IMG/VR virus record: IMGVR_UViG_3300034117_001582
Coordinates: 227,868-291,867 of that record
DNA length: 64,000 nt
Reading direction: 5' to 3' (one strand)
The notes below the pieces were generated by a model that saw nothing but the letters and a program-made list of their open reading frames with translations, had not been told where the DNA came from and did not search any database. A program made the position numbers and the translations under genes. Below are positions 1 to 64,000 of the stretch, one piece after another. Every line of letters begins with the position of its first letter. Within the stretch, counting starts at the first letter, position 1.

Positions 1-80
1 TTTTCTTTTTTATTTTCATTAATAACTCGTCTAACAATTCTTGATAAATCGGATTCGGTAAGTCTTATTATTCTTGACAC
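1..80 (-). CDS. 5' part of a leader-A protein (runs off window): MSRIIRLTESDLSRIVRRVINENKKE...
   Basis: Manual translation from GTG at 80; perfect leader-A motif; not in ORF track because truncated. Confidence 0.85.
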   Translation of the reverse strand, partial: MSRIIRLTESDLSRIVRRVINENKKE

Positions 81-84
81 AATA

Positions 85-351
85 TTAATTTATTTTTGCA
101 TCGATAATAGCATCCATTAATGCGTCTTCAGCTTTTTTCCAATCGTCATTTGATGGAGTTTCTCCATTCTCAAATGAACCACCATTGTCCTCTACTTGTC
201 TTTTGGCTTCTTCTAGAATATCTGAAAAGCTATTCACTATAACCTCAGAAATTACGGCTAAACAAAACTCAGGGGTTTCAATGTCGCTTTCAGATTCTTC
301 TTTAATAACACGTCTAACAATACGTGATAAATCTCTTTCATTTAATCTCAT
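85..351 (-). CDS. Leader-A protein, small acidic cargo of unknown function
   Basis: MRLNERDLSRIVRRVIKEE; sense TATTTAT at 366-372. Confidence 0.85.
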   Translation of the reverse strand: MRLNERDLSRIVRRVIKEESESDIETPEFCLAVISEVIVNSFSDILEEAKRQVEDNGGSFENGETPSNDDWKKAEDALMDAIIDAKIN

Positions 352-426
352 AATACATTTTTATTATAAATACCACATGAACCAAAAAATAAGGATATTC
401 CCATGTAAAAGATTTTTATATAAAAC

Positions 427-840
427 TTATTTTTTTTGTTTGGGTACGCTAATACAGGATATCACTTTACCCTCACATTCCATATACTTCACAACCTCAA
501 CACCTGGAGGTATATTACCTGAAACGGTTGTTGTGGTTGTATTTCCTACCGTTACTGTAGATGAATTACCTTGTGCCATTAACCAGTTTCTTTCGGCATC
601 ATATTGGGCATACCTAAAAGCATCATACCCATAACCTTCACCTTTTATGGTGTTTGGTGGACAAGTAAATGTTTTTTCAACTTCACAACCAAATTTAACT
701 TGTTCAAATTCACCATCTTCCAAACGATTAAATAACTTATCAAAAAATTTACGGACCTTTTTTTTAAATCCACGTTCATTTTGTTCATATAATCCCATTA
801 TATGTTTTTTCTCTTCTTCGCTGATAATAAACTTATTCAT
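427..840 (-). CDS. Leader-E protein (MNKFIISEEEKKHIMGLYEQNE), Cys-containing cargo
   Basis: ORF track; TATTTAT at 852-862; upstream terminator. Confidence 0.85.
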   Translation of the reverse strand: MNKFIISEEEKKHIMGLYEQNERGFKKKVRKFFDKLFNRLEDGEFEQVKFGCEVEKTFTCPPNTIKGEGYGYDAFRYAQYDAERNWLMAQGNSSTVTVGNTTTTTVSGNIPPGVEVVKYMECEGKVISCISVPKQKK

Positions 841-868
841 ATTAATGATTTATAAATAAATACCATAT

Positions 869-903
869 AAAACAAAAAACCCCCTCCGTATAAGGAAAGG
901 GTT
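869..903 (-). terminator. Intrinsic terminator of the repeated cassette type
   Basis: C-run/G-run imperfect hairpin followed on minus strand by TTTTTTGTTTT. Confidence 0.75.
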
Positions 904-924
904 CACATATTAATATAAAATTAT

Positions 925-1155
925 TTACATACCATCTCTAAATCGAGATTCAGCGCCACGTCTTACTTTTCTAGACGATGTCATTTCATCAGCAATGTTT
1001 CTTAAAATACTAACGGTTTCTTCGTGACTAGAATTTGAGTTTCTTATAACATCCATAATATCGGAGTATAAAGTATTTTTTTCCATGTCCTCACTAACTA
1101 TACGTTTAACTAATCTTGTTAAATCTCTTTCTGTAAGTCTAATTATTTTTTTCAT
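925..1155 (-). CDS. Leader-A small protein (MKKIIRLTERDLTRLVKRIVSED)
   Basis: Start reassigned to ATG 1155; TATTTAT at 1160-1166 lies inside the longer track ORF. Confidence 0.85.
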   Translation of the reverse strand: MKKIIRLTERDLTRLVKRIVSEDMEKNTLYSDIMDVIRNSNSSHEETVSILRNIADEMTSSRKVRRGAESRFRDGM

Positions 1156-1172
1156 ATTAATAAATATCACAT

Positions 1173-1210
1173 AAAACAAAAAACCCCACCTTAATTAGAG
1201 AATGGGGGGT
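1173..1210 (-). terminator. Cassette terminator
   Basis: aaaacaaaaaaccccacc...atggggggt; 20-mer aaaaaaccccaccttaatta identical at 1178, 2303, 2829. Confidence 0.75.
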
Positions 1211-1212
1211 GA

Positions 1213-1305
1213 TTAACTTTTTCCGTGATAATCAAAATAATCTTTTCTGTCCTTAAGTACCGTTGCAATCACGAACGAAATACTTAATATACTAAATATT
1301 GCCAT
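1213..1305 (-). CDS. 30-aa hydrophobic peptide MAIFSILSISFVIATVLKDRKDYFDYHGKS
   Basis: Manual translation; TTGACT-N17-TATATA promoter-like site upstream (1312-1340); terminator downstream. Confidence 0.5.
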   Translation of the reverse strand: MAIFSILSISFVIATVLKDRKDYFDYHGKS

Positions 1306-1382
1306 ATACAATATATACTAAAAATTCATTCAATAGTCAATTATCGTAGGTTATGAAATAGTTAAGTTTAAACACCTAAAAC

Positions 1383-1820
1383 TTAATGAGTCGTTCTCTT
1401 TATCTTTTTATTCTTTTTCACATTAAAGTTATATCTTTTATCGTGAGAAGGACCCTTTTCATACCAAAACTCAATACAGTCAATATCAAGACCAGTTTTT
1501 TCATTAACATAAGAAAGAACGGTTTTAGAAAATAGTTTTTTTCTTGTTGCAACTTTTGGTATAAAATTATCTATTTCTTCTCCGGTCTCAGAATTAACAT
1601 ACATATCTTGTTTACACCCCTCACCTTTACCACCAACAGTATAAACTGTAAATATCGCATCACCGTATCCAATCGACTCATTTTCAAACGGATTACTATC
1701 ATTTGGATATATTCTTATCCTATCGGATTCTCTTTCATATGAAAGTTTTGGCCCATACAATACGTCCAACAAATTAAATACAATTTTCTGATACTGTGAT
1801 TTTGTTATGATTACGTCCAT
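1383..1820 (-). CDS. Leader-D-variant protein, paralog of 1869..2279
   Basis: MDVIITKSQYQKIVFNLLD; shares KKLFSxTxLSYVNEKTxLDIDCI with neighbour. Confidence 0.85.
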   Translation of the reverse strand: MDVIITKSQYQKIVFNLLDVLYGPKLSYERESDRIRIYPNDSNPFENESIGYGDAIFTVYTVGGKGEGCKQDMYVNSETGEEIDNFIPKVATRKKLFSKTVLSYVNEKTGLDIDCIEFWYEKGPSHDKRYNFNVKKNKKIKRTTH

Positions 1821-1868
1821 ATAAGATAAATATACAAGAAATAAAAACCACTACGAATATAGGGGGAC

Positions 1869-2279
1869 TTACTTAGTTGTTGTCTTTTTATTTTTTTTAA
1901 CGTTAAACCTATATCTATTTTCGAAATAAGTTTCATCATTATTATATATTTCATAAGGAAAATCAATACAGTCAATATCAAGATTTGTTTTTTCATTAAC
2001 ATAAGAAAGAATGGTTCTAGAAAATAGTTTTTTTCTTAATACCGCTGGTGGTAAATACCTTTCAATTTCCTCAATTGTTTGAGAAAGAACTAACATATCT
2101 CTTTTACATCCTTTAGATTTTCCCTGTTTTGTATAAACTCTAAAAATTTCTTCACCATGATCTGATAAAATCTCAAATATCTCCTCATCTTTTTTAACTG
2201 AAATATTTGGGCCATATAATGTGTCCAACAAATTAAAAACAATTTTCTGATATTGTGATACTGTTATAACAATTTTCAT
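1869..2279 (-). CDS. Leader-D-variant protein, paralog of 1383..1820
   Basis: MKIVITVSQYQKIVFNLLD; identical 17-nt start/promoter block catataagataaatata at 1818, 2277, 4752. Confidence 0.85.
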   Translation of the reverse strand: MKIVITVSQYQKIVFNLLDTLYGPNISVKKDEEIFEILSDHGEEIFRVYTKQGKSKGCKRDMLVLSQTIEEIERYLPPAVLRKKLFSRTILSYVNEKTNLDIDCIDFPYEIYNNDETYFENRYRFNVKKNKKTTTK

Positions 2280-2297
2280 ATAAGATAAATATAATGG

Positions 2298-2336
2298 AAA
2301 ACAAAAAACCCCACCTTAATTAAAAGATGGGGGTTT
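2298..2336 (-). terminator. Cassette terminator
   Basis: cccca..tggggg hairpin + T-tract on minus strand. Confidence 0.75.
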
Positions 2337-2358
2337 CTAAATTTATTATTTATATTTT

Positions 2359-2793
2359 TTAATGACCAGATTGTGAACCTCCATGGTCGTAACGTTCACG
2401 TGGGTCCTGTGAATATTGTGGGTCATACTTACTTGGTTTGCCGTAACTTGTATATTTTGATGTTTGATTGTCATCAACCATTTTCATTGCATCATTAGGA
2501 TTCATACCGTAATCGGCATAAATTAATCCTTTACCTTTTCTTTTTAAATCTCTCAATGATTCTTCATCACCTCTACAATATCTAATGATGATAACCTTGT
2601 TTCCGTCTTCATCTTCTTCAATATCAACATGACCTTTATTATCTTCTTCATCCATATATTCTTCTGATGAGTCACAATCAACGGCTTTTATATCAAATGT
2701 AAAATCCTCATTTGAATTTTCTTCCATTTCCATAATAGTTCTTTTAACAATTCTTGTTAAATCTCTTTCAGTTAATCTTATAATTCTTGCCAT
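2359..2793 (-). CDS. Leader-A protein, acidic cargo
   Basis: MARIIRLTERDLTRIVKRTIMEMEE; TATTTAT 2811-2817. Confidence 0.88.
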   Translation of the reverse strand: MARIIRLTERDLTRIVKRTIMEMEENSNEDFTFDIKAVDCDSSEEYMDEEDNKGHVDIEEDEDGNKVIIIRYCRGDEESLRDLKRKGKGLIYADYGMNPNDAMKMVDDNQTSKYTSYGKPSKYDPQYSQDPRERYDHGGSQSGH

Positions 2794-2828
2794 AATATTT
2801 TAATTTATTAATAAATACTTTGATATTC

Positions 2829-2864
2829 AAAAAACCCCACCTTAATTAAAAGATAGGGATTTTT
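2829..2864 (-). terminator. Cassette terminator
   Basis: Near copy of 2298-2336. Confidence 0.7.
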
Positions 2865-3164
2865 TTAGGATTTTAATTTATCCAAAACTTGAATAAGTTG
2901 GTCAGCTCGTTTGTCAGTGTGACTTCTAGAATCTTGGTGGACTTCCTCAATACGTCTATGGATATGTTCCAAAGTGATATCCAATTCACGTCTTTGGTCA
3001 TCCAATCTTCTTTGGGAGTATTCCATTTCCCGCAAATAAGACAATTCCAATTCTTTTAAATCTTTTTTTGTTCTAACAACCATAACTAACCCCCAAACAA
3101 GAGCAACAATAAAAATTATTGCAATAATCGAAAGGATACCTAAAGTAAAATAAAATGTTTCCAT
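2865..3164 (-). CDS. Single N-terminal TM helix + coiled-coil protein (no leader)
   Basis: METFYFTLGILSIIAIIFIVALVWGLVMVV then heptad-rich region; start reassigned to 3164. Confidence 0.75.
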   Translation of the reverse strand: METFYFTLGILSIIAIIFIVALVWGLVMVVRTKKDLKELELSYLREMEYSQRRLDDQRRELDITLEHIHRRIEEVHQDSRSHTDKRADQLIQVLDKLKS

Positions 3165-3230
3165 TAATTTAAGATTTTGTTGTTTATACCTCAAGGGTAT
3201 ATAAAGTATAATGAAAACATATTAAAAATA

Positions 3231-3260
3231 AATAAAAAACCCCTCTTTGTTGGGAGGGGA
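3231..3260 (-). terminator. Cassette terminator
   Basis: cccctc..gagggg hairpin + T-tract. Confidence 0.7.
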
Positions 3261-3289
3261 ATCATTTTAAATTTATCAAAATAATTGTT

Positions 3290-3727
3290 TTAGTGATTTT
3301 CTCCTGATAAGTACTTAGGATTTGGATATACTATCTTCTTATTATATAATTTATTCTTATCTTCATCGGATAACTTTGGGGTCTTGTCTTTGGATTTGGA
3401 TGCAAGTAGTGAAACAAGTGGTTCTAATGGTGTTAAAGGCACAGGAGATTTAATGAGCAAACAATTTAATACTTTTGTTACTTCTTTTAGATTATTGTAG
3501 GTCAACATATTTCCAATAGCATTTAGACATTCTTTACTTATTAAATCTCCAGTACCCATAGTACCAGACAAAGTCTTTTTAGGTTTTGTGTCACAAGATT
3601 TTGGTATACTTAGAGTTGTTTTACTAAAACAGCCACCGACCATTGATGTGGTGTCTTCCTCTTCTTTAAGAACTCTTCTTACAATACGTGATAAATCTCT
3701 TTCTGTTAATCTAACTATTCTTGCCAT
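3290..3727 (-). CDS. Leader-A protein, Cys-containing cargo
   Basis: MARIVRLTERDLSRIVRRVLKEEE; TATTTAT 3744-3750. Confidence 0.88.
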   Translation of the reverse strand: MARIVRLTERDLSRIVRRVLKEEEDTTSMVGGCFSKTTLSIPKSCDTKPKKTLSGTMGTGDLISKECLNAIGNMLTYNNLKEVTKVLNCLLIKSPVPLTPLEPLVSLLASKSKDKTPKLSDEDKNKLYNKKIVYPNPKYLSGENH

Positions 3728-3756
3728 AATATTTTAATTTATTATAAATACTTCGT

Positions 3757-3788
3757 AAAACAAAAAACCCCTCTGTTGGGAGGGGGAG
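3757..3788 (-). terminator. Cassette terminator
   Basis: cccctc tgttgg gagggg + T-tract. Confidence 0.75.
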
Positions 3789-3807
3789 TATTTTAATTTT
3801 TTTAAAA

Positions 3808-4254
3808 TTATAGATATGCTTTTATATGATTTCTTTTTAACCAACTTCTAACTTGTTCCTCTGTTTGACCTTTTTGTATTTTTGATAATACATGTTTACG
3901 GTCACCATTACCTAGTATTTCACCGGTTTTTGGAACATATTTTATCATGAGATACCCGTCCATTGGTTTTTTTAATTGAATCTCTATGCCGGTTTTAGCA
4001 GTTACGGTAACCTCTTGATATGTTTGTAACTTTGCATACCTATCGGTACCATCGTCTTTACAAGGAATTTCTTTATAATTATTATCAATACAACTGTCAG
4101 GATCTCCATACCTATCGGTATCATTGCCCTTACAAGCTATTCTATTACCTTTAAAATCAATACAGAATCCTTCTTCATCCGCAGTATTTTCATTAATTAT
4201 TCGTTTAACAATTCTTGCTAAATCAGATTCAGTTAATCTTATAATTCTTGCCAT
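3808..4254 (-). CDS. Leader-A protein with short internal repeat (CxxxxxxxxxC..D.TDRY twice)
   Basis: MARIIRLTESDLARIVKRIINE; TATTTAT 4270-4276. Confidence 0.88.
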   Translation of the reverse strand: MARIIRLTESDLARIVKRIINENTADEEGFCIDFKGNRIACKGNDTDRYGDPDSCIDNNYKEIPCKDDGTDRYAKLQTYQEVTVTAKTGIEIQLKKPMDGYLMIKYVPKTGEILGNGDRKHVLSKIQKGQTEEQVRSWLKRNHIKAYL

Positions 4255-4349
4255 AATTTATATTTTATTATAAATACATCATAAAACAAAAAAGGAAGGG
4301 GGCGGGGGGATGGTTCAATGTAAAAAATTTTTCCAGAAAATTAGCCGTG

Positions 4350-4754
4350 TTATAAATACAATTTTATTATATCAATAGGGTCCAACCCTATTTCACTAAT
4401 ATTAAATAGTTTGTTTAAACGGTCTCCCGTTAATGAGGAAGTTGCTCCAAGTTCATTATCTATTTCTATATCATAAAATATTTCCAAAGCAAATCCACCA
4501 TTGCGTTCGCTATCCACAAATAAAAAAGTTCTATCCTTAAATTTAATAAGATACAAAGGACCAAATGGTTTTACCTGAGACCTAAACCACCAACGGGTTA
4601 CCAAATCACGAACATTAGTTGGCATATCATCATACGTCTCAATAAGTTTAACTTCCAATTCAAAATCAAACTCATATTTCAAAAACTTTTTAAACTTATC
4701 GGTTTTTGATTCAAACAATAAGTTATACTGGTCTTCAGTTATAATGATTTTCAT
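4350..4754 (-). CDS. Leader-D protein (MKIIITEDQYNLLFES)
   Basis: Start reassigned to 4754; TATTTAT 4760-4766. Confidence 0.85.
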   Translation of the reverse strand: MKIIITEDQYNLLFESKTDKFKKFLKYEFDFELEVKLIETYDDMPTNVRDLVTRWWFRSQVKPFGPLYLIKFKDRTFLFVDSERNGGFALEIFYDIEIDNELGATSSLTGDRLNKLFNISEIGLDPIDIIKLYL

Positions 4755-4770
4755 ATAAGATAAATATAAG

Positions 4771-4804
4771 GAAACAAAAAACCCCACTGATGAGGTGGGG
4801 AATT
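4771..4804 (-). terminator. Cassette terminator
   Basis: ccccac tgatgag gtgggg + T-tract. Confidence 0.8.
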
Positions 4805-4826
4805 ATTTTACATATTATAAGGATTA

Positions 4827-5432
4827 CTAATCAAGTTCTGAACCCCATGATTTAATTATATTATTAATTGGTTTTTTGTGCCATTTTCTATAAATGTCAA
4901 TACTATCTTTAACATCTTCCATCATATCACCATTAAATCTTTGTTTATATAGGGTTACAACTTCATTATATTTTTTCCAACATTCAGGACAGTTTCCTTC
5001 TTTTTTTAAAGGTTTTGACATATTTAAAAATGCTGCTTCAATAGGGGCTTCCGCATTCCCATCAGTTATAAACTCAGGAGCGGAGTAATCTTTAGGTACC
5101 ATCTTTTTTCCAAATTCTTGTTGAATCAAGACCGCTAATGAGTGACTTTTCTGTAATGATGCGTAAATTAAATCGGCAAGTTCTTTTGTTGTCATTGAAT
5201 TTTCAATATAGTTATAATCAAGTTCTCCACCTTCAATAACGTCCCTATACAAATTTTTAATTTTTTGAATAAAGGATGGTTCATTTTGTTCAGAAATTAA
5301 AGGTTTAACATCTCCCAATGTTGATTCCATTAATTGTTTAAACCTTGAAGTATCAACCGACATACCCCCATTATGTTGTTCACGAATACTATTCTTTTCT
5401 TCGTCTGATAAATTATTTAATAAATGTTTCAT
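4827..5432 (-). CDS. Leader-E protein (MKHLLNNLSDEEKNSIREQH...QLMESTLGDVKPLISEQ)
   Basis: ORF track; TATTTAT 5451-5457. Confidence 0.85.
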   Translation of the reverse strand: MKHLLNNLSDEEKNSIREQHNGGMSVDTSRFKQLMESTLGDVKPLISEQNEPSFIQKIKNLYRDVIEGGELDYNYIENSMTTKELADLIYASLQKSHSLAVLIQQEFGKKMVPKDYSAPEFITDGNAEAPIEAAFLNMSKPLKKEGNCPECWKKYNEVVTLYKQRFNGDMMEDVKDSIDIYRKWHKKPINNIIKSWGSELD

Positions 5433-5463
5433 AATATATTTGTTTTATTTATAAATACCACAT

Positions 5464-5498
5464 AAAACAAAAACCCCCACTCGTTGGAATAGGGGTTT
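5464..5498 (-). terminator. Cassette terminator
   Basis: aacccc..ggggtt hairpin + T-tract. Confidence 0.75.
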
Positions 5499-5518
5499 AA
5501 TAATTTGACCGATATGAA

Positions 5519-5878
5519 TTAATATTTAGGTTCTCTACCACACGTTAGTTTATAGTAGTAAATTATAAAATCAAGTTTCTCATTAATTAGATATTCCCTT
5601 ATTGATAAATCCAATGAATTACCATCAGATTCAAATTCAGATTTAATCTGTTCATTATGTAAATATAACCTTAAAAACAATCTTTCCATTACATGATTAA
5701 AGTATGTTTTTAGTTTTAAATATTTACAAATTTTCATATCAGACAATATCCCTATTAACAATTCAGTTATATCAATCCCCCTTCTTCTGAAATATGTGTC
5801 ACTTATTGTTGATTCAGATATTACCTGTTTAACGATTCTTGTAATATCTGATTCCGTAAGTCTTATAGTTTTTTTCAT
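5519..5878 (-). CDS. Leader-A protein (MKKTIRLTESDITRIVKQVISE)
   Basis: Start reassigned to 5878; TATTTAT 5885-5891. Confidence 0.85.
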   Translation of the reverse strand: MKKTIRLTESDITRIVKQVISESTISDTYFRRRGIDITELLIGILSDMKICKYLKLKTYFNHVMERLFLRLYLHNEQIKSEFESDGNSLDLSIREYLINEKLDFIIYYYKLTCGREPKY

Positions 5879-5898
5879 ATAATGATAAATATATGGGG

Positions 5899-5930
5899 AA
5901 ATAAAAAACCCCACTAGTTGGAATGGGGGG
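5899..5930 (-). terminator. Cassette terminator
   Basis: acccca..tggggt hairpin + T-tract. Confidence 0.75.
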
Positions 5931-5934
5931 TATC

Positions 5935-6309
5935 TTATCTTTTATTCCATTTGGATTTTAATTTGGACTTGTATTTTTTTGGGATGTACTCAAATAAAAA
6001 CTCTTTCACCCTCTTTCTATATTTTTCATCTACCTGTTTAAAATAAAACCCCGAACCTCTAAGTAACTTAAATGTGATTAATCCCCCCATTTGTTCTAAA
6101 AAATGGTCTTCATTTTTAAAACCATTAGTATCTATGTCATCAATAGTTTTATTAACAACATTTAATATGTGGTCATTTAATGAAGTATCTTTTTTATTAT
6201 AGAATCTTTCTAAATCCGATATCTTTTTTATTTCATCACTTTCTTCAGTTATAACTCGTCTAACCATTTCTATAAGTTCTGATTCTGTAAGTCTAATTAC
6301 TTTTTTCAT
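5935..6309 (-). CDS. Leader-A protein (MKKVIRLTESELIEMVRRVITEE)
   Basis: ORF track; TATTTAT 6327-6333. Confidence 0.88.
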   Translation of the reverse strand: MKKVIRLTESELIEMVRRVITEESDEIKKISDLERFYNKKDTSLNDHILNVVNKTIDDIDTNGFKNEDHFLEQMGGLITFKLLRGSGFYFKQVDEKYRKRVKEFLFEYIPKKYKSKLKSKWNKR

Positions 6310-6641
6310 AGTATTATTGTTTAAATATAAATACCCCTATTTTCCTAAAATTTTTCTGGAATTTTTTTTTAACATATAGGGGGTATTCCGACTTTTAAAG
6401 AATTTTTACCAAAATATTTTTTAAGACCATATACCCTTTTTTATAACCCATACTCTGCAAGAGGGATTGACCCCCCTTTTGACCCCTGACATTGTGTCAG
6501 AAAGAGGGAGGATACGGGGGAGGGGGCCCCCATTAAATGAGGGGAGGGGGGTATGCCAAAGATATGAGGGGGGTAGACATAGGGGATGTTAGTTATCAAC
6601 ATAATGTTCATAAAGATATATGAAATAAATGTGGGGGATTG

Positions 6642-6673
6642 TTTGGCAGTATCAATAACATTCACTATCTTTG
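6642..6673 (+). promoter_or_regulatory. Bacteroidota sigma70-type promoter
   Basis: TTTG (6642-45) N20 TATCTTTG (6666-73), exact -33/-7 consensus. Confidence 0.75.
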
Positions 6674-6755
6674 TATAGACAATGTGAGAGAGATGTCGGG
6701 CTGAGGGAACAACACCCTTTGGAGTGTAGACTCCAACCTGCCTTTATAATATATA

Positions 6756-6968
6756 ATGGGACTTATAAATAATTATGTTAGACCCCCTTGTCATATGAGA
6801 TATTATACTTATCTTTGTTATATGATTTTTATATACATAACACTTATCTCGGTCATCCTTATTGTTGGGGTATCTATTATGATTCTTAAGTGTTCCCCAT
6901 CTTCTAAGGTGTCCTCGTTTATTCGTAGACATATCATTACTGATGAAGACCTTGAACCATTGGACTAA
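6756..6968 (+). CDS. Small membrane protein (start uncertain)
   Basis: One strong hydrophobic stretch; downstream of + promoter; converges on 6965..7282. Confidence 0.5.
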   Translation: MGLINNYVRPPCHMRYYTYLCYMIFIYITLISVILIVGVSIMILKCSPSSKVSSFIRRHIITDEDLEPLD

Positions 6969-7282
6969 TCCCCATAGAACTCTTCCATCTTTTGTATTCC
7001 CATGTTTACTATTGTAGTTCTTATATCATGGTAGTCATCCTCAGATAAATTATAGTATTGATTTAAAAACTGTAATACATCTGACATGTGGGCATCAACT
7101 ATTACAAATTGTCTTTTACTTACAATTGGTTTCTTACTCCATCCCTTCTTAGCAAATTCAAAATAGATTACACCATCATCGGTTAATCCCTCCTTATGTT
7201 TGAATATACATTTAATCCCCTTACTATCCTCAGTAATCATTGGGGAGTATTGTTCTATGATAAATTTTTCTATTACGTTCAT
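6965..7282 (-). CDS. Hypothetical protein
   Basis: 105-aa ORF; TATTTAT 7301-7307. Confidence 0.75.
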   Translation of the reverse strand: MNVIEKFIIEQYSPMITEDSKGIKCIFKHKEGLTDDGVIYFEFAKKGWSKKPIVSKRQFVIVDAHMSDVLQFLNQYYNLSEDDYHDIRTTIVNMGIQKMEEFYGD

Positions 7283-8050
7283 AACTATACATTAAGGTTA
7301 ATAAATATATTCCATAATGTGAATAACAAATGGGGATGACAGTATGTCAGGAGGGAATTGTTGATAACTATTTATGTTAATTTATTTGATTTTGTCAAAA
7401 TGTCAGTCAGCGAACACGAACGGGACAATCCCTTTTCCCACTTTATCCCACATCTTCTTACCACTATTTACCACCACAATTCCCTCTGTTGCTATAGTGA
7501 GACTAATAAATCCCCTCTATCAGTACCGCCATAAAGGTTTTTTTAGGTATACAGATTTTCCAGCTAAAAATTGTATTAATACTGTAGAGGCGGCCGAGAC
7601 GTAGTCTTATAGTTCTTCCAACGTATAGGGAACCGAAAATATCCCCTTCAACGTGTCATTAAGTCATATCACCAACGTTTAAGACCTCTATAGTTTAGTG
7701 GTAATATGTGGGACAATTAGTCATATCATATAAATCAGGTTTCACCTGACCACAGTGATATATAACATCAGTCCCTCTAATAAGTTCTATGTATATTATT
7801 CCCTTATACATAACGAAGTTATTCTATATATGAATTACTTTAAAGAACACCATATACCACATGTGAATGTCTACCACTATTATGGGGAGAGGTCGAAGAC
7901 CGATTAAATGGGGGGAACTATCAGGTAAACTTTCTATACCTGAGAACCTCATCATGTAAAAGAACTATACATTATCTTATCGTAATGTGGATTACTGTAA
8001 TGACCATTACATTACTGTTTAAGATATGTCCCATTAATTACCACATATCC

Positions 8051-8110
8051 TTTATACAAAGGTAACGATTACTCTTGTTTTTTATACGAAGGTAAAGATT
8101 ACTCTCGTTA
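8051..8110. repeat. Tandem 30-bp direct repeat, each copy holding a minus-strand TACCTT(T/C)G promoter-like element
   Basis: tttatacaaaggtaacgattactcttgttt / tttatacgaaggtaaagattactctcgtta, 26/30 identical. Confidence 0.75.
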
Positions 8111-8236
8111 AGAGTATAGGATAAATTTATGAGGTGAATTCCGTAGTGATAACGGAGGACTATGAACCGAATGAATTAATCGTATAGTCTAACTTACTTT
8201 CCCTATAATGTAGAGGATTAGTTATTTTATACATTA

Positions 8237-9358
8237 TTATGCGTAGTTAACGTCTCTTGTTGTATCTATTTTTGCAAACTCCTGAGAGTAATCGTATATC
8301 TTATTTAAATCCACCTCTATATATGAATCATACTCATCTTTTACTGTTTTTGTTGCGGTATTAAAAAGTGTTTTAACGTCATGTGCGTCAGTATCATTAA
8401 TAAACAATTTAAAATTTAATAACGTAATATCTTCTGTACTTTTGAATGGTATCTTCATTAAATTATTCTCGTAAACCACATTAAAAACATTATCACCACT
8501 TTTAATCTTAACATTATCTTTTATTAATTTAATAAAATTATCTAATGTTCCAAAATCATCTACCCCTAAAAGTCTTTTTAAATTTTGAACTCTTGATGAA
8601 TTTTCAGTAGCAGAGTTACCGTAATCGGTATTAGTATTAACGGAAATTTGGGGGCCTTTAGCGTCTTCTGGTAAATAATCCACACCCTTACTGATAAAAT
8701 ACCCGCTAAGGCAGTGATTAAACTCGTGTACTAAAATTAACATAATAGAGTTTTTATTAACGTCACTTGGAAATACATTTTTAACACAAAAATTCAACTT
8801 AGAATATTCACCTTTAATAACAAACCCACCTGTAGAATCGTCACATGTCAAACTAAAAACTAAATTTACACTATTTAAAAAGTTTTTTAATTCATTTTTT
8901 TGTTTGTTATCCCATGCCGTTATCACGCCTTTTAATTTTACCTCCTCTTCTTTTACCATATCATTAAAAAACTCAAGGGTTTCTTTTGCTCTTTGTAATT
9001 CAGAAATATTGGCATTTTTTAACCCATTAACTTTGTTTTGCCAATTAATTACTTGTTTTTTATATTTTTCTAAATCTTCTGTATTGTATTTAGAACCTTT
9101 TCCTATTTTTTCTTGAACTTTTTTATTGAACCACTCGCTATCTATGTATTTTAACATGTAAGTTTTTGCTTCTGTAAAAAATGGTTTAACAAAATTTTCA
9201 ACCTCTGTTATTTTTTCTTGTTCGGTTTTGGCTTTGTCTTCCCAATAGGCTCGAAGGGTATTTAAATTAATGTTTTTTAATTTACAAGCATCATCCACTT
9301 CCTCTTTAATTACACCCATTATTGATTGTATTCTTCTTATGTTTTCGTGTAAATTCAT
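8237..9358 (-). CDS. Leader-B protein, putative zincin metalloprotease (HEFNH), paralog of 11853..12920
   Basis: MNLHENIRRIQSIMGVIKEE; ILVHEFNHC plus downstream E; TATTTAT 9363-9369. Confidence 0.85.
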   Translation of the reverse strand: MNLHENIRRIQSIMGVIKEEVDDACKLKNINLNTLRAYWEDKAKTEQEKITEVENFVKPFFTEAKTYMLKYIDSEWFNKKVQEKIGKGSKYNTEDLEKYKKQVINWQNKVNGLKNANISELQRAKETLEFFNDMVKEEEVKLKGVITAWDNKQKNELKNFLNSVNLVFSLTCDDSTGGFVIKGEYSKLNFCVKNVFPSDVNKNSIMLILVHEFNHCLSGYFISKGVDYLPEDAKGPQISVNTNTDYGNSATENSSRVQNLKRLLGVDDFGTLDNFIKLIKDNVKIKSGDNVFNVVYENNLMKIPFKSTEDITLLNFKLFINDTDAHDVKTLFNTATKTVKDEYDSYIEVDLNKIYDYSQEFAKIDTTRDVNYA

Positions 9359-9375
9359 ATTAATAAATATATCAT

Positions 9376-9412
9376 AAATAAAAATCCCCCCATCTTTACA
9401 AGTGGAGGATTA
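9376..9412 (-). terminator. Intrinsic terminator
   Basis: aatcc..ggatt imperfect hairpin + T-tract; related sequence at 14705-14730. Confidence 0.6.
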
Positions 9413-9418
9413 GTCATT

Positions 9419-10120
9419 TTATGGTACTTGTTGTAACCCTAACTCAAAGTAGTCATACTCGTTGTTGTAAAATCTTGGATTGTTTACAAATATATTATAC
9501 ATTGGAAGTAAAATGTTATGTAACTCTTCTTTCCATTCGTCGTAGTCAGTTTCTGTCATATCACTTATAAAATATTTAGGTTTTACTTTTTCTAATGTTC
9601 GTTCTAAATTGTCTTGAAGATTAGTTTTTCTTAGGTTTGTTATATTTCCATAAACATATACTTCTACTTCAGGGTCATTTGTTGTGACATGCGTGGTTTC
9701 ATAATCAAAGTCAAACTCATAACGATAAAACACCCCCGAAAAATCAATATGTTTAATTTGTTTTCCACTAACATTAAGATGTGTTCTATCTTCTTTTGAT
9801 ACATAACAATTGTTTCTGATATTTTTCATCCATGAAGCAAAATGCTTATATTTGTTAAAATCAGTGTTTGTCATATCACAAAATGATTTAAACTCATCAT
9901 GTAAAACTTGAGTTAGTATTGTTTTTGAATATGAATAATCATTTGGGTTTTTAACTTTCCATTTTATTTGTAACCCTGTCCATTTTGGAACTAAAAAAAG
10001 TCCTTCGAATTCTATTGGGTTTTCATTTAAATAATTATAATAGTAATACTTTACAGGATTTTCTTTAGGGTTGGTTCTTTCTTCCCTTAATACTCTTCTT
10101 ATGTTCTCTTGTAGGTTCAT
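9419..10120 (-). CDS. Leader-B protein (MNLQENIRRVLREE), unknown cargo
   Basis: Start reassigned to 10120 (4-nt overlap with upstream stop). Confidence 0.85.
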   Translation of the reverse strand: MNLQENIRRVLREERTNPKENPVKYYYYNYLNENPIEFEGLFLVPKWTGLQIKWKVKNPNDYSYSKTILTQVLHDEFKSFCDMTNTDFNKYKHFASWMKNIRNNCYVSKEDRTHLNVSGKQIKHIDFSGVFYRYEFDFDYETTHVTTNDPEVEVYVYGNITNLRKTNLQDNLERTLEKVKPKYFISDMTETDYDEWKEELHNILLPMYNIFVNNPRFYNNEYDYFELGLQQVP

Positions 10121-10848
10121 TCTGATAAATCTATAAACCAAGCAGATATTGGCACGTTTAGTTGGTTGGCGATGGTTGATCGTTTGTGTCCACCAATTAA
10201 TGTATATTCATTTCCTTCTCTTCCGCCTGTTGGTAATTTCATTACAAATGGTGCTGGAAGTTCTCTATGTTTTTCATTTCTTATTTTTTCTATATTATCA
10301 ACATAACCTTTGTGACGTTGTTTAACTTCTCCATCATCGCCTGTCATTTGTTTAATTAAACCTGATGATGTGGTATCTTTAAACATTCCTGGAAACTCTT
10401 TTGAGAATCTACCCATATAAAATGTGTTATTTATCATATCATTATCCCATTCTTCCATTCTTCCTTTATTAAACAAATTAAACCCTTCCATTTGTGATTG
10501 TCCATCTTTTAATAAAACTTGTCTAAAATCCTCCCAATCATCCATTAAATCAGATATTTCTTTATCTAATAGAATGTCTTTAATTTCTTGTTCATCATCC
10601 ACTTCACTTCCTTTTGAATGTTCGGCAATCATTTTGAATGTATGAGGAAATATGGAATACATTAAATCATAATTTTGTGGGTGAAAGAATTCATCTTTAC
10701 TGAACCTCATATTATTTCCCAATAGTTCATCTAACTCTTGGTTAAAGTATTCTACTGTTGGTTCTAACCAAGTGATAGAATATGGATTTGATATCTCATT
10801 TAACCCCATCATTGATTTAATTCTTTGTATGTTTTCTTGTAGGTTCAT
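10117..10848 (-). CDS. Leader-B protein with C-terminal ParB/Sulfiredoxin-like domain
   Basis: PAPFVM...YTLIGGHKRSTIANQLNVPI resembles ParBc P.V...Y.IIDGHHR..A...LG. Confidence 0.7.
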   Translation of the reverse strand: MNLQENIQRIKSMMGLNEISNPYSITWLEPTVEYFNQELDELLGNNMRFSKDEFFHPQNYDLMYSIFPHTFKMIAEHSKGSEVDDEQEIKDILLDKEISDLMDDWEDFRQVLLKDGQSQMEGFNLFNKGRMEEWDNDMINNTFYMGRFSKEFPGMFKDTTSSGLIKQMTGDDGEVKQRHKGYVDNIEKIRNEKHRELPAPFVMKLPTGGREGNEYTLIGGHKRSTIANQLNVPISAWFIDLSE

Positions 10849-10861
10849 ATTAATGAATATA

Positions 10862-11071
10862 TTATTTTTTGATAATTCTTATTCTTTTTTTTTCAATCCA
10901 ATTTTTTAATTCTTGAGTTTCTGGTACTTCAGTTAAAACAAACTCCCTAATATAATCATCGGCTAAAAAATTTGGTAAATTAACGGGTTGAAATCCCATT
11001 TCGTTTTTTGTGATTAAGACCAAATGATTTTTTTTTCTTTTGTGTCTTTTGGTGGGTATTAGTTTTTTCAT
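10862..11071 (-). CDS. Small basic hypothetical protein
   Basis: 69-aa ORF in operon order. Confidence 0.6.
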   Translation of the reverse strand: MKKLIPTKRHKRKKNHLVLITKNEMGFQPVNLPNFLADDYIREFVLTEVPETQELKNWIEKKRIRIIKK

Positions 11072-11111
11072 TTATGTTTTATTATTCTTTTTATATAACC
11101 TTGTAGGTTCA

Positions 11112-11429
11112 TTACTTTGTCTTCTTAACACAATTAGGATATCGTTTACCAAACATTGTCTTCATACCTTTTTGAGTATATCCTGCCCAACATCTCTCTG
11201 TAAGTTCACCTTCTTTCATCTCACTTTGTTTACGTTTACCTTGACAGTGAGCTCTTTGACTAAATCCTTTTGGGTTATTGCAGTCGATTGATTTTTTATA
11301 CTTTTCTGACCACTTTTCTGTAACATCCCCTTCTCCCATCTCTTCGTCATTTTTTATTGTATTTTCATTGATTACTCTTTTAACTAACAAAATAAGGTCT
11401 GATTCCGTTAACCGTATTACTTTTTTCAT
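11112..11429 (-). CDS. Leader-A protein carrying two short basic Cys-pair modules
   Basis: VTE|KWSEKYKKSIDCNNPKGFSQRAHC and LTE|RCWAGYTQKGMKTMFGKRYPNCVKK, modules I recall from large T4-like phage proteins. Confidence 0.85.
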   Translation of the reverse strand: MKKVIRLTESDLILLVKRVINENTIKNDEEMGEGDVTEKWSEKYKKSIDCNNPKGFSQRAHCQGKRKQSEMKEGELTERCWAGYTQKGMKTMFGKRYPNCVKKTK

Positions 11430-11430
11430 A

Positions 11431-11838
11431 TTATCTATTGTATGGCCTAAACCTTGATGGGTTTGATTTTATTGCTGACTTTGGGAATTTTAATCCAACA
11501 CCCTGTTGTCTTGCGTTCTTTAATGTTCTTGCGTATTCGGTTAGTTCTTCATTTCCCATATCATCAATAGCCTTTACTAATTTATGGCATTTCTCTGATA
11601 CCTCACCCTTTTCGTGATCAGTTATTGATAATTTTACTTTGTTGTAATTTATTTTAATATCAGGATGATGATTTTGTGATTCGGCAATCTTCGCAACTTT
11701 ATTAACAAATTCCATTGATTCATTAAAATCTTTGAATTTAAAAGTTCTTTCTAATTTTTGCTCTGAATCACTCCAACCTTTGGATTCATTCATATTTATC
11801 ATTTCCTGTATTCTTCTTATGTTCTCTTGTAGGTTCAT
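11431..11838 (-). CDS. phhB: Leader-B + pterin-4-alpha-carbinolamine dehydratase (PCD/DCoH) + basic C-terminal peptide
   Basis: LERTFKFKDF..SMEFVNKVAKIAESQNHHPDIKINYNKVKLSITDH is the Pterin_4a signature. Confidence 0.85.
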   Translation of the reverse strand: MNLQENIRRIQEMINMNESKGWSDSEQKLERTFKFKDFNESMEFVNKVAKIAESQNHHPDIKINYNKVKLSITDHEKGEVSEKCHKLVKAIDDMGNEELTEYARTLKNARQQGVGLKFPKSAIKSNPSRFRPYNR

Positions 11839-11852
11839 ATTATATGAATATA

Positions 11853-12920
11853 TTATGCGTAGTTAACATCATTATTTGTATTTATTTTTGCAAATTGTAT
11901 TGAGTAGTCATATATTTCTTTTAAATTGATTTTTAGTAAAGAAAGATTTAAATCTATCATATAATCTCCTACTGATATGGCATCTGATGCCGTCATTTCA
12001 TATTTTTTTCTATAAAAATCATATTTGTTTACCATTTCAGGATCTTCAGTGTATTCATTAAATAACCACCAAACGTCAATAGCGTCTACATTGTTAATAT
12101 TAATCCTAACGTCTATCCATTTCAATCGTTTATCGGATTTTTTATTGTTTTTACCATATATTTTTATTAAATTACCATCATATTCCACTTTATCAATAAC
12201 TACCTTATCGTCTTGCCCTGAAAACTTAACGTTATCTTTTATTAATTTAATAAAATTATCTAATGTTCCAAAATCGGTTACATTTAAAAGTCTTTTAAGT
12301 GTTTTAATACGAGCCGAATGTTCGTTATTTGATTTACCATAATCCTTATCCCATTCTTTAGGATAACGTTCCCCATACCATTTTGAATCAATATTGGATG
12401 GTAAATAGTTAGATACACCAATATTTTTAAAATAAAAAGAAATACAATGGTCAAATTCATGGACTAAAATTAATATACCCTCATTTTTATTAACACCATT
12501 AGGAAATATATTTTTAGTACAAAAATTAAGATTAGAATATTTGTCTTCATTAACAAACCCACCTACTTTGGGTTGACAGATTGGATCATCCGAATTAAAA
12601 ACTAAATTTACATTATTTATAAAGTCTTTTAATTCTTTTTTTTGTTTATCACCCCAATCTCCATTTGTGAACTCAATAAGTTTTTTATTGAACCATTCAC
12701 TGTCTACGTATTTTAACATGTAAGTTCTTGCTTGAGTAAAAAATGGTTTAACAAAATTTTCAACCTCTGTTATTTTTTCTTGTTCGGTTTTAGATTTGTC
12801 TTCCCAATATTTTTTTAAAGTAATAGGGTCAACATGTTTTAATTTACAAGCATCATCCACTTCCTCTTTAATTACCCCCATCATTTCCTGTATTCTTCTT
12901 ATGTTCTCTTGTAGGTTCAT
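11853..12920 (-). CDS. Leader-B protein, putative zincin metalloprotease (HEFDH)
   Basis: Paralog of 8237..9358; both end AKI.T..DVNYA; TATTTAT 12925-12931. Confidence 0.85.
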   Translation of the reverse strand: MNLQENIRRIQEMMGVIKEEVDDACKLKHVDPITLKKYWEDKSKTEQEKITEVENFVKPFFTQARTYMLKYVDSEWFNKKLIEFTNGDWGDKQKKELKDFINNVNLVFNSDDPICQPKVGGFVNEDKYSNLNFCTKNIFPNGVNKNEGILILVHEFDHCISFYFKNIGVSNYLPSNIDSKWYGERYPKEWDKDYGKSNNEHSARIKTLKRLLNVTDFGTLDNFIKLIKDNVKFSGQDDKVVIDKVEYDGNLIKIYGKNNKKSDKRLKWIDVRININNVDAIDVWWLFNEYTEDPEMVNKYDFYRKKYEMTASDAISVGDYMIDLNLSLLKINLKEIYDYSIQFAKINTNNDVNYA

Positions 12921-12935
12921 AATGATAAATACTTT

Positions 12936-13649
12936 TTACATATGAATTATTTTCCACTTACCTTTAAAATCCTCCACAAGACATGTGGAGTTCTCACAGA
13001 AGTCCCCACTGTTCATATAGTCCACATCTAACTTAGGTTGATGGATGTGTCCACATACCGCGACATCACATCCTTTTTGTTTTGATAATCCTTTTGCGTT
13101 CTCCTCAAAATCAGATACAAAGTTGATTGCTCCCTTTACAGATTGTTTAATATCATTTGCCAAGGAATGGTATGGTAAGTTAAACTTTCTTCTAATATAG
13201 TTGTATATCGTATTTAATCTAATAACTAAATCGTATGACCATCCACCAAGAACTGCCAACCATCTTACTTTCATAATCACAAAGTCTAATACATCCCCAT
13301 GAAAACAATAATAACTTCTTCCGTCCGCTCCAATGTGTGTGTATTTTCTAACAATCTCTATGTTGTTTAATAAGAACGGAACAAATGGTTTTAAAAAGTC
13401 ATCGTGGTTTCCCCTGATATACACTACCTTTGTTCCATCTTCTGATCGTTTCATAAAACGTCTGAATATCTTTGAGCAATCTTTTTTCCATTTACCTCCA
13501 CCCTTTAATGCCCATCCATCAATAATATCACCATTTAATATTAGTGTTTCAGATTCATTCTCTTCCAAGAACTTAATTATCTTGTCTGTTTGTGATTGTC
13601 TGGCACCTAAGTGTAAATCACTCATTATAATTGTTCTCCACTTTTTCAT
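12936..13649 (-). CDS. LpxH/PlcP-like metallophosphoesterase (UDP-2,3-diacylglucosamine hydrolase family)
   Basis: SDLHLG, LNGDIIDGW, GNHD, HGD, RWLAVLG..SY, CGHIH, YMNSGDFCENSTCLVE. Confidence 0.88.
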   Translation of the reverse strand: MKKWRTIIMSDLHLGARQSQTDKIIKFLEENESETLILNGDIIDGWALKGGGKWKKDCSKIFRRFMKRSEDGTKVVYIRGNHDDFLKPFVPFLLNNIEIVRKYTHIGADGRSYYCFHGDVLDFVIMKVRWLAVLGGWSYDLVIRLNTIYNYIRRKFNLPYHSLANDIKQSVKGAINFVSDFEENAKGLSKQKGCDVAVCGHIHQPKLDVDYMNSGDFCENSTCLVEDFKGKWKIIHM

Positions 13650-13972
13650 ATAAATAAAGATATGTATTGTGCTAATTTATAACCTGTAAATGCCCCAATG
13701 GCGGCAGATCCAGGAAGAATAATAAATTTACCCAATTTTGTTTTATACTTTTCACGATTTACAATGTATGAGATTAATAAATAATATAATATAAAATTTA
13801 TAAATACCATAAAATCAAGCTCCTTTGACATAAAAACAACAATTGAGTTACCAATAAGTCCCCACATAAAATTTATAATGGTTTCTCTTATTAACTCAAA
13901 TGGTGTTGTAATGGCCCCAAATATATTAATTTGTTTGCTCATGGGATTTTGTTTATTTTTTTTCATTTCCAA
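13646..13972 (-). CDS. Small multi-pass membrane protein
   Basis: Three hydrophobic segments; overlaps both neighbours. Confidence 0.7.
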   Translation of the reverse strand: MEMKKNKQNPMSKQINIFGAITTPFELIRETIINFMWGLIGNSIVVFMSKELDFMVFINFILYYLLISYIVNREKYKTKLGKFIILPGSAAIGAFTGYKLAQYISLFI

Positions 13973-14685
13973 TAGTCTTTGTCGTTTGTAAAATATTCTT
14001 TATTTTTATTATTGAAGAATGATGACAACATTAGTCTTAACATATACATCACACCTTTGTTTTCAAATCTTCTTGGTGGTGTATATACAATATTGTTTAT
14101 TCTTCCGAATTTCTTTGGTTTAATTTGTTTTGAGAACATATAATCTTCTGCGACTTTAATCTCTTCATCAAAACCTCCAATTGATTTAAACGTCTCTGAA
14201 CGAACTAACATGTATCCACCTAAACAGAATGGTGTTGACCACTTGGAAAGTGCTTGTATTAAGTCAAACACCTTATATACGTAGTTATATCTTCCATTGT
14301 CTGAACGGAACTTTGTTGTTACTAAATCTAAATGGTATCTATGTATTCTTACTACCGATCGTTTTAGTACCTTTGGATCTAATAGGAACACATCAGCATC
14401 CATAAACAACACATATGGTGTTGTAACAAGTTTGAATCCGTTGTTTCTTGCTATTGCTGGAAGTCCACCATCCATTAAATGTAAATCAAACATATCTGAA
14501 TTATGTTCATATTCTATTCTACCCAACAGGGCAAATTTTGTTACACCATCGTTTGATGCGTCACATACAACAACTTTTACGTTATGTATATCAACCTGAT
14601 AGTTTAACAGGTCCAACGTTTTTAATATAATATCCTTCTCGTTCTTACAAGGTATTACGATCGTTACTAATTTACTTAAATCCAT
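13963..14685 (-). CDS. Glycosyltransferase family 2
   Basis: TIVIPCKNE, VVVCDAS.DG, ARNNG, VLFMDAD (DxD), GGFDEEIKVAED. Confidence 0.92.
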   Translation of the reverse strand: MDLSKLVTIVIPCKNEKDIILKTLDLLNYQVDIHNVKVVVCDASNDGVTKFALLGRIEYEHNSDMFDLHLMDGGLPAIARNNGFKLVTTPYVLFMDADVFLLDPKVLKRSVVRIHRYHLDLVTTKFRSDNGRYNYVYKVFDLIQALSKWSTPFCLGGYMLVRSETFKSIGGFDEEIKVAEDYMFSKQIKPKKFGRINNIVYTPPRRFENKGVMYMLRLMLSSFFNNKNKEYFTNDKDYWK

Positions 14686-14763
14686 ATTCGTTTAATATAA
14701 TAATAATCCACCATATTTACAAGTGGAGAATAAAATTTATATTCAGCAATATCCAAATTTAAT

Positions 14764-15273
14764 TTATTTTTGACACCCAGGACTTTTGGGGTTCATTTTT
14801 TTACAATGGGTTCCTGTATAATAATCCCAACCTTTTTCAGAGTGACCAATTGATGTTTTTTCAAAAATATTTGGTTCAAAAAAAGTATTTAATTTATTAA
14901 TAATTTCATTATATACTTTTATAACTTCGCCATCCCATTTTTTATTTTTTTCAGCATCAAATTTTACACTTTCCATACTTGATTTAAAATAACCAACTAA
15001 ACCAACTAATTTAGGAACGTCATCAATAGTTTCACCTTCTTTTAAATTTTCATATTTTTCTTTATCGTAGTATTTACCATCAACTTTAACATAAAAATTT
15101 AACATACGTTCCACATTGTCTTTTAACTCTAAAATTGCGCTTATATGTGTTTTTTCATTATTATCACTTTTTAAGTTTAATTTATTTTTTATATATTCTA
15201 AACTGTTAGTGTTTTCCTCAGATAAGGTTATCATCATTGATTTAATCCTTTGTATGTTTTCTTGTAGGTTCAT
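14764..15273 (-). CDS. Leader-B protein, unknown cargo
   Basis: MNLQENIQRIKSMMITLSEE; first 45 nt incl. flank near-identical to gene 10117..10848. Confidence 0.85.
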   Translation of the reverse strand: MNLQENIQRIKSMMITLSEENTNSLEYIKNKLNLKSDNNEKTHISAILELKDNVERMLNFYVKVDGKYYDKEKYENLKEGETIDDVPKLVGLVGYFKSSMESVKFDAEKNKKWDGEVIKVYNEIINKLNTFFEPNIFEKTSIGHSEKGWDYYTGTHCKKMNPKSPGCQK

Positions 15274-15322
15274 ATTATATAATTATCTTTGTGTTCATTA
15301 ATGTTATATTTCATATCACTTA

Positions 15323-16393
15323 TTAATCCCAATCACCATTTTTTATTGTTTCCATCATCCAAGAAATGATTGATAATAACTCTTCATTAGTTAGGTTGTT
15401 AATAGTTGTTATGTATTGGTCGTTTTGTTCAGTATGTCCGTATTCATCAATATCAAATTCCATTATCTCAACAGCAATTTGGTCGCTGTCTTGAACCATT
15501 ATATCGTCAACATATTTGTTATTACTTAATTGTATTTCATATCCACTAAGTATTCCACTATTATCTCCCCATTTATTACCATTTATTAAAACAAAATCCC
15601 TAATATATTGTTTTAATACTTCTTTAGGGTTATTCATGTTTTTTAACGCCGAACTAATTTGACGAATGTCTAACCCTGACATGTTTATAAAATCATATAA
15701 ACCATACTCATCTATAAGTTCCGTTAAAGATTGTTTTTTATTTTCTGATTCATTCATGGGTTTCCATTTGCAATTTGGTTTTGATATGGATCCAACATAT
15801 AAATTATCTATTGGCAAATAACCTTTAATAGCGTTTTTAACATCATTTCTTAAATTTTCTCCATGTCGCGCTCTTCCAACAAAACTAAAAAATAAATCAT
15901 TTAGTTCTTCCGACCCAAACACCAAATAAATCACATACATATCGTCTTCGAATGTTACTCTAATATCGCAAACACAATCTTCTTTTTTGAATGGTTCTAT
16001 AAGTTCTTTAATTATGTTAAGATACTTTGGTTGTTTTTCTTCGGATTCATTTATAACGTTTCCTTCACTATCGTATTTTAGTTTAATGGCATCCAAACGA
16101 AAATCTGCACTGTTATCTTGGTCATTGTGCCAATATGGAATAAGTTTAATACCTGTATATTCATAGATTTTACGTTGTATTTGTTCTGCAAAATAAGTCT
16201 CTTCATTACCAGCATATTCATCGTTATCAAAATAAACTCTTATCATTGGTTTATTTTCATATTTTTTAATATCAATAAAACTAACCTCATCAAAAAACTC
16301 ATGAATCATTCTTGTCACCAACTTAAGTTTTTTCTCTTCAGATTTGTCAACTGATTCCCTTAATATTTTTTTTATGGATTCTTGTAGGGTCAT
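15323..16393 (-). CDS. Leader-B three-module polyprotein-like protein
   Basis: ILRE|S, VINE|S, PMNE|S partition three modules. Confidence 0.85.
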   Translation of the reverse strand: MTLQESIKKILRESVDKSEEKKLKLVTRMIHEFFDEVSFIDIKKYENKPMIRVYFDNDEYAGNEETYFAEQIQRKIYEYTGIKLIPYWHNDQDNSADFRLDAIKLKYDSEGNVINESEEKQPKYLNIIKELIEPFKKEDCVCDIRVTFEDDMYVIYLVFGSEELNDLFFSFVGRARHGENLRNDVKNAIKGYLPIDNLYVGSISKPNCKWKPMNESENKKQSLTELIDEYGLYDFINMSGLDIRQISSALKNMNNPKEVLKQYIRDFVLINGNKWGDNSGILSGYEIQLSNNKYVDDIMVQDSDQIAVEIMEFDIDEYGHTEQNDQYITTINNLTNEELLSIISWMMETIKNGDWD

Positions 16394-16845
16394 ATAAAAA
16401 TTATATTAGTGGCTTTACAACCAAACTTTTCATTTATTAACTCTAATAACTCAATTTTCCAATTACCTTTACGTCCCAAGTAGTTCTCAATTTCTTCAGC
16501 AAACTGTTCGTAAAATATTATAAAATTAAAATTTGGATTTTTAACATCAGGCATTTCATAACATACTTCAGGTAACTCACCCATTACTTCTTTAAAGTAT
16601 TTACCATTATCGTCATAGTTATTACCATCAACCAATTTGAATAAATAATCATCATAATTATTTTTTGGAAGAACAAACCCAACAGCATATGGGTCACAAC
16701 AAACACCCATTCCACAATTATATTGAGCCCAATCATAATAGATATCATCAAATCCATCAAACAACATATTAAGTAAATTGCTTAAAACGGGTTTAATATT
16801 GGTTTCTTCCCTTAATATTTTTCTTATGGATTCTTGTTGGTTCAT
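16390..16845 (-). CDS. Leader-B protein (MNQQESIRKILREE)
   Basis: ORF track; Cys-rich cargo. Confidence 0.85.
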   Translation of the reverse strand: MNQQESIRKILREETNIKPVLSNLLNMLFDGFDDIYYDWAQYNCGMGVCCDPYAVGFVLPKNNYDDYLFKLVDGNNYDDNGKYFKEVMGELPEVCYEMPDVKNPNFNFIIFYEQFAEEIENYLGRKGNWKIELLELINEKFGCKATNIIFI

Positions 16846-18441
16846 CTATATATTATTTTTAACCATATTATAAAAGAACTCACTGATTTTATCAGGAGTT
16901 GTTATGTTCTGTTGTTTTAATTGTGACCGATAAAACCCTACCATCGCAATTATTTGTGACATAGGCGCGTTTTTATATAATGATGGAGGAATAAACCCTT
17001 TATCTAATAATCCTTGTTTTTGGAGTTGTTTAATCTTTTTTCCCGCAAACTCATCCGCAACTTCTTCAGTATGTTTCATTAGGTTTGCTGCCTCCTCAAC
17101 ACTTATATCACCAAGATAACACTCATACATTAAATCTTCACCATATTTTTTAAATTGGTACTGATGTGCAGTCTCGTGAAATATAATAAACAATAGATAT
17201 TCTAACCTTTGGTTTAACGCCATTTTATTTATTAACACACCATCATGTAAAGCAACTCCCATAGCCGGCATCTTGAAATTGGCAAATTCTATTTTTTTGC
17301 AGTTTGATTGTGAAATAAAATCTTTTACCTTTTCTATTAACTCATCAGACATTTCATGTCTTGATGTAATATCATCTATTAAGGTGTTAACACCATCAGT
17401 TTCTTCCTTTAATACTTTTCTTATGGATTCTTTTAGGTATATGTTTTTCTTTCCACAATCGTTAACTGTTTTGTAATACGTATCAACCGCCTCGTTTGTG
17501 TAATTATAAATTACCTGCCAAATCTCATCCAATATGTTATCATACATTTGTTTAATCCCTTGAGTTTGTGGAAAAAGTTTTGTTCCATGTCCACCAATAA
17601 ATGTTACGGTAACACTTACAAATTTAAATGTATTATTACCCAAAGTATTTCTTTCATTAGGTACCTTAACTTCAAACCCACATATTACGTGGTCATATTC
17701 AGGTAGTATTATATTATTTAATACATTCTCAATCATTTCTTTTTGTGACTCTTCTTTGGATTCTCTTATCATATCTCTGCCAGTACCTTCACGCATTAAT
17801 TCTATTGCTTCTGATGGTATGTTATCAAACGTAACTATATGTTTCTTAGATGATTCAAAATGTCTATCTTTATACCACTTAACATTAGGTATTAATTCTG
17901 TATTGATTGTCCATACATCGTCGTCATATGTAGAATCAAACCACGCTCGTTTATTTGTCGAGTTGGTTGCAAATATTGCAGGTATACATTTTTCACCATA
18001 TCCTGCGTATATTTTATAACATTCACCAGCAATTGCCTTTAACCCTTCATTTGATATTCTATCTCTAAACTTTGGATTGGATTTATGTATAACAATTTTG
18101 TTTGGTGTAATTTCTTTTCCTGCTGGGCTATAATTTTCATTAAGTTCTTCCTCATATCTTTCAGTATCTAAATAAAAATCAGGTTCCTTTTTTAATTCTG
18201 TTCGTTTCTTGTAGTCATACCAAGGAACAACATTTAAACCGGTAAACTTATTTATAGTATCACATATTTCTGAACTCTCTAACTCTTCCCATGCATCATA
18301 GTAAACCATAATCTCATTTCTTTTGGCGATGTATTCTAAATCTATAATATTATCAAACATGGTATATATAAAATTCTTAACTAACTCAAATTTATTAGTC
18401 TCCTCTTTTAATACTTTTTTTATGTTCTTTTTTATGTTCAT
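16846..18441 (-). CDS. Four-module polyprotein-like protein: unknown + ART/Tpt1-like + unknown + IrrE/ImmA-like HExxH peptidase
   Basis: VLKE|, ELNE|, MIRE|, embedded YLKESIRKVLKEE; HETAH...EEVADEFA. Confidence 0.8.
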   Translation of the reverse strand: MNIKKNIKKVLKEETNKFELVKNFIYTMFDNIIDLEYIAKRNEIMVYYDAWEELESSEICDTINKFTGLNVVPWYDYKKRTELKKEPDFYLDTERYEEELNENYSPAGKEITPNKIVIHKSNPKFRDRISNEGLKAIAGECYKIYAGYGEKCIPAIFATNSTNKRAWFDSTYDDDVWTINTELIPNVKWYKDRHFESSKKHIVTFDNIPSEAIELMREGTGRDMIRESKEESQKEMIENVLNNIILPEYDHVICGFEVKVPNERNTLGNNTFKFVSVTVTFIGGHGTKLFPQTQGIKQMYDNILDEIWQVIYNYTNEAVDTYYKTVNDCGKKNIYLKESIRKVLKEETDGVNTLIDDITSRHEMSDELIEKVKDFISQSNCKKIEFANFKMPAMGVALHDGVLINKMALNQRLEYLLFIIFHETAHQYQFKKYGEDLMYECYLGDISVEEAANLMKHTEEVADEFAGKKIKQLQKQGLLDKGFIPPSLYKNAPMSQIIAMVGFYRSQLKQQNITTPDKISEFFYNMVKNNI

Positions 18442-18442
18442 G

Positions 18443-18766
18443 TTACATTACTTGGGATAAAAACTTTTTAATTGTTCTAACCACTTTTTGTCTATATGGA
18501 TTGTTTTCATTTGAAAAATTATCAATTGGTTCTGTAACGTTATTATCTTCTAACATATTCAATATCAATCTTACTTGTCTTTTTTTATTATCAAAAGTTC
18601 CAATATTATAATAATCGTCATCTACTTTGAAATAAACTTTTTTAAATCTAATCTGGTCATCAATATTTATTTCTTCAACTTTATATCTTCGCATAAGAAA
18701 ATTCATAACTTTTTTGTCAATGTCCTCAGTTTCTTCTTTCAATATGTGTCTAATTAGTTTTCTCAT
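18443..18766 (-). CDS. Leader-C protein (MRKLIRHILKEE)
   Basis: ORF track. Confidence 0.85.
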   Translation of the reverse strand: MRKLIRHILKEETEDIDKKVMNFLMRRYKVEEINIDDQIRFKKVYFKVDDDYYNIGTFDNKKRQVRLILNMLEDNNVTEPIDNFSNENNPYRQKVVRTIKKFLSQVM

Positions 18767-19209
18767 TAAATAAAAATATAATCATCAACTTTTAATCCTT
18801 TATATCCTGTCACAGATCCATACGTATAACTCTCTTCTAATTTTAATTCGTCAGGTATATATTCATACATCTCAAACACATATTCACCTAATTTTTGAGA
18901 CTCTATATAGGGGTCAAATTTACCTTCATAATCAAATGGAGTAAGGACATATGCTATTTGTTTGTTTTTAATATATTCAAGGTTATACATCCGTTTTTTT
19001 TCCAAACCATAAAATTCTTTTACCTTTTCATATTCAACAACTAAATCAATATAAATACTTGTCCTATATTCCTCATAGTCGTTATGTAATTGCCAACCAA
19101 CAACAAATGGAAACTCGTTCTTTAATCCGTTAACAACAATATCAATACCCTTATCTATTTGTTGTTTAGATACCTCTTCATTTAATATGTGTTTAATAAG
19201 TCCTCTCAT
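18766..19209 (-). CDS. Leader-C protein (MRGLIKHILNEE)
   Basis: ORF track. Confidence 0.85.
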   Translation of the reverse strand: MRGLIKHILNEEVSKQQIDKGIDIVVNGLKNEFPFVVGWQLHNDYEEYRTSIYIDLVVEYEKVKEFYGLEKKRMYNLEYIKNKQIAYVLTPFDYEGKFDPYIESQKLGEYVFEMYEYIPDELKLEESYTYGSVTGYKGLKVDDYIFI

Positions 19210-19211
19210 TA

Positions 19212-20273
19212 TTATGCTTTTAACGTTTCTACTATATCCTGAATGTCAGACAAATCATAACTACGACTTATGTTGTTTGGTCGTTGTGCAGTCTTTCCGT
19301 TTATTTCCCCCAACTGAACATAGGTTTGAGGCATCCTATGTTCATTACTATCCAATTTAACAACTTTTACTGAAGACTCATCATTAAAAGAATCATATAA
19401 AAAATCTTTAAATTTATGATTCTCATCTTCCGTTAATTTATTTTCATTATAAATAATATTAACTATTGGCCAACTATTAGACATCCACCTATTCCATCCG
19501 GCATCGATAGTTTTAAATGGTAAAACAATTGATGGTTCGTCCCCATCCGTTGTCCAAGATACCTCAACCAAACCTTTTTGGTTTTCAATTCTTTCAACCA
19601 TTTCGGGGTCGTCTTTGAATATTTTTTTTAAATTGTCTAATCCTCCAACCAATTTTGCAGCATAAAATAATCCATCCGTTTTTATTAGATTAATAATGTC
19701 CGAATTATTACTTTCATTTAAACTTTCAGATTCGCCATAAAGTTTGTCGTGTATTCTCTCTACATCTTCTATTGAAAAAGAGTCATCATAATCATGTATA
19801 TCGACATCATTACCGTTTATTTGTGTAACATCAAAATAAGTGGACTTCCCAAAATCAAATGATTTAGTTTTTAACTTTCCTACAGTGTTGTCATTTTGAA
19901 TTACCGAAATAATGGTTATCAGTTTGTTTTTTTCCACCGAAGTTAATTTACTGTCATCATAAATAAGATTTAATTCAGGCCAAGAATGTGTGCCCCATAT
20001 ATTTTTTCCAATACCTATTATTTCATATTTAATTGGAAATACAACAAATTTATCACTTTTAAATTTCCCATCGTAATACATTTCAAAATCAACAACACCT
20101 GTTAATTCATCTAATATTTCAGAAACTTCGAGGTCATCTTTGAATATACTTTTAAGATTATCCAGTCCACCAACCATTTCAGCAGCATCAAAGATATTAT
20201 TATCTTCGATAAATTGTTTCAGCTCTTGTTGGAGTCTATTTTCTTTTAATATGTGTTTAATAAGTTCTCTCAT
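19212..20273 (-). CDS. Leader-C protein with two homologous modules
   Basis: AAEMVGGLDNLKSIFKDD / AAKLVGGLDNLKKIFKDD; HSWPELNLIYD / NSWPIVNIIYN; linker SLNE|S. Confidence 0.88.
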   Translation of the reverse strand: MRELIKHILKENRLQQELKQFIEDNNIFDAAEMVGGLDNLKSIFKDDLEVSEILDELTGVVDFEMYYDGKFKSDKFVVFPIKYEIIGIGKNIWGTHSWPELNLIYDDSKLTSVEKNKLITIISVIQNDNTVGKLKTKSFDFGKSTYFDVTQINGNDVDIHDYDDSFSIEDVERIHDKLYGESESLNESNNSDIINLIKTDGLFYAAKLVGGLDNLKKIFKDDPEMVERIENQKGLVEVSWTTDGDEPSIVLPFKTIDAGWNRWMSNSWPIVNIIYNENKLTEDENHKFKDFLYDSFNDESSVKVVKLDSNEHRMPQTYVQLGEINGKTAQRPNNISRSYDLSDIQDIVETLKA

Positions 20274-20275
20274 TA

Positions 20276-20932
20276 CTATCTACTTCCTCTTACTCTATCT
20301 ATTTCGACCTCACGAAGTTTATCTACATATAATTTATCAATATAACCAGGAGTTTCTTTTTCTTTTTTAATTAAATCGTTTGCTTTCCATAAAGTATTTT
20401 TGACAATAAAATCAATCATTTCATCATTTGTAACTCCTTCAGGTTTTGAAACAGGAGGAACGCAAATTTGAGTTTTTTCTGGATGTACAGAAAATTCATC
20501 TATTGTTATATCATTTCTTCCCATTTTATTTTGGATTGTTTCTAAAAATGTGTCTTCAAACCAGTCTTGAATAACATATTTTAAATAGTTTTTTCTTACG
20601 GGAATGTCTGAATTTAATTCATCAAATATATCTTTAGGCATTTGTAATTCACCACTTTCAAAATCTCTTTCTTCCGTTTTTCTTTTATCATCAAAAACAT
20701 TTTCATCATCATGGAAGAATAATATAACACTCATTATTTCTTTTCCGTCGTTACACCATTCAAAATCATGTCTTGTTTCCCAAGATTTGTCATGATACAT
20801 TTGTGCGCCATCAACATAGTCGTTTAACCACCTATAGATAAGTTTATCCACACTTGGTGTTGGCTTTGAGTATTTCTTATTAACCTCTTCTTTTAATATA
20901 TGTCTAATTAAATTTCTATTCTCCATCATCAT
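20276..20932 (-). CDS. Leader-C protein (..RNLIRHILKEE)
   Basis: Start among the MMM codons at 20932-20926. Confidence 0.8.
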   Translation of the reverse strand: MMMENRNLIRHILKEEVNKKYSKPTPSVDKLIYRWLNDYVDGAQMYHDKSWETRHDFEWCNDGKEIMSVILFFHDDENVFDDKRKTEERDFESGELQMPKDIFDELNSDIPVRKNYLKYVIQDWFEDTFLETIQNKMGRNDITIDEFSVHPEKTQICVPPVSKPEGVTNDEMIDFIVKNTLWKANDLIKKEKETPGYIDKLYVDKLREVEIDRVRGSR

Positions 20933-21347
20933 ATTCTTCTTGTACAAATTGGTATTTCATATTCATTGAATAGTCACCTCCCGCACTCCATTCACAACCA
21001 ATAAACCAAAACATCAAGTTATTATGTTTACCTTTCTTTTCCCCAAAAGACCCATTACTTGTAAATGAATAATTAAGTAAAATTTTATTCAATTCTTTAT
21101 CGACTGTTTTTAGTTGGTCGGTAAACGAAAAAAGGTCAGGGTCTTCACACCAAGATGTTATTAATAATTCACCCTCAATTTCGTTACTTCTGCTAATATA
21201 ATTAATATTCGCAGTTTCTATATTTGTTATTAAACTTGAATCTACATTACTTTGTAATATCCACGCAATTTTTTGAGCAGATCTAATAAACTTTTCTTTA
21301 AGATCTGAAGTATCTTCTTTTAATACTTTTCTAATTATTTCTTTCAT
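20916..21347 (-). CDS. Leader-C protein (MKEIIRKVLKED)
   Basis: ORF track. Confidence 0.85.
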   Translation of the reverse strand: MKEIIRKVLKEDTSDLKEKFIRSAQKIAWILQSNVDSSLITNIETANINYISRSNEIEGELLITSWCEDPDLFSFTDQLKTVDKELNKILLNYSFTSNGSFGEKKGKHNNLMFWFIGCEWSAGGDYSMNMKYQFVQEEYDDGE

Positions 21348-21988
21348 TTTACTGGCTTACCGTATTTGTAGAATTTCTGTTGTATGTTTATTGTGCCCTT
21401 ACATCCACCTGTCTTCTTAGTCCCATTATCATTAAAACATTTAGGTATGGTTTTATTAAAATAATAAACCATTTTAGGCTCCCCTGAATTGCCTGAGTGC
21501 ATGGATTGTAATTGTCCATTAACCGCAGACTCACCTCCACCAGCACTTCCTCTACTATCGAATTGCTCGTAAGTATATCCATCAGTACTAGGACCAATAG
21601 TAACTTCCCAATTTACCGTTAAAGTATTTGGGTCAATAAACACATACATGTCTTTAATATCAACGGCCTTAACATTTTTATTTTTAAATTTATAATCTTT
21701 AATACCATTTTGTACTATCGTATTAATTCTACCACCAAACCCATCGGACCGTCTTCTGTGAAATGAATGTAATGCGTCGTAAACTCCTGATTTACCAGCA
21801 GCACTATAACTTCCTTTTATTACTTCATCTGATGAAAATCCTTTTGATGGGTCTAACCATAGTGAACCTTTAAGGTCTTTAGTCGGGTCAGGTTTAATAT
21901 TAGCCCCTTTTTTCTTTTCGTTATCCTCTAATATATTAGGATTTAAACCAACATATTCTTTTAATACTTTTCTAATTAAATCTTTCAT
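21344..21988 (-). CDS. Leader-C protein (MKDLIRKVLKEY), Gly-rich cargo
   Basis: First gene of a long operon; TATTTAT 21993-21999. Confidence 0.85.
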   Translation of the reverse strand: MKDLIRKVLKEYVGLNPNILEDNEKKKGANIKPDPTKDLKGSLWLDPSKGFSSDEVIKGSYSAAGKSGVYDALHSFHRRRSDGFGGRINTIVQNGIKDYKFKNKNVKAVDIKDMYVFIDPNTLTVNWEVTIGPSTDGYTYEQFDSRGSAGGGESAVNGQLQSMHSGNSGEPKMVYYFNKTIPKCFNDNGTKKTGGCKGTINIQQKFYKYGKPVK

Positions 21989-22046
21989 AGTTATAAATAT
22001 CGCTTAATTATTTTGCGTCATCAATAGTTTATCGTATCTTTATGTT

Positions 22047-22319
22047 ATGAAAAAATTCTTAGCATATTACTTTATCTATCGAACCACTAAGGACCCTATG
22101 ACAGCGGCCAAAATATATCAAATGATATATCATCCAGAGAAAACAACAAATATGCAAATATTTGAATACGTAAAACCATCTGTGGTTGAAACACCAAGAG
22201 TCTCTGATAAAAAACAAGAGATAATTGCGTCATTAAACTACCTTAAAAATAAATCAATTAAGTCTAAACAAGATAAAGAATCTATCTATAGTTTGGAGAT
22301 GGTATTAAAGAATATGTGA
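22047..22319 (+). CDS. Hypothetical protein
   Basis: 90-aa ORF filling the gap between minus genes. Confidence 0.7.
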   Translation: MKKFLAYYFIYRTTKDPMTAAKIYQMIYHPEKTTNMQIFEYVKPSVVETPRVSDKKQEIIASLNYLKNKSIKSKQDKESIYSLEMVLKNM

Positions 22320-22325
22320 CGAGTA

Positions 22326-23093
22326 TTATAATTTCATATCTTTAATAAACTTATTGTGCGAATCCTTATACGATTTTTTACTTTCGTCATTCATATTTTT
22401 AGTGTATTGCCAATTCCAATAAAGTTTATCATTAGGTTTAAACCCATAATATTCATGACTTTCTTTTTGTGTTTCAGTAACGTTTTCACCATTCCAGTTT
22501 TGACCAACACAAATAAACCCCGATTCAATATCTTTGATTAAATTAGATTCACCTAGCGTTGAGTGTCGGTTTTGAATCCATGTAAGTCTTTCCATTAAGT
22601 TTTGGTAATACATATTTGCCTGTCCCCATCTTATTGATGAAAAGAATAACACAGCGTCCGATTCAAATAATTCTCTACTAACTTTCCATAGTTCGTCTGA
22701 TGGTTCATTAATGTTTACCCAACATCTGTGGTTACCTGTAGGGTTCTTTTTCTTATCTTTAAGTGTTGCCTTTAGTAATCCACAAGAGTTTCCATCTTTT
22801 CTTGATACATTACCTTCACAAGGTAATATTTTGAGTTCAGTAATATCTATGAACGTTGCTTTGTCACCTAACTCTTCTTGTATGTGTAAAGCCAATAACC
22901 TTGATTTTGGAATATCTATATTCTTTGGGTCAAACTGATACCTATTTGAACAAGACAATAAAAGAACTTTGTCTTTCTTTTTTAAAATATCGATGGTTTG
23001 TTTTAGTTTTTTATATCCGTCACTTTGAACCATCTCTTCAGACAACATTAATTGTCTAAGTCTATTTAATTCTTCTTGTAAAATAGTTTTCAT
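22326..23093 (-). CDS. Leader-B-like + multimeric flavodoxin (WrbA)/NADPH-dependent FMN reductase-like protein
   Basis: VLLLSCSNR, ITELKILPCEG, four Cys, ESDAVLFFSSIRWG...MERL; start reassigned to 23093; TATTTAT 23098-23104. Confidence 0.8.
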   Translation of the reverse strand: MKTILQEELNRLRQLMLSEEMVQSDGYKKLKQTIDILKKKDKVLLLSCSNRYQFDPKNIDIPKSRLLALHIQEELGDKATFIDITELKILPCEGNVSRKDGNSCGLLKATLKDKKKNPTGNHRCWVNINEPSDELWKVSRELFESDAVLFFSSIRWGQANMYYQNLMERLTWIQNRHSTLGESNLIKDIESGFICVGQNWNGENVTETQKESHEYYGFKPNDKLYWNWQYTKNMNDESKKSYKDSHNKFIKDMKL

Positions 23094-23175
23094 AATAATA
23101 AATATCACCTATTTTATTTATGAGGTAAAGAGCGTTTTGATATCATTACAATATGAGAAAATTATAATATAAAAT

Positions 23176-23205
23176 AAAAAAAGGGAGACTTTCTCCCCCC
23201 CTTTG
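23176..23205 (-). terminator. Intrinsic terminator
   Basis: gggaga cttt ctccc hairpin with T-tract on minus strand. Confidence 0.7.
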
Positions 23206-23207
23206 TC

Positions 23208-23936
23208 TTAGAACATTTTCAGAAGTAAGTCCCCGTTTCCTTCCCACATTTTGATTTGTCGTTTAGGAACCCAAAACTCCATTTCACCAATTTCTTCAAC
23301 TCTTTTGAGGTATTCGTTACGGAAACGCTCAGTTTCTGAACTGTTAGTGATGTATTCAACACCCATGTGACCAGCACAAGTCTTACCCATTTTAGTCAAC
23401 ATAGAGAACTCATCAGTCAAAGTTCTACCACAACATACACAAACATCACCACGTTTGATTGTCATTTTACCTACCAATTTTACAGCTTTAGGTGAAATGG
23501 CCAACACTTTAGTGAGGTCCAAAAGTGTTGGGTTGAATTTAAGTCCATAAGTTTCTTTCATCTTTTGACCAATGCTACGTCCTACGATAATAGTGTCACC
23601 GTCCAAAACAAGATTCATTTTACGAGTCGCATTTTTAGTCTCCTCTTTTTGGATTTGACCCAATGCTGCCGATACTTGTTTATCAGACAATTTACCAAAC
23701 TTCTCAAGTTTAGATTTGATATCGTTAACGAAGTCGTTTGGACCATCGTATGATTGAATTTTTTTCATGCCGTCAGACAATTCAACTTGTTTTGCTTCGA
23801 CAACAACTGATAAGATTTTTTCTACAGCGGCTACTTGTTTTGGTGTTAGTGTGCCGTATTTTTTGATTACATCATTCATCTTAATAACGAAAGTGTTAGA
23901 TCCTTGGTAGTTTTGTACTTGAGTGATAGTGGACAT
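23208..23936 (-). CDS. Hypothetical protein with DUF6011-like Zn ribbon
   Basis: CVCCGRTLTDEFSMLTKMGKTCA; short internal repeat (LTPKQVAAV / LSDKQVSAA). Confidence 0.7.
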   Translation of the reverse strand: MSTITQVQNYQGSNTFVIKMNDVIKKYGTLTPKQVAAVEKILSVVVEAKQVELSDGMKKIQSYDGPNDFVNDIKSKLEKFGKLSDKQVSAALGQIQKEETKNATRKMNLVLDGDTIIVGRSIGQKMKETYGLKFNPTLLDLTKVLAISPKAVKLVGKMTIKRGDVCVCCGRTLTDEFSMLTKMGKTCAGHMGVEYITNSSETERFRNEYLKRVEEIGEMEFWVPKRQIKMWEGNGDLLLKMF

Positions 23937-23962
23937 AGATATGTGTTTTATTGATTACCTTA

Positions 23963-23992
23963 CAAAGATAGTAATAAAACGGTAATTGCAAA
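23963..23992 (-). promoter_or_regulatory. Bacteroidota sigma70-type (early) promoter
   Basis: TTTG-N18-TATCTTTG. Confidence 0.75.
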
Positions 23993-24027
23993 AAAAATCC
24001 CCACTTTTTTGTGAGGATTTTAATTTT

Positions 24028-24780
24028 TTATAACATTTCCTCAGCCAATGTCCAAAGTTTTGTATTCACTTGGTTCACAGCCATAATGTTTTCAAGACCT
24101 CGTAGTTTAGTTCTACGTCCACGTTGTGATGTTGTTTCAATACCACCTCTAATGTATTTCTCTTGTACCACATTGAAGGTTGTCCACAAGTCGTCACCTT
24201 GATCCTCATCTCTGTTTGGTGTTAATAACCCAACAATCTGTAACTCATTTAACACTTTGTCTTGTCCGAATCGGATTCCAACTGACTTACGAACAAATTC
24301 AATCTTCTCGTCAATTGTCATCTCACGTTCCATCATTCTTTTAACCGAACCCTCAATTTTAGGTAGTTTTCCAGCAAATGACTCTGTAAGTCGTTTTACC
24401 TCATCTAAATCAAAACGTGAGTGTCGTATATTGAATGATTCTGCAAGTGCTGTTGGTACTGTTAGTCCGTTTGAGCAGACCAATCTGTGTAATCCTGCAC
24501 TTACTCGGAAGGACGCCATTCCGTTATGTGAATTACGTATGATAGCTTCAACCAATGTGTCTCCAACTTTTGGTAGTTCGCCATTACGTAATCGTAGTTC
24601 GTGTACTGAGTGAATACCTTTACCCACTTGTTTTGCTGATGCTAATTCCCATCCTTCACGTTCGAAGTTTTCAAGGATATCCATAGTTGGGACAAATACG
24701 TATTTGTCTGACATCTTTGTAGATGGTGACGTTGCAAATACAGAAGGTGTTTGTGATTTTAATTGGTCAAGTGTTATCAT
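24028..24780 (-). CDS. DUF932-family phage/plasmid protein
   Basis: PSVFA....MSDKYVFVPT, RNSHNG.ASFRVSAGLHRLVCSNGL, DLWTTFNVVQE. Confidence 0.85.
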   Translation of the reverse strand: MITLDQLKSQTPSVFATSPSTKMSDKYVFVPTMDILENFEREGWELASAKQVGKGIHSVHELRLRNGELPKVGDTLVEAIIRNSHNGMASFRVSAGLHRLVCSNGLTVPTALAESFNIRHSRFDLDEVKRLTESFAGKLPKIEGSVKRMMEREMTIDEKIEFVRKSVGIRFGQDKVLNELQIVGLLTPNRDEDQGDDLWTTFNVVQEKYIRGGIETTSQRGRRTKLRGLENIMAVNQVNTKLWTLAEEML

Positions 24781-24806
24781 ATGTCGTTTAGTTTTTAATT
24801 AGAATA

Positions 24807-24838
24807 CAAAGATATGTAATTGGTTACAAACTTCCAAA
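24807..24838 (-). promoter_or_regulatory. Bacteroidota sigma70-type (early) promoter
   Basis: TTTG-N20-TATCTTTG; -7 elements also upstream of minus genes at 31268, 34555, 38813, 39063, 43713, 45199, 47552, 50968. Confidence 0.8.
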
Positions 24839-24854
24839 CATTTTTAAATAAACT

Positions 24855-26213
24855 TTAACCATAAAAGTAAGTTTTTAACGTCTTTCTAACGTTTTCGTTA
24901 ACTTTTATTATTAATTCTTGATTTTTACTTTTTTTAAACTTTAAATCATTACCATCCCATATTGTATTTACCATTTTACCATTTACCAACGCATTTACCT
25001 TATCAAACTTATCTAACGTTAAACGAACGCTTGTTATTTTTTTATTAAATTTTGATTTTAAATATAAAATAAAGACATTAACGGTTCCTGTTTTAACGTC
25101 ATATTTAATCTTATGTTCTTTTTCTTTATCAATTTCAAAACTAGGCACGGTACCATCTAAAAGTGATTGGAAAATGTCATCCTCATTTGATAATAAGTCA
25201 TTTGGGTTAGTCATCGAAACATTATTAATTTTACTAAATAAATTTCCCCATGTAGTTCCGTTTAATATGCCGTCCTTGATTGTTAATGCCTCACCACTAC
25301 CAATACTAACCTTATACCCATTAAGTGTTTTTTTAAGTGATAAATAATAACCTGACCCATCAGGTATTTTTTTTGTTTTGCCATCATTTTCTAATGGTTC
25401 TCCATAAAAAATATATTCACCATCACCTAAAACACCCAAAGAAACGTTTTCATCTAACACAAAATTACTATATGAATCAACAACCCCTGTTGGTGTTGTA
25501 TTATTATTATTTAGTGTTGGTTTTGGTATTACCTCATCATTTGGCGTATCACTTTGCCCAAACTTTAAATCTTTACCATCCCATATTACGGTAACATCTT
25601 CCTGATTTATGGTGGCAGTTATACCATCGGACGAATTTAATTCTAACCGAACATATGGTATTTTTTTATCACATTTTGATTTTAATATTAACGTAACAAT
25701 AATAACGGTTCCGGTTTTAGGGTCAAACACAATGTTATTTGACACATCTTCTTTATCAATTTCAAAACAAGAAACGGTATTATTTAAAAGTGATTGGATG
25801 ATGTTATTTGCATCCGATGATAAACCATTTGGAGTATTAAATGAAACTTTATTAAATTTATAAAATAAATCTTTCCATGTGTTATCAATTAATTTACCAT
25901 CTTCGATTGTTAAATATGCATTATGGTCAATATTAACGTTAACCCCATTAATTGTTTTTTCAAGGGTTAAATAATATTTTGACCCGTCAGGTATATTTTT
26001 AGTTGTGTTATAATCTTTAAAAACACTTTCGACATTAAAAAAGTCATAAACACCACCATCTAAAATACCCAAAGAACTATTTTTATCTAATGTTATATAC
26101 TTACCACTTGAATTAGCAACCCCCGTTGGTGTTGTAGGATCAACATCTTCATTCAATATTCGTCTAACAATTCTTTTTAAATCGGATTCAGTAAGTCTTA
26201 TTACTTTTTTCAT
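24855..26213 (-). CDS. Leader-A protein with tandem duplicated ~190-aa domain
   Basis: TTPTGV...IPDGS.YYL...SLL..TV..FEIDKE...KTGTV...IWDG.DLKF twice. Confidence 0.9.
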   Translation of the reverse strand: MKKVIRLTESDLKRIVRRILNEDVDPTTPTGVANSSGKYITLDKNSSLGILDGGVYDFFNVESVFKDYNTTKNIPDGSKYYLTLEKTINGVNVNIDHNAYLTIEDGKLIDNTWKDLFYKFNKVSFNTPNGLSSDANNIIQSLLNNTVSCFEIDKEDVSNNIVFDPKTGTVIIVTLILKSKCDKKIPYVRLELNSSDGITATINQEDVTVIWDGKDLKFGQSDTPNDEVIPKPTLNNNNTTPTGVVDSYSNFVLDENVSLGVLGDGEYIFYGEPLENDGKTKKIPDGSGYYLSLKKTLNGYKVSIGSGEALTIKDGILNGTTWGNLFSKINNVSMTNPNDLLSNEDDIFQSLLDGTVPSFEIDKEKEHKIKYDVKTGTVNVFILYLKSKFNKKITSVRLTLDKFDKVNALVNGKMVNTIWDGNDLKFKKSKNQELIIKVNENVRKTLKTYFYG

Positions 26214-26252
26214 ATTAAATAAATATGTCTTAAGACATAAAACAATACTTTA

Positions 26253-26579
26253 TTAAACTAATAACGTAACCATTTCTTTAATGCTTTGTTCTGAAACGAC
26301 ACCAACACTTGTATTCGTTACTTCAGACCCATTAAACGATTTGATTGCAGGAATACTTCTAATACCAATAGACGTTACGTAATCCTTATTTTTATCTATG
26401 TCCATAGTATACATTTGGATTTCAGTTTGATTGTTTTTGGCCACTTTTTCAAATATTGGCATCATCATCTTACAGGGTCCGCACCATAATCCATGAAATT
26501 CAACAATAATTTTTTCACCATTGTTTAATTTTTCTTTTAATTCTTTTGCGGTAATTTCTAAATTATTATGTCCTTCCAT
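26253..26579 (-). CDS. trxA: Thioredoxin
   Basis: WCGPC active site; IRSIP cis-Pro motif. Confidence 0.93.
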   Translation of the reverse strand: MEGHNNLEITAKELKEKLNNGEKIIVEFHGLWCGPCKMMMPIFEKVAKNNQTEIQMYTMDIDKNKDYVTSIGIRSIPAIKSFNGSEVTNTSVGVVSEQSIKEMVTLLV

Positions 26580-27268
26580 CTTCTATTATTTTTTATACTA
26601 TATAAATATTGTTTATTAAATTTTGGGTATTTTTTATTTACATCGCTAATAGATGCGCCTTCTTTAAATTCTTTTTTTATTTCCTTAATAATTTCAACAC
26701 CATATTTTGATTGTTTTCTAATATTTTGTGTTGTTTTATTTATTCTTTTTTCTTTTTCTTCTTCGGACATATTGTCCCAACCATTTTTAACTGATAGTTT
26801 TCGTCTTTCTTTTTCTTCATTAGCCTTATCCCCATATAAGTCCTCATACGTTTTACCTTTATGTGATCTACCATCTTTTAATTTTTTAGAAATCTTTTCT
26901 CTAATTTCTTTAGAGTGTCTATACCCTAAACATCCTTCACCTCCGTGTGTTGAGTTTAAACCTTCTTTATATGTGTCAAGGTCATTTATGTGGTGTTTTT
27001 CTCTTTCGTATATGTTTGATGCATTACACTCTTCTAATAACTCTATTTGAAAGTTTTCAACCCCATACTTTCTTATAGAATTACAAAATTTTGTATTTAT
27101 GTCTGTTTTTAAACATCTCCAAGCGTGTTCTTCAAATCTTTTTTTTAATGATGTTATTGTGCAACCAACATATTGTTTACCGTTAATAATGTTTTTAATT
27201 ATATATATGTAACCTTTTTCTAACATTATGGTGTTTATATATAAATATCACCATACAGCTCAAATTTC
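26553..27268 (-). mobile_element. Free-standing homing endonuclease insertion flanked by GAAATT direct repeats
   Basis: Left ATG GAAATT TGA (27271-27260); right TTA GAAATT ACC in trxA. Confidence 0.65.
26558..27226 (-). CDS. GIY-YIG homing endonuclease with NUMOD3-like motif
   Basis: GYIYIIKNIINGKQYVGCT..RF..H; GYRHSKEIREKISKKLK. Confidence 0.92.
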   Translation of the reverse strand: MLEKGYIYIIKNIINGKQYVGCTITSLKKRFEEHAWRCLKTDINTKFCNSIRKYGVENFQIELLEECNASNIYEREKHHINDLDTYKEGLNSTHGGEGCLGYRHSKEIREKISKKLKDGRSHKGKTYEDLYGDKANEEKERRKLSVKNGWDNMSEEEKEKRINKTTQNIRKQSKYGVEIIKEIKKEFKEGASISDVNKKYPKFNKQYLYSIKNNRRWKDIII

Positions 27269-27276
27269 CATAATTA

Positions 27277-27534
27277 TTATATTTTAACGACACGATTCCT
27301 AAAAAAACTATTAACTTTATGTTCTTCTCTATAATAGTTATTTTTTGGATTTTTCTTCTTTTCTGCATCCATATGACCATAATGATAAGCTCTATTTATA
27401 GCACTTTCTTCGTGGTTTTCTAATGAATTTGTTTTATCTATAATTTCTTCAATTAATGACAAAATGTCAGGGTTTGTTTCATTACCCTTTTTTTCTTTTA
27501 ACCAATTTCTTAATTCTTGTCGGAATGTTTTCAT
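27277..27534 (-). CDS. Hypothetical protein
   Basis: 85-aa ORF; TTGACA-N17-TATATT upstream (~27543-27571). Confidence 0.75.
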   Translation of the reverse strand: MKTFRQELRNWLKEKKGNETNPDILSLIEEIIDKTNSLENHEESAINRAYHYGHMDAEKKKNPKNNYYREEHKVNSFFRNRVVKI

Positions 27535-27600
27535 AGTGAATAAAATATAATTTACAAATTTATAAATGTCAAATAATTTACGACTTTTTGAACTTATCTT

Positions 27601-28176
27601 TTAAATATAATATTCAATTAATTCTTTTATTGGTTTGATTAATTGTTTAGGGTAATCGTTATTTAAAAAATCAATAAGTTCCTGTATTGAGTTAAAACTT
27701 GATGGAGTGTATTCTATTTTTTTATCTGAATTACTGTATTCATCAACATATTCATCTGTTTTTTTATCCTCAAAATAACTACCATCAACAGGAGTTTCAC
27801 AATCACCACCCCAATAAGGTGTTGCAAAACCTGTTAACTTATATTCTTTATCATTAAACTCAAAATCTATAGTCCCACTAAAACCACCCGAACTTAAATT
27901 TAGAAACATTTGACCATTGTTAAAATTATAATTTTTATTAATAAAATCAGTGTTAAACATAAGTTTTAGGACTAAGTCCTCAGCAAATTTACAATCTATG
28001 TTTATTTCTCTATTTTTAAGATAAGAAATAATTTGATGATTACTCATTCCCGTATAATCTTTAATGTCATCTATTGACATTCCCTCCATCCACATACTAT
28101 ATAAAAGGTCTGACTTCTTTTCTTCTTTGGATTCAAAAAGATTCTTATATTGAGATTCTGTTAATATTATTTTCAT
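27601..28176 (-). CDS. Leader-D protein (MKIILTESQYKNLFES)
   Basis: ORF track. Confidence 0.87.
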   Translation of the reverse strand: MKIILTESQYKNLFESKEEKKSDLLYSMWMEGMSIDDIKDYTGMSNHQIISYLKNREINIDCKFAEDLVLKLMFNTDFINKNYNFNNGQMFLNLSSGGFSGTIDFEFNDKEYKLTGFATPYWGGDCETPVDGSYFEDKKTDEYVDEYSNSDKKIEYTPSSFNSIQELIDFLNNDYPKQLIKPIKELIEYYI

Positions 28177-28472
28177 CTTTTCTTTTTAACTTTATTAAAA
28201 CCGTTTCTAATTTTATTGTTAAATTGTCCCGACATTAACATTAAAAAATCGTGTTTTGTAAATTTAATATCTGGATTATTATCTTCAAAACTCCATTCAG
28301 TTCTATTCGTTACCCACCCTTCGTAAACACCAAAATTATCAGGTTTATTACCTGGACCACTATTCATTATATCCTTATTTAATTCTTTAATAGAAGTATC
28401 AAGAATTTGTTCTAATTCACTTATCCTTCTTAATAATGCTATTTGAGATTCTGTTATTATTATTTTCATCAC
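28173..28472 (-). CDS. Leader-D protein (MKIIITESQIALL)
   Basis: ORF track; ATGA-type overlap. Confidence 0.85.
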   Translation of the reverse strand: MMKIIITESQIALLRRISELEQILDTSIKELNKDIMNSGPGNKPDNFGVYEGWVTNRTEWSFEDNNPDIKFTKHDFLMLMSGQFNNKIRNGFNKVKKKR

Positions 28473-28876
28473 CAGTTAAAGTCTTTTCTTTTATTGATTA
28501 CTTCTCCTATTGATATAGACGCAACACTTCCCCCTAATATGTCTCTTACTTCCCCCTGTAACTGATAAATAAAATTATCTAAATCGTAAAATAAATATAT
28601 AGATTCAAGATGAATATCAACGGTAATATGTATTTGAGATAATTCTTTTTTTTCAAGGTAACCCATAGAGGTTGTTTTTGATACATCTACCACCTTTATT
28701 TCTTCAATCATTTCTATTGGGTCACATATGTAATTGTGGTGTGACCTTATATAAGAACCTCCCTCACATTTTTCTTTTACCCCATCAAAAGCCATGTCAA
28801 TAAGATTTTGCATCGACTCATTTTTATTTGATTCAAATAACATTTTATATTGTCTCTCTGTAATTATTATTTTCAT
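28469..28876 (-). CDS. Leader-D protein (MKIIITERQYKMLFES)
   Basis: ORF track. Confidence 0.87.
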   Translation of the reverse strand: MKIIITERQYKMLFESNKNESMQNLIDMAFDGVKEKCEGGSYIRSHHNYICDPIEMIEEIKVVDVSKTTSMGYLEKKELSQIHITVDIHLESIYLFYDLDNFIYQLQGEVRDILGGSVASISIGEVINKRKDFNW

Positions 28877-29985
28877 ATCTCCACGTAATTTACGGTAACG
28901 TACATTGCAGTTCTTGGGTATGTTAAATCATTCATACAATCTTGAATTACCCCTTCAACTTCGTTTTGAATTTCCCACCCAACATTACTATCGGCAATAG
29001 CATCATCTAATCTTTCAGTTTTACCATTCATTAAAGAAACCATTCCACCTTCAGATACTTGGGCGGATAAATATATTTCAAAATCTCTTACGTATACATC
29101 AGATATTCTCCATTCAAAATCATAACCACCAACAGTTTTTTCAGGAAAATCTTTGGTGTGAAAAGTATTAATTGCTATGTGGTTTATGATTTCCCTTATT
29201 TTTTCCTCTCCTCCAATGTAGTCACTAAAAAATTCCTCGTACATTACGATATCTTTTCTATTATTATGGGTACTAATACCAAAATATTTTAATACGTCAG
29301 GATCAAATGTAGCATAACCTTTTTCCTCCTTTTCTTTATCCCACATCTGTATAAGAATGTCAGATTTTCTGGTAGGTTTTTGTGTGTTCTCATTTATACC
29401 ATAAGGTGCTCCATATATCTCTTGTAAGTCAATATCCACATCAATTGGGATTCCGTATTTTTCTAATAAACCATAAAAGAAATCATATACTGAACTTCTA
29501 ATCATTCCTTCAAAATCAGAACCTTCATAATTAAGTAACGCCTCATGGTAAGCAGCATCTATTGTGTCGTTCACCGTATATTCTTCATCCGTATCTTCAT
29601 TCCATCCTTGAAATCTCATAGTTCCACGAGGATCAACATCAACCATAATTTCAAGAATTGGTCTTTCAAAATCAAGATGAACAACTTTCATTGTTGTTTC
29701 CAAATCAAATTCACCCTCAACTAACTTATATTCCTTGGCATCAATTTCATCTTCAAGTTTTTTAAACAACACCTCAGAACCTCCATTGTATTCATACCAA
29801 ATTGGTCTAATGGTATCGTAATCTTCACGAGTTTCTTTATTAATATCCAAAACTCTAAATAACATATAATCCAAACTTGGTTCTTCCCCATGTTTTTTTT
29901 GATTATCCCAAAAACCATATAAAAACTCCCGAAGTTTTTTTTCAGTGAGGTTTTGATATTGTGATTCTGTTATTATTATTTTCAT
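28873..29985 (-). CDS. Leader-D protein with two distantly related modules
   Basis: NLTE|KKLREFLYGFWD and GINE|N..RKSDILIQMWD. Confidence 0.87.
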   Translation of the reverse strand: MKIIITESQYQNLTEKKLREFLYGFWDNQKKHGEEPSLDYMLFRVLDINKETREDYDTIRPIWYEYNGGSEVLFKKLEDEIDAKEYKLVEGEFDLETTMKVVHLDFERPILEIMVDVDPRGTMRFQGWNEDTDEEYTVNDTIDAAYHEALLNYEGSDFEGMIRSSVYDFFYGLLEKYGIPIDVDIDLQEIYGAPYGINENTQKPTRKSDILIQMWDKEKEEKGYATFDPDVLKYFGISTHNNRKDIVMYEEFFSDYIGGEEKIREIINHIAINTFHTKDFPEKTVGGYDFEWRISDVYVRDFEIYLSAQVSEGGMVSLMNGKTERLDDAIADSNVGWEIQNEVEGVIQDCMNDLTYPRTAMYVTVNYVEI

Positions 29986-30905
29986 TTTATTTTTAATTTT
30001 TGACCAACTTTTATACTATCTGATTTCAAATTATTTAATTTTTTTATTGTTTCAGCCGTTACCGTTTTATCGTATTTAGCCGCTATTTTAGAAAGACTAT
30101 CACCTGGTTTTACCGTATAAAAGACATCATAAGAATTAATAGGTTTAGAGTTTAATGTTTTATCTGTTTCCTTACTAATTTTTTTATTTGGGGTAAAATA
30201 TTGGTTACACTCAGGATGTTGACTCATTTTATACATATCTAATCCCGATATTAATTGTGATAAACATTTTTCTTTACCCCATACCGCACCCTTTTCTAAT
30301 GGGTTATTAACTGGTTTTTTTGTTTTTAATTCGTTACCATATCTTTTAAAAGCCTCTTGATTTGTTACCATTCTATCGGCAACACCACCTTTATATTTTG
30401 GATTCTTTGCTTGTGAAAAATCTATATCCCAACCTTGTAAGTATTTTGTTGCAGCATCTTGCCAATTACCAGCGTTAATTGCTTCAACCCACTTGTAACC
30501 TTTTTTTGCTTCACCTCGATAAACTGAATTTACAAGAGCCTTTCTTACGTATAACGGATAGTTATCATACTTTGGGAAAAGAGATTTAGTTTTATTTTCT
30601 TCTTTTTGAATATCTGACGTTAATAATTGTTCCGCCTTAGATTTTGTTATAGTATTTCCAATTTTAGCTTCAGGTCCTGTGTGTCCCCAACCGATAGTCA
30701 AAGTGCCTCCTCTTTTTTTACTTGATGCGTTTACAAATGTTTTAGGGTCTTTAGGGTCTTTGTCATCAAAAACATAGTGTTTACCTGATGAATTGGTCAC
30801 TTCATTTTCGTAAGACTTAATAATTTTTCTAAAATCTTCATCATCAGTCAATGGCGTACCCTCCATTAATAAATTAAATTGTGATTCTGTTATTATTATT
30901 CTCAT
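29982..30905 (-). CDS. Leader-D + GH24 (T4-type) lysozyme + C-terminal LysM
   Basis: IKSYENE...D...GTLTIGWGH; YTVKPGDSLSKIAAKY....IKKLNNLKSDSIKVGQKLKI; no signal peptide. Confidence 0.88.
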   Translation of the reverse strand: MRIIITESQFNLLMEGTPLTDDEDFRKIIKSYENEVTNSSGKHYVFDDKDPKDPKTFVNASSKKRGGTLTIGWGHTGPEAKIGNTITKSKAEQLLTSDIQKEENKTKSLFPKYDNYPLYVRKALVNSVYRGEAKKGYKWVEAINAGNWQDAATKYLQGWDIDFSQAKNPKYKGGVADRMVTNQEAFKRYGNELKTKKPVNNPLEKGAVWGKEKCLSQLISGLDMYKMSQHPECNQYFTPNKKISKETDKTLNSKPINSYDVFYTVKPGDSLSKIAAKYDKTVTAETIKKLNNLKSDSIKVGQKLKIK

Positions 30906-30924
30906 AAACTATAAATAGTTTAAA

Positions 30925-30958
30925 CAAAAAAAAAAGTCAGGGATATCCCTGACCTTTT
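30925..30958 (-). terminator. Intrinsic terminator
   Basis: gtcaggga ta tccctgac perfect hairpin + 9-T tract. Confidence 0.85.
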
Positions 30959-30976
30959 CATATATATAGAGTGGGT

Positions 30977-31228
30977 CTATACTAACCCGTAGAGTGCCAC
31001 TTTATTACCCAATAGTTCAATAGCTTTGGTAATAGCCATGTCTTTTGTTTTAAAGTTCCCTTCTTTTAATTTTTTAGCGTGTACGATATTATAAACCGTA
31101 GACTTCACTTCGCCCTTCACAAAACTATACTTACTTTCTTTTTTTGGTTTTAAACTATCTTTAGCATAGATGTCATAAAATCCAACTTTGCAAATGTAAC
31201 GTCCTTTGTTTCCTGATTTTGTTGCCAT
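30977..31228 (-). CDS. Basic hypothetical protein
   Basis: 83-aa ORF; TATATTTG at 31268-31275. Confidence 0.75.
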   Translation of the reverse strand: MATKSGNKGRYICKVGFYDIYAKDSLKPKKESKYSFVKGEVKSTVYNIVHAKKLKEGNFKTKDMAITKAIELLGNKVALYGLV

Positions 31229-31319
31229 AATTTCTTTTGTTTATTTTTTAAGTGATTAATACTGATACAAATATATAAAACTTATTTCTATAATTCAAAA
31301 CTTTTATGAATTATTTTTA

Positions 31320-32348
31320 TTATTTTTTTTCATTACCAAGTATAAAACTCATATCAGTTATAAATTCTTGACTTTTTGCCAAATCCATAACAATATCTTG
31401 TGGTAGTTGACCACCTAAACCATTAACTCCGTACTTTCTACCAAATTTATTTAAAACATCTACGGTTGCCTTAGTTGTATCATCACCAATTAAAAATGCC
31501 TCATAATCTGCATCAGTCAGGTTTGGAAATATGACACTACCTGTTAGATCAGCTTCAGATAATATACTAGATGAAAGTCTTAATTGTTTACCTCCTTTAG
31601 TCTTAGGGGCCATAATAACACCTTTCGTTGTCGCTAACTGAACTAATCGTTCTTTAGTAAAGTAATATAAATCAACTCTATTATTTTCTTTTGGTATACC
31701 AATTAAAAGTGAATCAATACCTTCTAACGATAATCTAACAACATCTTCAGCAATGTTTACCATATCGTTGTTTTCAGAATTAACTAATTCTTTAATAGGG
31801 TTTTCTGAATTGAAGATGTTAAGTAATTCCTCCTTATTTTCGGGTGAACCATTATATGTGTTGTAATAAGTTTTTAAACTTGTAGATATAGATTTAATAA
31901 CCACAGATTCTGTTTCGTTATTTAAAGTTTTAAGTGATATTTTATTCCCTTTAGCGTCTACGTCAAATGGTGATGATTTACTTTCAGAAATATCCCCATC
32001 TAAAAATCCTGCTATCATTCCTTCAAAATCAAATCCCCTATTTCTTGATACGTAGAATCTTCTATAATAGTTATCAAATCTAAATTTAGAACGAGTGGTT
32101 ACGTTTGATAAATTCAAAGACATTAATGATGCAATTGTTCTATTAAAATTAATAGTTTTTCTTCCAATTTCTGCATATATAATGTTACTGATAGCGTCTC
32201 TAGCACTAAACATATCAAGTGGTATCAACTTAATTTTTTGTAGTTCTCTAGCCATTATCCTTTTTAGGTCTTCTTTTGGCATCTCATTTAATAAAAATGA
32301 AACCACTTCCATTTTTTGTTCGGCAATTTGGTAAAATATATTATTCAT
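31320..32348 (-). CDS. Putative PD-(D/E)xK restriction-endonuclease-like protein
   Basis: RGFDFEGMIA...PFDVDAKGNKISLKTL. Confidence 0.55.
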   Translation of the reverse strand: MNNIFYQIAEQKMEVVSFLLNEMPKEDLKRIMARELQKIKLIPLDMFSARDAISNIIYAEIGRKTINFNRTIASLMSLNLSNVTTRSKFRFDNYYRRFYVSRNRGFDFEGMIAGFLDGDISESKSSPFDVDAKGNKISLKTLNNETESVVIKSISTSLKTYYNTYNGSPENKEELLNIFNSENPIKELVNSENNDMVNIAEDVVRLSLEGIDSLLIGIPKENNRVDLYYFTKERLVQLATTKGVIMAPKTKGGKQLRLSSSILSEADLTGSVIFPNLTDADYEAFLIGDDTTKATVDVLNKFGRKYGVNGLGGQLPQDIVMDLAKSQEFITDMSFILGNEKK

Positions 32349-32354
32349 AGTTAG

Positions 32355-33476
32355 TTATATATAGTCGTAAAACATTTCGTTTATGTATTTTTGAGTTGTG
32401 GACCAATCTGGATAATCAGGAGTTCTAAAATCTATACAGTCATAATCTTGATCGTAGATTAGTTGTTTCATTAAAGTAGTATAACTACCAAAATAGTCTA
32501 AATATGAATCGGAATATGATTGACCTCTATTGTTTTCTAAAAATAAAGTGATGTTTCCAACAAAATCTCTAATTTTAATATAATTTAAGTATGTGGTCAC
32601 TTTTTTACCATCCGATTTGGTAGTTTCTTTTCGTACTTCATCAATTTTTCCTTCAAAGTATTCATTTAAACCATCATATACTAATTCATATATTTCATTT
32701 TCATATGCAGAATTATAAGCGTTCCAATAAATATTTTTTAATTCTTGACCTAACTCACTTAAATCTTTTTCACATAGTTCGTTTATTGCGTCGGAATCTT
32801 TAATTAATTCATTTAAGTCTTCAGCTTGAATTTTAAAATAACCTTCAGTTCCCTGTTCTTCTGATAAACTTTCAAAAAAATCGGAACTATAATCTTCTAA
32901 AGATAACTCAACATTACCAATTTCTTTAAAAATAGCATCTTTTAAATGAATAGTATTTTTTTCATTTAAATCGTCAATAACATCAGATGGTTTTGTATCA
33001 TTATCAAAATACCAATCGTTACCTAAACCATCTTCACTAAATACTAGTTTTGCAACATCTTGAGGAGAACTATCACGACGAGAGGAACCGCAAAAGAAAT
33101 CAGCTAATTCATCTCTATCATTACCTAAATATAGATAGAACCCATCAGGTCTAATTTCAACATCACCTAAAACGTTGCTTGTAATATATTTAACGGTATT
33201 TTCATAGTTATATTCTAAACCATGTAGTAAATAATTGTTTTGAAACTCTTCTGGAACAGAATTGTAGTCTAAATTAGCCATAATACCATTATCAACCAAA
33301 TAATCAAACAATTCATTACTAAAATCATTAGAAGGTATCGATCTTAAATCAAGGTCATCTAAACGATTATATTTGTTAATGAATTTAAAAAAAGTTATTA
33401 TATCATTAAAATATGGTTTGATTTCGGTATCAAAAAAACCGTCATTAAAGTTTTGTATAAGTTCTTCTACATCCAT
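32355..33476 (-). CDS. Acidic hypothetical protein
   Basis: 373-aa ORF, D/E/Y rich. Confidence 0.8.
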   Translation of the reverse strand: MDVEELIQNFNDGFFDTEIKPYFNDIITFFKFINKYNRLDDLDLRSIPSNDFSNELFDYLVDNGIMANLDYNSVPEEFQNNYLLHGLEYNYENTVKYITSNVLGDVEIRPDGFYLYLGNDRDELADFFCGSSRRDSSPQDVAKLVFSEDGLGNDWYFDNDTKPSDVIDDLNEKNTIHLKDAIFKEIGNVELSLEDYSSDFFESLSEEQGTEGYFKIQAEDLNELIKDSDAINELCEKDLSELGQELKNIYWNAYNSAYENEIYELVYDGLNEYFEGKIDEVRKETTKSDGKKVTTYLNYIKIRDFVGNITLFLENNRGQSYSDSYLDYFGSYTTLMKQLIYDQDYDCIDFRTPDYPDWSTTQKYINEMFYDYI

Positions 33477-33478
33477 AA

Positions 33479-34396
33479 TTAAAACTGAATTGGTGCCTCT
33501 TCAAATTGAATTGTGTCATTATCTAAGATTTTGTATTTATTAATCTTATTTCTAAATATATAAATATCATTATTACCACTAGATGCAAAAACAAAATAGT
33601 CAACAGGTTTTTTATCTAAGTTTTTAATATTATAACTTGTTATCTTATATTGGTTTCCATCTTTTTCAAGCGAACTAAAAGGTTTTACTTGGAACTTAGC
33701 AAGGTCATTGGTACCTTCTTTTTCCATTACAAAGTCAATACCTTTTCTATCCAATTTTGAACCAGGAACTGATCTACCCCTTAACTTCCAACCTTTTAAG
33801 TTTTTAAGTATTTTGATAAGGTATTCGTAAGCGTGTCTTTCATTTAATTCTCCCCGATAAAGTGACTCCGTATTTTGTTTAATTAACTTATCAAGGATTG
33901 GCCCGTTCTTAAATAATTTGTTTCTATTCATTGACATCCATTTAATGAAGTCGTTCATAGTGTCCTCATTGTTTATCACATTTTTTGTTTCATTTTCATA
34001 TAAACTAATAATTGTTTTTCTAACTTGTGGATTGGTGTCGAAGTAATTTAATATTGACCAATCACCACCTTCTGGATCATAATCATCTAATCCTTTTTTA
34101 ATTAATAAATCATGTACCGTATGAACATTAACAACACCACCTCCACCACCAGGACCTCTACTTCTATCACTATCCCAATTTGACTTATATAAGTCTTTCA
34201 ATATGAAATATACTTTTTCTTTGAACTTTTTTGTAAATTCATCTGAATTGATGGATATTGGTTTAGAAGTGTTTTTTTCTATAGGTGTTTCGGGTTCAAT
34301 GGTTTCATCCGAATTAAAATCAAACGTTAGTTGTTCATCGCTTTCAACTAACATTAACTGTTTGATTCTTATTATATCTTCATTTAATCCCTTCAT
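33479..34396 (-). CDS. Leader-B-like + putative PD-(D/E)xK nuclease
   Basis: MKGLNEDIIRIKQLMLVES; GELNERHA...DRKGIDFVM...FQVKP; TATTTAT 34402-34408. Confidence 0.7.
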   Translation of the reverse strand: MKGLNEDIIRIKQLMLVESDEQLTFDFNSDETIEPETPIEKNTSKPISINSDEFTKKFKEKVYFILKDLYKSNWDSDRSRGPGGGGGVVNVHTVHDLLIKKGLDDYDPEGGDWSILNYFDTNPQVRKTIISLYENETKNVINNEDTMNDFIKWMSMNRNKLFKNGPILDKLIKQNTESLYRGELNERHAYEYLIKILKNLKGWKLRGRSVPGSKLDRKGIDFVMEKEGTNDLAKFQVKPFSSLEKDGNQYKITSYNIKNLDKKPVDYFVFASSGNNDIYIFRNKINKYKILDNDTIQFEEAPIQF

Positions 34397-34408
34397 TAAT
34401 TATAAATA

Positions 34409-34549
34409 TCAACACTCTGTAAGTTTAAACTTATCTTTTCTATTATAAACTTTTTTTGAAGGTACAGATTTTTGAATCATCTTTCTTCTGACAATTTGAG
34501 CTACGTGTCGTAGAGATAAACCATTAATTTTTATTTCTTCTTTTTTCAT
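34409..34549 (-). CDS. 46-aa basic peptide MKKEEIKINGLSLRHVAQIVRRKMIQKSVPSKKVYNRKDKFKLTEC
   Basis: Manual translation; TATATTTG at 34555-34562 immediately upstream. Confidence 0.65.
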   Translation of the reverse strand: MKKEEIKINGLSLRHVAQIVRRKMIQKSVPSKKVYNRKDKFKLTEC

Positions 34550-34584
34550 AATTACAAATATACAAAAAGTTTTTTAATTAATAA

Positions 34585-35349
34585 TTAAACTAGTTTAAAT
34601 TCTCCAATATCTTGGACAAATTCATCCTCATAGTTCATATTATGTGATAACATGACAGTACCTTCTTCAAAATTAAATTTAATTCTACCGTCACCACCTT
34701 CATTGTTTTCCCATCCTGAATGGTACAAATCAATTATTTCATATCCCGTATACTCAATATCTTGGTTTAGTCGCACACTACTTGTTTCACTATCTCCGTA
34801 ATCATTAATTTGACCACTATCCCCTCCACCTTCATAAGTTATTTCTAAAGTATTTCCATAATCTTTTTTCATTTTTTCAATAAAATTAGAATCACCTAAT
34901 TTTTTTAGGTATTCATATTTAGCGCCCCATTGACTTTGTGTTTTATTTTTTAAATCATCAAAAGCCATAAAATTTTCACTCTCTTGGGAATCTCTTGTTG
35001 TTATATTTAAAAAAATATTAATTTTTGAATCCATTGGTGAGTATTTTACATTAATATTACCATAACCTGTGCAATTATCACAAAACAAAAAACTCATAAA
35101 TTCATCTTCATTGTTTTTGATGAATTCATCTATAATATCATTAAGTAAGATTGCCCCACTACTTCCTCTATCAATATCGTCTGAGGTATCATATCTTCTG
35201 GTATAAGGACCTTCAAAATCATAAAGACCATCATCTTCAGAGACATAACCATCCCAAAATATTCCAGAATCACCAACAACCGCCATTAGGTAATAGTTGT
35301 ATTTATTTATTATTTTTTTTTGTTCGTCAGTTATTTTAATATTTTCCAT
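34585..35349 (-). CDS. Protein with C-terminal DUF6878-like domain
   Basis: ITYEGGGDSGQI ... GWENNEGGDGRIKFNF; start reassigned to 35349. Confidence 0.7.
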   Translation of the reverse strand: MENIKITDEQKKIINKYNYYLMAVVGDSGIFWDGYVSEDDGLYDFEGPYTRRYDTSDDIDRGSSGAILLNDIIDEFIKNNEDEFMSFLFCDNCTGYGNINVKYSPMDSKINIFLNITTRDSQESENFMAFDDLKNKTQSQWGAKYEYLKKLGDSNFIEKMKKDYGNTLEITYEGGGDSGQINDYGDSETSSVRLNQDIEYTGYEIIDLYHSGWENNEGGDGRIKFNFEEGTVMLSHNMNYEDEFVQDIGEFKLV

Positions 35350-35362
35350 AATAATAAATATA

Positions 35363-35716
35363 CTAGTCCTCAAACTCTAACTTTTGAGTCCTTGTTGCCC
35401 ATAAAGGTCTTTGTTTATTTTCTACAATTTGGAACCACTCTCTTGCGGTTGGTATGTATCCATCACAATCTTCTTTTACATGTTGCTCACCAACGTATCG
35501 AGTATAAACCGTTTTCCCGTCACTATTTTTAAATTCAGGCCCAAACCTTTGTTCCATCTCAAATATCCCTTCTGAATGGTGTCTCCACATCCTATGAAAG
35601 GAATGGCCATGCCAACTCTTGGTCTCATCTAACCAATTATGTAAATGGATATAATCTTCCCATTTTCCGCCAAACTTTTTAACTGAACTTTTTGCATGTA
35701 AAATCGGATGTGCCAT
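35363..35716 (-). CDS. DUF6915-like His-rich protein
   Basis: MAHPILHAKSSVKKFGG.WEDY..LH.WLDETK...HR..RHHSEGIF...EQHV.ED. Confidence 0.8.
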   Translation of the reverse strand: MAHPILHAKSSVKKFGGKWEDYIHLHNWLDETKSWHGHSFHRMWRHHSEGIFEMEQRFGPEFKNSDGKTVYTRYVGEQHVKEDCDGYIPTAREWFQIVENKQRPLWATRTQKLEFED

Positions 35717-35718
35717 AA

Positions 35719-36084
35719 TTAATCTTCTAATGTTGGAAAATAGTTTATCATTTCTTGTATTGTTAAACTTACTGGTAAGTCCCCTTCTATTAATGTTTCA
35801 AACAAATCCCTTGATAGTTTATTTATATAAATATCTGAAAATAATTCAGTTAAATCTGTTACGTAATCTTTATGAAAATATTCAATTCCTGTGATTTCTT
35901 TTATGTTACCCCAAGATAAAATAACCTTTTTACCTTTAAAATTACCAATAGGTATAAAATTTGGTGATGACTCGCAAATCATACCCTCATTACTATCTTC
36001 AAAAAATATAACATTTCTTTTGGGTAGATAAGTAATGTGGTAGTATTCCCTGACAAAATCTTTAACCGCATTTTTGATACTCAT
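35719..36084 (-). CDS. Hypothetical protein
   Basis: 121-aa ORF. Confidence 0.75.
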   Translation of the reverse strand: MSIKNAVKDFVREYYHITYLPKRNVIFFEDSNEGMICESSPNFIPIGNFKGKKVILSWGNIKEITGIEYFHKDYVTDLTELFSDIYINKLSRDLFETLIEGDLPVSLTIQEMINYFPTLED

Positions 36085-36104
36085 ATCATTTTAATAATAG
36101 ATAA

Positions 36105-36120
36105 TATTTATTAATAAATA
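36105..36120. promoter_or_regulatory. Perfect 16-bp palindrome giving TATTTAT on both strands between divergent genes
   Basis: tatttattaataaata equals its own reverse complement. Confidence 0.7.
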
Positions 36121-36139
36121 AACTAAAAAACTATTAAGA

Positions 36140-36739
36140 ATGGGTTACACAAGAGAACAGGTTGTGGCTGCCGTTAAAGCCAAAGGTTACGTCTACTTTG
36201 AAGACGCAAATAATAAAAGTTATGATGTTAACATCATTGGAATTAGAAACTCAACAACAGGACAAAAAGTTACGAATGTGTTTGATGATTTATTAACCGT
36301 TTCTTATAAAGACGAAACCGGTGCTTGGCATTACCACGAATGGGCTGCAACTACAGACCCAGGAACAAAGGGTGTTAAACAATTTGGTAATAAAGCTGGT
36401 GTTGCTAGACTTGTTGAAGGTCAATACAGAGGTTCACACATTATTAGATTACATGGAGGAAAATACGAAGCGTTAGGACAAAACAAACCAGTAAAGGTAT
36501 ACCGAGACGCAAACCGTGATATGGCATATGACGAAAAATTAATTCAAGAAGGTGTTTTTGGTATAAACATTCATAAAGCAGGTGCCGATTCTACATATGT
36601 GGAAAATTGGTCTGAAGGATGTCAAGTATTTAAAAAATCAGCAAACTTTGAAGAATTTATGAAAATCTGTAGAAAATCGAAAGATATTCACGGCAATTCT
36701 TTCACTTATACACTAATTGAAAGTTCAGACATTAAGTAA
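36140..36739 (+). CDS. L,D-transpeptidase(YkuD)-fold peptidoglycan enzyme, endolysin candidate
   Basis: GINIHKAG......WSEGCQV matches H...SxGC catalytic motif; ATTDPG. Confidence 0.65.
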   Translation: MGYTREQVVAAVKAKGYVYFEDANNKSYDVNIIGIRNSTTGQKVTNVFDDLLTVSYKDETGAWHYHEWAATTDPGTKGVKQFGNKAGVARLVEGQYRGSHIIRLHGGKYEALGQNKPVKVYRDANRDMAYDEKLIQEGVFGINIHKAGADSTYVENWSEGCQVFKKSANFEEFMKICRKSKDIHGNSFTYTLIESSDIK

Positions 36740-36740
36740 T

Positions 36741-36770
36741 GAAAAAGGGAAGTAAAACTTCCCTTTTTTT
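36741..36770. terminator. Bidirectional terminator between convergent genes
   Basis: aaaaagggaag taaaa cttcccttttt. Confidence 0.85.
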
Positions 36771-37089
36771 ATATCTCTTCGTTGTTATTAACAACTTTTA
36801 TTTTACCATCTTCAACTTCAACAATAATAAAACCATCACCATTTCCAAACGCCCTTATTGTTTCATCATCCAAATCAATCTTTTCAGGTTTCATTATCAC
36901 TTTATGTCTTTTGGTCATCGATAACTTTGATTCTTGTATTAATTTAATTTGTTCATCATTTTTACATTCAACAACAGATGGATAAAAATCACCAACGGTA
37001 ACAATCGCAATATCCCCAACAGATATAGGTTCATCTGTGGTTAAGTATGGTTTTTCTTTCACCATAAAAAGTTTAAAGGTTTGTTTCAT
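36769..37089 (-). CDS. Hypothetical protein
   Basis: 106-aa ORF in operon. Confidence 0.75.
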   Translation of the reverse strand: MKQTFKLFMVKEKPYLTTDEPISVGDIAIVTVGDFYPSVVECKNDEQIKLIQESKLSMTKRHKVIMKPEKIDLDDETIRAFGNGDGFIIVEVEDGKIKVVNNNEEI

Positions 37090-37390
37090 CTTTTTTGTTA
37101 TATACTAAACTATATCCGTAATTACCACACGCATCACATTTATCATAATCTTTCGATTCATCATCATTCATTTCAAATTCATCAGATCGACTGGTAATGA
37201 TTTCAGCAATCGCCACCCAATCCATTATATCCAACTTATCTTTTATTTCATCTAATTTTAAAATAAACGTCGATTTAAGATTGTTAATATACTCAGGACT
37301 CCTATTGTCGTATTCATGAGTAAATAATGATTCACCATCTACTAAAACATCATGACCTAAACATGCCTCACTAATTTCTATTTTTTTCAT
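37073..37390 (-). CDS. Hypothetical protein with C-terminal CxxC
   Basis: CDACGNY. Confidence 0.75.
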   Translation of the reverse strand: MKKIEISEACLGHDVLVDGESLFTHEYDNRSPEYINNLKSTFILKLDEIKDKLDIMDWVAIAEIITSRSDEFEMNDDESKDYDKCDACGNYGYSLVYNKKDETNL

Positions 37391-37698
37391 AATCCAATTT
37401 TATATAAGGTATTTATGGTTTCAATATACTTTTTAAGGTTAACCACACTTTTTTCAAAATCAACTCTTGGTGTCTCATTAAACCTAATAGATTCCTCATT
37501 ATCATTAATTGTCTGTTCACAACTTTCTTTAATGTCTCTAATCACATTAATTAAGATGTCCTCTTTATCGTATTGTTTATTAATCTCCACTTCCATTAAT
37601 TTTCCCTCCAATTCTCTACAATAATCTATTAACTCTTGCACCTCAGGATGTTCGATTAAATGTTTATTATTTTTGAATATTTGATTTACGTTCTTCAT
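37387..37698 (-). CDS. Hypothetical coiled-coil protein
   Basis: 103-aa ORF. Confidence 0.75.
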   Translation of the reverse strand: MKNVNQIFKNNKHLIEHPEVQELIDYCRELEGKLMEVEINKQYDKEDILINVIRDIKESCEQTINDNEESIRFNETPRVDFEKSVVNLKKYIETINTLYKIGL

Positions 37699-38050
37699 GG
37701 TGTTTATTACATAATGTTTTATACCAACCTACAGACCTTAACTCTCCTTTTTCCCCACAGGTCTCACAAGTTTCATAACTTAAGTCCTCAGCAGTTTGTA
37801 TTCTTTTATAAATCTCTTCTGATGCCCCATTAATATAAAATCTTAAGCCACCAAACTTTTCCTTAACCTGGCAGGTTTGTTTGTCCCAACCTAACACTAT
37901 TAAATCGGTTATTAGGTCTTTAATTAATGGATACCAACCATCACCACACTCAAAGAACTTAGAGTCCTTAATTAGGTCTTTATCGGGATAAAAACCATTC
38001 TCAAGTCCACCTATGGACTCAAGGTATTCATTCATTTCTTTATCTTTCAT
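37667..38050 (-). CDS. Conserved phage protein (QVKEKFGGLRFY, CxxC Zn site)
   Basis: ECGDGW, QVKEKFGGLRFY, TCETCG, TLC..H. Confidence 0.8.
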   Translation of the reverse strand: MKDKEMNEYLESIGGLENGFYPDKDLIKDSKFFECGDGWYPLIKDLITDLIVLGWDKQTCQVKEKFGGLRFYINGASEEIYKRIQTAEDLSYETCETCGEKGELRSVGWYKTLCNKHHEERKSNIQK

Positions 38051-38149
38051 ACAACTTTAATTTACAGGTCCCAAATTGATTTTCGTTTCTTCTTTGGGAA
38101 CTTGAGTGATATCCACAGCACAATCTTTTGGATTATTCTTTTATTCACC

Positions 38150-38731
38150 TTAAGTCAAAAATTTTAATATTTTTTCTTTAATACCACTTTGTTTAATCCC
38201 TTCACTTGATCTTGGTGTTAATACAAAATTATCAATTGCCCAAACATCTTTCCACGGTTCACCAATTTTACCCATATTCAAATCATCAACTGAAACCCAA
38301 TGTGTAACCTCAGGATGGTCATGTAAATATTGTCTAATCTCAATAGTTCTGGTTTGTTCTAAATCCCATCGTGGTGACCATATAAAAACATTACCATGAA
38401 CCGTACAATTTTGTATATCCGGAGTTAACGCAATTGGTCGTTTAATGATACCTTGACTTTCGTAGTAATCACCAAGTTCTTCAAGAGTTGCGTGCAATTT
38501 CCAATCTGAACTTACAACTATTTCAGCACCGGTTTCTTCGATAATTTCATTTAGGACCTTAATTGCCTTTGTATCAAAGTCATCAAAACGATATTCAACA
38601 GGAGCAGTTTTTTTCTCATCACTACTTTCAGGATTTTCGCTTCTATATTTTTTCCATTTCTTTGTTCGTCCACCCCAATTATTGGATAGACAAATCACTC
38701 CATCGTGATCTAAAAATATTACTTTCATCAT
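38150..38731 (-). CDS. HAD phosphatase, Swiss-Army-knife RNA-repair type (HAD_SAK_2-like)
   Basis: IFLDHDGV, IVVSSDWK, EI..YL..HP, WVSVDD. Confidence 0.85.
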   Translation of the reverse strand: MMKVIFLDHDGVICLSNNWGGRTKKWKKYRSENPESSDEKKTAPVEYRFDDFDTKAIKVLNEIIEETGAEIVVSSDWKLHATLEELGDYYESQGIIKRPIALTPDIQNCTVHGNVFIWSPRWDLEQTRTIEIRQYLHDHPEVTHWVSVDDLNMGKIGEPWKDVWAIDNFVLTPRSSEGIKQSGIKEKILKFLT

Positions 38732-38835
38732 TTAAAGTGTTTTCCGTGTTTACCCCATATCCCAATACATAGGATTAAAACAATAAACAATATGGTCATA
38801 ATTAACATAACACAAAGATAAGTAAAAGAATTAAA

Positions 38836-38925
38836 TAAAAAAAGGGGGAGTAGCGAATTCCCCCCTTTAAATCGTTACCCTAACGGATAACGGCCCTAAA
38901 GCCCATCAACTAAGATGGGGTCTCT
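38836..38925 (-). ncRNA. Candidate small structured RNA 2 (two hairpins + terminator)
   Basis: CCCATC/GATGGG, CGTTATCC/GGGTAACG, GGGGA/TCCCC + T7; no ORF. Confidence 0.35.
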
Positions 38926-38927
38926 TA

Positions 38928-39055
38928 AAAAAAAATCCCCACATATTTCAGTGGGGATCAATTTCACCTAGGGGTGGGATTTTCAACCTGTGTCGGATTA
39001 CGCCAGACACCCTACGATTGGTATTTTTTTAATGATTGAACCAATAACAATCAAT
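38928..39055 (-). ncRNA. Candidate small structured RNA 1 between host-type promoter and terminator
   Basis: TATCTTTG 39063-70; TAGGG/CCCTA, GTGTC/GACAC; terminator CCCCAC/GTGGGG + T-tract; no ORF. Confidence 0.45.
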
Positions 39056-39078
39056 TCTTATACAAAGATAATACTTTT

Positions 39079-39582
39079 TTACAATTCTACAACTATATAA
39101 TCATTTTTACAAAAATTTTCTTCTAACCTTTCTTTTTTAGTTTTTACTTTATTAAGCAAAAAATTACCATCTTTCGAATAAGCGGAGGTAATTATTGATA
39201 GTTCATTTCCGTCCTTTTGGAGTATAAATTCAACAAAATCAAAATATTCTGAATTATTATTATTCTTAATTTTTTTTATAAAAATAATTCTATTGCTGCA
39301 CGGTTTATTTAATTTGAAACTTTCTACAATTTTTTGAATGTTATTTTTAATTGTTGGTGCCAAAATTGAGTCTGTCGCACCTATTCGATAGTCATATCCC
39401 TTTTTATCAAGTATGTCAATGTGTTTTAATAGTGAGTCATCACCATGTCTTTCAAACCACTGATGATATGTAGATATAATCTTATACATCATCTTATCAT
39501 AGACTTCAATACCTTTTTGCTTAGGAAATTTTTTTTCCTCCAAAAGATATTCTCTGAAAATTCTTTCTATTAATCTTTTCAT
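39079..39582 (-). CDS. Leader-C-like protein (MKRLIERIFREYLLEE)
   Basis: TATTTAT 39588-39594; terminator 39596-39628. Confidence 0.8.
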   Translation of the reverse strand: MKRLIERIFREYLLEEKKFPKQKGIEVYDKMMYKIISTYHQWFERHGDDSLLKHIDILDKKGYDYRIGATDSILAPTIKNNIQKIVESFKLNKPCSNRIIFIKKIKNNNNSEYFDFVEFILQKDGNELSIITSAYSKDGNFLLNKVKTKKERLEENFCKNDYIVVEL

Positions 39583-39650
39583 ATTCTATAAATATAAAAT
39601 CCCCACTTTTTTCAAAATGAGGACTTTTATATAGTTTGCGGAACTAAAAA

Positions 39651-40232
39651 TTATTTTCTATCCATTCTTGATTTGTCGGCGGCCTTGTAGTGAAAACCGG
39701 TTTTATACTTATCATATCCACCTCTTTTAAAGAACGCAGAGTCTTTTAAAGTCACACCCAACAAAGAAACAATACCAGCAACAAGAGCGGCTCCACCACC
39801 AATAAACATCGCGGCCGGCACAATTCCTAAACCAGCTATCAAACTAGTATTTTGAACAATTTTATCTAAAATTCCTCTTAATTTCATTTCAGTTTCACTC
39901 ATTCCGTATTGTTTTTCAAAATCCTCATACATCATTTCGTCAACTTCTGAATAATTAGCATCTTCCTCTTCCATTTGTGATACCACATCCATCAACATGT
40001 CTTCTAATTCATCTTTACCTTTACGTTTCATTAAATCACTAAGGAATCTCATTTCAGATGGTGAAATAGTATGTTGTAGTTCTTCTTTAGCGGTTTCTAA
40101 ATCCATTTTAGAAAAATCCGATTCCCCTTCCATTTCTTGGGAGTCTGCCATCCATTGTTCTTCATCTTCTTTGATAATTCTTTTTACCAAATTAATAAGT
40201 TCGGATTCTGTTAGTCTTATAGTTCTTTTCAT
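39651..40232 (-). CDS. Leader-A protein, acidic with C-terminal hydrophobic hairpin
   Basis: MKRTIRLTESELINLVKRIIKE; LIAGLGIVPAAMFIGGGAALVAGIVSLLGV. Confidence 0.87.
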   Translation of the reverse strand: MKRTIRLTESELINLVKRIIKEDEEQWMADSQEMEGESDFSKMDLETAKEELQHTISPSEMRFLSDLMKRKGKDELEDMLMDVVSQMEEEDANYSEVDEMMYEDFEKQYGMSETEMKLRGILDKIVQNTSLIAGLGIVPAAMFIGGGAALVAGIVSLLGVTLKDSAFFKRGGYDKYKTGFHYKAADKSRMDRK

Positions 40233-40258
40233 TTTTTTATAGTTTTATTATAAATACT

Positions 40259-41176
40259 TTATAGTTTTAAAATATCTCCAATTTTTACAAAATCATCATT
40301 AAATTCTTCCATTCGCATTCTATCTTCATAATCGTAGTCATCAATATCATTATAATTAGTGATAATTAATTCATATGAAAATGCGCTATCGTTAGCATTT
40401 AATTCTTCAAATTTTTCTAAAGTCATTTCGGTGTCTTCAAACTTTTTAATTTTTGAACCTAGCACAACAATACTCATATAATTTATATTAAAATAGTCTT
40501 CGGTAGATTCTTCTTGTCCACTACCATCACAATTTGAACATTGAACATCACCATCTCCACCACAATCACTACAGGATAAAGTTTGTGATCCGTCACATTC
40601 ATTACATTCATAATTACCCTCTCCACTACAATTTGAGCAAGCTTCTTTACCCGAACCATCACAACTTGAACATTCAACTTCTATCTCTTCACCTTCATCG
40701 TCATAATCAGTTTCTTCACCAGAACCATCACAATTTGAGCAATCTTCTTTACCCGAACCATCACATTCGTAACAATCTTCTTTACCCGAACCATCACAAC
40801 TTGGGCATTCAACTTGTCCATCTCCATCACATTCGTAACATCCCTCTTGACCTCCACCATCACAGTATGAACAATCCATGGTTTTTTTGGTTAACTCAGT
40901 AAAAATTTGAATTTGATATTCATAAAGATTACTAATAATTTTTACTAAACCGTCTGTTGGTATTTTTGGGTTTCTAATCATAAAGTAAGTAGCAAAAATA
41001 GTTTTTGTTCTTTCTCTATGTGTGTTTAGTTTAGAAAATAAAACATTAACCAAATGGTCATTGTCTGAAATACGTTTTAGATTGTTTAACGTTTTTATAC
41101 CCATACCTTCACTTTCAATATAATTTTTGAAAGTTTTAGCAATTGATAATATTTTTCTTATCTCTTCTTGATTCAT
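40259..41176 (-). CDS. Protein with ten CxxCxGx(G) repeats (DnaJ-type Zn finger array), no J-domain
   Basis: 11-aa period; no HPD; start reassigned to 41176. Confidence 0.85.
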   Translation of the reverse strand: MNQEEIRKILSIAKTFKNYIESEGMGIKTLNNLKRISDNDHLVNVLFSKLNTHRERTKTIFATYFMIRNPKIPTDGLVKIISNLYEYQIQIFTELTKKTMDCSYCDGGGQEGCYECDGDGQVECPSCDGSGKEDCYECDGSGKEDCSNCDGSGEETDYDDEGEEIEVECSSCDGSGKEACSNCSGEGNYECNECDGSQTLSCSDCGGDGDVQCSNCDGSGQEESTEDYFNINYMSIVVLGSKIKKFEDTEMTLEKFEELNANDSAFSYELIITNYNDIDDYDYEDRMRMEEFNDDFVKIGDILKL

Positions 41177-41192
41177 ATAAATAAATATATTA

Positions 41193-41231
41193 AAAAACAA
41201 AAAACCCCACCATTAAAATAAAGAGGGGTTT
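41193..41231 (-). terminator. Cassette-type terminator
   Basis: aaaaacaaaaaaccccacc...gaggggttt, same family as 1173/2298. Confidence 0.75.
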
Positions 41232-41241
41232 ATATTATTTA

Positions 41242-41424
41242 TTAATCAACAGTATCTATTAAATAGAAACTATATTGTTCATTTTCTATGTGGTAATTCC
41301 CTACTTTAACAATAGTTGAATCTTTTTGTGTGTCATATGAACTATATGCGTCGCAACCAGCTTTAGATGTTTTACAGGACATTAAAATAACAACAAGTCC
41401 AAGTAAATAAATTAGTTTTTTCAT
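41242..41424 (-). CDS. Small lipoprotein
   Basis: MKKLIYLLGLVVILMS-C lipobox; start reassigned to 41424. Confidence 0.7.
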   Translation of the reverse strand: MKKLIYLLGLVVILMSCKTSKAGCDAYSSYDTQKDSTIVKVGNYHIENEQYSFYLIDTVD

Positions 41425-41462
41425 TTTTATATTTTTTATGATTTTATTTTCTCTCATAGTTC

Positions 41463-41639
41463 TTAAGTTTTTTGTAATTCTTCCCAATCTTCTTTTTTTA
41501 CCGAAACTCTGATACCATCGATATTAAAAAATACCTCATTAGTAAATATCATAGGTTTTTCTATTTTTTTAGGGTCTACCATAATTCTAGTATAATAAAC
41601 ACTTTCATTTGCAAATCTTACGAACACTTCTTTTTTCAT
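41463..41639 (-). CDS. 58-aa hypothetical protein MKKEVFVRFANES...
   Basis: Manual translation; ATGA overlap with 41636..41845. Confidence 0.6.
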   Translation of the reverse strand: MKKEVFVRFANESVYYTRIMVDPKKIEKPMIFTNEVFFNIDGIRVSVKKEDWEELQKT

Positions 41640-41845
41640 TTTTTTTCATTTTCAGAAAAGGTTGATGTTAGAATACCTAACTCTAAAAGAACTAATAATA
41701 CTCTACCCCACACATTTTGTGTTAACCACCACTCTAATGGGTTAATATTAGCATATATTGTTGAAAATATTAAAAACCAAAAAAGATTTTTAAATATTAA
41801 CTCGGTCAAAACTAACCCAGTTGGTTTATCTGTTTCCATTTTCAT
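41636..41845 (-). CDS. Two-TM small membrane protein
   Basis: Two hydrophobic segments. Confidence 0.7.
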   Translation of the reverse strand: MKMETDKPTGLVLTELIFKNLFWFLIFSTIYANINPLEWWLTQNVWGRVLLVLLELGILTSTFSENEKK

Positions 41846-41892
41846 AATTTGTTATTTTTTTAATAGTAAGTAATAAAAGTGACCCCATCAAG

Positions 41893-43011
41893 TTAATGGG
41901 AGTCACCTACGTTATGTTTTTCACTAAATATGCTATAGTCAGGATTAATTACTTTACCTACTTTGTGTCTATCACCAGTAACAGATTTAACAACTACACC
42001 TTCGTGAGGAACTTTGGTTCCCTCTATATTATTATTAAATACGTATTTATCTTGTTTTTCTTTGCACCAAGTCCCCAAATAAAGAACCTCAACTCTTTGT
42101 AACCCCAAAGATTTGAAGACATTCTTTTCATCGTAATAAGGTCTGTAATTACCATTTAATTCAACATCAAAACCAGCAAATTTAACATCAGTTAAACCAT
42201 AATCATAATTTTTTTGTATACCATGACCATATATCTCACCATAGATGATTAACCCATCACCCAAATAGTCAGGACGACTATATGTCTTAACATAATCCCA
42301 TAGTTTATCTTTTATTTTGTAATTATCTGCGACAGTTCTCCAAACATCGGTTTCATAAAAACCTTGAGAGTCAGAACCTTTCTCTACATTGTGAGACCCG
42401 TAAACATATTCATACCCAGCCCATTTGTTTCCAAAGAACTTTTTAACATAGTCCCAAAAAGATAATCTTTTCTTTTTAACAATACCATAACGAGCATTTG
42501 TTCCGTGAAGTTTACGAGTGATAGTAACTATGTCTTCCTCGTTAAACATTTCAGGTGCGTTCTTCAAGTTAGGAAACTTGTAGTAGATATGGAAGTTAGG
42601 GTTTTGGTGGTACTTAAATTTTCTACCCCCACTTAACTGAACCATCTTAACAGGTGGTTCGTATTTGAACACTTCAAGTAACTCCATGCAGTCAGAACCA
42701 TCGTATCTGTATTCCTCAGGAACAAAACTTATTGGTATTATTAAACATTCAGAATAAACCTTACGAAGTTTTATAGTTCTTACTCTCTGACCCTTACGAA
42801 GATAACTTGTAACACCTAATTCATCAGAAAGTTTTTGTGGTATAACCGCATCGGTAGTTGCAACAACAACTAAATCACCTTCTGTATATTCACCTTTTTT
42901 AGTTATAGCGTTCCAACCATTAACGATTGCAAGCTCTATGTTGTCAGCACCTTCTATTGTCTTAACCTCTCCGATTGCACCAACATAACATACACTATTT
43001 AAATTTTCCAT
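41893..43011 (-). CDS. ATP-dependent RNA ligase, DRB0094 family
   Basis: N-terminal OB-like (EGADNIEL..V.GW, RVRTIKLR..YSE), motif I TRKLHGTN, IYGEIYG, FAGFDV, HEGVVVK. Confidence 0.88.
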   Translation of the reverse strand: MENLNSVCYVGAIGEVKTIEGADNIELAIVNGWNAITKKGEYTEGDLVVVATTDAVIPQKLSDELGVTSYLRKGQRVRTIKLRKVYSECLIIPISFVPEEYRYDGSDCMELLEVFKYEPPVKMVQLSGGRKFKYHQNPNFHIYYKFPNLKNAPEMFNEEDIVTITRKLHGTNARYGIVKKKRLSFWDYVKKFFGNKWAGYEYVYGSHNVEKGSDSQGFYETDVWRTVADNYKIKDKLWDYVKTYSRPDYLGDGLIIYGEIYGHGIQKNYDYGLTDVKFAGFDVELNGNYRPYYDEKNVFKSLGLQRVEVLYLGTWCKEKQDKYVFNNNIEGTKVPHEGVVVKSVTGDRHKVGKVINPDYSIFSEKHNVGDSH

Positions 43012-43014
43012 TTC

Positions 43015-43275
43015 TTATACTTTTTCAAATTCTTCTTTAACTAAATTTATTTCTTCATCCAACTTTTCAAGTTCTTTAATCATCATTTCTTTTATAATCT
43101 CTTTATCATATAATCCGACTTCACCTGGCGTTTGGAATTTACCTCCATACGTATACTTAATCGTAACCCCCAAACTACAAGATTTAAGTGCGGATTCTAA
43201 TTTATGTTTCCGTGTTTTTAACCTTTCAAGGTTTTCTTTAACTTTTTTTGCTTGTTCAAATTTTTCTAATTCCAT
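43015..43275 (-). CDS. Hypothetical coiled-coil protein
   Basis: Start reassigned to MELEKF at 43275. Confidence 0.7.
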   Translation of the reverse strand: MELEKFEQAKKVKENLERLKTRKHKLESALKSCSLGVTIKYTYGGKFQTPGEVGLYDKEIIKEMMIKELEKLDEEINLVKEEFEKV

Positions 43276-43285
43276 AACTATTTTT

Positions 43286-43708
43286 TTATACTGTATGTTC
43301 AATTTTAACTCTTACACAATTTTGTTCCATTCTATTCAAGTGTCGGTAATTGTTGATGTAACCCATCATGTTTCCACTACCCACCGCATTTGCTGAATGT
43401 ACTACAACTTCAACAATATGTTTACCATCTAACCATTGATTAACTAACCACTTGGTGCAATCCATACCAGTTTTTTCGGTGATGTTATCGTAATTGATAG
43501 TATAGTTTTTTACAACTCCGTAATGCCATTCTCTCATTGCGGTATCACCCAAATCATGATCCAAAGATATTAGTTCAATGTTCTCCAAACCAATTTCATT
43601 TATCTTACTAACAAATTCATCATAAGAACGAACAACAATCCAACTTGGATCTACCGGTGTACGAACATCATCTAGATAGATTCTGTATTTTTGTTTTTCT
43701 AATTCCAT
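43286..43708 (-). CDS. Cyclic-phosphate-processing receiver-like domain protein
   Basis: IYLDDVR.P, VRSYDEF, ISLDHDLG, KTGMD, VHSAN.VG; TATATTTG 43713-20. Confidence 0.82.
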   Translation of the reverse strand: MELEKQKYRIYLDDVRTPVDPSWIVVRSYDEFVSKINEIGLENIELISLDHDLGDTAMREWHYGVVKNYTINYDNITEKTGMDCTKWLVNQWLDGKHIVEVVVHSANAVGSGNMMGYINNYRHLNRMEQNCVRVKIEHTV

Positions 43709-43732
43709 ATCACAAATATATTAATTATTTTT

Positions 43733-44257
43733 TTAATCTTCACCATCTTCTTCAGAATATTTTACCTTCATAGATCTTGGTTCAACAAAATCCCACTTAT
43801 TACTTTCAAACTCTGTAACCCATTCATTAACATCTTCTCTTGTCCAATGTGGAGCAAAAGAAGGACGATACTTAAATGGTAAATTTTTACTTTCATCCCA
43901 CTCATCAAGTCGTTGTGTTACATCTTCAATAAGATTTTTACTTTTAGTGTGTTTAATCCACTCTCTGTAATCGTCCTCAGATTTAATAAACATAACGTCA
44001 CCATAATTTTCAAACTCCATTTCAGAAAATTCTAAATTTGGATTGTTGGTATAAACATCAACAATACCATTGTCACCGTAATATGAATCACAAAGTTCTC
44101 TTAAACCATATAAACTACTTGGTTTTTCTTCCCATACACTACCGAACTGACGAACAGAACAGATATACAAATACCCATCTGTGTAGGAATGTATTTTTCC
44201 TTGAATTTCATTTCTTAATGAAATAAGTTCGTCCATTGTTAATTTGTCTAAATTCAT
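43733..44257 (-). CDS. Hypothetical protein
   Basis: 174-aa ORF. Confidence 0.75.
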   Translation of the reverse strand: MNLDKLTMDELISLRNEIQGKIHSYTDGYLYICSVRQFGSVWEEKPSSLYGLRELCDSYYGDNGIVDVYTNNPNLEFSEMEFENYGDVMFIKSEDDYREWIKHTKSKNLIEDVTQRLDEWDESKNLPFKYRPSFAPHWTREDVNEWVTEFESNKWDFVEPRSMKVKYSEEDGED

Positions 44258-44559
44258 TTTGCGTATTTTCTAATTAGTTTAAAAATTTCTGTAATATCCG
44301 TAAACTCGGATGGTGGACTATCGTTTCTACCCGGTAAAAATATTAATGTAAATCCGTGATTCCCTTCAAACTTTTCAGTTACTCTTTTACCACAGATTTC
44401 AGTAATATATACCCAAGGAAAGTTTCCTGATAGTTTTACATCAATACCAATTTTTTTCAATCTTTCTACAAATACCGTGATTTTATCACCAGTTAATTTT
44501 GTGCTTGTTTCTGTTTCCATATCTATATATGTTCCAAATTTAGTTTCTATTGTTTTCAT
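44254..44559 (-). CDS. Hypothetical protein
   Basis: 101-aa ORF. Confidence 0.75.
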   Translation of the reverse strand: MKTIETKFGTYIDMETETSTKLTGDKITVFVERLKKIGIDVKLSGNFPWVYITEICGKRVTEKFEGNHGFTLIFLPGRNDSPPSEFTDITEIFKLIRKYAK

Positions 44560-44819
44560 TTAATTAATTCTAAAAATATTATTACAACAAAGGACCCAAA
44601 CAAATATCCAAGTCCCGAACATAATGCCAATCTCATTCTTTCCTTCCAAGTTTTTGACTCAACCATAAATCCCACGAAAGGTAGTGATAAAAATGGTCCG
44701 ATGAATGCAAAGAACAACATTCCAATATAGTTCTTGTCAGCAACAACTGTAATGTAAAATGTGCTTCCAATCTCTAATATAAGTGCCGAAAAGAAAACAA
44801 TCAAATATTTTTTAATCAT
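44556..44819 (-). CDS. Three-TM small membrane protein
   Basis: Hydrophobic segments. Confidence 0.75.
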   Translation of the reverse strand: MIKKYLIVFFSALILEIGSTFYITVVADKNYIGMLFFAFIGPFLSLPFVGFMVESKTWKERMRLALCSGLGYLFGSFVVIIFLELIK

Positions 44820-45037
44820 CTAAGAACGTATCTATGAATTACTATTACCAGATTACCACCAAATAACGCTCGGTCTGTTTGAATGTCAATCTCCATCATA
44901 CCCAAGTCTTCCTTGAGTCTGTTAGCTTGTACCCCAACTTCGTGTTCAGCGTCTTTTTCATTTTTGAAAAAACCAAAGTAGGAATCACACCCACCTGTTT
45001 TATCACATACTCCGTAAATCATCTCTCTTTGATCCAT
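44816..45037 (-). CDS. Hypothetical protein
   Basis: 73-aa ORF. Confidence 0.7.
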   Translation of the reverse strand: MDQREMIYGVCDKTGGCDSYFGFFKNEKDAEHEVGVQANRLKEDLGMMEIDIQTDRALFGGNLVIVIHRYVLR

Positions 45038-45194
45038 AACATTCTAATTTTTTATCTGTAACATTCCATAAATCTTTAACACCCTCCGTCATATGACAAT
45101 TATGTTTCTTACCAGTCCTACGACCAAATTCAACAATCATATCATTATGACGATTCTTAATAACGTGGGGACATTCTTTGCACGGTTTTTTCAC
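45003..45194 (-). CDS. Small Cys/His metal-binding protein
   Basis: CKECP...HNCHM...C; TATATTTG 45199-45206. Confidence 0.7.
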   Translation of the reverse strand: MKKPCKECPHVIKNRHNDMIVEFGRRTGKKHNCHMTEGVKDLWNVTDKKLECYGSKRDDLRSM

Positions 45195-45226
45195 AATACA
45201 AATATAATAAATAAATTTAGATTAAA

Positions 45227-46471
45227 CTATTTTTTTTTGAATTTAAATTCGGTTTCTATTTTTCTTTTACCGTATTTTTTTTCCATTAGTTTTTGGTGTA
45301 GTTCCCAATTGATAATTGATTCGCTGACAGGTTGATTATCATCTTTTGCCATTGCATATAATTTTGATATTTTCTTTAACATTTTAGTTGATATATAATT
45401 AAATTTTTCACATTCAGCCTCAAAGAATCCCGTTGGGTCATTTTGAAATTTAATAAGGTAATTTAAAAACTTAGTTCTTAAGTTATCCATTTTTTCTTTA
45501 TTGTCATCCTCCATAAAAGATGGGACATTTTTAGACATTAGTTTTAAAAAATTTCTTATCTCATCAGCTTTATCTGAAATCATATCATTAAAAATCCCCA
45601 TTCTAAGATTTACTAAGTTAACATAAACAAGATTTAGAACCTCATCAATTTTTTCATTTTCCGACATATTTTCAGGATCAGTACCAATGTGTTCAAGTAA
45701 AGCGTCCACCCTATTCATTTGTTCTTTCATTCCTTCAATTAAATTATTAAATGTAAAATTTTTAATTTCAATAAATTCTTTATAAACACTGTTATTTTCT
45801 AAAAATTCTTTGAATTGTGATTTGGTAATATTTTTACTTTTAAGTTCTGAAGCGACCTCTGTTGTTCTAACCAAATTTTCAGCAATTGAGGTATAATACA
45901 TATATCTAAAGAATTTATGATCAATTACCGGAATACCAAAAGTAGACATTCTTTGTGTTGCAGTATATTCGGCATCTCTACCAACTAAATCTAATTCTTT
46001 TGCTTGTTTATCATATTTGTGTTTTAATTCGTGAGCAATAGCCGATAAATGTTTTACCCTTTCTTTCATTATCGTATCATATAACTCATGTGGTTCCCAA
46101 TTTTCTGAAACACCAAATGTTATTTCAATCTCAGCGGTTGTGGATGGTTCAATTCTTTTCATCATCACTTCTCTATCAAAGTTAAATGATTGACCCATAC
46201 CCATTGACATAATCAAAACATTACCATCATAACCATCAAGTTCTTCCACATTAACCGTTAACTCATAACCATCAATTACGATTTTTTTCTTATCTCCCAA
46301 TTCAAAATCTAAATCACCACTAAACGCATATGTGTTTTCTTTTTCATCTATTGATTTAACATCATTTACAACAATATCAAAAACTTCTTCAGCAGCAGCT
46401 AAAATAGAATCAGGAACCCCTAACGCTTCGTTAATAAATTTAAGTTGTGATTCTGTTATAATAATTTTCAT
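45227..46471 (-). CDS. Leader-D protein with HExxH (AHELKH) putative metalloprotease
   Basis: MKIIITESQLKFINE; HELKH then AENL; C-terminal VSE|SIINWELHQ module; TATTTAT 46476-82. Confidence 0.8.
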   Translation of the reverse strand: MKIIITESQLKFINEALGVPDSILAAAEEVFDIVVNDVKSIDEKENTYAFSGDLDFELGDKKKIVIDGYELTVNVEELDGYDGNVLIMSMGMGQSFNFDREVMMKRIEPSTTAEIEITFGVSENWEPHELYDTIMKERVKHLSAIAHELKHKYDKQAKELDLVGRDAEYTATQRMSTFGIPVIDHKFFRYMYYTSIAENLVRTTEVASELKSKNITKSQFKEFLENNSVYKEFIEIKNFTFNNLIEGMKEQMNRVDALLEHIGTDPENMSENEKIDEVLNLVYVNLVNLRMGIFNDMISDKADEIRNFLKLMSKNVPSFMEDDNKEKMDNLRTKFLNYLIKFQNDPTGFFEAECEKFNYISTKMLKKISKLYAMAKDDNQPVSESIINWELHQKLMEKKYGKRKIETEFKFKKK

Positions 46472-46497
46472 ATTTATAAATATATTGAAGTTATGGT

Positions 46498-47151
46498 TTA
46501 ACCCACAACTCCATCTATATCATCTAAGTGGTGGTCATTCACTATTTCTGAACGAACTTCACGGCGGTCCATCATATGAACAATCTCAGTTAATTTATAA
46601 GGTTGGTAGTTATTACCATCAACACCAACATCCAATCGTTTCCCATTACCCCATTTTTTATTTGTAGGTAAGTGAACGTGTCCGTGAAGTTGGATTGCCC
46701 CTTTTGATAGTTGATTCCAACTACATAATGGATAGTGAGACAATACAAAGTCAGCACCACCAATATTTACTTCCAAATAATTTTGAATAGATAAAAACCT
46801 ATCATGGATATTTTCTCGATTATTTTTAATGTGGTGGTCGTGGTTTCCTAATACAAGGTGAATGTTTTTACAAACCAAACGATCCAAGAATTGCCCTATT
46901 TTATCAAACCCACCAAAAGAGAAATCACCCAAGTGAATCAACGTATCGTCAGGTCCAATTTTTGAATTGATGTTATCAACAATAACACTATTCATATCCT
47001 CAATACTATTAAAGTCTCTTGTCGATTCTATAGGGGTTTTACCGTCTTTGGTTCTCCAATTGGTAACTCCGCGACAAATGTTTTTGTGCGAATAGTGAGT
47101 GTCTGAAGTAATCCAAACAACCCCACTAGTTAATATTTTATCAAATTTCAT
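46498..47151 (-). CDS. Calcineurin-like metallophosphoesterase
   Basis: SDTHY.H, HLGDF, GNHD, SHYP, HGHVH. Confidence 0.9.
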   Translation of the reverse strand: MKFDKILTSGVVWITSDTHYSHKNICRGVTNWRTKDGKTPIESTRDFNSIEDMNSVIVDNINSKIGPDDTLIHLGDFSFGGFDKIGQFLDRLVCKNIHLVLGNHDHHIKNNRENIHDRFLSIQNYLEVNIGGADFVLSHYPLCSWNQLSKGAIQLHGHVHLPTNKKWGNGKRLDVGVDGNNYQPYKLTEIVHMMDRREVRSEIVNDHHLDDIDGVVG

Positions 47152-47154
47152 TTC

Positions 47155-47547
47155 TTATATTTTTATCTCAAAACGGTTTTTCATTTGTTCTAATTTATCG
47201 TCAGGAACTCCATGTTTGTTTGTTCCTCCGTGTCTATTTTCCACAATAATAGAGGTCACATAATAACCATACTTAATTGCCAATTCATAATATGGTTGAA
47301 GTTCCCATTCTTGTGTGAATGTGTTTGACACTGCAATTTTTGGTGTGTTTGACTCCATTGCATATCCAACATATTGTTGACACTCTTTATGAGCATCTTT
47401 TATTTCAGATGCAATAAAATTGTAGTTACCATCATTATCATAAAAATAATGGTCTGCCTCAAAAACCCAATTTGGGGCTAATTGTTTTGCTAAAGTTGTC
47501 TTACCACTTCCTGGTATTCCTCTAACTAAATATATCATTTTTTCCAT
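47155..47547 (-). CDS. P-loop polynucleotide-kinase-like protein (AAA_33)
   Basis: RGIPGSGKTT, EAD.YF, VSNTFTQ.WE, HGVP...M..RF; TATATTTG 47552-59. Confidence 0.85.
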   Translation of the reverse strand: MEKMIYLVRGIPGSGKTTLAKQLAPNWVFEADHYFYDNDGNYNFIASEIKDAHKECQQYVGYAMESNTPKIAVSNTFTQEWELQPYYELAIKYGYYVTSIIVENRHGGTNKHGVPDDKLEQMKNRFEIKI

Positions 47548-47588
47548 AGTACAAATATAATAAACAATTTGATAATATTTATCAATAT

Positions 47589-48152
47589 ATGAAAATAATA
47601 ATTACAGAAGAACAATACAAAACAATTTTAACCGAAAACATATTAAAGGATATTTTAAAAGACTTTAATATTACTTCCGGAATATTATTTACGTTTGGTT
47701 CCGGAATGGCCGCACTTATGGGACCAGTGGATAGGTTATTAAACAACTCAGGATTTTCATTAAGTGAAAAAGAAATATTACTATTATTAATCACATCAAT
47801 TGCAATTATCATTAAGGACTCCGAATCTAATATATTATTAGATGAGGTTAAAGAAAAAGGATTGACTGAGGCCCTTAATGGTGTTGGTGAATTTTTAATT
47901 AACACTAAAAAACTAATTAATAATATATCAAGTAAAGTGATTGGTGTTACTTATTCTCTATTAGATATTTTAGGTTTTGCATTATTATTAAACCCAACGA
48001 TGAATATCGTAAACGACATAATATCTGATGAAAATATAACCTCATCAGACACAAATAGATTATTATCAGGTGCCGCATTTGCAACGGTAGTTTACGGATT
48101 AAAAAGCGTAATGTCTAAAATTAAAAATAAAATAACCCCAATCGAAGATTAA
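47589..48152 (+). CDS. Leader-D protein with several hydrophobic helices
   Basis: MKIIITEEQYKTILTEN; plus-strand TATTTAT at 47576-47582. Confidence 0.85.
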   Translation: MKIIITEEQYKTILTENILKDILKDFNITSGILFTFGSGMAALMGPVDRLLNNSGFSLSEKEILLLLITSIAIIIKDSESNILLDEVKEKGLTEALNGVGEFLINTKKLINNISSKVIGVTYSLLDILGFALLLNPTMNIVNDIISDENITSSDTNRLLSGAAFATVVYGLKSVMSKIKNKITPIED

Positions 48153-48168
48153 AATAATCATTCATATT

Positions 48169-50037
48169 TTATCTTATCACTCGTCTAATGGTTCCATCCG
48201 TATAAATTTCAATAACAATTCCTGTAGCATTTGGGCCAACTTCTTGTCCTGCAGCATTAATAGTTTTGGCAATTATTTTAATGGCATCTCTATTGTTAAT
48301 AGCTATTGGTCCAAATACCTCATTAACACCATCAATATCATATTGATGTAATCTATAGTAGTTAATTACTTGGGACACATCTTTATCCTCTAAACTATAG
48401 TCTATTTTTTGAGTTGAGTTACCAACAGATTGTACTTGTCCGATACCACCCCATTTAAAACCATCTTCACTTTTTTCAATAATAAAGTGACTAGTATTGT
48501 GTTCAGACGCGGTTGACCAATATAATAGATTTGAGTTAGTTTGTTTCTTACCTTCAAACGATAACAACTCAATAGGTAACGCAGACATTCTAGTCACAGA
48601 AACATCCCTACATACATTTACTGTTCCACATAATGAGTTTGTATTAACATGTATGTATAAGGTATTATTGTTTGTAGGTGTGAAAGATAATGGCGATAAC
48701 CCTACGGCAATAACAGACCCATTAGATGTCCCACTTCTCACTGTTATCCAGTCAGTTGCGACCGTAGTCATTGCAATATATGGTGTTCCTACCACAGCAC
48801 CACTCCAAACTGAATATTCACCGGCAAATTGACACGGCACCGTAGTATATGATATTCCACCAAATACCGGTAAACTTTGTGTTCCATATGCAATGGTATT
48901 GATACAAGGTCCTGGTGTAGGAGGTGAAACGCAAGTTAAGTTTATAGAAAAACCACTATTCGTACTATACCCATGAACTAGTATATAATAATTTGTTCCT
49001 ACCACAGAAGACCATGAAAATGAAGCGGATGAACTACCACAAGCAGGACCATAATCATCATTACCCCCCACACAAGTTAGACTTCCGCACCCTACCCCTG
49101 AAAATACAGACATTTTACTATCCCATGCCGTTGCACAAAGATTTGCAGTCATGATTTGTCCATTTCCTGGAATAACATACCAAACACCAGGTTGCGTTTG
49201 ACTAACAGAACAAAATCCACCTTCACCCGTTCCAGAGTTAGTGGCATTTACTGTTGTTCCTGCTATGGTTTGGCCACAAGTAATAGGTGTTGAATTACAC
49301 ACTAAATCATTTGATGGGGCTGCAGGTGCTGAGCAAGTTAAACAAGAAATAGATGATGTTCCGCAGTTCATAGCGGTACCACAAGTATTATTTGTGTTGT
49401 AATGAACGAAATACGTTCCTGAGGATGGACATGTCCAATTTAGTGGAGCATTTCCACTAGCAATTACCGTACCATTATATGTTCCTGATCTAACCGTTAT
49501 GAATCCACCTAAATTGTAAGCTGATTGATATGTACGACCTACAATACAAGAATATATCGTACTGTATTCTGCTTGAAATTGACAAGTACTAATAATTACT
49601 GTTGTTGGTGTTGATGGTGCCGTTGCCGATCCGTATGATGTGGTATTAATACATGGACCTACAGCGGCACCTGCACAACTTGCTAATACGGTTTGCCCTC
49701 CAGCGGTTGCAGATCCAGCAACCGGTTGGATAGTATTGATTATGGTGGTTCCTGCTCCATTGATAACTCGTATACGCATTTCGGAAGGATAAAGTCCTGC
49801 AGTGGTTCGGAATACTCTAATTGTTGCCCCTACAGCAGCACTAAAGGAAGAAGAAGTAGGTCCGGCTCCAACACAACTTAAATTAGATAAAACAGTTACA
49901 CCGTTAACGGAAACAGATACCAAACCTCCATTCCAACCATCACCCCAAGTGTCGGTTCTTTGTATGGTATGTAAGCATGATTGTGAAAATAAGAGAGATG
50001 AAAATAGGACAAAAAATCCAAGTAGTATATTCTTCAT
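48169..50037 (-). CDS. Secreted Cys-rich multidomain protein with Flavobacteria-type T9SS C-terminal signal
   Basis: Signal peptide; duplicated GPCINT...CQF..EYS domain; LPIELLSF domain; INAAGQEV...IEIYTDGTIRRV end. Confidence 0.8.
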   Translation of the reverse strand: MKNILLGFFVLFSSLLFSQSCLHTIQRTDTWGDGWNGGLVSVSVNGVTVLSNLSCVGAGPTSSSFSAAVGATIRVFRTTAGLYPSEMRIRVINGAGTTIINTIQPVAGSATAGGQTVLASCAGAAVGPCINTTSYGSATAPSTPTTVIISTCQFQAEYSTIYSCIVGRTYQSAYNLGGFITVRSGTYNGTVIASGNAPLNWTCPSSGTYFVHYNTNNTCGTAMNCGTSSISCLTCSAPAAPSNDLVCNSTPITCGQTIAGTTVNATNSGTGEGGFCSVSQTQPGVWYVIPGNGQIMTANLCATAWDSKMSVFSGVGCGSLTCVGGNDDYGPACGSSSASFSWSSVVGTNYYILVHGYSTNSGFSINLTCVSPPTPGPCINTIAYGTQSLPVFGGISYTTVPCQFAGEYSVWSGAVVGTPYIAMTTVATDWITVRSGTSNGSVIAVGLSPLSFTPTNNNTLYIHVNTNSLCGTVNVCRDVSVTRMSALPIELLSFEGKKQTNSNLLYWSTASEHNTSHFIIEKSEDGFKWGGIGQVQSVGNSTQKIDYSLEDKDVSQVINYYRLHQYDIDGVNEVFGPIAINNRDAIKIIAKTINAAGQEVGPNATGIVIEIYTDGTIRRVIR

Positions 50038-50270
50038 ATTAAAAATAAATAAATAAAGTTATTTACTCACTTGAAGAATCTTTTAAGAAACCCCCATATT
50101 CCATGGGCCGGTCGAGACGTACATAAATATAGAAGTACCACAAAACAATTAAAGGTAATTGCGTTATAGATGAATATTTATGGTGTTTTAATTATTATTT
50201 AGAATATATCTTTATCGAATACTATTTAAACCCAAAAACAATAACCCCAATCGAAGGTCAATTGGGATTA

Positions 50271-50963
50271 TTATAAAAAGTCAATTTCATTGGTTACTGG
50301 ATTCCAATCAATAATCCAAGGCTTGTGAGAATAAAGGTATTGTTCATTCAACACAGACGCATTGAAGTAGTGTGTGTATCCATCAAAGTAATGTCCGTGT
50401 CCACTATGGATGTGACCACAGATGTGAATCTTAGGTTTGATTTGTTTGATTTTCTCAGCAAGTAATTCACAACCCAAGTGAACATTGCGGTTACCTTCAA
50501 CATCATCCAATATTCCCCAAGCCGGTCCGTGAGTAATTAAGATATCAATTCCTTCAGGAATCATATCCCATACCGCTTTTAACTCCTCACCATTTTTTGG
50601 TAAGTTAAACGCCCAATTGTAGAACTCAGGTTGCCAAGGAGATCCCCAAATTTTAATCTCAGGTCCATCACCATCTTGAATGGTCATTAACTCATCTTGA
50701 ATATATTCAATAGTTTTGTAACCTGTCAAGATACCTTTTACTTTCTCAACATTGTTTTGGAATCCCCAATCGTGATTACCCGCAATAAATACTTTGTGAT
50801 CGTAGGTTACGATTTTGTCATACCAACCCGCAAACTGAGTGATCTCGTGTTCGTAACCCATAGAACTGATGTCACCTGCGTGTAACAACAAATCGCCACC
50901 AGGTAAATCGTGGTGTACGTGTTTGTGTTTTCCGTGAGTGTCTGATATGATAGTTAATTTCAT
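50271..50963 (-). CDS. Metallophosphoesterase (MPPED2/239FB-like)
   Basis: ISDTHG.H, LHAGD, IAGNHD, IWGSPWQP, THGP, CGHIH; TATATTTG 50968-75. Confidence 0.9.
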   Translation of the reverse strand: MKLTIISDTHGKHKHVHHDLPGGDLLLHAGDISSMGYEHEITQFAGWYDKIVTYDHKVFIAGNHDWGFQNNVEKVKGILTGYKTIEYIQDELMTIQDGDGPEIKIWGSPWQPEFYNWAFNLPKNGEELKAVWDMIPEGIDILITHGPAWGILDDVEGNRNVHLGCELLAEKIKQIKPKIHICGHIHSGHGHYFDGYTHYFNASVLNEQYLYSHKPWIIDWNPVTNEIDFL

Positions 50964-51037
50964 AATACAAATATAATCATTTTTTTAATTTTAATAAAAT
51001 ATATTTTAATAATTTGTATTTTAATTTGTAAAACATC

Positions 51038-51433
51038 TTAATTTATTTTAATCCATTTATTGTCGTGATTATATTTAAAAGACCCAATGTGTTCACGATT
51101 CCATTCTTTTGGGTCTATTAATGATAAGAAAACATTTCCTTTTTTACCATAATAAAGATGATATATTTTTCCAATCACAGGTTCAAAACTAAACTTTGCA
51201 TTATAAACCAAGTCATTCCACTTGTATTCGTCAATTAGTTTTTGATATTCATTCTTTAATTCCTCAACCTTATCTTGGAATTGTTGGTTAACGTGAATTA
51301 CTCTTGGTTGTTTCCAACTTTCTATATTAGGAACATGTATAGCAGGTGCCCCAATATTACTACCATAAGGTAATAATCCTGCGTTTTCCACATAATTATC
51401 AGGTTTTTTTGAATTAATAGTTTCCTCTTCCAC
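51038..51433 (-). CDS. DUF2452-family protein
   Basis: LPYG.N.GAP, FSFEPVIGKIYHLY, FLSLI.P.EW. Confidence 0.8.
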   Translation of the reverse strand: MEEETINSKKPDNYVENAGLLPYGSNIGAPAIHVPNIESWKQPRVIHVNQQFQDKVEELKNEYQKLIDEYKWNDLVYNAKFSFEPVIGKIYHLYYGKKGNVFLSLIDPKEWNREHIGSFKYNHDNKWIKIN

Positions 51434-51500
51434 AGTGAACCATAGCTTTTATTCTTTCTTGTTCTAACCAAGAAAGGTATTTAAATAATCTTTTCATGTC

Positions 51501-51734
51501 TTAACTTATTATTTTAATTTCACTTTCAGTTTCTATTACTACTCTTGCCCCACAACTTAATAACGGTTTCTCATCCCCACTACCACAATATATAATTCTA
51601 CTTGGTCCAAGTATTTCGACCTCATTACAATACGTGTTCTTTCTACCTTGTTTAATTGTTATTACCGGTAAGTCCGTATTCTTTGTTTTGTTTGACCTAA
51701 TATGGTGTTGGTTAACGTGGATTTTTGTTTTCAA
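51501..51734 (-). CDS. Conserved phage protein (IHVNQH.I..N...CGARV.IET)
   Basis: Probable TTG start at 51734. Confidence 0.75.
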   Translation of the reverse strand: MKTKIHVNQHHIRSNKTKNTDLPVITIKQGRKNTYCNEVEILGPSRIIYCGSGDEKPLLSCGARVVIETESEIKIIS

Positions 51735-52002
51735 AATGAATTGGGTTTTCACAATTTCCTTTATGTGAACCCCAAGTATTTTCTCCAAAACCAACTTTAA
51801 TGTATTCACAACCTCCATATGTAAATTCTGTTACATTTTTGAAACGGTCATTAGATTTCTGTCTTAACTCTATAGGTTTTTCTATTTGTTCAGATATTGT
51901 TTTATCACACGATGTTAACGATATAAGAACCATACCAAGTAGGAATCCAATTATCATCACAAATAATGGTCCAATATCTATTTCTTTTTTTTTCATATAC
52001 AA
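51712..52002 (-). CDS. Lipoprotein-like membrane protein
   Basis: Hydrophobic helix ending LTS-C. Confidence 0.7.
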   Translation of the reverse strand: MYMKKKEIDIGPLFVMIIGFLLGMVLISLTSCDKTISEQIEKPIELRQKSNDRFKNVTEFTYGGCEYIKVGFGENTWGSHKGNCENPIHFENKNPR

Positions 52003-52031
52003 AAATTAAATGATTTGTGTTCTAAAATCAA

Positions 52032-52484
52032 CTATGGTTTTGAATAAAATTTGATTTTGTTTTTGGCGTTTTCTATTAACCATTCATCAACATATGGAAT
52101 CTTTTTTAAGAAATCCAACTCATGTTGATAAGTTATTACTTCTTCAACGTTTGGTGCCAAGTTAAAGTTAGTTGTTAAAAAATATAAATGTAATGACTCG
52201 TGAACAAGGATTGCGGCTATATTGTATATATTACCGTTGTTCATCTCTTTTGTTGGAATTGTAATTATACTATCCGATTCTGTTGTTGAAAACCCTCCAT
52301 TCCAAAAAGCAACTACCTTACATGTTTCCATAATAAGGTAGTATTTTTCTATATCATATTTTTGTACAGTATCTAAAGCCTGTTCTACTTTACCTTTCCA
52401 CCCATCCCCAACATCAGTAATTCTGATTTGAGAGAAAGAGTATGAGGACAAAATTAACAATATCAAAAGTGTCCATATCTTCAC
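52032..52484 (-). CDS. Secreted HExxH metalloprotease-like protein
   Basis: Signal peptide; AAILVHESLH...EE. Confidence 0.7.
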   Translation of the reverse strand: MKIWTLLILLILSSYSFSQIRITDVGDGWKGKVEQALDTVQKYDIEKYYLIMETCKVVAFWNGGFSTTESDSIITIPTKEMNNGNIYNIAAILVHESLHLYFLTTNFNLAPNVEEVITYQHELDFLKKIPYVDEWLIENAKNKIKFYSKP

Positions 52485-52936
52485 GGCAATTTAGTTGCAG
52501 CCTCGTGTATTGCTTTTTTTAACGCTGACGATACCGTCATCTTTTCAAATGGAATTGACCCTTCTTGAACCTCAATCATTATCGCTCTAATCTCAGTGTC
52601 TGATTCACCAATACCTTGGTAACAATTACCTTTATAGTGAAGTTTAACTCCGACCTGAGTTATTGTGTTTGTTTTTTCTACACCAACAACTCTTATGGTT
52701 GTTTTAGGTAATCCAAAATAATACACCTCAACATCAATATCATCACCATTGTCAGATAAACAATACTTTTCAGATAACTCTTCTTCAACAATTTGTTTAA
52801 TACCAAAACGAATATCTCTATTACCCAGTTCTCTTAATTTTGCCGTATTATATATTGAATCAACATGAACACATTGTTGAGCCGTTGCGAGGTTACCAAG
52901 TAGTAACATACCAAAGAGTAAGATTAAATTCTTCAT
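52481..52936 (-). CDS. Secreted CsgG/TolB-N-like small protein
   Basis: Signal peptide; G.G.SDT; F...TV..ALKKA, similar to C-terminus of 58314..59054; start reassigned to 52936. Confidence 0.6.
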   Translation of the reverse strand: MKNLILLFGMLLLGNLATAQQCVHVDSIYNTAKLRELGNRDIRFGIKQIVEEELSEKYCLSDNGDDIDVEVYYFGLPKTTIRVVGVEKTNTITQVGVKLHYKGNCYQGIGESDTEIRAIMIEVQEGSIPFEKMTVSSALKKAIHEAATKLP

Positions 52937-52938
52937 AT

Positions 52939-53949
52939 TTAAAACCAATTTTTTGGATTCCATTTTGATTTTTCAGCATCTCTAGCAGCTCTATCTAACG
53001 CGTCTTGAGCCTCTCTTGCCTGTCTATTAATTTCATCTTGTGCCGCTCTTGCTTGTCTATCAAGTTCATCTTGTGCTGCTCTCGCTTGTCTATCAAGTTC
53101 TTGTTGTGCCTCTCTCGCCTTTCTATCTAATTCTTCCTGAGCAATTCTTGCCAATCTATCAGTTTCCTCTTTAGCAGCTTTCGCTTGTCTATCAAATTCT
53201 TCTTGAGCTTCTCTCGCCTTTCTTTCAGTTTCTTCTTGGGCTATTTTTGCAAGTCGTTCAGTTTCTCTTTGTGTTGCTTCAGATAATGCTTGTGCTTCTG
53301 CCGCCACACGTTCTGATTCTTCAGCCGCCAATCTAGCGTCTTCAGCAATTTGGTTTGTATCAACACTAACACTTAAATCAACATCAACACCAAGTAAAAC
53401 CGCCACTTCACCACTAACTCCAACAGTTGCAACTCCATCCACAAAGGTAGCTTCACCACCACCACCAATTCCAACTTGTTCTCCAACCGATACTCCTGCT
53501 CCAGCAGTTACTGAACCTTCTCTAAAATCGGCAGTTCCTTCACCATCAACACCTACTGATGTACCTGCAGATACACTTCCGTTTGCAACTACACCTTCAT
53601 CTCCCGCTCTTACTTCTAAACTTGCCTCATTTCCTGTTTTAGCATAAGCGTCTACAGAACCACCAACTCCAAATCCTTCAGCATTTGCTTGACCTTCTAC
53701 CGTCACATGAACTTCAGTTGTATCTGAGTAGTTTGCTTCTACATATACGTTATTACCGTCTAATCCACCTTCCACAGATGCCTCTGTTCCGGTTTTAGCA
53801 GACGCTTCAATACCAATTGAGGCATTTTCATCTCCGACTTCCACACCCGCAGATGCAGTGGTTGTATTGTCAATTGATGCTCCACCTGAGGTTTCATTTG
53901 AATGTGTTTCGGCGGTTTCGTTGTGTTTGATGTGTGCGTGTTTTTTCAT
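52939..53949 (-). CDS. G/A/V-rich beta-strand domain + 11-residue-repeat coiled coil
   Basis: Alternating xAxAxGxV strands; (RQAREAQEELD)n; 33-bp DNA repeats. Confidence 0.85.
   Translation of the reverse strand: MKKHAHIKHNETAETHSNETSGGASIDNTTTASAGVEVGDENASIGIEASAKTGTEASVEGGLDGNNVYVEANYSDTTEVHVTVEGQANAEGFGVGGSVDAYAKTGNEASLEVRAGDEGVVANGSVSAGTSVGVDGEGTADFREGSVTAGAGVSVGEQVGIGGGGEATFVDGVATVGVSGEVAVLLGVDVDLSVSVDTNQIAEDARLAAEESERVAAEAQALSEATQRETERLAKIAQEETERKAREAQEEFDRQAKAAKEETDRLARIAQEELDRKAREAQQELDRQARAAQDELDRQARAAQDEINRQAREAQDALDRAARDAEKSKWNPKNWF
52990..53240. repeat. Imperfect 33-bp tandem repeats in coding sequence
   Basis: ctctcgcttgtctatcaagttc variants repeated. Confidence 0.8.
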
Positions 53950-53967
53950 TTTTACTTAGTTTTTAAT

Positions 53968-54252
53968 TTATTTATCTTTTAATTCATTTATTGCATCCTC
54001 AACATACTTATCTCTTTGGTCTTGGAGATACGTAATTCTTTGTAAGAGTATTTCTTTATCTTCTTTGGCCGTTTTATCTATAAGTTGGTCCTTTTCTTCG
54101 TATTGTACTTGCCAAAATGAAACTCTTTCTTCCATCATACGATGTTGATAATAAATTACACCTAACATAAGTATAATAATAAAAGATTGTTCTTTAAGTT
54201 TAGATAAGAACGTATCTGCGAATCCTGAAATTGGGTTTGTGTTTCCTGACAT
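53968..54252 (-). CDS. Single-TM + coiled-coil protein
   Basis: FIIILMLGVIYY then heptads. Confidence 0.75.
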   Translation of the reverse strand: MSGNTNPISGFADTFLSKLKEQSFIIILMLGVIYYQHRMMEERVSFWQVQYEEKDQLIDKTAKEDKEILLQRITYLQDQRDKYVEDAINELKDK

Positions 54253-54279
54253 AACGTTTAGTTTTATAAATAAATAGTC

Positions 54280-54873
54280 TTAACTTTTAATAATGTATTT
54301 AGTAAAGTCAGTGGATAAAGGTTTTTCATTTTTGAAGTAATATTTCTCCATTTTATTACCATATTTTATTGTTTTAATATACCCATCAGGAACTGTTGCC
54401 CCTGTTGGTAAAACAATTGATTTTTTAGAAAATATACATCTGATTTCAACGACAACATTTTTACCTGTTTTTGCTAATTCCCTTTCTCTAACTTCTAATA
54501 ATCTCCAAGTCGTTCTATTTAAGTTTTCTTGTTGTAATGAACAATTTAGATAAGTGAACGTTTTAAATAATAAATCTTTTGTGCAATTAAAGTCAGCCGC
54601 TGGTGCCATATGACCTTTATCATATGAATTATTAAAATAATCTTTATCATCAGAGGTAAGTATTGAATCACAAGTATAGAAATCCATCCCTGTTCTTGGT
54701 GCCGATCCATTAGGACATTGTACCGTATACCGAATAAACTTTGGTTGTTGTAATTTCTCTGAATAAACAATCTCAAACATATCTGTTTTAATATAGATAG
54801 AATCTCTTAACGTCTTCTGACTGAATACGAATAATGGTAATGTTAATAATAGTGTTAATAATAATTTTTTCAT
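54280..54873 (-). CDS. Secreted DNA/RNA non-specific endonuclease (His-Me finger)
   Basis: Signal peptide; YDKGHMAPAAD, TF.YLN..LQ..NLNR..W..LE. Confidence 0.92.
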   Translation of the reverse strand: MKKLLLTLLLTLPLFVFSQKTLRDSIYIKTDMFEIVYSEKLQQPKFIRYTVQCPNGSAPRTGMDFYTCDSILTSDDKDYFNNSYDKGHMAPAADFNCTKDLLFKTFTYLNCSLQQENLNRTTWRLLEVRERELAKTGKNVVVEIRCIFSKKSIVLPTGATVPDGYIKTIKYGNKMEKYYFKNEKPLSTDFTKYIIKS

Positions 54874-54878
54874 ATCAG

Positions 54879-55751
54879 TTAAAGTTGGAATCTTGTACCT
54901 ATCATAAATAAAATAGGATTACTTTTTTTATACGTTGTAATTGTTTTATCTATTGTGTTGTTTAATCTAAAGTTTGTATTTAAAACAAATTTATTAGTAA
55001 TTTTCCAATTCATAGAAATTCCGTAATAAATGTCTAAGTTGAAATTTTCAAAATACCCAATATTTAAATCATCGCTTTTAAACACTTTATAAATATCTCC
55101 TGTGGTAAATATCTGTGGTGAAATATCAACGATTTTCGTCTTTATCGGGTAAGTATACATTAACATAACTCTAATTGTTAGTTGAGTTGATGGTGGGTTT
55201 ATTGGGTAAATATTCTCAACCCAATTACCACTTGAATCAACCACAAACTGACCTTCCCAAGGACCTTCCCACTCACCCCAAAATGTTTTTGATGTTATAA
55301 AATTGTAACCAAACTTTCCAAATTTTTTAGTGTTGATTACATCAATAAATGATACGGTTATATTTTTTTGGAAAACAAAATCACAAGACCCAATTGTTTG
55401 TAATGTAATTACCCTATTTTTTTTTGTTTTTGAAATCCCATATCCAATCCCATAATACTTCCATATTGGGTTTATTGATGTTATAAATGCGTGATTCCAT
55501 TTTTGAGTGTTTGATGTTATATTATAACTTAAATTAAGAGTTGTTGATAAACGATTATTAACATAACCTAAAGATATGTCAGATGAAGAAAGTATGTCTT
55601 TTGAATAATCAACGTAAGATTGGGTAGTCCCTAAATTATTCCATTTTGAGTTATAATCAAATAGTTCTTGTGGTGTTAATTTAATAGTATCTTGAGCTTG
55701 AAGTAAAAACCCCAAAAAAGACAAAATAAAAAGTAATGTTAGTTTTTTCAT
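54879..55751 (-). CDS. Outer-membrane beta-barrel-like protein
   Basis: Signal peptide; alternating aromatic strands; ends MIGTRFQL. Confidence 0.65.
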   Translation of the reverse strand: MKKLTLLFILSFLGFLLQAQDTIKLTPQELFDYNSKWNNLGTTQSYVDYSKDILSSSDISLGYVNNRLSTTLNLSYNITSNTQKWNHAFITSINPIWKYYGIGYGISKTKKNRVITLQTIGSCDFVFQKNITVSFIDVINTKKFGKFGYNFITSKTFWGEWEGPWEGQFVVDSSGNWVENIYPINPPSTQLTIRVMLMYTYPIKTKIVDISPQIFTTGDIYKVFKSDDLNIGYFENFNLDIYYGISMNWKITNKFVLNTNFRLNNTIDKTITTYKKSNPILFMIGTRFQL

Positions 55752-56758
55752 TAGTAATTTACTGTTGTTTTATATCCAGGAGCAATCAAGTAATAGTTTT
55801 GTGACCCCCCACTTACGGGTGAGTTTATTGTCATAGATGGCATACCAGGAATACTTATTCTTAGGTCTGTTGTGTTTGTTGTTAGTGTTGTATATTGTGC
55901 TGGTGTGAATAATTTAGATGGTGTCATTGTAACCCAATTTGTTAATGTGTTATACCTTCTTAAGTTAATATAATTTTGGTCAGCAATGTTTATTTTACCA
56001 TCGTAGTTCACATCATATCTATGGTAATGAATACTTTTAATGGCTGTCGTTCCCAAAACTAACTTTGATACCTCAACCATATCTGTTATTTGTAATGCGG
56101 TTACAGGTGTTGTGGCATCGTATTGTAAATACCACTCAACCGCAGGACTTGTTGGTTGTGAGAAACTATAATACCCCGACGCATTTGTATATGCCGTTTG
56201 ATGTAATACCCAAGAAGTGTATGTAACAATGTATTCAAATTCCAACACATACGGCAACGACATATTAGGTAAATCATTCCATCTTCCACCACCAACAAAT
56301 TGTATGTAATCCTCATTATTAGAGTTATTCGGTTCACCACCATTCCAATATGACCAAGAATATGGTTCTCCAGTTACCCATTGCCAAACACCTTCGGTAA
56401 CCTCATCGGTTAAACCAATCCACCCACTTGGCCATAATCCAAATAAAAAATTATTTTCAGCCAATGTAGTTGAGGTAACAAGATGTCCTCCCATATTAAT
56501 ACAGGCTTGTTTGGCCGCAGTCCAAGTCATTGACCCTGTTGATCTATAGTATGAATGTCCATTAAAATTATTTTGTGATGTAAACCCATTCATTACGGGT
56601 GTAGTTCTTTTATACAACTTAACAGGTACATTAACCGCACCCGTTCCATCCGCATTATAAATGTATCCCGAATATGTAAAGTTTTGAGTAAACCCTATAA
56701 ACGGAATAACAAATAACATTAACGTTATTATTGTCCTACTAACATTCTTGCTCCACAT
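55751..56758 (-). CDS. Secreted C-type lectin + dockerin-like protein
   Basis: TWTAAKQAC...GGHLVT, WIGLTD, W.W..GE, W..GEPNN..EDY, WND; DVNYDGKINIAD; start reassigned to 56758. Confidence 0.85.
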   Translation of the reverse strand: MWSKNVSRTIITLMLFVIPFIGFTQNFTYSGYIYNADGTGAVNVPVKLYKRTTPVMNGFTSQNNFNGHSYYRSTGSMTWTAAKQACINMGGHLVTSTTLAENNFLFGLWPSGWIGLTDEVTEGVWQWVTGEPYSWSYWNGGEPNNSNNEDYIQFVGGGRWNDLPNMSLPYVLEFEYIVTYTSWVLHQTAYTNASGYYSFSQPTSPAVEWYLQYDATTPVTALQITDMVEVSKLVLGTTAIKSIHYHRYDVNYDGKINIADQNYINLRRYNTLTNWVTMTPSKLFTPAQYTTLTTNTTDLRISIPGMPSMTINSPVSGGSQNYYLIAPGYKTTVNY

Positions 56759-58317
56759 GTTACCGTATAATTTAAAGCACTTGATTTCAAATCCCAAGCA
56801 CCACCTGCGTTTATGTTAAATTTAAACTTTTTTGTTATTTTAATATTTGTACCAATACTTGGTAACATTACATAAGGAGATTTCATTACCACATCATTAT
56901 AGTAACTCACATAAGGAGCATAAACAAATAGGTTCATTAATTTAATATCAAATCGTTTACCTATTTTCATATCATAAGTTGCCCCACCAATAACGGCAGT
57001 ACCTAAAAAAGATTCTCTATATACTTGACCATAAGATACGGTTGCCATATAAAGAAGTTTAAGTGATTTAGGTTTTTTAAATGTAAACATTTGACCTACC
57101 GCTATTGTTCCATATAATGATTTATTACCAAAAAACCCTACGGTCAGTGTACCTGAACCTATTATGATTGATTTAGACCTAATGAATGCATAAAATCCTG
57201 TTATGTTAGGACCTCTAAGTGCTGAGGTGTAATCAACTAAAACCCCAGAACTTCGTTTACCATCCCATCTCATTGCAGTATAACCACCCGTTAACTTTAA
57301 CCCCGACTTAACGTCATTGTTTCTAAAGTTAAACCCAATAAAATCTCCACTACCCACTATTGTTGGTTTACCACCTTCTTTAGATGTTGGTGTTGAGTTT
57401 ATTGTTGTGGTTGCACCTCCTGTTATATTTGTTTGTCCTCCTCCTTCTTCCGTTGTTGTTTGGCTTTCTTCCGTCTGATTATTTCCTGAACCAGACCCTG
57501 TACTCCCATTCCCACCGTTATTCCCAGTAGTCCCGACGCCGCTATTGTTACTATTACCACCATTTTCCGTTGTTGTTTGATTGTTTATTTGACCACCTAT
57601 CTGACCGCCTATCTGACCACCTACAGACGATTCAGACGACTGAGTTCCTGTTTCATTTGATCCACCTTCAGTTGTAGTTCCTCCTGTTTGTGTTGAATTT
57701 TGAGTTCCAACATTTTGATTAGTGGTTCCATTTCCTCCGTTTGTAGTTCCTTCATTTGATCCAGAAGTGGTTGTACCTCCTTGAGTAGAGTTACCTGTTC
57801 CATTCGTTTGATTTTGAGTATTATTGGTTGTGGAATTATTAGTATTTGTTGTATTACTTCCACTTCCATTTTGGGAATTATTCCCTTTTTTGTTTTTATT
57901 GCCAGACCCCCCATTACTTAAAGAACTAACAGCCCCTCCCAATATGTTGGTGGACCCACCGGCTAAATCAGATATTGACGATAATGAGTTTAGAATCCCA
58001 ATAACATTTAATGCGGTTCCTTGGGTTACATTTATTGTGGTACCTAAACCCACGATTTCAGAGCAAGGACTATTCGTACCATATTGTGAAAATATGTTAT
58101 TAGTCCAATTGTCAAATGTTCCGTTTGTAAAATCGTTTTGACTAAACGACCCGATTTCTCCGTAGTATGCAACGGTGACGTTTCCGTTGATAGGCACTAC
58201 TATTGTTTTTAGATTACCCGTACAAGGGTCTGTGTAACTATAATTGTAAGTTTGTGCATTCAGGTTTAAGAACCAAAACACACAAAAAAACAATAGTATA
58301 ATAACATTTAGTTTCAA
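56728..58317 (-). CDS. Secreted protein: Gly/Asn/Thr/Gln low-complexity linker + C-terminal beta-barrel-like domain
   Basis: Signal peptide; ~170-aa G/N/T/S/Q tract; amphipathic C-terminal strands. Confidence 0.75.
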   Translation of the reverse strand: MKLNVIILLFFCVFWFLNLNAQTYNYSYTDPCTGNLKTIVVPINGNVTVAYYGEIGSFSQNDFTNGTFDNWTNNIFSQYGTNSPCSEIVGLGTTINVTQGTALNVIGILNSLSSISDLAGGSTNILGGAVSSLSNGGSGNKNKKGNNSQNGSGSNTTNTNNSTTNNTQNQTNGTGNSTQGGTTTSGSNEGTTNGGNGTTNQNVGTQNSTQTGGTTTEGGSNETGTQSSESSVGGQIGGQIGGQINNQTTTENGGNSNNSGVGTTGNNGGNGSTGSGSGNNQTEESQTTTEEGGGQTNITGGATTTINSTPTSKEGGKPTIVGSGDFIGFNFRNNDVKSGLKLTGGYTAMRWDGKRSSGVLVDYTSALRGPNITGFYAFIRSKSIIIGSGTLTVGFFGNKSLYGTIAVGQMFTFKKPKSLKLLYMATVSYGQVYRESFLGTAVIGGATYDMKIGKRFDIKLMNLFVYAPYVSYYNDVVMKSPYVMLPSIGTNIKITKKFKFNINAGGAWDLKSSALNYTVTCGARMLVGQ

Positions 58318-59054
58318 TTTTTAAATACGCCTTTAGTAATAAGTCTACTAACGACTCTTGACGATGCCGTTTCCAATGCCTTCTTGGTAGTAATACCTAT
58401 CGTTGATTGATTGAATTTAACCTCGTCTGATATATCACCTAATAATGATGATGTTTTCACCGTACTTGCTTCACCAAGACCTGATCCTACAATCACTTGA
58501 CTTGTTTCAGCATCTACAAATTTAATTTGTAACCCTAAACGAGTTGTTTGTGTTGTTGTCTGTTGACCATTAACTTTTACAACCTCATCCTCAGATACAC
58601 TGAAATCGTAGACTTCAATATAAACAAAGTACTTCGCCAATATCACATTTCCTTTTACATCGATTTTATTAACTGAGATTCCTTTATCAGAAGCCTTGTC
58701 CTGAGCAATCATTCGTTGTTTGATGTCTTCCTTTTCTTCAGTAAATACAAATCTACCCGTATACTCCAAATACTCAATTACAATGTTTGTAACCCCCAAA
58801 CCAACTCGTTTGTCTTTAAGTTCAGGATATAGCTCATACAACTCCTCATTAATACCAATCTTTAATAATTGGATGGGTACTTGTATTGTATCAGTATAAT
58901 TTGCAACATCATTAATAGATTGTTTCTTTTCAAATTCAGCCTGATATTGTTCAGTCTTTACAGAACCAATACCCCCACTGGTTTGTGGGGGTTGGGCTTG
59001 TACTGTTTTACATCCAATCAGAAATAGTGATAATATGTAAAGTATTTTTCTCAT
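58314..59054 (-). CDS. CsgG-like (curli assembly/transport family) lipoprotein
   Basis: LIG-C lipobox; LG.TN...EYL..TGRF..TE; A.YFV...V.DF; LQ.KFVDAET.Q.I.GSG. Confidence 0.7.
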   Translation of the reverse strand: MRKILYILSLFLIGCKTVQAQPPQTSGGIGSVKTEQYQAEFEKKQSINDVANYTDTIQVPIQLLKIGINEELYELYPELKDKRVGLGVTNIVIEYLEYTGRFVFTEEKEDIKQRMIAQDKASDKGISVNKIDVKGNVILAKYFVYIEVYDFSVSEDEVVKVNGQQTTTQTTRLGLQIKFVDAETSQVIVGSGLGEASTVKTSSLLGDISDEVKFNQSTIGITTKKALETASSRVVSRLITKGVFKN

Positions 59055-59099
59055 AATGTGTAAAGTATTTTTCTAATAATATGTAAAGTGGATTTTTTA

Positions 59100-59381
59100 T
59101 TATCCCTCTACTTCTTCGTCTTTATCTTTGTTTTTACCAGCAAAGTATTTATCAACAGACGCAATACCAAATGAACCTAAAGTTATCCATAAAAACCCAT
59201 CATAGATAAATTGATTTATTGGCATTTCTTGTCCGTGTAATCCCGTCCATATATCAACACCAAGACAAATAACCATCATGATAAATGACCCAAAACCTAC
59301 TATCGATTTTTCATTAATGTCGTTATGATCCATAAACATTCTTACTAAGAATGATTTCTTTTTTGTTTTCTTTTCTACCAT
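59100..59381 (-). CDS. Two-TM membrane protein, holin-like
   Basis: Two TM helices, charged C-terminus. Confidence 0.55.
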   Translation of the reverse strand: MVEKKTKKKSFLVRMFMDHNDINEKSIVGFGSFIMMVICLGVDIWTGLHGQEMPINQFIYDGFLWITLGSFGIASVDKYFAGKNKDKDEEVEG

Positions 59382-59418
59382 TTTAATTTTAATTTTAATT
59401 GTTTATTTTAATTGTTTA

Positions 59419-59751
59419 TTACCAAGATTCTTCCTCTTTTTTAGGTTGAGGTTGAACCGGTTGGGGATTAGATGCGGGTTTCTCAATAACTCTTTCATGA
59501 ATTACTGTATTACCCCCATTGTTTTCAGTTTTTTGTTTATTTTCTTGGTTTTGTTCCACATTAATAGTGATTGGTGCTTGACCTCCACTTTGTTCTGTTT
59601 TAGTTTCTTCTTTTGGTTCTTCATGACTACCAAATAATGTAACACCTAACCATGTACCCCCACCAGCAATTACTGTTGTTAATGTACCAATAATTGTTTT
59701 TTTCAAACCTGACCATGTTCCGTCATTGGTCTCTTGTGCTTCTTCTGACAT
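59419..59751 (-). CDS. Single-TM protein with polar tail
   Basis: IIGTLTTVIAGGGTWLGVTLFG. Confidence 0.75.
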   Translation of the reverse strand: MSEEAQETNDGTWSGLKKTIIGTLTTVIAGGGTWLGVTLFGSHEEPKEETKTEQSGGQAPITINVEQNQENKQKTENNGGNTVIHERVIEKPASNPQPVQPQPKKEEESW

Positions 59752-59772
59752 TTTTTGTTTTTATTTATTTGT

Positions 59773-61683
59773 TTATTGTTTTACTATTCTTTCAAATGAT
59801 GGAACACCATTTTCTACAGTAAGTTTAACTATATATACACCAGGAGCTAATTGTCCTAAATCTTTAGTGTAGTTATAAACTCCGTTAGGAATTTGTGTAT
59901 CCAAAATTGTAACTAACTTTCTACCCACAATATCATAAATTGATAACGTAGCGTTTGTAGTTTCTTCAACTTTAAAAGTGATGTTAACCTCATCTTGATA
60001 TGGGTTAGGATAAACTTCCATGTTGTTACCATTTAGAATTTTTCCACCTTCCATCTTTAATACTTGAAGGATTCCATTTGTAGGAGTTAAAGTTAAATCT
60101 TTAGATAATGTATTTCCTGCAAATTTTCTTGTAGTATATAATGGACTTGCTTCCCATAAGTTTTGTGGTTGTAACGCCAAGAATTGTAATGTAACTACTT
60201 GGTCACCATCTTTTAATGTGTTCGTATTATTTGTTGGGTCAAATCCACCCCAATCAATTTCATTATCATTTGGGTTAACATATGTAATCCATTTCATAGC
60301 ACCTGCCGAAGAAATTATCCCTTTAAATTCTAATAATGTGTCATCATATATAAAACCAAATTGTAATGAACTTAACTCTACCCCGTTAGTATTAACTTTA
60401 ACGGGAAGTTCAACCAAGTTTCCAGCTTGTACTGAAATGTGTGGTACGTTTACCTCAATAGATTGTGTAGGGAAATCGTATTCAACTTTAGTGTCGATAA
60501 CATTATAGATTTGATTCTCTAAACCAGGTGCCGGTCCAACAACCACTTCAATAGGTGTAACACGAGCCATATGATAACCTGTACCATTTGCGTCACCCGG
60601 TACCATTACATAATAAACAACTGAATCAGGTTGACCCGGTAATATATTAAATGTAAAGTTGGTGACTCCACCAATTGTTGATGTGTAGTTAGTTGCCGAT
60701 CCGTTAATTGTTGTGTATTCTGATGATGTAAAGAATTTAACATCTTTAGTGTTGTTAGGCCACTGAGTAAATCTACCTGACACTCTACCAAACACACCCC
60801 ATACGTCAGATATTGTTGTACCATATGATCCATTAACATCTGCAGTATAGTAGTTAAATCCTGTCATAGTACCGTTGCCCAATACCCACTGATTGATTAA
60901 TTGAGCATCTGTTGATGAGATAACATTACCCACACCCATACTATCACCTTGAACCGCTAAACGAACATCCCAAAAAGTAGTATCCAATGGAACTGAAATT
61001 GCAAAATCTCCGTCGTTATCTGTTATATATGTAGAGTGTTGTGTCCAAGTATTACTACCTAATGGTTTCTTTTCTAAAGCTAAAGTTAAAGTTTTTGCTC
61101 CCGTACCGGTTACGTTTGTAAATGTTCCGTGATACGCAAAGTTTACAGGTGTAAACACACCACCATAGTTATGAACACTTAAAGTAGTATCCATACCATC
61201 TTGTTTTGCGGCATATGGTGTGAAAGTTTGAGCTCCTGTCCATGTTAAGTTACTTATGGATGCTAAGTTGTTGAAAGTAGCCGCAGGTGCATGAGTAAAT
61301 GTAATTAAGAATTTTTCACCATTTGGTACTGTGTACGCCGCACTTGGTCCTGTGTAACTTAAAGTAACGGTAATATAACCATTCACAGTATTTGTTATAT
61401 ACTGAAGGTCTAAGTTGGTTGATGATCCGATTAATGTTACGGCAGCATTTGTAAATGCAATATTATCGTAAAACACTCGGAATTGAACCCCCGCAAATTT
61501 TGTAAGGGTTGTATTTTGTAATGTGATTTTTGCTTGGGTCGTTCCCTGAGCAGTAGTTCCTACTTGATATTGTGATGCGATGATACCCCACAAACCATTA
61601 GATGGTGCTGCGGGTACCTGTGCAAAAACGAATAAAGGAGATAAAAGAACTAAGGTTAATAGTAATTTAAATAGAATAGACAT
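59773..61683 (-). CDS. T9SS type-A cargo: signal peptide + cohesin-like + dockerin-like + cohesin-like + CTD
   Basis: VYPNP..D.VNI.F...ATLSIYDIVGRKL...LAPGVYIVKL (Por CTD); VQAGNLVELPVKV...SSLQFGFIYDD..L; ADVNGSYGTTISD. Confidence 0.88.
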   Translation of the reverse strand: MSILFKLLLTLVLLSPLFVFAQVPAAPSNGLWGIIASQYQVGTTAQGTTQAKITLQNTTLTKFAGVQFRVFYDNIAFTNAAVTLIGSSTNLDLQYITNTVNGYITVTLSYTGPSAAYTVPNGEKFLITFTHAPAATFNNLASISNLTWTGAQTFTPYAAKQDGMDTTLSVHNYGGVFTPVNFAYHGTFTNVTGTGAKTLTLALEKKPLGSNTWTQHSTYITDNDGDFAISVPLDTTFWDVRLAVQGDSMGVGNVISSTDAQLINQWVLGNGTMTGFNYYTADVNGSYGTTISDVWGVFGRVSGRFTQWPNNTKDVKFFTSSEYTTINGSATNYTSTIGGVTNFTFNILPGQPDSVVYYVMVPGDANGTGYHMARVTPIEVVVGPAPGLENQIYNVIDTKVEYDFPTQSIEVNVPHISVQAGNLVELPVKVNTNGVELSSLQFGFIYDDTLLEFKGIISSAGAMKWITYVNPNDNEIDWGGFDPTNNTNTLKDGDQVVTLQFLALQPQNLWEASPLYTTRKFAGNTLSKDLTLTPTNGILQVLKMEGGKILNGNNMEVYPNPYQDEVNITFKVEETTNATLSIYDIVGRKLVTILDTQIPNGVYNYTKDLGQLAPGVYIVKLTVENGVPSFERIVKQ

Positions 61684-61758
61684 TTTTTTATTTTTTAGGT
61701 TTAATTGATATAAATAAATATATCTTAAAACCCAAACTGAATAAAAAAATTCAATTTT

Positions 61759-62067
61759 TTATTTACTTTTGCTATCTACCCATTCCCAACCCAAAAATAG
61801 TTTCATACAGTTTCTATGTAACCAATTTGGTTTAGTCTCTAAATGTATACAAAATCGTTTTCCATTACCCATACAATAGCTTCCAACTGATTTTGGAATT
61901 TTTAATCCTTGCGATGCGGCAACAAATGGTTTTTCAGAATTTGCAACCACGTCGGTTAATACATTTTCTACATTTTTTGTTTTAGTTTTGTAATACTTTT
62001 TTTTTGGTTTTTTTTCAATTTCAGGTTTCCCTTTAGTAATTGTTTCTTTTAATATTTCTTTTTCCAT
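61759..62067 (-). CDS. Hypothetical basic protein
   Basis: 102-aa ORF. Confidence 0.65.
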   Translation of the reverse strand: MEKEILKETITKGKPEIEKKPKKKYYKTKTKNVENVLTDVVANSEKPFVAASQGLKIPKSVGSYCMGNGKRFCIHLETKPNWLHRNCMKLFLGWEWVDSKSK

Positions 62068-62089
62068 AATCTTATTATAATCATTATTA

Positions 62090-62329
62090 TTAATAATGTA
62101 AATGTTCTAATTGATCCTCATTAAAGATATGGAGTAGTCCATACTCATCCATCTCACCCACTACTCGGACATTACCATCTACGGTTTTGAATACCGATAC
62201 GATTGTACATGGGAACTTATATCCTTTAACTTTTACTGCTTTGTCTCCTACTTGGAATTTTGTTTTGTTTACTTGGGGGAAATCCCCGTCTGATAACACA
62301 GGGTCATTCCAATTGTTTTGTTCATTCAT
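62090..62329 (-). CDS. Hypothetical SH3-like small protein
   Basis: FQVGDKAVKVKGYKFPCTIVSVF. Confidence 0.7.
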   Translation of the reverse strand: MNEQNNWNDPVLSDGDFPQVNKTKFQVGDKAVKVKGYKFPCTIVSVFKTVDGNVRVVGEMDEYGLLHIFNEDQLEHLHY

Positions 62330-62331
62330 AA

Positions 62332-62565
62332 TTATATTTTTTCGTAAGTCATTTCAAAAATGTCAGGTTTACAAGGATAAAACTCGCCCATAACTCCTTT
62401 GATTATGTAGTCACCAATACTAGCAGTCATAGATCCCTCTAAAGTTTGAATTCTTAACTCTTGATTAGTGATATAAGACATGTTACAAAAATCAAAAATC
62501 TCTAATTTGTTATCTCCTGTCCATTGGATTGCGTCAATCTCTACCGGTTTCTTTCTATATTTCAT
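62332..62565 (-). CDS. Conserved phage protein (YRKKPVEIDAIQW...TLEG.M.A..GDYIIKG..GEFYPCKPDIF..TY)
   Basis: Widely recurring phage motif. Confidence 0.85.
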   Translation of the reverse strand: MKYRKKPVEIDAIQWTGDNKLEIFDFCNMSYITNQELRIQTLEGSMTASIGDYIIKGVMGEFYPCKPDIFEMTYEKI

Positions 62566-62572
62566 AATTTTA

Positions 62573-63724
62573 TTAATTTGATAATGGTGCCTTTATTGGT
62601 GGATGTGATTGATAATCTTTTAATGTAAAATCACCAACAACATACGATTCAATACTTGGTCTTGTTCCTGTGTAAGTTGGGAACTGATTTAGTGTTGGTA
62701 ATTCAAATGGTTCTCTTGTATGTGTTGGTGTAGTTTTTTTATATAATTCTTCTGTTATTAAAACATTATCCATTTCAAGACCAGTATTTTTTATTACCCA
62801 TTGAATTTTTTCTTCCCATGTCATTTGTCTACCAATCTGTTCTTTTGCTTGTTCAATGTGATTTAAATATAAATGTGTATCACCCAAATTACCAATCAAT
62901 TCATCAGGAACCATATTAACTTCTTTTGATAAGATTTCAAGTAGTAGTCCATAAGAAGCAATATTGAATGGGATTCCCAAAAATAAATCCGCAGATCTTT
63001 GGTTCCACATTAAAGAGATTGATCTGGTTGGAATGTTTGCTTCATCTAAATCTTTATTGGTAATCTTTTCTAAAAATCTTTCAACTTTCTTACCTTGCAT
63101 AAACAAATTTACTCTTTCACTTATACTCAACTCTCTTGTATAAACTTGAAATCCATAATGACAAGGTGGAAGAACCATTTGATCCAATTCACCCACATTC
63201 CAAGCATTAACCATTAATCGTCTTGAGTCTGGGTTTGTTTTGAGGTCGTTGATTAGGTTTTGGATTTGGTCTATTTGATAAGTATCAATAGTTTTTTCAC
63301 CTTTGTATTGTTGAAATTTAGTCCAATTACGCCATTGCTTACCGTAGATTTGCCCCATATCAAACATTGAATCGTGAAAAGAATGATTACCATCTTTTAC
63401 TTTCTGTTTAACCTCTTCTATTGTATATGGTTCTGAACAAGTAGTTTTGTAATTTTTTTCCCAATCACCGTCCCATATTTTACAATTATTTTCCCATAAA
63501 AACCTAATATCTGAATCACCACGAAGGAACCACAATAATTCTGTTGTAATTGTTTTGAATGACATTTTCTTTGTTGTAAGTAATGGGAATCCCTCACTCA
63601 TTTTATGACGGATCTGTCTACCAAACACTGAAAGAGTCCCAGTACCAGTACGATCCGATTTTGTAACTCCATTTTCAAGAATGTCCTGTAATAAATCTGT
63701 GTATTGTTTATCTAAGTTATTCAT
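62573..63724 (-). CDS. thyA: Thymidylate synthase
   Basis: DRTGTGT, FPLLTTKK, ELLWFLRG, SRR, LPPCH, NQRSADLFLGIPFNIASY, GDTHLY.NH. Confidence 0.97.
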   Translation of the reverse strand: MNNLDKQYTDLLQDILENGVTKSDRTGTGTLSVFGRQIRHKMSEGFPLLTTKKMSFKTITTELLWFLRGDSDIRFLWENNCKIWDGDWEKNYKTTCSEPYTIEEVKQKVKDGNHSFHDSMFDMGQIYGKQWRNWTKFQQYKGEKTIDTYQIDQIQNLINDLKTNPDSRRLMVNAWNVGELDQMVLPPCHYGFQVYTRELSISERVNLFMQGKKVERFLEKITNKDLDEANIPTRSISLMWNQRSADLFLGIPFNIASYGLLLEILSKEVNMVPDELIGNLGDTHLYLNHIEQAKEQIGRQMTWEEKIQWVIKNTGLEMDNVLITEELYKKTTPTHTREPFELPTLNQFPTYTGTRPSIESYVVGDFTLKDYQSHPPIKAPLSN

Positions 63725-64000
63725 TATTTCTCACCTATAAACTTAAGTGCCGATGTGCTTCCGGCCATGTTGAAGGTAAAAACTTCAGATGAGCAAGTTA
63801 TGTCATTTACCCTAATTTTTAATATACTACATAGTTTAAAGTCGTTAAGTATAGTACTTTCCATTAAGTTATTAACTATCCATATAATTGTTCTATCTTC
63901 AGAAACTTCCATAGGTTCAGAGTATTTCACATAAGAACCATTAACTAAAAAAGACAAGTCTACCGTTGGGTATTCATCACAAGTATATCCACCCTGAAGA
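63724..64000 (-). CDS. 3' part of a hypothetical protein (starts beyond window)
   Basis: Frame stays open to the window edge (LQGGYTCDEYPTVDLSFLVNG...). Confidence 0.7.
   Translation of the reverse strand, partial: LQGGYTCDEYPTVDLSFLVNGSYVKYSEPMEVSEDRTIIWIVNNLMESTILNDFKLCSILKIRVNDITCSSEVFTFNMAGSTSALKFIGEK

What the first reader, a model, noticed from the sequence alone, without database searches (positions are those of the whole stretch)
1..48152. About 40 unrelated proteins share swappable N-terminal leaders ending in [ILVM]-x-E: a candidate capsid-targeting / injected-protein arsenal
Seen: five leader families on dissimilar cargoes. A (MxxIIRLTExDLxRIVKRVIxE): 1-80, 85, 925, 2359, 3290, 3808, 5519, 5935, 11112, 24855, 39651. 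B (MNLQENIRRI..M...E): 8237, 9419, 10117, 11431, 11853, 14764, 15323, 16390, 16846, 22326, 33479. C (MRxLIRHILKEE): 18443, 18766, 19212, 20276, 20916, 21344, 39079. D (MKIIITESQY..LxE): 1383, 1869, 4350, 27601, 28173, 28469, 28873, 29982, 45227, 47589. E (..ISEEEK..I): 427, 4827. Similarity stops at or just after VINE/VLKE/ILRE/LFE/INE. The leaders are basic amphipathic helices, not hydrophobic signal peptides. Established: T4 internal proteins IPI-III carry a short capsid-targeting sequence removed by prohead protease gp21 after (I/L)-x-E; IPI* and Alt are injected to block restriction or modify host proteins, and the T-even ip locus swaps cargo behind a constant leader. Inference: a much larger version of that logic, in which any cargo fused to a leader is packaged, matured and delivered at infection. 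I cannot confirm novelty without a search.
Basis: partly seen in the sequence, partly recalled or inferred. Interest (0 to 1): 0.93.

Follow-up and report, generated by a model that had tools for sequence, protein, structure and literature searches.

The report
Capsid-targeting leader tags, many phage cargoes
In an uncultured ~290-kb T4-related phage of Bacteroidota, about fifty otherwise unrelated proteins start with one of a few short leaders that end in the cutting motif of the T4-type head protease encoded by the same genome. They are therefore most likely loaded into the capsid, trimmed and carried into the next host, a far larger version of T4's internal-protein system.

Summary
Forty-one ORFs in window 1-48152 start with leader family A, B, C, D or E. 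Leader HMMs hit strongly only at ORF N-termini, apart from one weak internal hit at a gene fusion. Only 2 cargo pairs are related. Conservation is at the peptide level. In 296 distinct leader-A proteins it runs from residue 1 to residue 22 and stops at an invariant [ILVM]-x-E (E22 99%).

I walked the window's own 246-kb contig and found a T4-type head module 67-77 kb away: large terminase, Portal_T4, Peptidase_S77 (T4 gp21 family) and Gp23. T4 gp21 cuts after L/I-x-E and removes 10-20-residue capsid-targeting leaders. In relatives, leader-A genes lie between the protease and scaffold genes. Homologous cargoes carry different leaders. A promoter-like box is shared with structural genes. The capsid protein's first 60 residues carry five such motifs.

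Leader A marks about 8,000 protein clusters in metagenomes and more than 446 viral loci, but only 7 loci in 185,579 cellular genomes.

Packaging, cleavage and injection remain untested. Verdict: a new, greatly expanded variant of the T4 capsid-targeting system. Confidence about 0.65.

The parts
1..80 (-). 5' end of a leader-A gene that runs off the window; the leader is at 9-74 and the full 208-aa gene is L001:14175-14801
85..351 (-). leader A (N-terminally shortened), 88 aa
427..840 (-). leader E (SEEEK type), 137 aa
   Evidence: the same leader type lies beside the head module, L100:813-1661
925..1155 (-). leader A, 76 aa
1383..1820 (-). leader D without the terminal Glu; cargo is a paralog of 1869
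1869..2279 (-). leader D without the terminal Glu; cargo is a paralog of 1383
2359..2793 (-). leader A, acidic cargo
3290..3727 (-). leader A
3808..4254 (-). leader A, Cys-rich cargo (P0001)
4350..4754 (-). leader D
4827..5432 (-). leader E (second motif ending PLISE)
5519..5878 (-). leader A
5935..6309 (-). leader A
8237..9358 (-). leader B; cargo with an HExxH motif, paralog of 11853
9419..10120 (-). leader B
10117..10848 (-). leader B
11112..11429 (-). leader A; part of its cargo occurs behind leader B in L069
11431..11838 (-). leader B fused to pterin-4a-carbinolamine dehydratase
11853..12920 (-). leader B; HExxH cargo, paralog of 8237
14764..15273 (-). leader B; a cargo homolog carries leader A in L022
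15323..16393 (-). leader B; its C-terminal part is a separate ORF in L069 and L041
16390..16845 (-). leader B
16846..18441 (-). leader B; a fusion of two leader-cargo units
17395..17436 (-). internal leader at the fusion joint; the second unit is an HExxH domain that is a separate ORF in relatives
18443..18766 (-). leader C
18766..19209 (-). leader C
19212..20273 (-). leader C; cargo appears to be internally duplicated (read from the translation)
20276..20926 (-). leader C
20916..21347 (-). leader C
21344..21988 (-). leader C; first gene of the C/B array, with a TATTTAT box 4 nt before the ATG
22326..23093 (-). weak B-like leader
24855..26213 (-). leader A; cargo is a tandem duplication
27601..28176 (-). 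leader D
28173..28469 (-). leader D
28469..28876 (-). leader D
28873..29985 (-). leader D
29982..30905 (-). leader D fused to a phage lysozyme and a LysM domain
33479..34396 (-). weak B-like leader
39079..39582 (-). leader C
39651..40232 (-). leader A; cargo has a hydrophobic segment
45227..46471 (-). leader D; cargo with an HExxH motif
47589..48152 (+). leader D, the only leader gene on the + strand; hydrophobic cargo

Best explanation
The leaders are capsid-targeting propeptides of a T4-superfamily phage. Proposed steps follow. (1) Leader-tagged proteins are made together with head and tail proteins. This is inferred from a shared promoter-like box. (2) The 11-22-residue leader docks the protein into the scaffolding core or the inside of the prohead. 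This is inferred by analogy with the T4 capsid-targeting sequence. (3) When the shell is complete, the phage's gp21-family (S77) serine protease cuts after the Glu of the invariant hydrophobic-x-E that closes the leader, and probably also at a second such motif inside it (L7-T8-E9 in A, I5-T6-E7 in D). This frees the cargo inside the head and breaks the leader into small peptides. The protease gene and the motif are shown; the cleavage is inferred. (4) The cargo stays with the DNA and is ejected into the next host cell, where it can act before any phage gene is expressed. This is inferred. Because leader and cargo are separable modules, cargo genes are gained, swapped between leader types and fused; this is shown. 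The genome carries at least 53 such genes.
For: The same contig as the window (99.5% identical over window 1-14254) carries large terminase, Portal_T4, Peptidase_S77, a scaffold-like protein and Gp23 at L100:10667-20603. The related protease matches T4 gp21 structure 5jbl at 1e-14. T4 gp21 cuts after L/I-X-E, and T4 leaders of 10-20 residues target proteins into the head (PMC9026906, PMC5694885, PMC9958956). Leader conservation stops exactly at [ILVM]-x-E, with E22 in 99% of 296 sequences. The capsid protein of the same genome has 5 such motifs in its first 60 residues and then none until residue 356. In L066, L067 and L079, two leader-A genes lie between the S77 gene and the scaffold and Gp23 genes. 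23 of 77 leader-A loci include head-module neighbourhood genes. A TATTTAT box precedes 23/40 leader genes and also the S77, p242, scaffold and large tail-like genes, while the host-type TAnnTTTG box precedes 0/40 leader genes. Homologous cargoes carry different leaders. Leaders are at residue 1 in more than 95% of cases. They are nearly absent from 185,579 cellular genomes. AlphaFold2 gives a confident cargo fold that starts right after the leader's Glu, with pLDDT below 50 for residues 1-17. Some cargoes are cell-wall hydrolases: lysozyme+LysM and a TseH-like domain.
Against: There is no virion proteome, no cleavage data and no cultured isolate, so steps 2-4 rest on analogy. The leaders show no detectable sequence similarity to anything in GenBank phages, T4 included. 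Cargo pI is not basic as in the T4 internal proteins (median 5.6). One cargo is a metabolic enzyme, the pterin dehydratase. Two D members lack the Glu. The TATTTAT box also precedes thioredoxin, GIY-YIG and phosphatase genes, so calling it 'late' is not proven. Under a strict [IL]-x-E definition the scaffold-like protein is not enriched in sites. A hydrophobic-x-E near the N-terminus is common by chance (47% of other proteins).
Confidence: 0.65

Rival explanations
1. The leader proteins are packaged and cleaved as above, but most are internal head or core components (scaffold helpers, DNA organisers, ejection-conduit parts) rather than effectors that act on host targets.
For: T4 IPII and IPIII also have no known effector role (PMC9026906). 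Many cargoes are small, acidic or low-complexity. Some have hydrophobic segments that would suit a membrane conduit (39651, 47589). About 95% have no domain match.
Against: Structural components are usually conserved, whereas these cargoes are hypervariable between related genomes, and about 8,000 clusters exist. The enzyme-like cargoes (HExxH, lysozyme, TseH-like, GNAT) point to activities on host substrates.
Confidence: 0.15
2. The leader is a recognition tag for another phage machine and not for the capsid. One candidate is the ClpB/ClpC-like double AAA+ ATPase with its neighbouring M42/M20-like peptidase, for timed unfolding, turnover or delivery elsewhere in the cell.
For: The AAA+ and peptidase pair lies just upstream of the head module on the window's contig and recurs in 17-19 of 77 leader-A loci. 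N-terminal tags for Clp unfoldases are known in general (established knowledge).
Against: This does not explain the invariant Glu placed exactly where conservation ends, the matching motifs in the capsid-protein propeptide, or the leader genes between the protease and scaffold genes. The co-occurrence may simply reflect a conserved leader gene lying near the head module.
Confidence: 0.08
3. The shared N-termini have no targeting role. They persist because of constraints on the DNA or mRNA (translation start on near-leaderless transcripts) or because short homologous 5' ends promote recombinational shuffling of genes.
For: The promoter-like box ends 4-20 nt before the ATG, so the 5' UTRs are very short. 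Some leader pairs share long identical nucleotide runs, for example 11431/11853 over about 41 nt. Codon identity is somewhat above expectation.
Against: Synonymous differences are frequent while the residues are kept. The same peptide is conserved in thousands of clusters and also at internal, non-initiating positions in fusion proteins. Non-leader genes with the same upstream box have ordinary N-termini.
Confidence: 0.05
4. The leader is a small oligomerisation or nucleic-acid-binding element, such as the strand-helix start of a ribbon-helix-helix domain, shared by a paralogous family.
For: Leader A reads as a short strand followed by an amphipathic helix. By eye it resembles the N-terminus of CopG/Arc-type proteins. 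That resemblance is recalled from memory and was not tested.
Against: There is no second helix. Conservation ends at residue 22 and is followed by an acidic linker. There is no Pfam hit. The cargoes are unrelated. The AlphaFold2 model shows the leader detached from the fold.
Confidence: 0.03

Closest known systems
Phage T4 internal proteins (IPI, IPII, IPIII), Alt and the capsid-targeting sequence, processed by prohead protease gp21
   Same: The head module is T4-type (gp20, gp21, gp23 and large-terminase homologs). The leader is short and at the extreme N-terminus. It ends in L/I-x-E. Variable cargo sits behind a constant leader. The genes are scattered outside the head cluster. The T4 literature already suggests that the targeting sequence lets T4-like phages pack varied proteins (PMC9026906).
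   Different: There are at least 53 genes per genome instead of about 4-5. There are four or five leader families of 11-22 residues with no detectable similarity to the T4 leader. Most leaders carry two protease-type motifs. Cargoes are not generally basic. Tandem leader-cargo fusions exist. The host phylum is Bacteroidota. Nothing has been verified experimentally.
Ejection and inner-body proteins of giant phages phiKZ, 201phi2-1 and SPN3US, cut by gp21-related proteases
   Same: Large heads carry tens of different packaged proteins. Processing occurs C-terminal to Glu by an S77-related protease. Propeptides contain redundant cleavage sites. Paralog families are present (PMC5694885, PMC9026906).
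   Different: Those proteases prefer S/A/G-x-E, whereas here the P3 residue is I/L/V/M as in T4. Their propeptides are often longer than 100 residues and are not a small set of shared leaders. This phage's head genes are closer to T4 and cyanophage types.
Phage P1 Dar system (DarA, Hdf and partners), anti-restriction proteins packed in the head
   Same: Defence-countering proteins are loaded into the capsid during assembly and injected (PMC9024508, PMC12810830; titles and abstracts seen).
   Different: As far as I recall, incorporation in P1 follows a hierarchy of protein-protein dependencies and does not use a shared short leader. No homology was found here.
MuF-domain polymorphic toxins of temperate phages, and polymorphic toxin systems in general
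   Same: A constant N-terminal module is joined to swappable C-terminal cargo, with proposed delivery through the virion (PMC3482391 for the general logic).
   Different: The constant part there is a whole domain. No MuF domain is present here; the only hint is a sub-threshold MuF_C hit on 39079.
Encapsulin cargo-loading peptides
   Same: A short peptide tag directs unrelated cargo into an HK97-fold shell (established knowledge).
   Different: Those tags are usually C-terminal and are not removed, there is no DNA, and the shell is not a virus. This comparison was not tested here.

Membership tests
T4-type capsid-targeted, gp21-processed head proteins | The genome encodes a gp21-family (Peptidase_S77) prohead protease | tested here: met
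   L100:16116-16826 on the window's own contig is annotated PF03420. L066:8499-9203 matches at E 1.6e-22. L091's copy matches T4 gp21 structure 5jbl at 1.1e-14.
T4-type capsid-targeted, gp21-processed head proteins | T4-type head assembly genes (gp20 portal, gp23 capsid protein, scaffold) are present | tested here: met
   Portal_T4, Gp23, Terminase_6N and an acidic 516-aa scaffold-like protein are in T4 gene order. The capsid protein matches solved T4 gp23 at about 1e-24.
T4-type capsid-targeted, gp21-processed head proteins | A short (10-20 residue) propeptide sits at the extreme N-terminus | tested here: met
   The conserved blocks span 11 (C), about 15 (D), 13-19 (B) and 22 (A) residues, starting at Met1.
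T4-type capsid-targeted, gp21-processed head proteins | The propeptide ends in the gp21 site L/I-x-E | tested here: met
   A: position 20 is I/L/V/M in 98% and E22 is present in 99% (n=296). C: L9 90%, E11 100%. D: I5-T6-E7 in 96-97%. Exceptions are 1383 and 1869.
T4-type capsid-targeted, gp21-processed head proteins | The leader is actually removed by the protease | not testable with these tools
   This needs mass spectrometry of virions or an in vitro cleavage assay.
T4-type capsid-targeted, gp21-processed head proteins | The protein is present in proheads and virions and is ejected into the host | not testable with these tools
   The phage is uncultured and no proteome is available.
T4-type capsid-targeted, gp21-processed head proteins | Sequence similarity to the T4 leader itself | tested here: not met
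   tblastn of the A, B and D leaders against 50,697 GenBank phage records (T4-like phages included) gave no leader match. This argues against descent from the T4 leader. It does not argue against the same mode of action.
T4-type capsid-targeted, gp21-processed head proteins | Expression coincides with head assembly (late) | tested here: inconclusive
   The TATTTAT box is shared with the S77, p242, scaffold and tail-like genes, and the host-type TAnnTTTG box is absent from leader genes. However, the box also precedes a few enzyme genes, and there are no transcript data.
phiKZ-type inner-body and ejection proteins | Cleavage motif S/A/G-x-E | tested here: not met
   The residue two before the Glu is I/L/V/M in 98% of cases.
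Sec, lipoprotein or Tat signal peptides | A hydrophobic core of 10 or more residues after a basic N-region | tested here: not met
   Charged residues occur throughout the leaders and mean hydropathy is -0.1 to -0.8. True signal peptides are present in other proteins of the window at 48-62 kb.
MuF-type polymorphic phage toxins | An N-terminal MuF domain | tested here: not met
   Pfam scans of the 40 complete leader proteins found no MuF domain; the only hint is a sub-threshold MuF_C hit (E 0.0055) on 39079.
RiPP or bacteriocin leader peptides | A leader on a short core peptide, a double-Gly or similar site, and modification enzymes nearby | tested here: not met
   Cargoes are 52-507 residues and include folded enzymes. 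There is no Gly-Gly site and no modification genes were seen.

The most novel reading that the evidence does not exclude
A lineage of T4-related phages of Bacteroidota, many with genomes of about 290 kb, uses its capsid as a general protein-delivery device. A small set of interchangeable leaders can send essentially any protein, including tandem leader-cargo polyproteins that are cut apart inside the head, into the virion and then into the next host. The roughly 8,000 leader-A cargo clusters in metagenomes would then be a largely unexplored catalogue of pre-made, injected host-takeover and anti-defence proteins. The leaders would also be ready-made packaging tags for engineering such phages.
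Probability: 0.35. Interest if true: 0.9.

Novelty: new variant of a known kind. Interest (0 to 1): 0.78.

Why it matters
T4 shows that a 10-residue leader is enough to pack and inject a protein, but only a handful of natural cargoes are known. If this reading holds, a simple sequence tag identifies thousands of candidate virion-delivered proteins directly from metagenomes. That gives a concrete entry point to phage counter-defence and host takeover in Bacteroidota, where few such proteins are known. It also shows how modular leaders let phages acquire, swap and fuse cargo genes. Finally, it offers candidate tags for loading proteins into capsids of non-model phages.

Tried and rejected
- GenBank phage searches with the window DNA and with the A, B and D leaders found nothing. 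There is therefore no cultured relative carrying these leaders. The closest cultured capsid protein is that of Microcystis phage Mel-JY01, at 42% identity.
- The word-indexed protein search restricted to the leader region reached only 37 candidates. The exhaustive HMM search was needed to see the breadth.
- Pfam and PHROGs scans of the cargoes recognised only a pterin dehydratase and a lysozyme+LysM.
- Literature searches for the motif strings, and for expanded capsid-targeting systems in metagenomes, found no prior description.
- I first counted [ILVM]-x-E sites and thought the scaffold-like protein was enriched. With strict [IL]-x-E it is not (1.9 per 100 residues against a median of 1.5). 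Only p242 (rank 3 of 143) and the capsid-protein propeptide stand out, so I dropped the scaffold claim.
- The AlphaFold2 model of the lysozyme cargo was poor (pLDDT 57, 3-row alignment), so nothing is drawn from it beyond a low-confidence strand-helix for leader D.
- The Foldseek match of the HExxH cargo to a minimal metallopeptidase (abylysin, 4jiu) is weak (E 0.55). It only agrees with the motif.
- There are no tRNA genes or Rfam families in the window.
- A resemblance of leader A to ribbon-helix-helix N-termini was considered and set aside, because there is no second helix and no Pfam hit.

Full report
**What the window is.** The window has 29-35% GC, and 95 of 104 crudely called ORFs lie on the minus strand. 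It has no near match among GenBank phages. Its proteins occur on metagenomic contigs of up to 293.5 kb. A JGI freshwater contig of 246 kb (3300034356, Ga0335048_0000009) is 99.5% identical to window 1-14254. An IMG/VR contig of 291,867 bp carries an identical leader-D stretch. The right-hand part of the window (48-62 kb) encodes signal-peptide proteins, among them one with a type IX secretion sorting domain (Por_Secre_tail, 1.6e-12). This points to a Bacteroidota host.

**Checking the observation.**
- Counts: A 11 (one cut by the window edge, one shortened), B 9 plus 2 weak, C 7, D 10, E 2.
- HMMs built from each family and run on the six-frame translation gave strong hits (E 1e-6 to 1e-16) only at ORF N-termini. 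They gave none in 48-64 kb. One weak internal hit (17395-17436, E 0.0018) lies inside ORF 16846-18441.
- Cargo parts compared all against all gave only two related pairs.
- Where two leaders have the same residue, they use the same codon in 61-79% of cases, against 47-53% expected. The peptide, not the DNA, is therefore the main target of selection.
- In 296 distinct leader-A proteins (window, viral loci, database representatives), conservation is high from Met1 to residue 22. Position 20 is I/L/V/M in 98% and Glu22 is present in 99%. Conservation then falls to background within two or three residues.
- Family C ends at L9-K-E11. Family D keeps I5-T6-E7 and Q9 and, less strictly, L13-x-E15. 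Family B has two subtypes, ending at E13 or at about E19.
- Corrections: only A and C are basic, and D is not an amphipathic helix. An alignment of one cargo family shows that A and B share the core hydrophobic-R-R-hydrophobic-hydrophobic-x-E-E, with A carrying an extra N-terminal piece. A hydrophobic-x-E somewhere in the first 32 residues is common anyway (47% of other proteins). The signal is its fixed place at the end of the conserved block.

**Extent.** Along the same contig beyond the window's left end there are at least 12 more leader genes. That makes 53 or more in about 155 kb examined.
- A profile of leader A, searched against 1.84 billion representative proteins, found 7,969 clusters at E<=1e-3 and 250 at E<=1e-10. 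In nearly all of the best 150 hits listed, the match starts at residue 1. The ten clusters I looked up were metagenomic and carried no informative name.
- One genome for each of 185,579 bacterial and archaeal species held only 7 loci, all on contigs of metagenome-assembled or uncultured-organism genomes.
- In 77 viral loci I counted 205 A, 35 D, 28 B and 8 C genes, more than 95% with the leader at the N-terminus. All four families co-occur in L022, L024 and L041, and three of them (A, B, D) in L057 and L081.

**Modularity.**
- Five homologous-cargo clusters carry different leaders. One small HExxH domain sits behind leader A in L058 and L066 and behind leader B in L024, L041 and the window.
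- ORF 16846-18441 is a fusion of two leader-cargo units. The second unit is a free-standing ORF in relatives.
- Many database proteins carry a second, internal leader, some without a Met, so true fusions exist.

**The head module.**
- Annotating recurrent neighbours of leader genes showed a T4-type portal (Portal_T4, 4.5e-73) and large terminase.
- In L066 the gene order is terminase, portal, two small genes, Peptidase_S77 (1.6e-22), a 69-aa gene, a 170-aa gene, two leader-A genes, an acidic scaffold-like gene, then Gp23 (2.3e-74).
- A 128-kb contig that shares 11 genes with the window (36-89% amino-acid identity) and holds A, B, C and D leaders also has this module.
- To test the window's own genome I walked its contig in eight look-ups. 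At record 84.9-94.8 kb, which is 67-77 kb from window position 1, lie the large terminase, Portal_T4, Peptidase_S77, a 516-aa scaffold-like protein and Gp23. Large tail-like genes precede them.
- The related contig's (L091) protease aligns to the solved T4 gp21 (5jbl, 1.1e-14), and its capsid protein aligns to T4 gp23.
- The closest cultured capsid protein is only 42% identical (Microcystis phage Mel-JY01). This is therefore a deep branch of the T4 superfamily.

**Fit to the T4 mechanism.**
- Reviews state that gp21 cuts after L/I-X-E. They also state that 10-20-residue N-terminal capsid-targeting sequences direct the internal proteins, and foreign proteins fused to them, into the prohead and are then removed. 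The packed proteins are ejected into the host, and the leader may be a general way for T4-like phages to pack varied proteins (PMC9026906, PMC9958956, PMC5694885).
- Here the leaders end in exactly that motif, and most contain a second one.
- The capsid protein of the same genome has five such motifs in its first 60 residues and none again until residue 356. This is as expected for a T4-like propeptide.
- A TATTTAT box 4-20 nt before the ATG precedes 23 of 40 leader genes, mostly genes that follow an intergenic gap rather than abutting the previous gene.
- The same box also precedes the S77, p242, scaffold and large tail-like genes. The Bacteroidota-type TAnnTTTG box precedes 8 of 64 other genes and none of the leader genes.
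- This suggests co-expression with structural genes, but it is not proof.

**Cargo.**
- Only two window cargoes have Pfam domains: pterin-4a-carbinolamine dehydratase (11431) and lysozyme plus LysM (29982).
- PHROGs adds nothing.
- Of 77 leader-A proteins from elsewhere, one has a TseH-like cell-wall hydrolase domain and one a GNAT domain. Four others have only marginal hits and the rest have none.
- The recognisable enzymes of the window I checked (thymidylate synthase, RNA ligase, thioredoxin, GIY-YIG, phosphatases, glycosyltransferase) all lack leaders (thymidylate synthase, thioredoxin and GIY-YIG identified by eye).
- AlphaFold2 on the HExxH unit gave a confident fold (pLDDT 84, pTM 0.81) that begins right after the leader's Glu. 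The leader itself is a low-confidence detached helix.
- Its best structural match, a minimal metallopeptidase, is weak.

**Shown and inferred.** Shown:
- the leader families and their strict N-terminal position;
- peptide-level selection;
- the end of conservation at hydrophobic-x-E;
- swapping and fusion of leader-cargo units;
- restriction to viruses;
- the S77 protease and T4-type head genes in the same genome;
- leader genes inside the head module of relatives.

Inferred: docking into the prohead, cleavage, retention in the head, ejection and effector roles.

**Rivals.** Four were weighed:
- packaged structural parts rather than effectors;
- a tag for the neighbouring ClpB-like AAA+ and peptidase pair;
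- a constraint on DNA or mRNA;
- a small oligomerisation element.

None explains the invariant Glu at the boundary together with the protease and the gene positions as well as the main explanation does.

**Novelty.** The principle is known from T4 and, in another form, from the phiKZ-like giant phages. New here are the scale (50 or more genes per genome, thousands of cargo clusters), the new leader families, their interchangeability, the tandem fusions and the host phylum. I found no prior description.

Noticed in passing
window, upstream of many genes (e.g. before 21988, 26213, 30905, 46471); L100 before 14322, 16116, 17204: There are two promoter-like classes. (A/G)TATTTAT, ending 4-20 nt before the ATG, precedes leader-gene arrays and structural genes. 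The Bacteroidota-type -7 box TAnnTTTG precedes other genes (window 23936, 24780, 27534, 43708, 47547, 50963). The first box leaves almost no 5' UTR. It may be a phage-specific late promoter.
   Followed up: partly
L100:4490-6535 (-) and L100:3406-4440 (-): A ClpB/ClpC-like double AAA+ ATPase (681 aa) and an M42/M20-like peptidase lie just upstream of the head module on the window's contig. The same pair recurs in 17-19 of 77 leader-A loci. Their role (disaggregase, cargo unfolding?) is unknown.
   Followed up: partly
L100:15343-15537 (-); also L091:9235-9423: A ribosomal protein S21 homolog (PF01165) lies on the opposite strand inside the head module, between the portal-side genes and the protease.
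   Followed up: no
window 48169-61683: This is a block of proteins with signal peptides. It includes a type IX secretion sorting domain with a cohesin-like domain (59773-61683), a secreted non-specific endonuclease (54280-54873), a C-type lectin domain (55751-56797) and Ser/Thr/Gly-rich proteins. This is unusual content for a phage and a clue to the host.
   Followed up: partly
L066:3772-6750: The portal gene of a related phage is interrupted by an intein with an HNH endonuclease domain. The large terminase gene in the same locus is split into two ORFs (2061-2435, 2489-3730).
   Followed up: no
L097:10407-19283: A 2,958-residue gene with no Pfam match lies among the tail-like genes of the window's contig.
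   Followed up: no
window 40259-41176: A protein made largely of CxxCxGxG-type repeats (DnaJ central-domain-like, sub-threshold), with a weak leader-like N-terminus and a TATTTAT box.
   Followed up: no
window 6310-6964 and 7283-8236: Two stretches lack a convincing ORF and have no tRNA or Rfam match. Related contigs differ here: the neighbouring leader-B gene is called as 360 aa in some contigs and 373 aa in others.
   Followed up: partly
L100:2261-3409 and L100:8216-9610: Two conserved neighbours of the head module also start with leader-like motifs: a 382-aa protein with an I-F-E at residues 7-9, and a 464-aa protein with a ...LRRIME... stretch near residue 20. They may be further protease substrates.
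   Followed up: no

What the first reader, a model, noticed from the sequence alone, without database searches (positions are those of the whole stretch)
366..61715. Two promoter classes split the genes: sense-strand TATTTAT (leader and secreted genes) versus host TAnnTTTG (metabolic and RNA-repair genes)
Seen: TATTTAT lies about 4-25 nt upstream of the ATG of about 30 operon-leading genes and flips with gene strand (plus-strand copies at 36105 and 47576). It is the reverse complement of the T4 late promoter TATAAATA. TA(T/C)(A/C)TTTG, several with TTTG 18-20 nt upstream, precedes non-leader genes (23963, 24807, 31268, 34555, 38813, 43713, 45199, 47552, 50968). Caveat: an all-AT 7-mer is common by chance here; the evidence is positional and orientation enrichment. 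Inference: a phage-specific late promoter, consistent with leader proteins being virion components.
Basis: partly seen in the sequence, partly recalled or inferred. Interest (0 to 1): 0.62.

Follow-up and report, generated by a model that had tools for sequence, protein, structure and literature searches.

The report
Two promoter classes in jumbo phage
A 292-kb uncultivated freshwater phage of Bacteroidota marks over 100 of its genes with its own strict signal, TATTTAT, and about 30 probably early genes with the normal host promoter, and about a third of both signals sit where the messenger RNA would begin at the start codon.

Summary
In the window's intergenic gaps TATTTAT occurs 41 times in gene orientation and 10 times against it, where about 8 are expected. 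Genome-wide it is the top upstream 7-mer (117 versus 50; 33-fold over coding), and all seven bases are needed. It is also the top upstream 7-mer in two whole relatives and in 80 related metagenomic loci. Orthologous genes keep their promoter class. All nine listed TAnnTTTG sites are correct; these are canonical Bacteroidota sigma-A promoters, with TTTG 19-20 nt upstream.

TATTTAT is very probably a phage-specific, single-element, -10-like promoter. It is not late-specific. It precedes DNA polymerase B, DnaB helicase and ribonucleotide reductase, as well as major head, portal, sheath, tail fibre and lysozyme genes. It is also not a T4 late promoter in orientation.

The genome has no phage RNA polymerase that I could detect. 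It has two sigma-like genes: one RpoD-like, and one divergent whose N-terminal domain folds like T4 gp55 or ECF sigma region 2. Which one reads TATTTAT is unresolved.

Both motifs end exactly 4-5 nt before the ATG in about 30% of cases and almost never 7-10 nt before it. That spacing implies many leaderless mRNAs. No transcription start sites were measured.

The parts
366..7307 (-). Fifteen TATTTAT sites, one or two in front of each of 14 small genes: 366, 852/856, 1160, 1826, 2285, 2811, 3228, 3744, 4270, 4760, 5451, 5885, 6327 and 7301. Eight of them lie 6-18 nt after an intrinsic-terminator hairpin and its T-tract.
   Evidence: Terminator-like sites in 1-20000: 23 found against 6.9 +/- 2.9 expected. 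All eight minus-strand terminators in 1-6 kb are followed by TATTTAT.
9363..9369 (-). TATTTAT 4 nt before the ATG at 9358 of a 373-aa ORF. A second copy lies at 9374-9380.
12925..12931 (-). TATTTAT 4 nt before the ATG at 12920 (355-aa ORF).
21993..21999 (-). TATTTAT 4 nt before the ATG at 21988 (214-aa ORF).
23098..23104 (-). TATTTAT 4 nt before the ATG at 23093.
23963..23970 (-). Host-type -7 box TATCTTTG, 26 nt before the ATG of a 242-aa gene. TTTG lies 18 nt upstream of the box.
24807..24814 (-). Host-type -7 box TATCTTTG before the DUF932 gene 24028-24780.
26219..26225 (-). TATTTAT 5 nt before the ATG of a 452-aa ORF. This ORF is absent from a relative.
27241..27247 (-). TATTTAT 14 nt before the GIY-YIG endonuclease gene 26558-27226.
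27555..27562 (-). Host-type box TAAATTTG, 20 nt before the gene 27277-27534.
30911..30917 (-). TATTTAT 5 nt before the lysozyme+LysM gene 29982-30905, directly after a terminator hairpin.
31268..31275 (-). Host-type box TATATTTG before the gene 30977-31228.
34402..34408 (-). TATTTAT 5 nt before the ATG at 34396.
34555..34562 (-). Host-type box TATATTTG, 5 nt before the ATG at 34549.
36105..36120 (.). Divergent pair of TATTTAT sites: 36105-36111 (+) for gene 36140-36739, and 36114-36120 (-) for gene 35719-36084.
38813..38820 (-). Host-type box TATCTTTG with an ATG 4 nt downstream, upstream of the HAD_SAK_2 RNA-repair gene 38150-38731.
39588..41187 (-). TATTTAT sites at 39588, 40250 and 41177/41181, before the genes 39079-39582, 39651-40232 and 40259-41200.
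43713..43720 (-). Host-type box TATATTTG exactly 4 nt before the ATG of the cREC_REC gene. It heads the operon that holds RNA ligase 41893-43011.
45199..45213 (-). Host-type box TATATTTG (45199-45206), 4 nt before a GTG start, abutted by TATTTAT at 45207-45213.
46476..46482 (-). TATTTAT 4 nt before the ATG of a 414-aa ORF.
47552..47582 (.). Divergent gap. Host-type box TATATTTG (47552-47559, -) lies 4 nt before the AAA_33 kinase gene. TATTTAT (47576-47582, +) lies 6 nt before gene 47589-48152.
50045..50055 (-). Overlapping double heptamer TATTTATTTAT before a 622-aa ORF.
50968..50975 (-). Host-type box TATATTTG 4 nt before the metallophosphoesterase gene 50271-50963.
54266..54276 (-). Double heptamer TATTTATTTAT before gene 53968-54252.
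61710..61720 (-). Double heptamer TATTTATTTAT, 26-30 nt before the cohesin + T9SS-sorting-domain gene 59773-61683.

Best explanation
**Context.** The window is the last 64 kb of a 292-kb jumbo myophage of a freshwater Bacteroidota host. Its genes are transcribed from two promoter classes, both read by the host core RNA polymerase.

**Class P2: TTTG-N19-20-TA(T)(A/C)TTTG(T).**
- This is the ordinary Bacteroidota sigma-A -33/-7 promoter, so unmodified host holoenzyme can use it at once.
- About 30 units carry it. They cluster at the two ends of the record.
- They include an RNA-repair set, small unknown genes and the operon of an RpoD-like phage sigma.

**Class P1: the invariant heptamer TATTTAT.**
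- Extended form: A/T only at -16 and -15, not-T at -1, and A-rich 5-6 nt after the box.
- It is a single-element, -10-like promoter with no -33/-35 partner.
- I infer that it is read by host core polymerase carrying a phage-encoded sigma. The candidates are the RpoD-like protein at genome 41958-42773 and the divergent gp55/ECF-like protein at genome 143373-144128.
- It heads over 100 units that cover replication, virion, lysis and many small monocistronic genes. It therefore marks the phage's own (post-early) programme, not the late genes alone.

**Start site and leaders.** In both classes I infer a start 4-5 nt after the box. Where the ATG sits exactly there (about 30% of sites) the mRNA is leaderless. 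Otherwise the leader is usually about 7-15 nt, and leaders of 2-5 nt are avoided.

**Shown:** motif statistics, orientation, spacing, conservation, gene content and the presence of the sigma genes. **Inferred:** promoter activity, the start site, the sigma-promoter pairing and the timing.
For: **Enrichment and orientation.**. All seven positions are needed: no single-mismatch variant shows a sense bias.

**Anatomy.**
- Twelve or so consecutive small genes at 85-6309 mostly follow a terminator hairpin, and TATTTAT is the only motif found in every one of these gaps between hairpin and ATG. Something must start transcription there.
- The heptamer ends 4-5 nt before the ATG in 31 of 110 sites in G000, 28 of 101 in G001 and 12 of 88 in G002. 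None ends at 1-3 nt and almost none at 7-10 nt. A second peak lies at 11-19 nt.
- The P2 box shows the same rule: 4 nt in 8 of 35, 7 of 32 and 4 of 24 sites.
- In Flavobacterium johnsoniae the G of TAnnTTTG is at -5 and the start site is 4-5 nt after the box (PMC6847099).

**Conservation.**
- TATTTAT is the top sense 7-mer in the upstream gaps of two whole relatives, whose median protein identity to this genome is 64% and 52%.
- It is also the top sense 7-mer in 80 loci from other metagenomes, and 79 of those 80 have more sense than antisense copies.
- Reciprocal-best orthologues keep their class: 40 P1-P1 and 7 P2-P2 against 1 swap. Fisher p = 8e-26 for P1 and 1e-8 for P2.
- The flanks of orthologous sites are only about 40-55% identical.

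**Polymerases and sigmas.**
- Sigma70_r2 + r4 + r1.2 protein, E = 4e-17.
- Second sigma-like protein: a weak region-2 hit (E = 0.013). Its model matches only sigma factors. Z = 10.0 to T4 gp55 (7d7c_F; 107 residues, rmsd 3.7 A) and Z = 9.7 to sigma-E region 2 (4lup_C; 93 residues, rmsd 2.5 A).
- No beta or beta' domains and no T7-like polymerase were found.
- E. coli-type -35/-10 matches are not enriched: 116 found against 125 expected.
- TATTTAT is not among the six sigma motifs mapped in F. psychrophilum (PMC9723704).

**Host phylum.** No Shine-Dalgarno signal and an A-rich start context. The phage also encodes a T9SS sorting domain and SprB repeats.
Against: - No transcription start site was measured. 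The two metatranscriptome runs that hold relatives are kept only as contigs and show no 5' ends.
- The sigma-promoter pairing is unproven. An RpoD-like sigma with an intact region 4 would normally use a -35 element, and none is seen at P1.
- The second sigma-like model has middling confidence (pLDDT 66), and its Z scores lie in the range the tool warns about for helical proteins.
- In 13 of 45 relatives the nearest motif upstream of the RpoD-like sigma operon is P1, not P2. Early expression of that sigma is therefore not universal by this crude test.
- A 20-kb operon (genome 124070-144128) has neither motif.
- Two giant proteins (2431 and 2148 aa) have no family match, so an unrecognised phage polymerase is not excluded.
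- Gene calls and start codons come from my own simple caller, and some starts were mis-trimmed.
Confidence: 0.62

Rival explanations
1. TATTTAT is a T4-type late promoter. A gp55-like sigma reads it only after DNA replication, and it drives virion genes.
For: It is a single AT-rich box without a -35 element. The genome encodes a protein whose N-terminal domain superposes on T4 gp55 (Z = 10.0). Head, portal, sheath, tail-fibre and lysozyme genes lie behind TATTTAT.
Against: - The sense-strand sequence is TATTTAT(A), the reverse complement of TATAAATA. TATAAATA in gene orientation is the minority form, 23 versus 53.
- TATTTAT also directly precedes DNA polymerase B, DnaB helicase and an SF2 helicase, and it is the nearest upstream promoter of ribonucleotide reductase.
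- It is the nearest upstream promoter of 233 of 344 genes.
- No gp45-type clamp was detected.
Confidence: 0.1
2. TATTTAT is read by host RNA polymerase whose own sigma-A has been re-aimed by a small phage protein, as in AsiA/MotA-type sigma appropriation, or by a host alternative sigma. No phage sigma is involved.
For: The box sits in the same place relative to the ATG as the host -7 box. It shares the leading TA and T5/T7 with TAnnTTTG. Most small early genes have no known function.
Against: - Two sigma-like genes are conserved across the whole phage group. The second is 64-88% identical in more than 500 contigs, which is above the median protein identity.
- None of the six mapped F. psychrophilum sigma motifs is TATTTAT.
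- No TTTG partner is seen at -33.
Confidence: 0.15
3. TATTTAT is not a promoter. It acts on the RNA or on translation: a processing site, or an AT-rich enhancer of Shine-Dalgarno-less initiation.
For: It lies close to start codons (4-19 nt). Bacteroidota initiation depends on A/U-rich upstream sequence (PMC6847099).
Against: - The terminator-flanked monocistronic cassettes need a promoter, and TATTTAT is the only motif common to these gaps.
- The spacing rule (4-5 nt or at least 11 nt, never 1-3 nt, rarely 7-10 nt) is the same as for the proven -7 promoter box. It fits a start-site-setting element better than a ribosome contact.
- Sites up to 60-85 nt from the ATG exist, for example at DNA polymerase B.
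- The start-codon context of genes inside operons lacks the motif.
Confidence: 0.06
4. TATTTAT is the promoter of an unrecognised phage-encoded RNA polymerase, for example a crAss-like giant single-chain enzyme hidden in one of the unannotated giant proteins.
For: Two adjacent proteins of 2431 and 2148 aa have no Pfam or PHROG match. Some Bacteroidota phages carry very divergent polymerases (from my own knowledge; not checked here).
Against: No beta or beta' domain was found. No DxDGD-type metal motif occurs in the giant proteins. Two sigma-like genes imply use of a sigma-dependent (host) core enzyme.
Confidence: 0.05

Closest known systems
Bacteroidota sigma-A (sigma-ABfr) -33/-7 promoter, TTTG / TAnnTTTG
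   Same: Class P2 has the TA..TTTG box, mostly TAT(A/C)TTTGT. TTTG has its G 20-21 nt before the box in 41 of 79 sites, and an A follows 4 nt after the G. This geometry matches the mapped F. johnsoniae promoters.
   Different: About 30% of the phage's P2 sites put the ATG exactly at the predicted start site. Leaderless mRNAs are about 5.5% in F. psychrophilum, and 87% of F. johnsoniae leaders exceed 10 nt. Class P1 (TATTTAT) lacks the TTTG, the G and the -33 element.
T4 late promoter TATAAATA, read by gp55 with gp33 and the gp45 clamp
   Same: Class P1 is a strict, short, AT-rich, single-element box near -10 with no -35 partner. It is used by host core polymerase, and the phage encodes a protein with a gp55-like sigma region-2 fold.
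   Different: The sequence is the reverse complement and so lies on the other strand. P1 is not restricted to late genes. No gp45-type clamp was found. The sigma-like protein is 251 aa with an extra C-terminal helical domain.
Phage sigma cascades, such as Bacillus phage SPO1 gp28 then gp33/34, and RpoD-like sigmas of other large phages
   Same: Host-type early promoters are combined with phage-encoded sigma factors and a phage-specific promoter consensus for the remaining genes. The RpoD-like sigma here lies two genes downstream of a host-type promoter.
   Different: Only one phage-specific consensus could be found although there are two sigma-like genes. It has no -35 element. The setting is Bacteroidota, with many promoters placed for leaderless mRNAs.
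phiKZ/AR9-type jumbo phages with their own multisubunit RNA polymerases
   Same: Jumbo genome size, and short AT-rich phage-specific promoter motifs.
   Different: No beta or beta' homologues were detected. Sigma-like genes are present instead.

Membership tests
Bacteroidota sigma-A -33/-7 promoter (class P2) | -7 box TAnnTTTG in gene orientation upstream of genes | tested here: met
   37 sense versus 16 antisense in the gaps. The strict form TAT[AC]TTTG is 27 versus 7 against 4.4 expected. All nine listed window sites were verified.
Bacteroidota sigma-A -33/-7 promoter (class P2) | -33 element TTTG about 19-21 nt upstream of the box | tested here: met
   The G of (T)TTG lies at -21/-20 relative to the box start in 41 of 79 sites from three genomes.
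Bacteroidota sigma-A -33/-7 promoter (class P2) | Transcription starts 4-5 nt after the G and depends on host sigma-A | not testable with these tools
   Only indirect evidence: A is at the 5th nt after the G in 70% of sites, and the ATG lies at spacing 4 in 8 of 35 sites.
T4-type late promoter (class P1) | TATAAATA on the non-template (sense) strand at -10 | tested here: not met
   The sense strand reads TATTTAT(A). TATAAATA in gene orientation occurs 23 times, against 53 for its complement.
T4-type late promoter (class P1) | No -35 element | tested here: met
   No positional signal at -45 to -17 in 276 sites. The only signals are an A/T requirement at -16/-15 and the terminator T-tracts.
T4-type late promoter (class P1) | A gp55-family sigma is encoded | tested here: inconclusive
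   A 251-aa protein has a weak Sigma70_r2 hit (E = 0.013). Its model (pLDDT 66) matches gp55 at Z = 10.0 and other region-2 domains at Z 8-10. It has no Pfam, PHROG or PDB sequence match.
T4-type late promoter (class P1) | Restricted to late (virion and lysis) genes | tested here: not met
   It also precedes DNA polymerase B, DnaB, an SF2 helicase and ribonucleotide reductase.
T4-type late promoter (class P1) | gp45-type sliding clamp as activator | tested here: not met
   PF09116 gave only a 14.9-bit hit inside the SbcC-like ORF. gp33 was not searched for.
Canonical sigma-70 -35/-10 promoter | TTGACA-N16-18-TATAAT enriched upstream of genes | tested here: not met
   116 matches against 125.3 +/- 11.2 in shuffles.
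Jumbo-phage multisubunit RNA polymerase system | Phage-encoded beta/beta'-like subunits | tested here: not met
   PF00562 and PF00623 found no candidate at E <= 1, while the controls rang in 14 of 14 genomes. Very divergent homologues could still be missed.

The most novel reading that the evidence does not exclude
An abundant, uncultivated group of freshwater Bacteroidota jumbo phages runs most of its genome from one strict heptamer promoter, read by a phage sigma of a previously unannotated family. The candidate is the 251-aa gp55/ECF-like protein, which has over 8000 'hypothetical' homologue clusters. Both this promoter and the host-type promoters are positioned so that roughly a third of transcription units give leaderless mRNAs. 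That is about six times the host's rate, which would suggest that leaderless initiation is a deliberate phage strategy in a phylum that lacks Shine-Dalgarno pairing.
Probability: 0.35. Interest if true: 0.65.

Novelty: new member of a known kind. Interest (0 to 1): 0.5.

Why it matters
- Promoters of Bacteroidota phages are almost unknown, and these phages are very common in lake metagenomes. More than 500 viral contigs carry the conserved sigma-like gene.
- A seven-base signal that marks more than 100 transcription units gives a simple way to delimit operons in these genomes. It also separates probable early genes, which have host promoters, from the rest, and it offers orthogonal promoter/sigma pairs for Flavobacterium genetics.
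- The exact 4-5-nt spacing makes a clear prediction of widespread leaderless mRNAs, which can be tested by 5'-end sequencing.
- The result corrects the 'late promoter' label. It also points to an unannotated sigma-like protein family.

Tried and rejected
**Searches that found nothing useful**
- Close cultured relatives: megablast and tblastn against GenBank phages found none.
- PHROGs: 17 of the 20 large window proteins searched had no match.
- A third promoter motif among the gaps that lack P1 and P2: none was evident.
- Subclasses of TATTTAT separating replication genes from virion genes: none was seen by eye.
- Phage RNA polymerases: PF00562, PF00623 and PF00940 gave nothing, though the PF00940 control was silent. 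A DxDGD regex found nothing in the giant proteins.
- Literature: no paper links TATTTAT to a phage promoter.

**Analyses that were dropped or misled**
- Footprinting upstream of the sigma operon by bulk alignment: gene content differs too much between relatives. It did show that the TATTTAT overlapping the start of the DUF6576 gene there is not conserved, so I discounted it as chance.
- Orthologues of the 452-aa window ORF: only identical copies were found.

**Tests that could not discriminate**
- RNA evidence: two freshwater metatranscriptomes hold relatives only as contigs. These give no start sites, and one contig spans several genes, so DNA carry-over or read-through cannot be excluded.
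- Pairing each sigma with a promoter class through more distant relatives: the 80 best loci that were kept are at least 64% identical, so there is no contrast.

Two scripts timed out before the statistics ran.

Full report
**What the sequence is**

The window is the last 64 kb of a 291,867-bp IMG/VR virus record that CheckV rates 99% complete. It has about 30% G+C, and nearly all its genes lie on the minus strand. The genome encodes a major head protein, a portal, a tail sheath and a 2919-aa collagen-like tail fibre, so it is a jumbo myophage.

Several features point to a Bacteroidota host:
- Start codons have no Shine-Dalgarno signal. Their context is A-rich, with A at -3 and at -11 to -13.
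- One phage protein carries a type IX secretion sorting domain, and another has SprB repeats.
- The host-type promoter boxes described below are of the Bacteroidota kind.

Relatives are found in freshwater metatranscriptomes. No cultured relative is in GenBank phages.

**Checking the observation**

I called 344 genes with a simple codon-bias caller. I then analysed the non-coding gap upstream of each gene, read in the gene's own orientation.

- TATTTAT is the commonest 7-mer in these gaps: 117 sense against 50 antisense in 14.9 kb. Coding sequence holds only 70 copies in 271 kb.
- A 2nd-order Markov model trained on the gaps themselves expects 23.6 +/- 4.3 genome-wide. For the window it expects 8.3 +/- 2.4, where 41 sense and 10 antisense copies are seen. 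In gaps between same-strand genes the counts are 86 against 19.
- No single-mismatch variant is sense-biased, so all seven bases matter.

**Anatomy of the two classes**

Class P2 is mostly TAT(A/C)TTTGT. In 41 of 79 sites from three genomes, (T)TTG lies with its G 20-21 nt before the box, and an A follows at the fifth base after the box's final G. This is the Bacteroidota sigma-A -33/-7 promoter. In F. johnsoniae the box occupies -12 to -5 and the start site lies 4-5 nt after it (PMC6847099).

Class P1 has no upstream partner. The extra constraints are:
- A/T only at -16 and -15;
- rarely T at -1;
- about 70% A at the fifth and sixth bases after the box.

Eight minus-strand terminator hairpins at 1-6 kb are each followed by TATTTAT, 14-18 nt after the stem in seven cases and 6 nt in one, and then by a small gene. 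Terminator-like sites are enriched there: 23 found against 6.9 expected. In these cassettes TATTTAT is the only motif found in every gap between terminator and ATG.

E. coli-type -35/-10 matches are not enriched.

**The spacing rule**

The gap between the end of the box and the ATG is sharply bimodal for both classes.

| Class | Genome | Sites at the short spacing | Other spacings |
|---|---|---|---|
| P1 (4-5 nt) | G000 | 31 of 110 | none at 1-3 nt, almost none at 7-10 nt, second peak at 11-19 nt |
| P1 (4-5 nt) | G001 | 28 of 101 | same pattern |
| P1 (4-5 nt) | G002 | 12 of 88 | same pattern |
| P2 (4 nt) | G000 | 8 of 35 | none at 0-3 nt, only one at 6-12 nt |
| P2 (4 nt) | G001 | 7 of 32 | same pattern |
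| P2 (4 nt) | G002 | 4 of 24 | same pattern |

- In 80 further related loci the P1 peaks lie at 4-6 nt (124 sites) and 13-15 nt (86 sites).
- The P2 box is known to set the start 4-5 nt downstream, so an ATG at that spacing means a leaderless mRNA. P1 obeys the same rule. That is what a start-site-setting element would do, and it argues against a translational enhancer.
- Leaderless mRNAs are about 5.5% in F. psychrophilum (PMC9723704). In F. johnsoniae 87% of leaders exceed 10 nt. The phage's share of about 30% is therefore unusual.
- My start-codon refinement mis-trimmed some genes. The ORFs starting at 9358 and 12920, for example, really have spacing 4. The leaderless share is thus, if anything, underestimated.

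**Conservation**

- Forty-five IMG/VR loci carry orthologues of the phage's RpoD-like sigma at 70-100% identity.
- I fetched two whole relatives: G001 (281 kb) and G002 (297 kb). Their median protein identity to this genome is 64% and 52%.
- In both, TATTTAT is again the top sense 7-mer upstream of genes: 101 against 46, and 88 against 40.
- Reciprocal-best orthologues keep their class. Against G001 there are 40 P1-P1 pairs, 7 P2-P2 pairs and 1 swap. Fisher p is 8e-26 for P1 and 1e-8 for P2. Against G002 there are 21 P1-P1 pairs and 3 P2-P2 pairs, with no swap.
- Around orthologous sites the flanks are only about 40-55% identical. The exceptions are the same extra positions seen in the site logo.

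**Which genes carry which class**

P2 sites cluster at the two ends of the record, at 0-45 kb and 202-284 kb. In the window they head:
- a DUF932 gene;
- a HAD_SAK_2 gene;
- the cREC_REC and RNA-ligase operon;
- an AAA_33 kinase plus metallophosphoesterase pair;
- a second metallophosphoesterase.

This is an RNA-repair and takeover set, and it fits early expression.

P1 directly heads 106 genes and is the nearest upstream promoter of 233 of the 344 genes. In the window those genes include:
- the small-protein family at 85-6309;
- lysozyme+LysM;
- a GIY-YIG endonuclease;
- a DnaJ-type zinc-finger protein;
- the cohesin and T9SS-domain protein.

Elsewhere P1 heads, or is the nearest promoter upstream of, the tail sheath, the major-head operon, the portal and the tail fibre. 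It equally precedes DNA polymerase B, DnaB helicase, an SF2 helicase and ribonucleotide reductase. P1 is therefore not a late-only signal.

**What could read P1**

- No beta or beta' domains and no T7-like polymerase were found. The T7-family control search was silent, so that result is weak.
- The genome encodes a 271-aa sigma with regions 1.2, 2 and 4 at genome 41958-42773. It matches primary and stationary-phase sigmas in the PDB at E of about 1e-44 to 1e-36. It keeps the aromatic melting residues and differs at several region-2.4 positions; that reading of the alignment is my own.
- This sigma lies two genes downstream of a P2 box. In 45 relatives the nearest upstream motif is P2 in 18, both in 3, P1 in 13 and none in 11.
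- A second protein, 251 aa at genome 143373-144128, gives a weak Sigma70_r2 hit (E = 0.013). It has no Pfam, PHROG or PDB sequence match.
- This second protein is highly conserved: 64-88% identical in more than 500 viral contigs, and over 8000 clusters of unnamed homologues.
- Its AlphaFold model (pLDDT 66) matches only sigma factors. Examples are T4 gp55 (Z = 10.0; 107 residues, rmsd 3.7 A), sigma-E region 2 (Z = 9.7; 93 residues, rmsd 2.5 A), and SigH, SigB and sigma-E over the full length (Z = 10-11). The tool warns that such Z values can arise for helical proteins, so I treat this protein as probable, not proven.
- No gp45-type clamp and no further ECF region 4 were detected.

**Conclusion**

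The best reading is a two-tier programme. Host sigma-A promoters serve an early set of genes. A phage-specific single-box promoter, read through a phage sigma, serves the rest. Both are placed so that many transcripts start at the AUG.

Promoter activity, the start site, the timing and the sigma-promoter pairing are all inferred. The sequence likeness to the T4 late promoter is on the wrong strand, and I regard it as coincidental. The functional analogy (one strict AT-rich box and a region-2-type sigma) is reasonable.

Noticed in passing
window 85-6309 (-): About a dozen tandem monocistronic cassettes (terminator, TATTTAT, small ORF of 76-201 aa). Seven of the ORFs share the N-terminal motif (I/L)(I/V)RLTE(R/S)(D/E)L..(I/M/L)V(K/R)R and are otherwise unrelated.
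   Followed up: partly
window 59773-61683 (-): A phage-encoded 636-aa protein with a cohesin domain and a type IX secretion C-terminal sorting domain. The host's T9SS would presumably export it.
   Followed up: partly
window 38150-38731, 41893-43708, 46498-47547, 50271-50963 (-): An RNA-repair set, all behind host-type promoters. It comprises HAD_SAK_2, RNA ligase with a PHA02142 OB domain, cREC_REC, an AAA_33 kinase and two metallophosphoesterases. It is plausibly a counter to tRNA-cutting host defences.
   Followed up: partly
window 852-862, 41177-41187, 50045-50055, 54266-54276, 61710-61720 (-): The overlapping double heptamer TATTTATTTAT occurs five times in gene orientation, where roughly one is expected. 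It may give two starts 4 nt apart or a stronger promoter.
   Followed up: no
window 24847-26243 and 26544-27263: A metatranscriptome contig from a relative about 97% identical (34 mismatches over about 1,090 aligned bases) skips both stretches. It therefore lacks the 452-aa ORF and the GIY-YIG endonuclease ORF. Both look like insertions that bring their own TATTTAT.
   Followed up: partly
genome C1:124070-144128 (+), loci L012 and L013: About 28 tightly packed plus-strand genes, from glycosyltransferases to the second sigma-like gene, have neither TATTTAT nor TAnnTTTG upstream. Their promoter is unexplained.
   Followed up: partly
genome C1:143373-144128 (+), L005:1312-2067: A 251-aa protein with a sigma region-2-like fold and over 8000 unnamed homologue clusters in metagenomes. 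It looks like an unannotated phage sigma family.
   Followed up: partly
genome C1:90039-104087 (-): Two adjacent giant ORFs (2431 and 2148 aa) near the tail genes have no Pfam or PHROG match.
   Followed up: partly
genome C1:9500-12000 (-): tRNA-like sequences lie in the early region among host-type promoters. I saw them in the gap listing and did not scan them with ARAGORN.
   Followed up: no
window 62573-63724 (-): The thymidylate synthase is 383 aa. The Pfam match spans residues 6-308 but covers only 233 profile positions, so the protein carries insertions or an extension.
   Followed up: no

What the first reader, a model, noticed from the sequence alone, without database searches (positions are those of the whole stretch)
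12936..14685. PlcP-like phosphoesterase + membrane protein + GT2: candidate phage lipid-remodelling / phosphate-release module
Seen: three overlapping genes. The phosphoesterase has the features I associate with the PlcP subgroup of LpxH-annotated proteins (GDIIDGW, RWLAVLG..SY, N..RR..N.PY.SL, K..VK.A.NF..DFE, N.GD..E..T.LVE). Established: PlcP with a glycosyltransferase replaces phospholipids with glycolipids under P limitation in Sinorhizobium, SAR11 and other aquatic bacteria. Inference: an auxiliary module freeing phosphate for phage DNA synthesis and/or altering the envelope. An LpxH-type lipid A role cannot be excluded by eye.
Basis: partly seen in the sequence, partly recalled or inferred. 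Interest (0 to 1): 0.65.

Follow-up and report, generated by a model that had tools for sequence, protein, structure and literature searches.

The report
Phage phospholipase C plus glycosyltransferase module
A 292-kb lake phage carries a gene pair that most likely cuts the phosphate headgroup off host membrane phospholipids and caps the leftover lipid with a sugar, a phosphorus-saving pathway so far described only in bacteria and labelled in viromes as the lipid A gene lpxH.

Summary
The three overlapping minus-strand genes are real and under purifying selection.

**Phosphoesterase (12936-13649).** It is a PlcP-family enzyme, not LpxH.
- It is 38% identical over its full length to Sinorhizobium meliloti PlcP and 41% to Pseudomonas aeruginosa PA3219. 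It is 23% identical to E. coli LpxH.
- It scores far below both LpxH equivalog cut-offs.
- It lies on the PlcP side of a 100/100-supported split in the tree.

**Glycosyltransferase pairing.** The link is strongly conserved.
- Of the 80 best IMG/VR loci with a PlcP-like gene (at least 596 exist), 66 have this GT2 family directly adjacent, in either gene order.
- Six have the canonical Agt-type GT4 instead, and eight have none.
- Five of the 150 nearest 50%-identity cluster representatives are GT4-PlcP fusion proteins.
- Bacteroidales orthologues overlap a GT-B glycosyltransferase.

**Small membrane protein (108 aa).** It is a real gene but an accessory insertion. It is missing from most relatives and also occurs elsewhere.

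**Best reading.** This is a phage-borne phospholipid-to-glycolipid remodelling pair in which a GT2 replaces Agt. That it supplies phosphorus for phage DNA synthesis is inference. No enzyme activity, host or regulation is shown.

The kind is known in bacteria. I found no report of it on phages. Novelty: a new variant of a known kind.

The parts
13963..14685 (-). GT2-family (GT-A fold) glycosyltransferase, 240 aa, no transmembrane segment; proposed diacylglycerol glycosyltransferase standing in for Agt
   Evidence: Pfam PF00535 E 8e-14 and PF13506 (GT21) 25.5 bits. DAD (96-98) and ED (180-181) are invariant in 23 homologues. AF2 model pLDDT 84.7 with a GT-A fold and C-terminal helices 205-233. 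PDB matches are generic GT2: PcManGT TMq 0.72, TarS, TarP, GtrB, ArnC. The family lies next to a PlcP-like gene in 66 of 80 viral loci.
13646..13972 (-). Small hydrophobic membrane protein, 108 aa (106 aa from ATG at 13966); accessory insertion between GT2 and PlcP
   Evidence: No Pfam, NCBIfam or PHROG hit. Hydrophobic segments. dN/dS 0.06-0.24 against 5 homologues. 19 IMG/VR homologues: 8 lie between a GT2 and a PlcP-like gene, 11 elsewhere, one checked example following an NDP-sugar epimerase/dehydratase. Absent in L004-L008 and L037. Contigs in runs X21 and X24 skip exactly 13641-13959.
12936..13649 (-). PlcP-family metallophosphoesterase, 237 aa; proposed Mn-dependent phospholipase C releasing diacylglycerol and a phospho-headgroup
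   Evidence: 38%/202 bits to S. meliloti PlcP, 41%/192 bits to PA3219, 23%/31 bits to E. coli LpxH. LpxH models score 38.9 against a cut-off of 134 and 27 against 190. Motifs DLH, GDIID, GNHD, HGD, GHIH, GDF. On the PlcP side of a 100/100 split. AF2 pLDDT 90 with a helical cap at 118-191; the top 25 PDB hits are all LpxH at TMq 0.51-0.60.
14695..14731 (-). 37-nt repeated element (imperfect hairpin followed by a T-rich run) between the upstream 169-aa gene and the GT2 start; possible terminator or regulatory site marking the start of the module's transcription unit
   Evidence: Direct repeat D8, with its only other genome copy at 9374-9410 upstream of ORF 8237-9358. It overlaps a promoter-like match at 14722-14694, which is not above chance. 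Function not tested.

Best explanation
This is a phage-carried version of the bacterial PlcP-glycosyltransferase lipid-remodelling pathway. Step 1, shown by homology only: the 237-aa protein is a PlcP-type binuclear metallophosphoesterase with an LpxH-like helical lipid-binding cap. It acts as a phospholipase C on host glycerophospholipids, giving diacylglycerol plus a phospho-headgroup. Step 2, inferred from conserved gene linkage: the translationally coupled GT2 transfers a sugar from a nucleotide sugar to that diacylglycerol. The bilayer is thereby kept intact with a phosphorus-free glycolipid, so the GT2 is a non-homologous replacement of Agt (GT4). Step 3, inference: host phosphatases turn the released headgroup into phosphate. 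This helps a 292-kb phage replicate in phosphorus-poor lake water. The 108-aa membrane protein is an optional add-on of unknown role.
For: PlcP identity. The S. meliloti reference is 46.6% identical to PA3219, matching the 46% published for the characterised enzymes (PMC8528852). S. meliloti PlcP's 206 bits would rank about 9th among the query's nearest 50%-identity cluster representatives. Catalytic residues are invariant across 90 homologues and present in the query. Linkage to a glycosyltransferase: 72 of 80 viral loci have one adjacent. Of these, 51 have the GT2 upstream, 15 have it downstream, and 6 have an Agt1-like GT4 (228-317 bits) in the bacterial plcP-agt order. The cassette is kept at 48% (PlcP) and 36% (GT2) identity. 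There are five GT4-PlcP fusion proteins. Bacteroidales orthologues overlap a GT-B/GT28-like gene, and the same genomes hold a separate, better LpxH. Phosphorus context: lake water, in runs from at least 17 studies. pstS lies beside the homologue in Pelagibacter phage Mosig and PPK2 beside it in close relatives. PhoH is in this genome. Contigs from four metatranscriptome libraries cover both genes.
Against: No activity, lipid change, host or regulation is shown. The GT2 has no characterised close relative. Its fold matches are generic and include polyprenyl-phosphate and teichoic-acid glycosyltransferases, and Bacteroidota hold only weak homologues. The GNHD histidine is not decisive, because Bacteroidales LpxH-type paralogues also have it. 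An AU test did not quite reject the phage clade being the deepest branch next to the LpxH branch (p 0.0585). This genome has no pstS, PPK2 or sugar nucleotidyltransferase. RNA-library contigs cannot prove transcription. Some IMG/VR loci, especially the Agt-type ones, could be misbinned bacterial DNA.
Confidence: 0.6

Rival explanations
1. The phosphoesterase is a true LpxH (UDP-2,3-diacylglucosamine diphosphatase) that boosts or alters host lipid A synthesis, as database annotations and virome surveys assume.
For: Sources name it LpxH. The best NCBIfam hit is an LpxH model. The nearest solved structures are all LpxH. Virome papers list viral lpxH under LPS biosynthesis.
Against: Scores are 38.9 against a cut-off of 134 and 27 against 190. 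It is 23% identical to E. coli LpxH against 38-41% to PlcPs. phmmer gave five of the six proteobacterial LpxH references and all four Bacteroidales LpxH-type references no hit at E 1e-3; Neisseria gave only a 21.7-bit partial match. LpxH is a separate 100/100 clade. Block signatures match PlcP (GDI[IV]DGW, CGHIH, Y.N.GD..E), not LpxH. Bacteroidales with orthologues have a separate, better LpxH. No PlcP structure exists in the PDB, so the fold match only shows the shared superfamily architecture.
Confidence: 0.03
2. The chemistry is the same (phospholipid to glycolipid), but the benefit is envelope alteration rather than phosphorus supply. Candidates are blocking superinfection, changing receptor display, or stabilising the membrane during a long jumbo-phage infection.
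For: The module sits inside a hypervariable locus of tagged, possibly injected, proteins. This genome lacks pstS and PPK2. The literature shows lipid remodelling changes phage attachment and grazing (titles).
Against: The pathway is Pho-regulated and phosphorus-sparing wherever it has been studied. Homologues in other phages lie beside pstS or PPK2. Lakes are classically phosphorus-limited (general knowledge).
Confidence: 0.2
3. The GT2, together with the small membrane protein, is a Gtr-like or polyprenyl-phosphate glycosylation system for surface glycans. The phosphoesterase acts on a polyprenyl or nucleotide-sugar diphosphate rather than on phospholipid.
For: There is a PHROG hit to GtrB-like O-antigen conversion (E 5.5e-4). 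Fold matches include GtrB, ArnC and PcManGT. The small protein also follows an NDP-sugar epimerase in other phages. The genome has a separate glycan cluster.
Against: The GT2 has no transmembrane helices, whereas GtrB and ArnC have two. The small protein has no GtrA hit and is missing from most modules. Agt-type DAG glycosyltransferases substitute for the GT2 in 6 viral loci and in the fusions. The phosphoesterase is a close PlcP relative.
Confidence: 0.1
4. The substrate is another phosphodiester lipid of the unknown host, for example a phosphosphingolipid of a Bacteroidota host, giving ceramide that the GT2 glycosylates.
For: The nearest bacterial orthologues are in Bacteroidales and Opitutales. 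144 of 401 Bacteroidota species genomes carry a homologue. The capsid protein is nearest to those of Flavobacterium phages.
Against: No host is identified. All characterised family members act on glycerophospholipids. There is no direct evidence.
Confidence: 0.07

Closest known systems
PlcP-Agt lipid remodelling pathway (S. meliloti SMc00171; P. aeruginosa PA3219/PA3218; SAR11 HTCC7211; Phaeobacter MED193; Methylosinus OB3b)
   Same: The phosphoesterase is 38-41% identical over its full length, with the same motif blocks and cap region. The gene is directly coupled to a glycosyltransferase. The characterised PlcPs are themselves only 46-47% identical to each other.
   Different: It is carried by a phage. 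The partner is a 240-aa GT-A fold GT2, not the GT-B fold GT4 Agt. The gene order is usually GT first. No Pho box or host is known. GDW is GDF in this protein. An extra membrane-protein gene is inserted in this lineage.
LpxH (UDP-2,3-diacylglucosamine diphosphatase of lipid A synthesis)
   Same: It shares the calcineurin-like core with a helical lipid-binding cap, and LpxH gives the nearest solved structures. It shares the metal-binding motifs.
   Different: Identity is 23%, scores are far below the family cut-offs, and it is a separate clade. It has GNHD, not the GNRD of proteobacterial LpxH.
Phage phosphate-stress auxiliary genes (pstS, phoA, phoH of cyanophages and pelagiphages)
   Same: The proposed benefit is the same: easing phosphorus limitation of phage replication. 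The homologue in pelagiphage Mosig lies beside pstS, and this genome has phoH.
   Different: Those genes import or scavenge external phosphate. This module would mine the host's own membrane.
GtrABC-type phage serotype-conversion glycosylation
   Same: Both are phage-borne GT2 genes beside a small membrane protein, and there is a weak PHROG hit.
   Different: There are no transmembrane helices in the GT2, no GtrA signature and no GtrC. The small protein is optional.

Membership tests
PlcP (metallophosphoesterase-type phospholipase C) | Six conserved motifs DXH, GDXXD, GNHD, HGD, GHIH, GDW (PMC9239053, legend of Fig. S5, which prints the second motif as GDXXH) | tested here: met
   DLH, GDIID, GNHD, HGD and GHIH are present; the last motif is GDF instead of GDW. 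Metal ligands are invariant in 90 homologues.
PlcP (metallophosphoesterase-type phospholipase C) | Histidine in the third motif, required for phospholipase activity and replaced in LpxH | tested here: met
   H82 is present. The proteobacterial LpxH references have Arg. Caveat: the Bacteroidales LpxH-type paralogues also have His, so this alone is weak.
PlcP (metallophosphoesterase-type phospholipase C) | Closer in sequence to characterised PlcPs than to LpxH | tested here: met
   202 and 192 bits (38%, 41%) against 31 bits (23%). phmmer gave 206 and 192 bits for the PlcPs. It gave no hit at E 1e-3 to nine of the ten LpxH-type references and a 21.7-bit partial match to Neisseria.
PlcP (metallophosphoesterase-type phospholipase C) | Falls with characterised PlcPs in a tree with LpxH as outgroup | tested here: met
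   The LpxH split has 99 SH-aLRT support (106 rows) and 100/100 (39 rows). The query is nested well inside the PlcP side. An AU test of phage clade plus LpxH held on one side of a branch gave p 0.0585, which is not a formal rejection.
PlcP (metallophosphoesterase-type phospholipase C) | Gene next to a diacylglycerol glycosyltransferase gene | tested here: inconclusive
   A glycosyltransferase is adjacent here and in 72 of 80 viral loci. Here it is a GT2 whose acceptor is unknown. Only 6 viral loci have the proven Agt type.
PlcP (metallophosphoesterase-type phospholipase C) | Induced by phosphate starvation (Pho box) and Mn-dependent hydrolysis of PE/PG/PC to diacylglycerol | not testable with these tools
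   The host is unknown, so no Pho box model applies. The promoter scan was at chance level.
LpxH | Reaches the curated equivalog scores (NF003743 134 bits; TIGR01854 190 bits) | tested here: not met
   38.9 and 27 bits.
LpxH | Groups with lipid A LpxH enzymes; is the only LpxH-type gene of its carrier | tested here: not met
   It is in a separate clade. Bacterial genomes with orthologues carry a distinct, better-scoring LpxH.
Agt (GT4 diacylglycerol glycosyltransferase) | GT-B fold with GT4 donor-binding motifs | tested here: not met
   The partner is a GT-A fold GT2. It can only be a functional analogue, not a member.
GtrB / ArnC / DPMS polyprenyl-phosphate GT2 | GT-A domain followed by C-terminal transmembrane helices | tested here: not met
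   No segment reaches the hydropathy threshold. The protein is 240 aa. The PHROG match is weak (E 5.5e-4).
GtrA-like flippase (for the 108-aa protein) | Match to the GtrA family profile; four transmembrane helices | tested here: not met
   No Pfam hit at E 0.01. Two clear hydrophobic segments and one weaker one.

The most novel reading that the evidence does not exclude
Aquatic phages widely carry their own two-enzyme phospholipid-to-glycolipid conversion pathway, built around PlcP and a previously unrecognised GT2 class of diacylglycerol glycosyltransferase. The viral 'lpxH' genes counted in virome surveys as LPS biosynthesis would then be membrane phosphorus-mining genes, so infection itself would drive lipid remodelling in phosphorus-poor waters.
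Probability: 0.45. Interest if true: 0.75.

Novelty: new variant of a known kind. Interest (0 to 1): 0.62.

Why it matters
Phosphorus limits both bacteria and the phages that replicate in them, and membrane phospholipid is a large cellular phosphorus store.

If phages encode the remodelling pathway themselves, three things follow:
- A new class of phosphorus-related auxiliary gene joins pstS, phoA and phoH.
- Viral 'lpxH' counts in virome studies are being filed under the wrong process.
- A compact GT2 becomes a candidate new type of glycolipid synthase.

The family is abundant. There are at least 596 IMG/VR stretches. One 90% cluster has 1750 member sequences. Near-identical DNA occurs in lake-water runs from at least 17 studies. 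The claim is cheaply testable by expressing two small genes in E. coli and running lipidomics, as was done for P. aeruginosa Agt1 and Agt2.

Tried and rejected
- **Complex prediction of GT2 with PlcP.** No answer (score 0.01). This counts neither for nor against binding.
- **phmmer of the phosphoesterase against PDB sequences.** No hit. Only the fold search found LpxH.
- **Megablast of the region against cultured phages.** No match.
- **Promoter and terminator scan.** Counts were at chance level, so no operon boundaries are claimed from it.
- **GT2 against 401 Bacteroidota genomes.** Only generic hits of 41 bits or less, so no donor or bacterial orthologue was found.
- **GT2 fold search and Atlas look-alikes.** Generic GT2 matches. 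The leads (PcManGT, a CrtQ-like lipid GT2, clusters hitting GT21) are too weak to assign an acceptor.
- **AU test.** p 0.0585, not decisive. The constraint is also met by simply placing the phage clade at the base of the PlcP side.
- **Wei et al. 2018, key PlcP residues.** The paper is not held. I relied on the legend quoted in PMC9239053.
- **Mosig genome announcement.** It does not discuss the gene.
- **Methylobacterium reference (L034).** Dropped, because my ORF picker took a wrong frame in that high-GC DNA.
- **Host identification.** Not achieved. The capsid protein and the PlcP tree only hint at Bacteroidota.
- **Practical notes.** No other genetic code was used. Read laying was given 3.6 kb.

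Full report
**Setting.** The window is the last 64 kb of a single 291,867-bp virus record. Its GC content is 31.8%, and CheckV rates it 99% complete.
- Genes are packed on the minus strand. Few of them match phage families.
- The genome has a T4-type gp23 capsid protein, a gp21-like prohead protease and PhoH.
- The capsid protein is nearest to those of uncultured huge phages, Microcystis phage Mel-JY01 and Flavobacterium phages, at 41-47% identity over about 40% of its length.
- Near-identical DNA occurs in lake-water metagenome runs from at least 17 studies.
- The host is unknown.

**Observation.** The three ORFs are exactly as described.
- Both junctions are ATGA stop/start overlaps.
- Pfam finds Metallophos, nothing, and GT2 respectively.
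- Each gene shows far fewer non-synonymous than synonymous changes against relatives. All three are therefore real coding genes.

**PlcP or LpxH.** The LpxH equivalog models score 38.9 against a cut-off of 134 and 27 against 190.

I obtained named reference sequences from chromosomes that are filed as plasmids in PLSDB:
- S. meliloti PlcP. It is the only hit in that 3.7-Mb record, and it is 46.6% identical to the P. aeruginosa protein. That matches the 46% published for the two characterised enzymes.
- P. aeruginosa PA3219, followed by its Agt1 glycosyltransferase and cyaB.
- E. coli LpxH and five other proteobacterial LpxH sequences.
- Four Bacteroidales LpxH-type proteins.

The comparisons gave these results:
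- The phage protein aligns end to end with S. meliloti PlcP (38%, 202 bits) and PA3219 (41%, 192 bits). With E. coli LpxH it aligns only weakly (23%, 31 bits).
- In a phmmer run, nine of the ten LpxH-type references gave no hit at E 1e-3. Neisseria gave a 21.7-bit partial match.
- S. meliloti PlcP's 206 bits would rank about ninth among the query's nearest relatives in a library of 1.84 billion cluster representatives.
- In trees, LpxH is split off with 99 (106 rows) and 100/100 (39 rows) support. The phage clade is nested on the PlcP side, in a well-supported set with Bacteroidales and Opitutales proteins and the GT4-PlcP fusions.
- The published diagnostic is a histidine in the GNHD motif, which PlcP needs and LpxH has replaced. 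The query has it. However, the Bacteroidales LpxH-type paralogues also keep the histidine, so it is weak on its own. The other blocks (GDI[IV]DGW, CGHIH, Y.N.GD..E) follow PlcP throughout.
- An AU test that held the phage clade and LpxH on one side of a branch cost 13.7 log-likelihood units, p 0.0585. That constraint is also met by placing the phage clade at the base of the PlcP side, so the test says little about LpxH identity. I report it as not decisive.
- The AF2 model (pLDDT 90) has the calcineurin-like core plus a helical cap at residues 118-191. Its top 25 PDB matches are all LpxH at TMq 0.51-0.60. No PlcP structure is in the PDB, so this shows shared architecture and not identity.

**Link to glycosyltransferases.** This is the strongest functional evidence.
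- Close relatives (82-95% identity) in contigs up to about 300 kb have the GT2 overlapping the phosphoesterase.
- A relative with 48% (PlcP) and 36% (GT2) identity keeps the same cassette.
- At least 596 IMG/VR stretches encode a PlcP-like protein. Of the 80 best loci (41-95% identity):
  - 51 have a GT2 of this family just upstream.
  - 15 have it just downstream.
  - 6 have an Agt1-like GT4 (228-317 bits) in the bacterial plcP-agt order.
  - 8 have neither, two of them with cut flanks.
- Adjacency survives changes of gene order and of glycosyltransferase fold. That is what a two-step pathway predicts.
- Five of the 150 nearest cluster representatives are single proteins with an N-terminal GT4 domain and a C-terminal PlcP domain.
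- In Prevotellaceae, Paraprevotella and Parabacteroides, the orthologue overlaps a GT-B gene (PF13528, with GT28 C-terminal hits). The same genomes have a separate, better LpxH.
- The literature records plcP beside either agt or a UgtP-type DAG glycosyltransferase.

**The GT2.** It is a 240-aa GT-A enzyme.
- DAD and ED motifs are invariant, and there are C-terminal helices but no transmembrane segment.
- Family and fold searches give only generic GT2 matches.
- Bacteroidota hold only weak homologues.
- Its acceptor is therefore inferred from context, not from homology.

**The small gene.** It is under purifying selection, but it is optional.
- It is absent in L004-L008 and L037. Contigs in two runs join 13641 to 13959 and skip it exactly.
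- In IMG/VR it lies between a GT2 and a PlcP-like gene in 8 loci, in 7 of them a PlcP-like gene only 34-36% identical to this one. It lies after PlcP in 1 locus and elsewhere in 11.
- In the one such locus I checked, it follows an NDP-sugar epimerase/dehydratase.
- It may be a membrane partner of sugar-handling enzymes. I cannot say more.

**Phosphorus context.**
- The Mosig pelagiphage homologue (38.8%) sits beside pstS.
- Close relatives have PPK2 next to the module.
- This genome has PhoH but no pstS or PPK2.
- Contigs from four lake or sediment metatranscriptome libraries cover both enzyme genes. They do not cover the flanking genes, apart from a repeated tag sequence. This fits expression, but DNA carry-over and the higher conservation of these two genes could also explain it.

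**Comparison and novelty.**
- The pathway is well known in bacteria.
- In the held literature I found no report of a phage-encoded PlcP.
- Virome papers list viral lpxH under LPS biosynthesis.
- I therefore file the phosphoesterase as a new member of the PlcP family. I file the module as a new variant of the PlcP-glycosyltransferase system: it is phage-borne and has a GT2 partner.

**Confidence.**
- About 0.85 that the enzyme is PlcP-type.
- About 0.6 that the GT2 glycosylates its product.
- About 0.5 that the selective benefit is phosphorus supply.

Noticed in passing
window 9300-18450, minus strand (gene starts at 10141, 10848, 11838, 12920, 15273, 16393, 16845, 18441; one more in the genome at 225893): About ten otherwise unrelated genes begin with the same N-terminal tag (MNLQENIRRI... 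or M.LQESIKKILRE), and the coding DNA is a direct repeat. One tagged gene is a pterin-4a-carbinolamine dehydratase domain (11431-11838). The genome has a T4 gp21-like prohead protease, and the tags contain L/I-x-E sites. They may therefore be capsid-targeting sequences like those of T4 internal proteins, marking a hypervariable locus of packaged proteins. The PlcP module sits inside this locus without a tag.
   Followed up: partly
window 11842 joined to 15232: One contig from an RNA library joins these two tag sequences and skips 3,389 bases: the 355-aa gene, the whole module and the 169-aa gene. This suggests tag-to-tag recombination moves gene blocks in and out.
   Followed up: no
window 14695-14731 and 9374-9410: A 37-nt element (imperfect hairpin plus T-rich run) occurs only twice in the genome: upstream of the GT2 and upstream of ORF 8237-9358.
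   Followed up: partly
genome 129-143 kb (outside the window): A second glycan-related cluster holds three more GT2 genes and an NDP-sugar epimerase/dehydratase (138423-139145) next to PhoH (139945-140550).
   Followed up: no
L011 and L013 (Prevotellaceae, Paraprevotella): Two PlcP-like paralogues flank one GT-B glycosyltransferase. A histidine phosphatase gene lies just upstream in L011. Gut Bacteroidales may therefore have an unstudied PlcP-type lipid pathway.
   Followed up: partly
L040-L046 (IMG/VR): The same GT2 (72-75% identity) and small gene (75%) are followed by a phosphoesterase only 34-36% identical to the window's. The PlcP partner appears to have been swapped within the cassette.
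   Followed up: no
PLSDB records CP090106.1, NZ_CP115947.1 and others: Several whole chromosomes or chromosome fragments are filed as plasmids. This was useful here as a source of named references, but it is a trap for plasmid statistics.
   Followed up: no
window 41893-43011 and 62573-63724: RNA ligase and thymidylate synthase genes. Eight of the ten largest ORFs in the window have no PHROG match at all.
   Followed up: no
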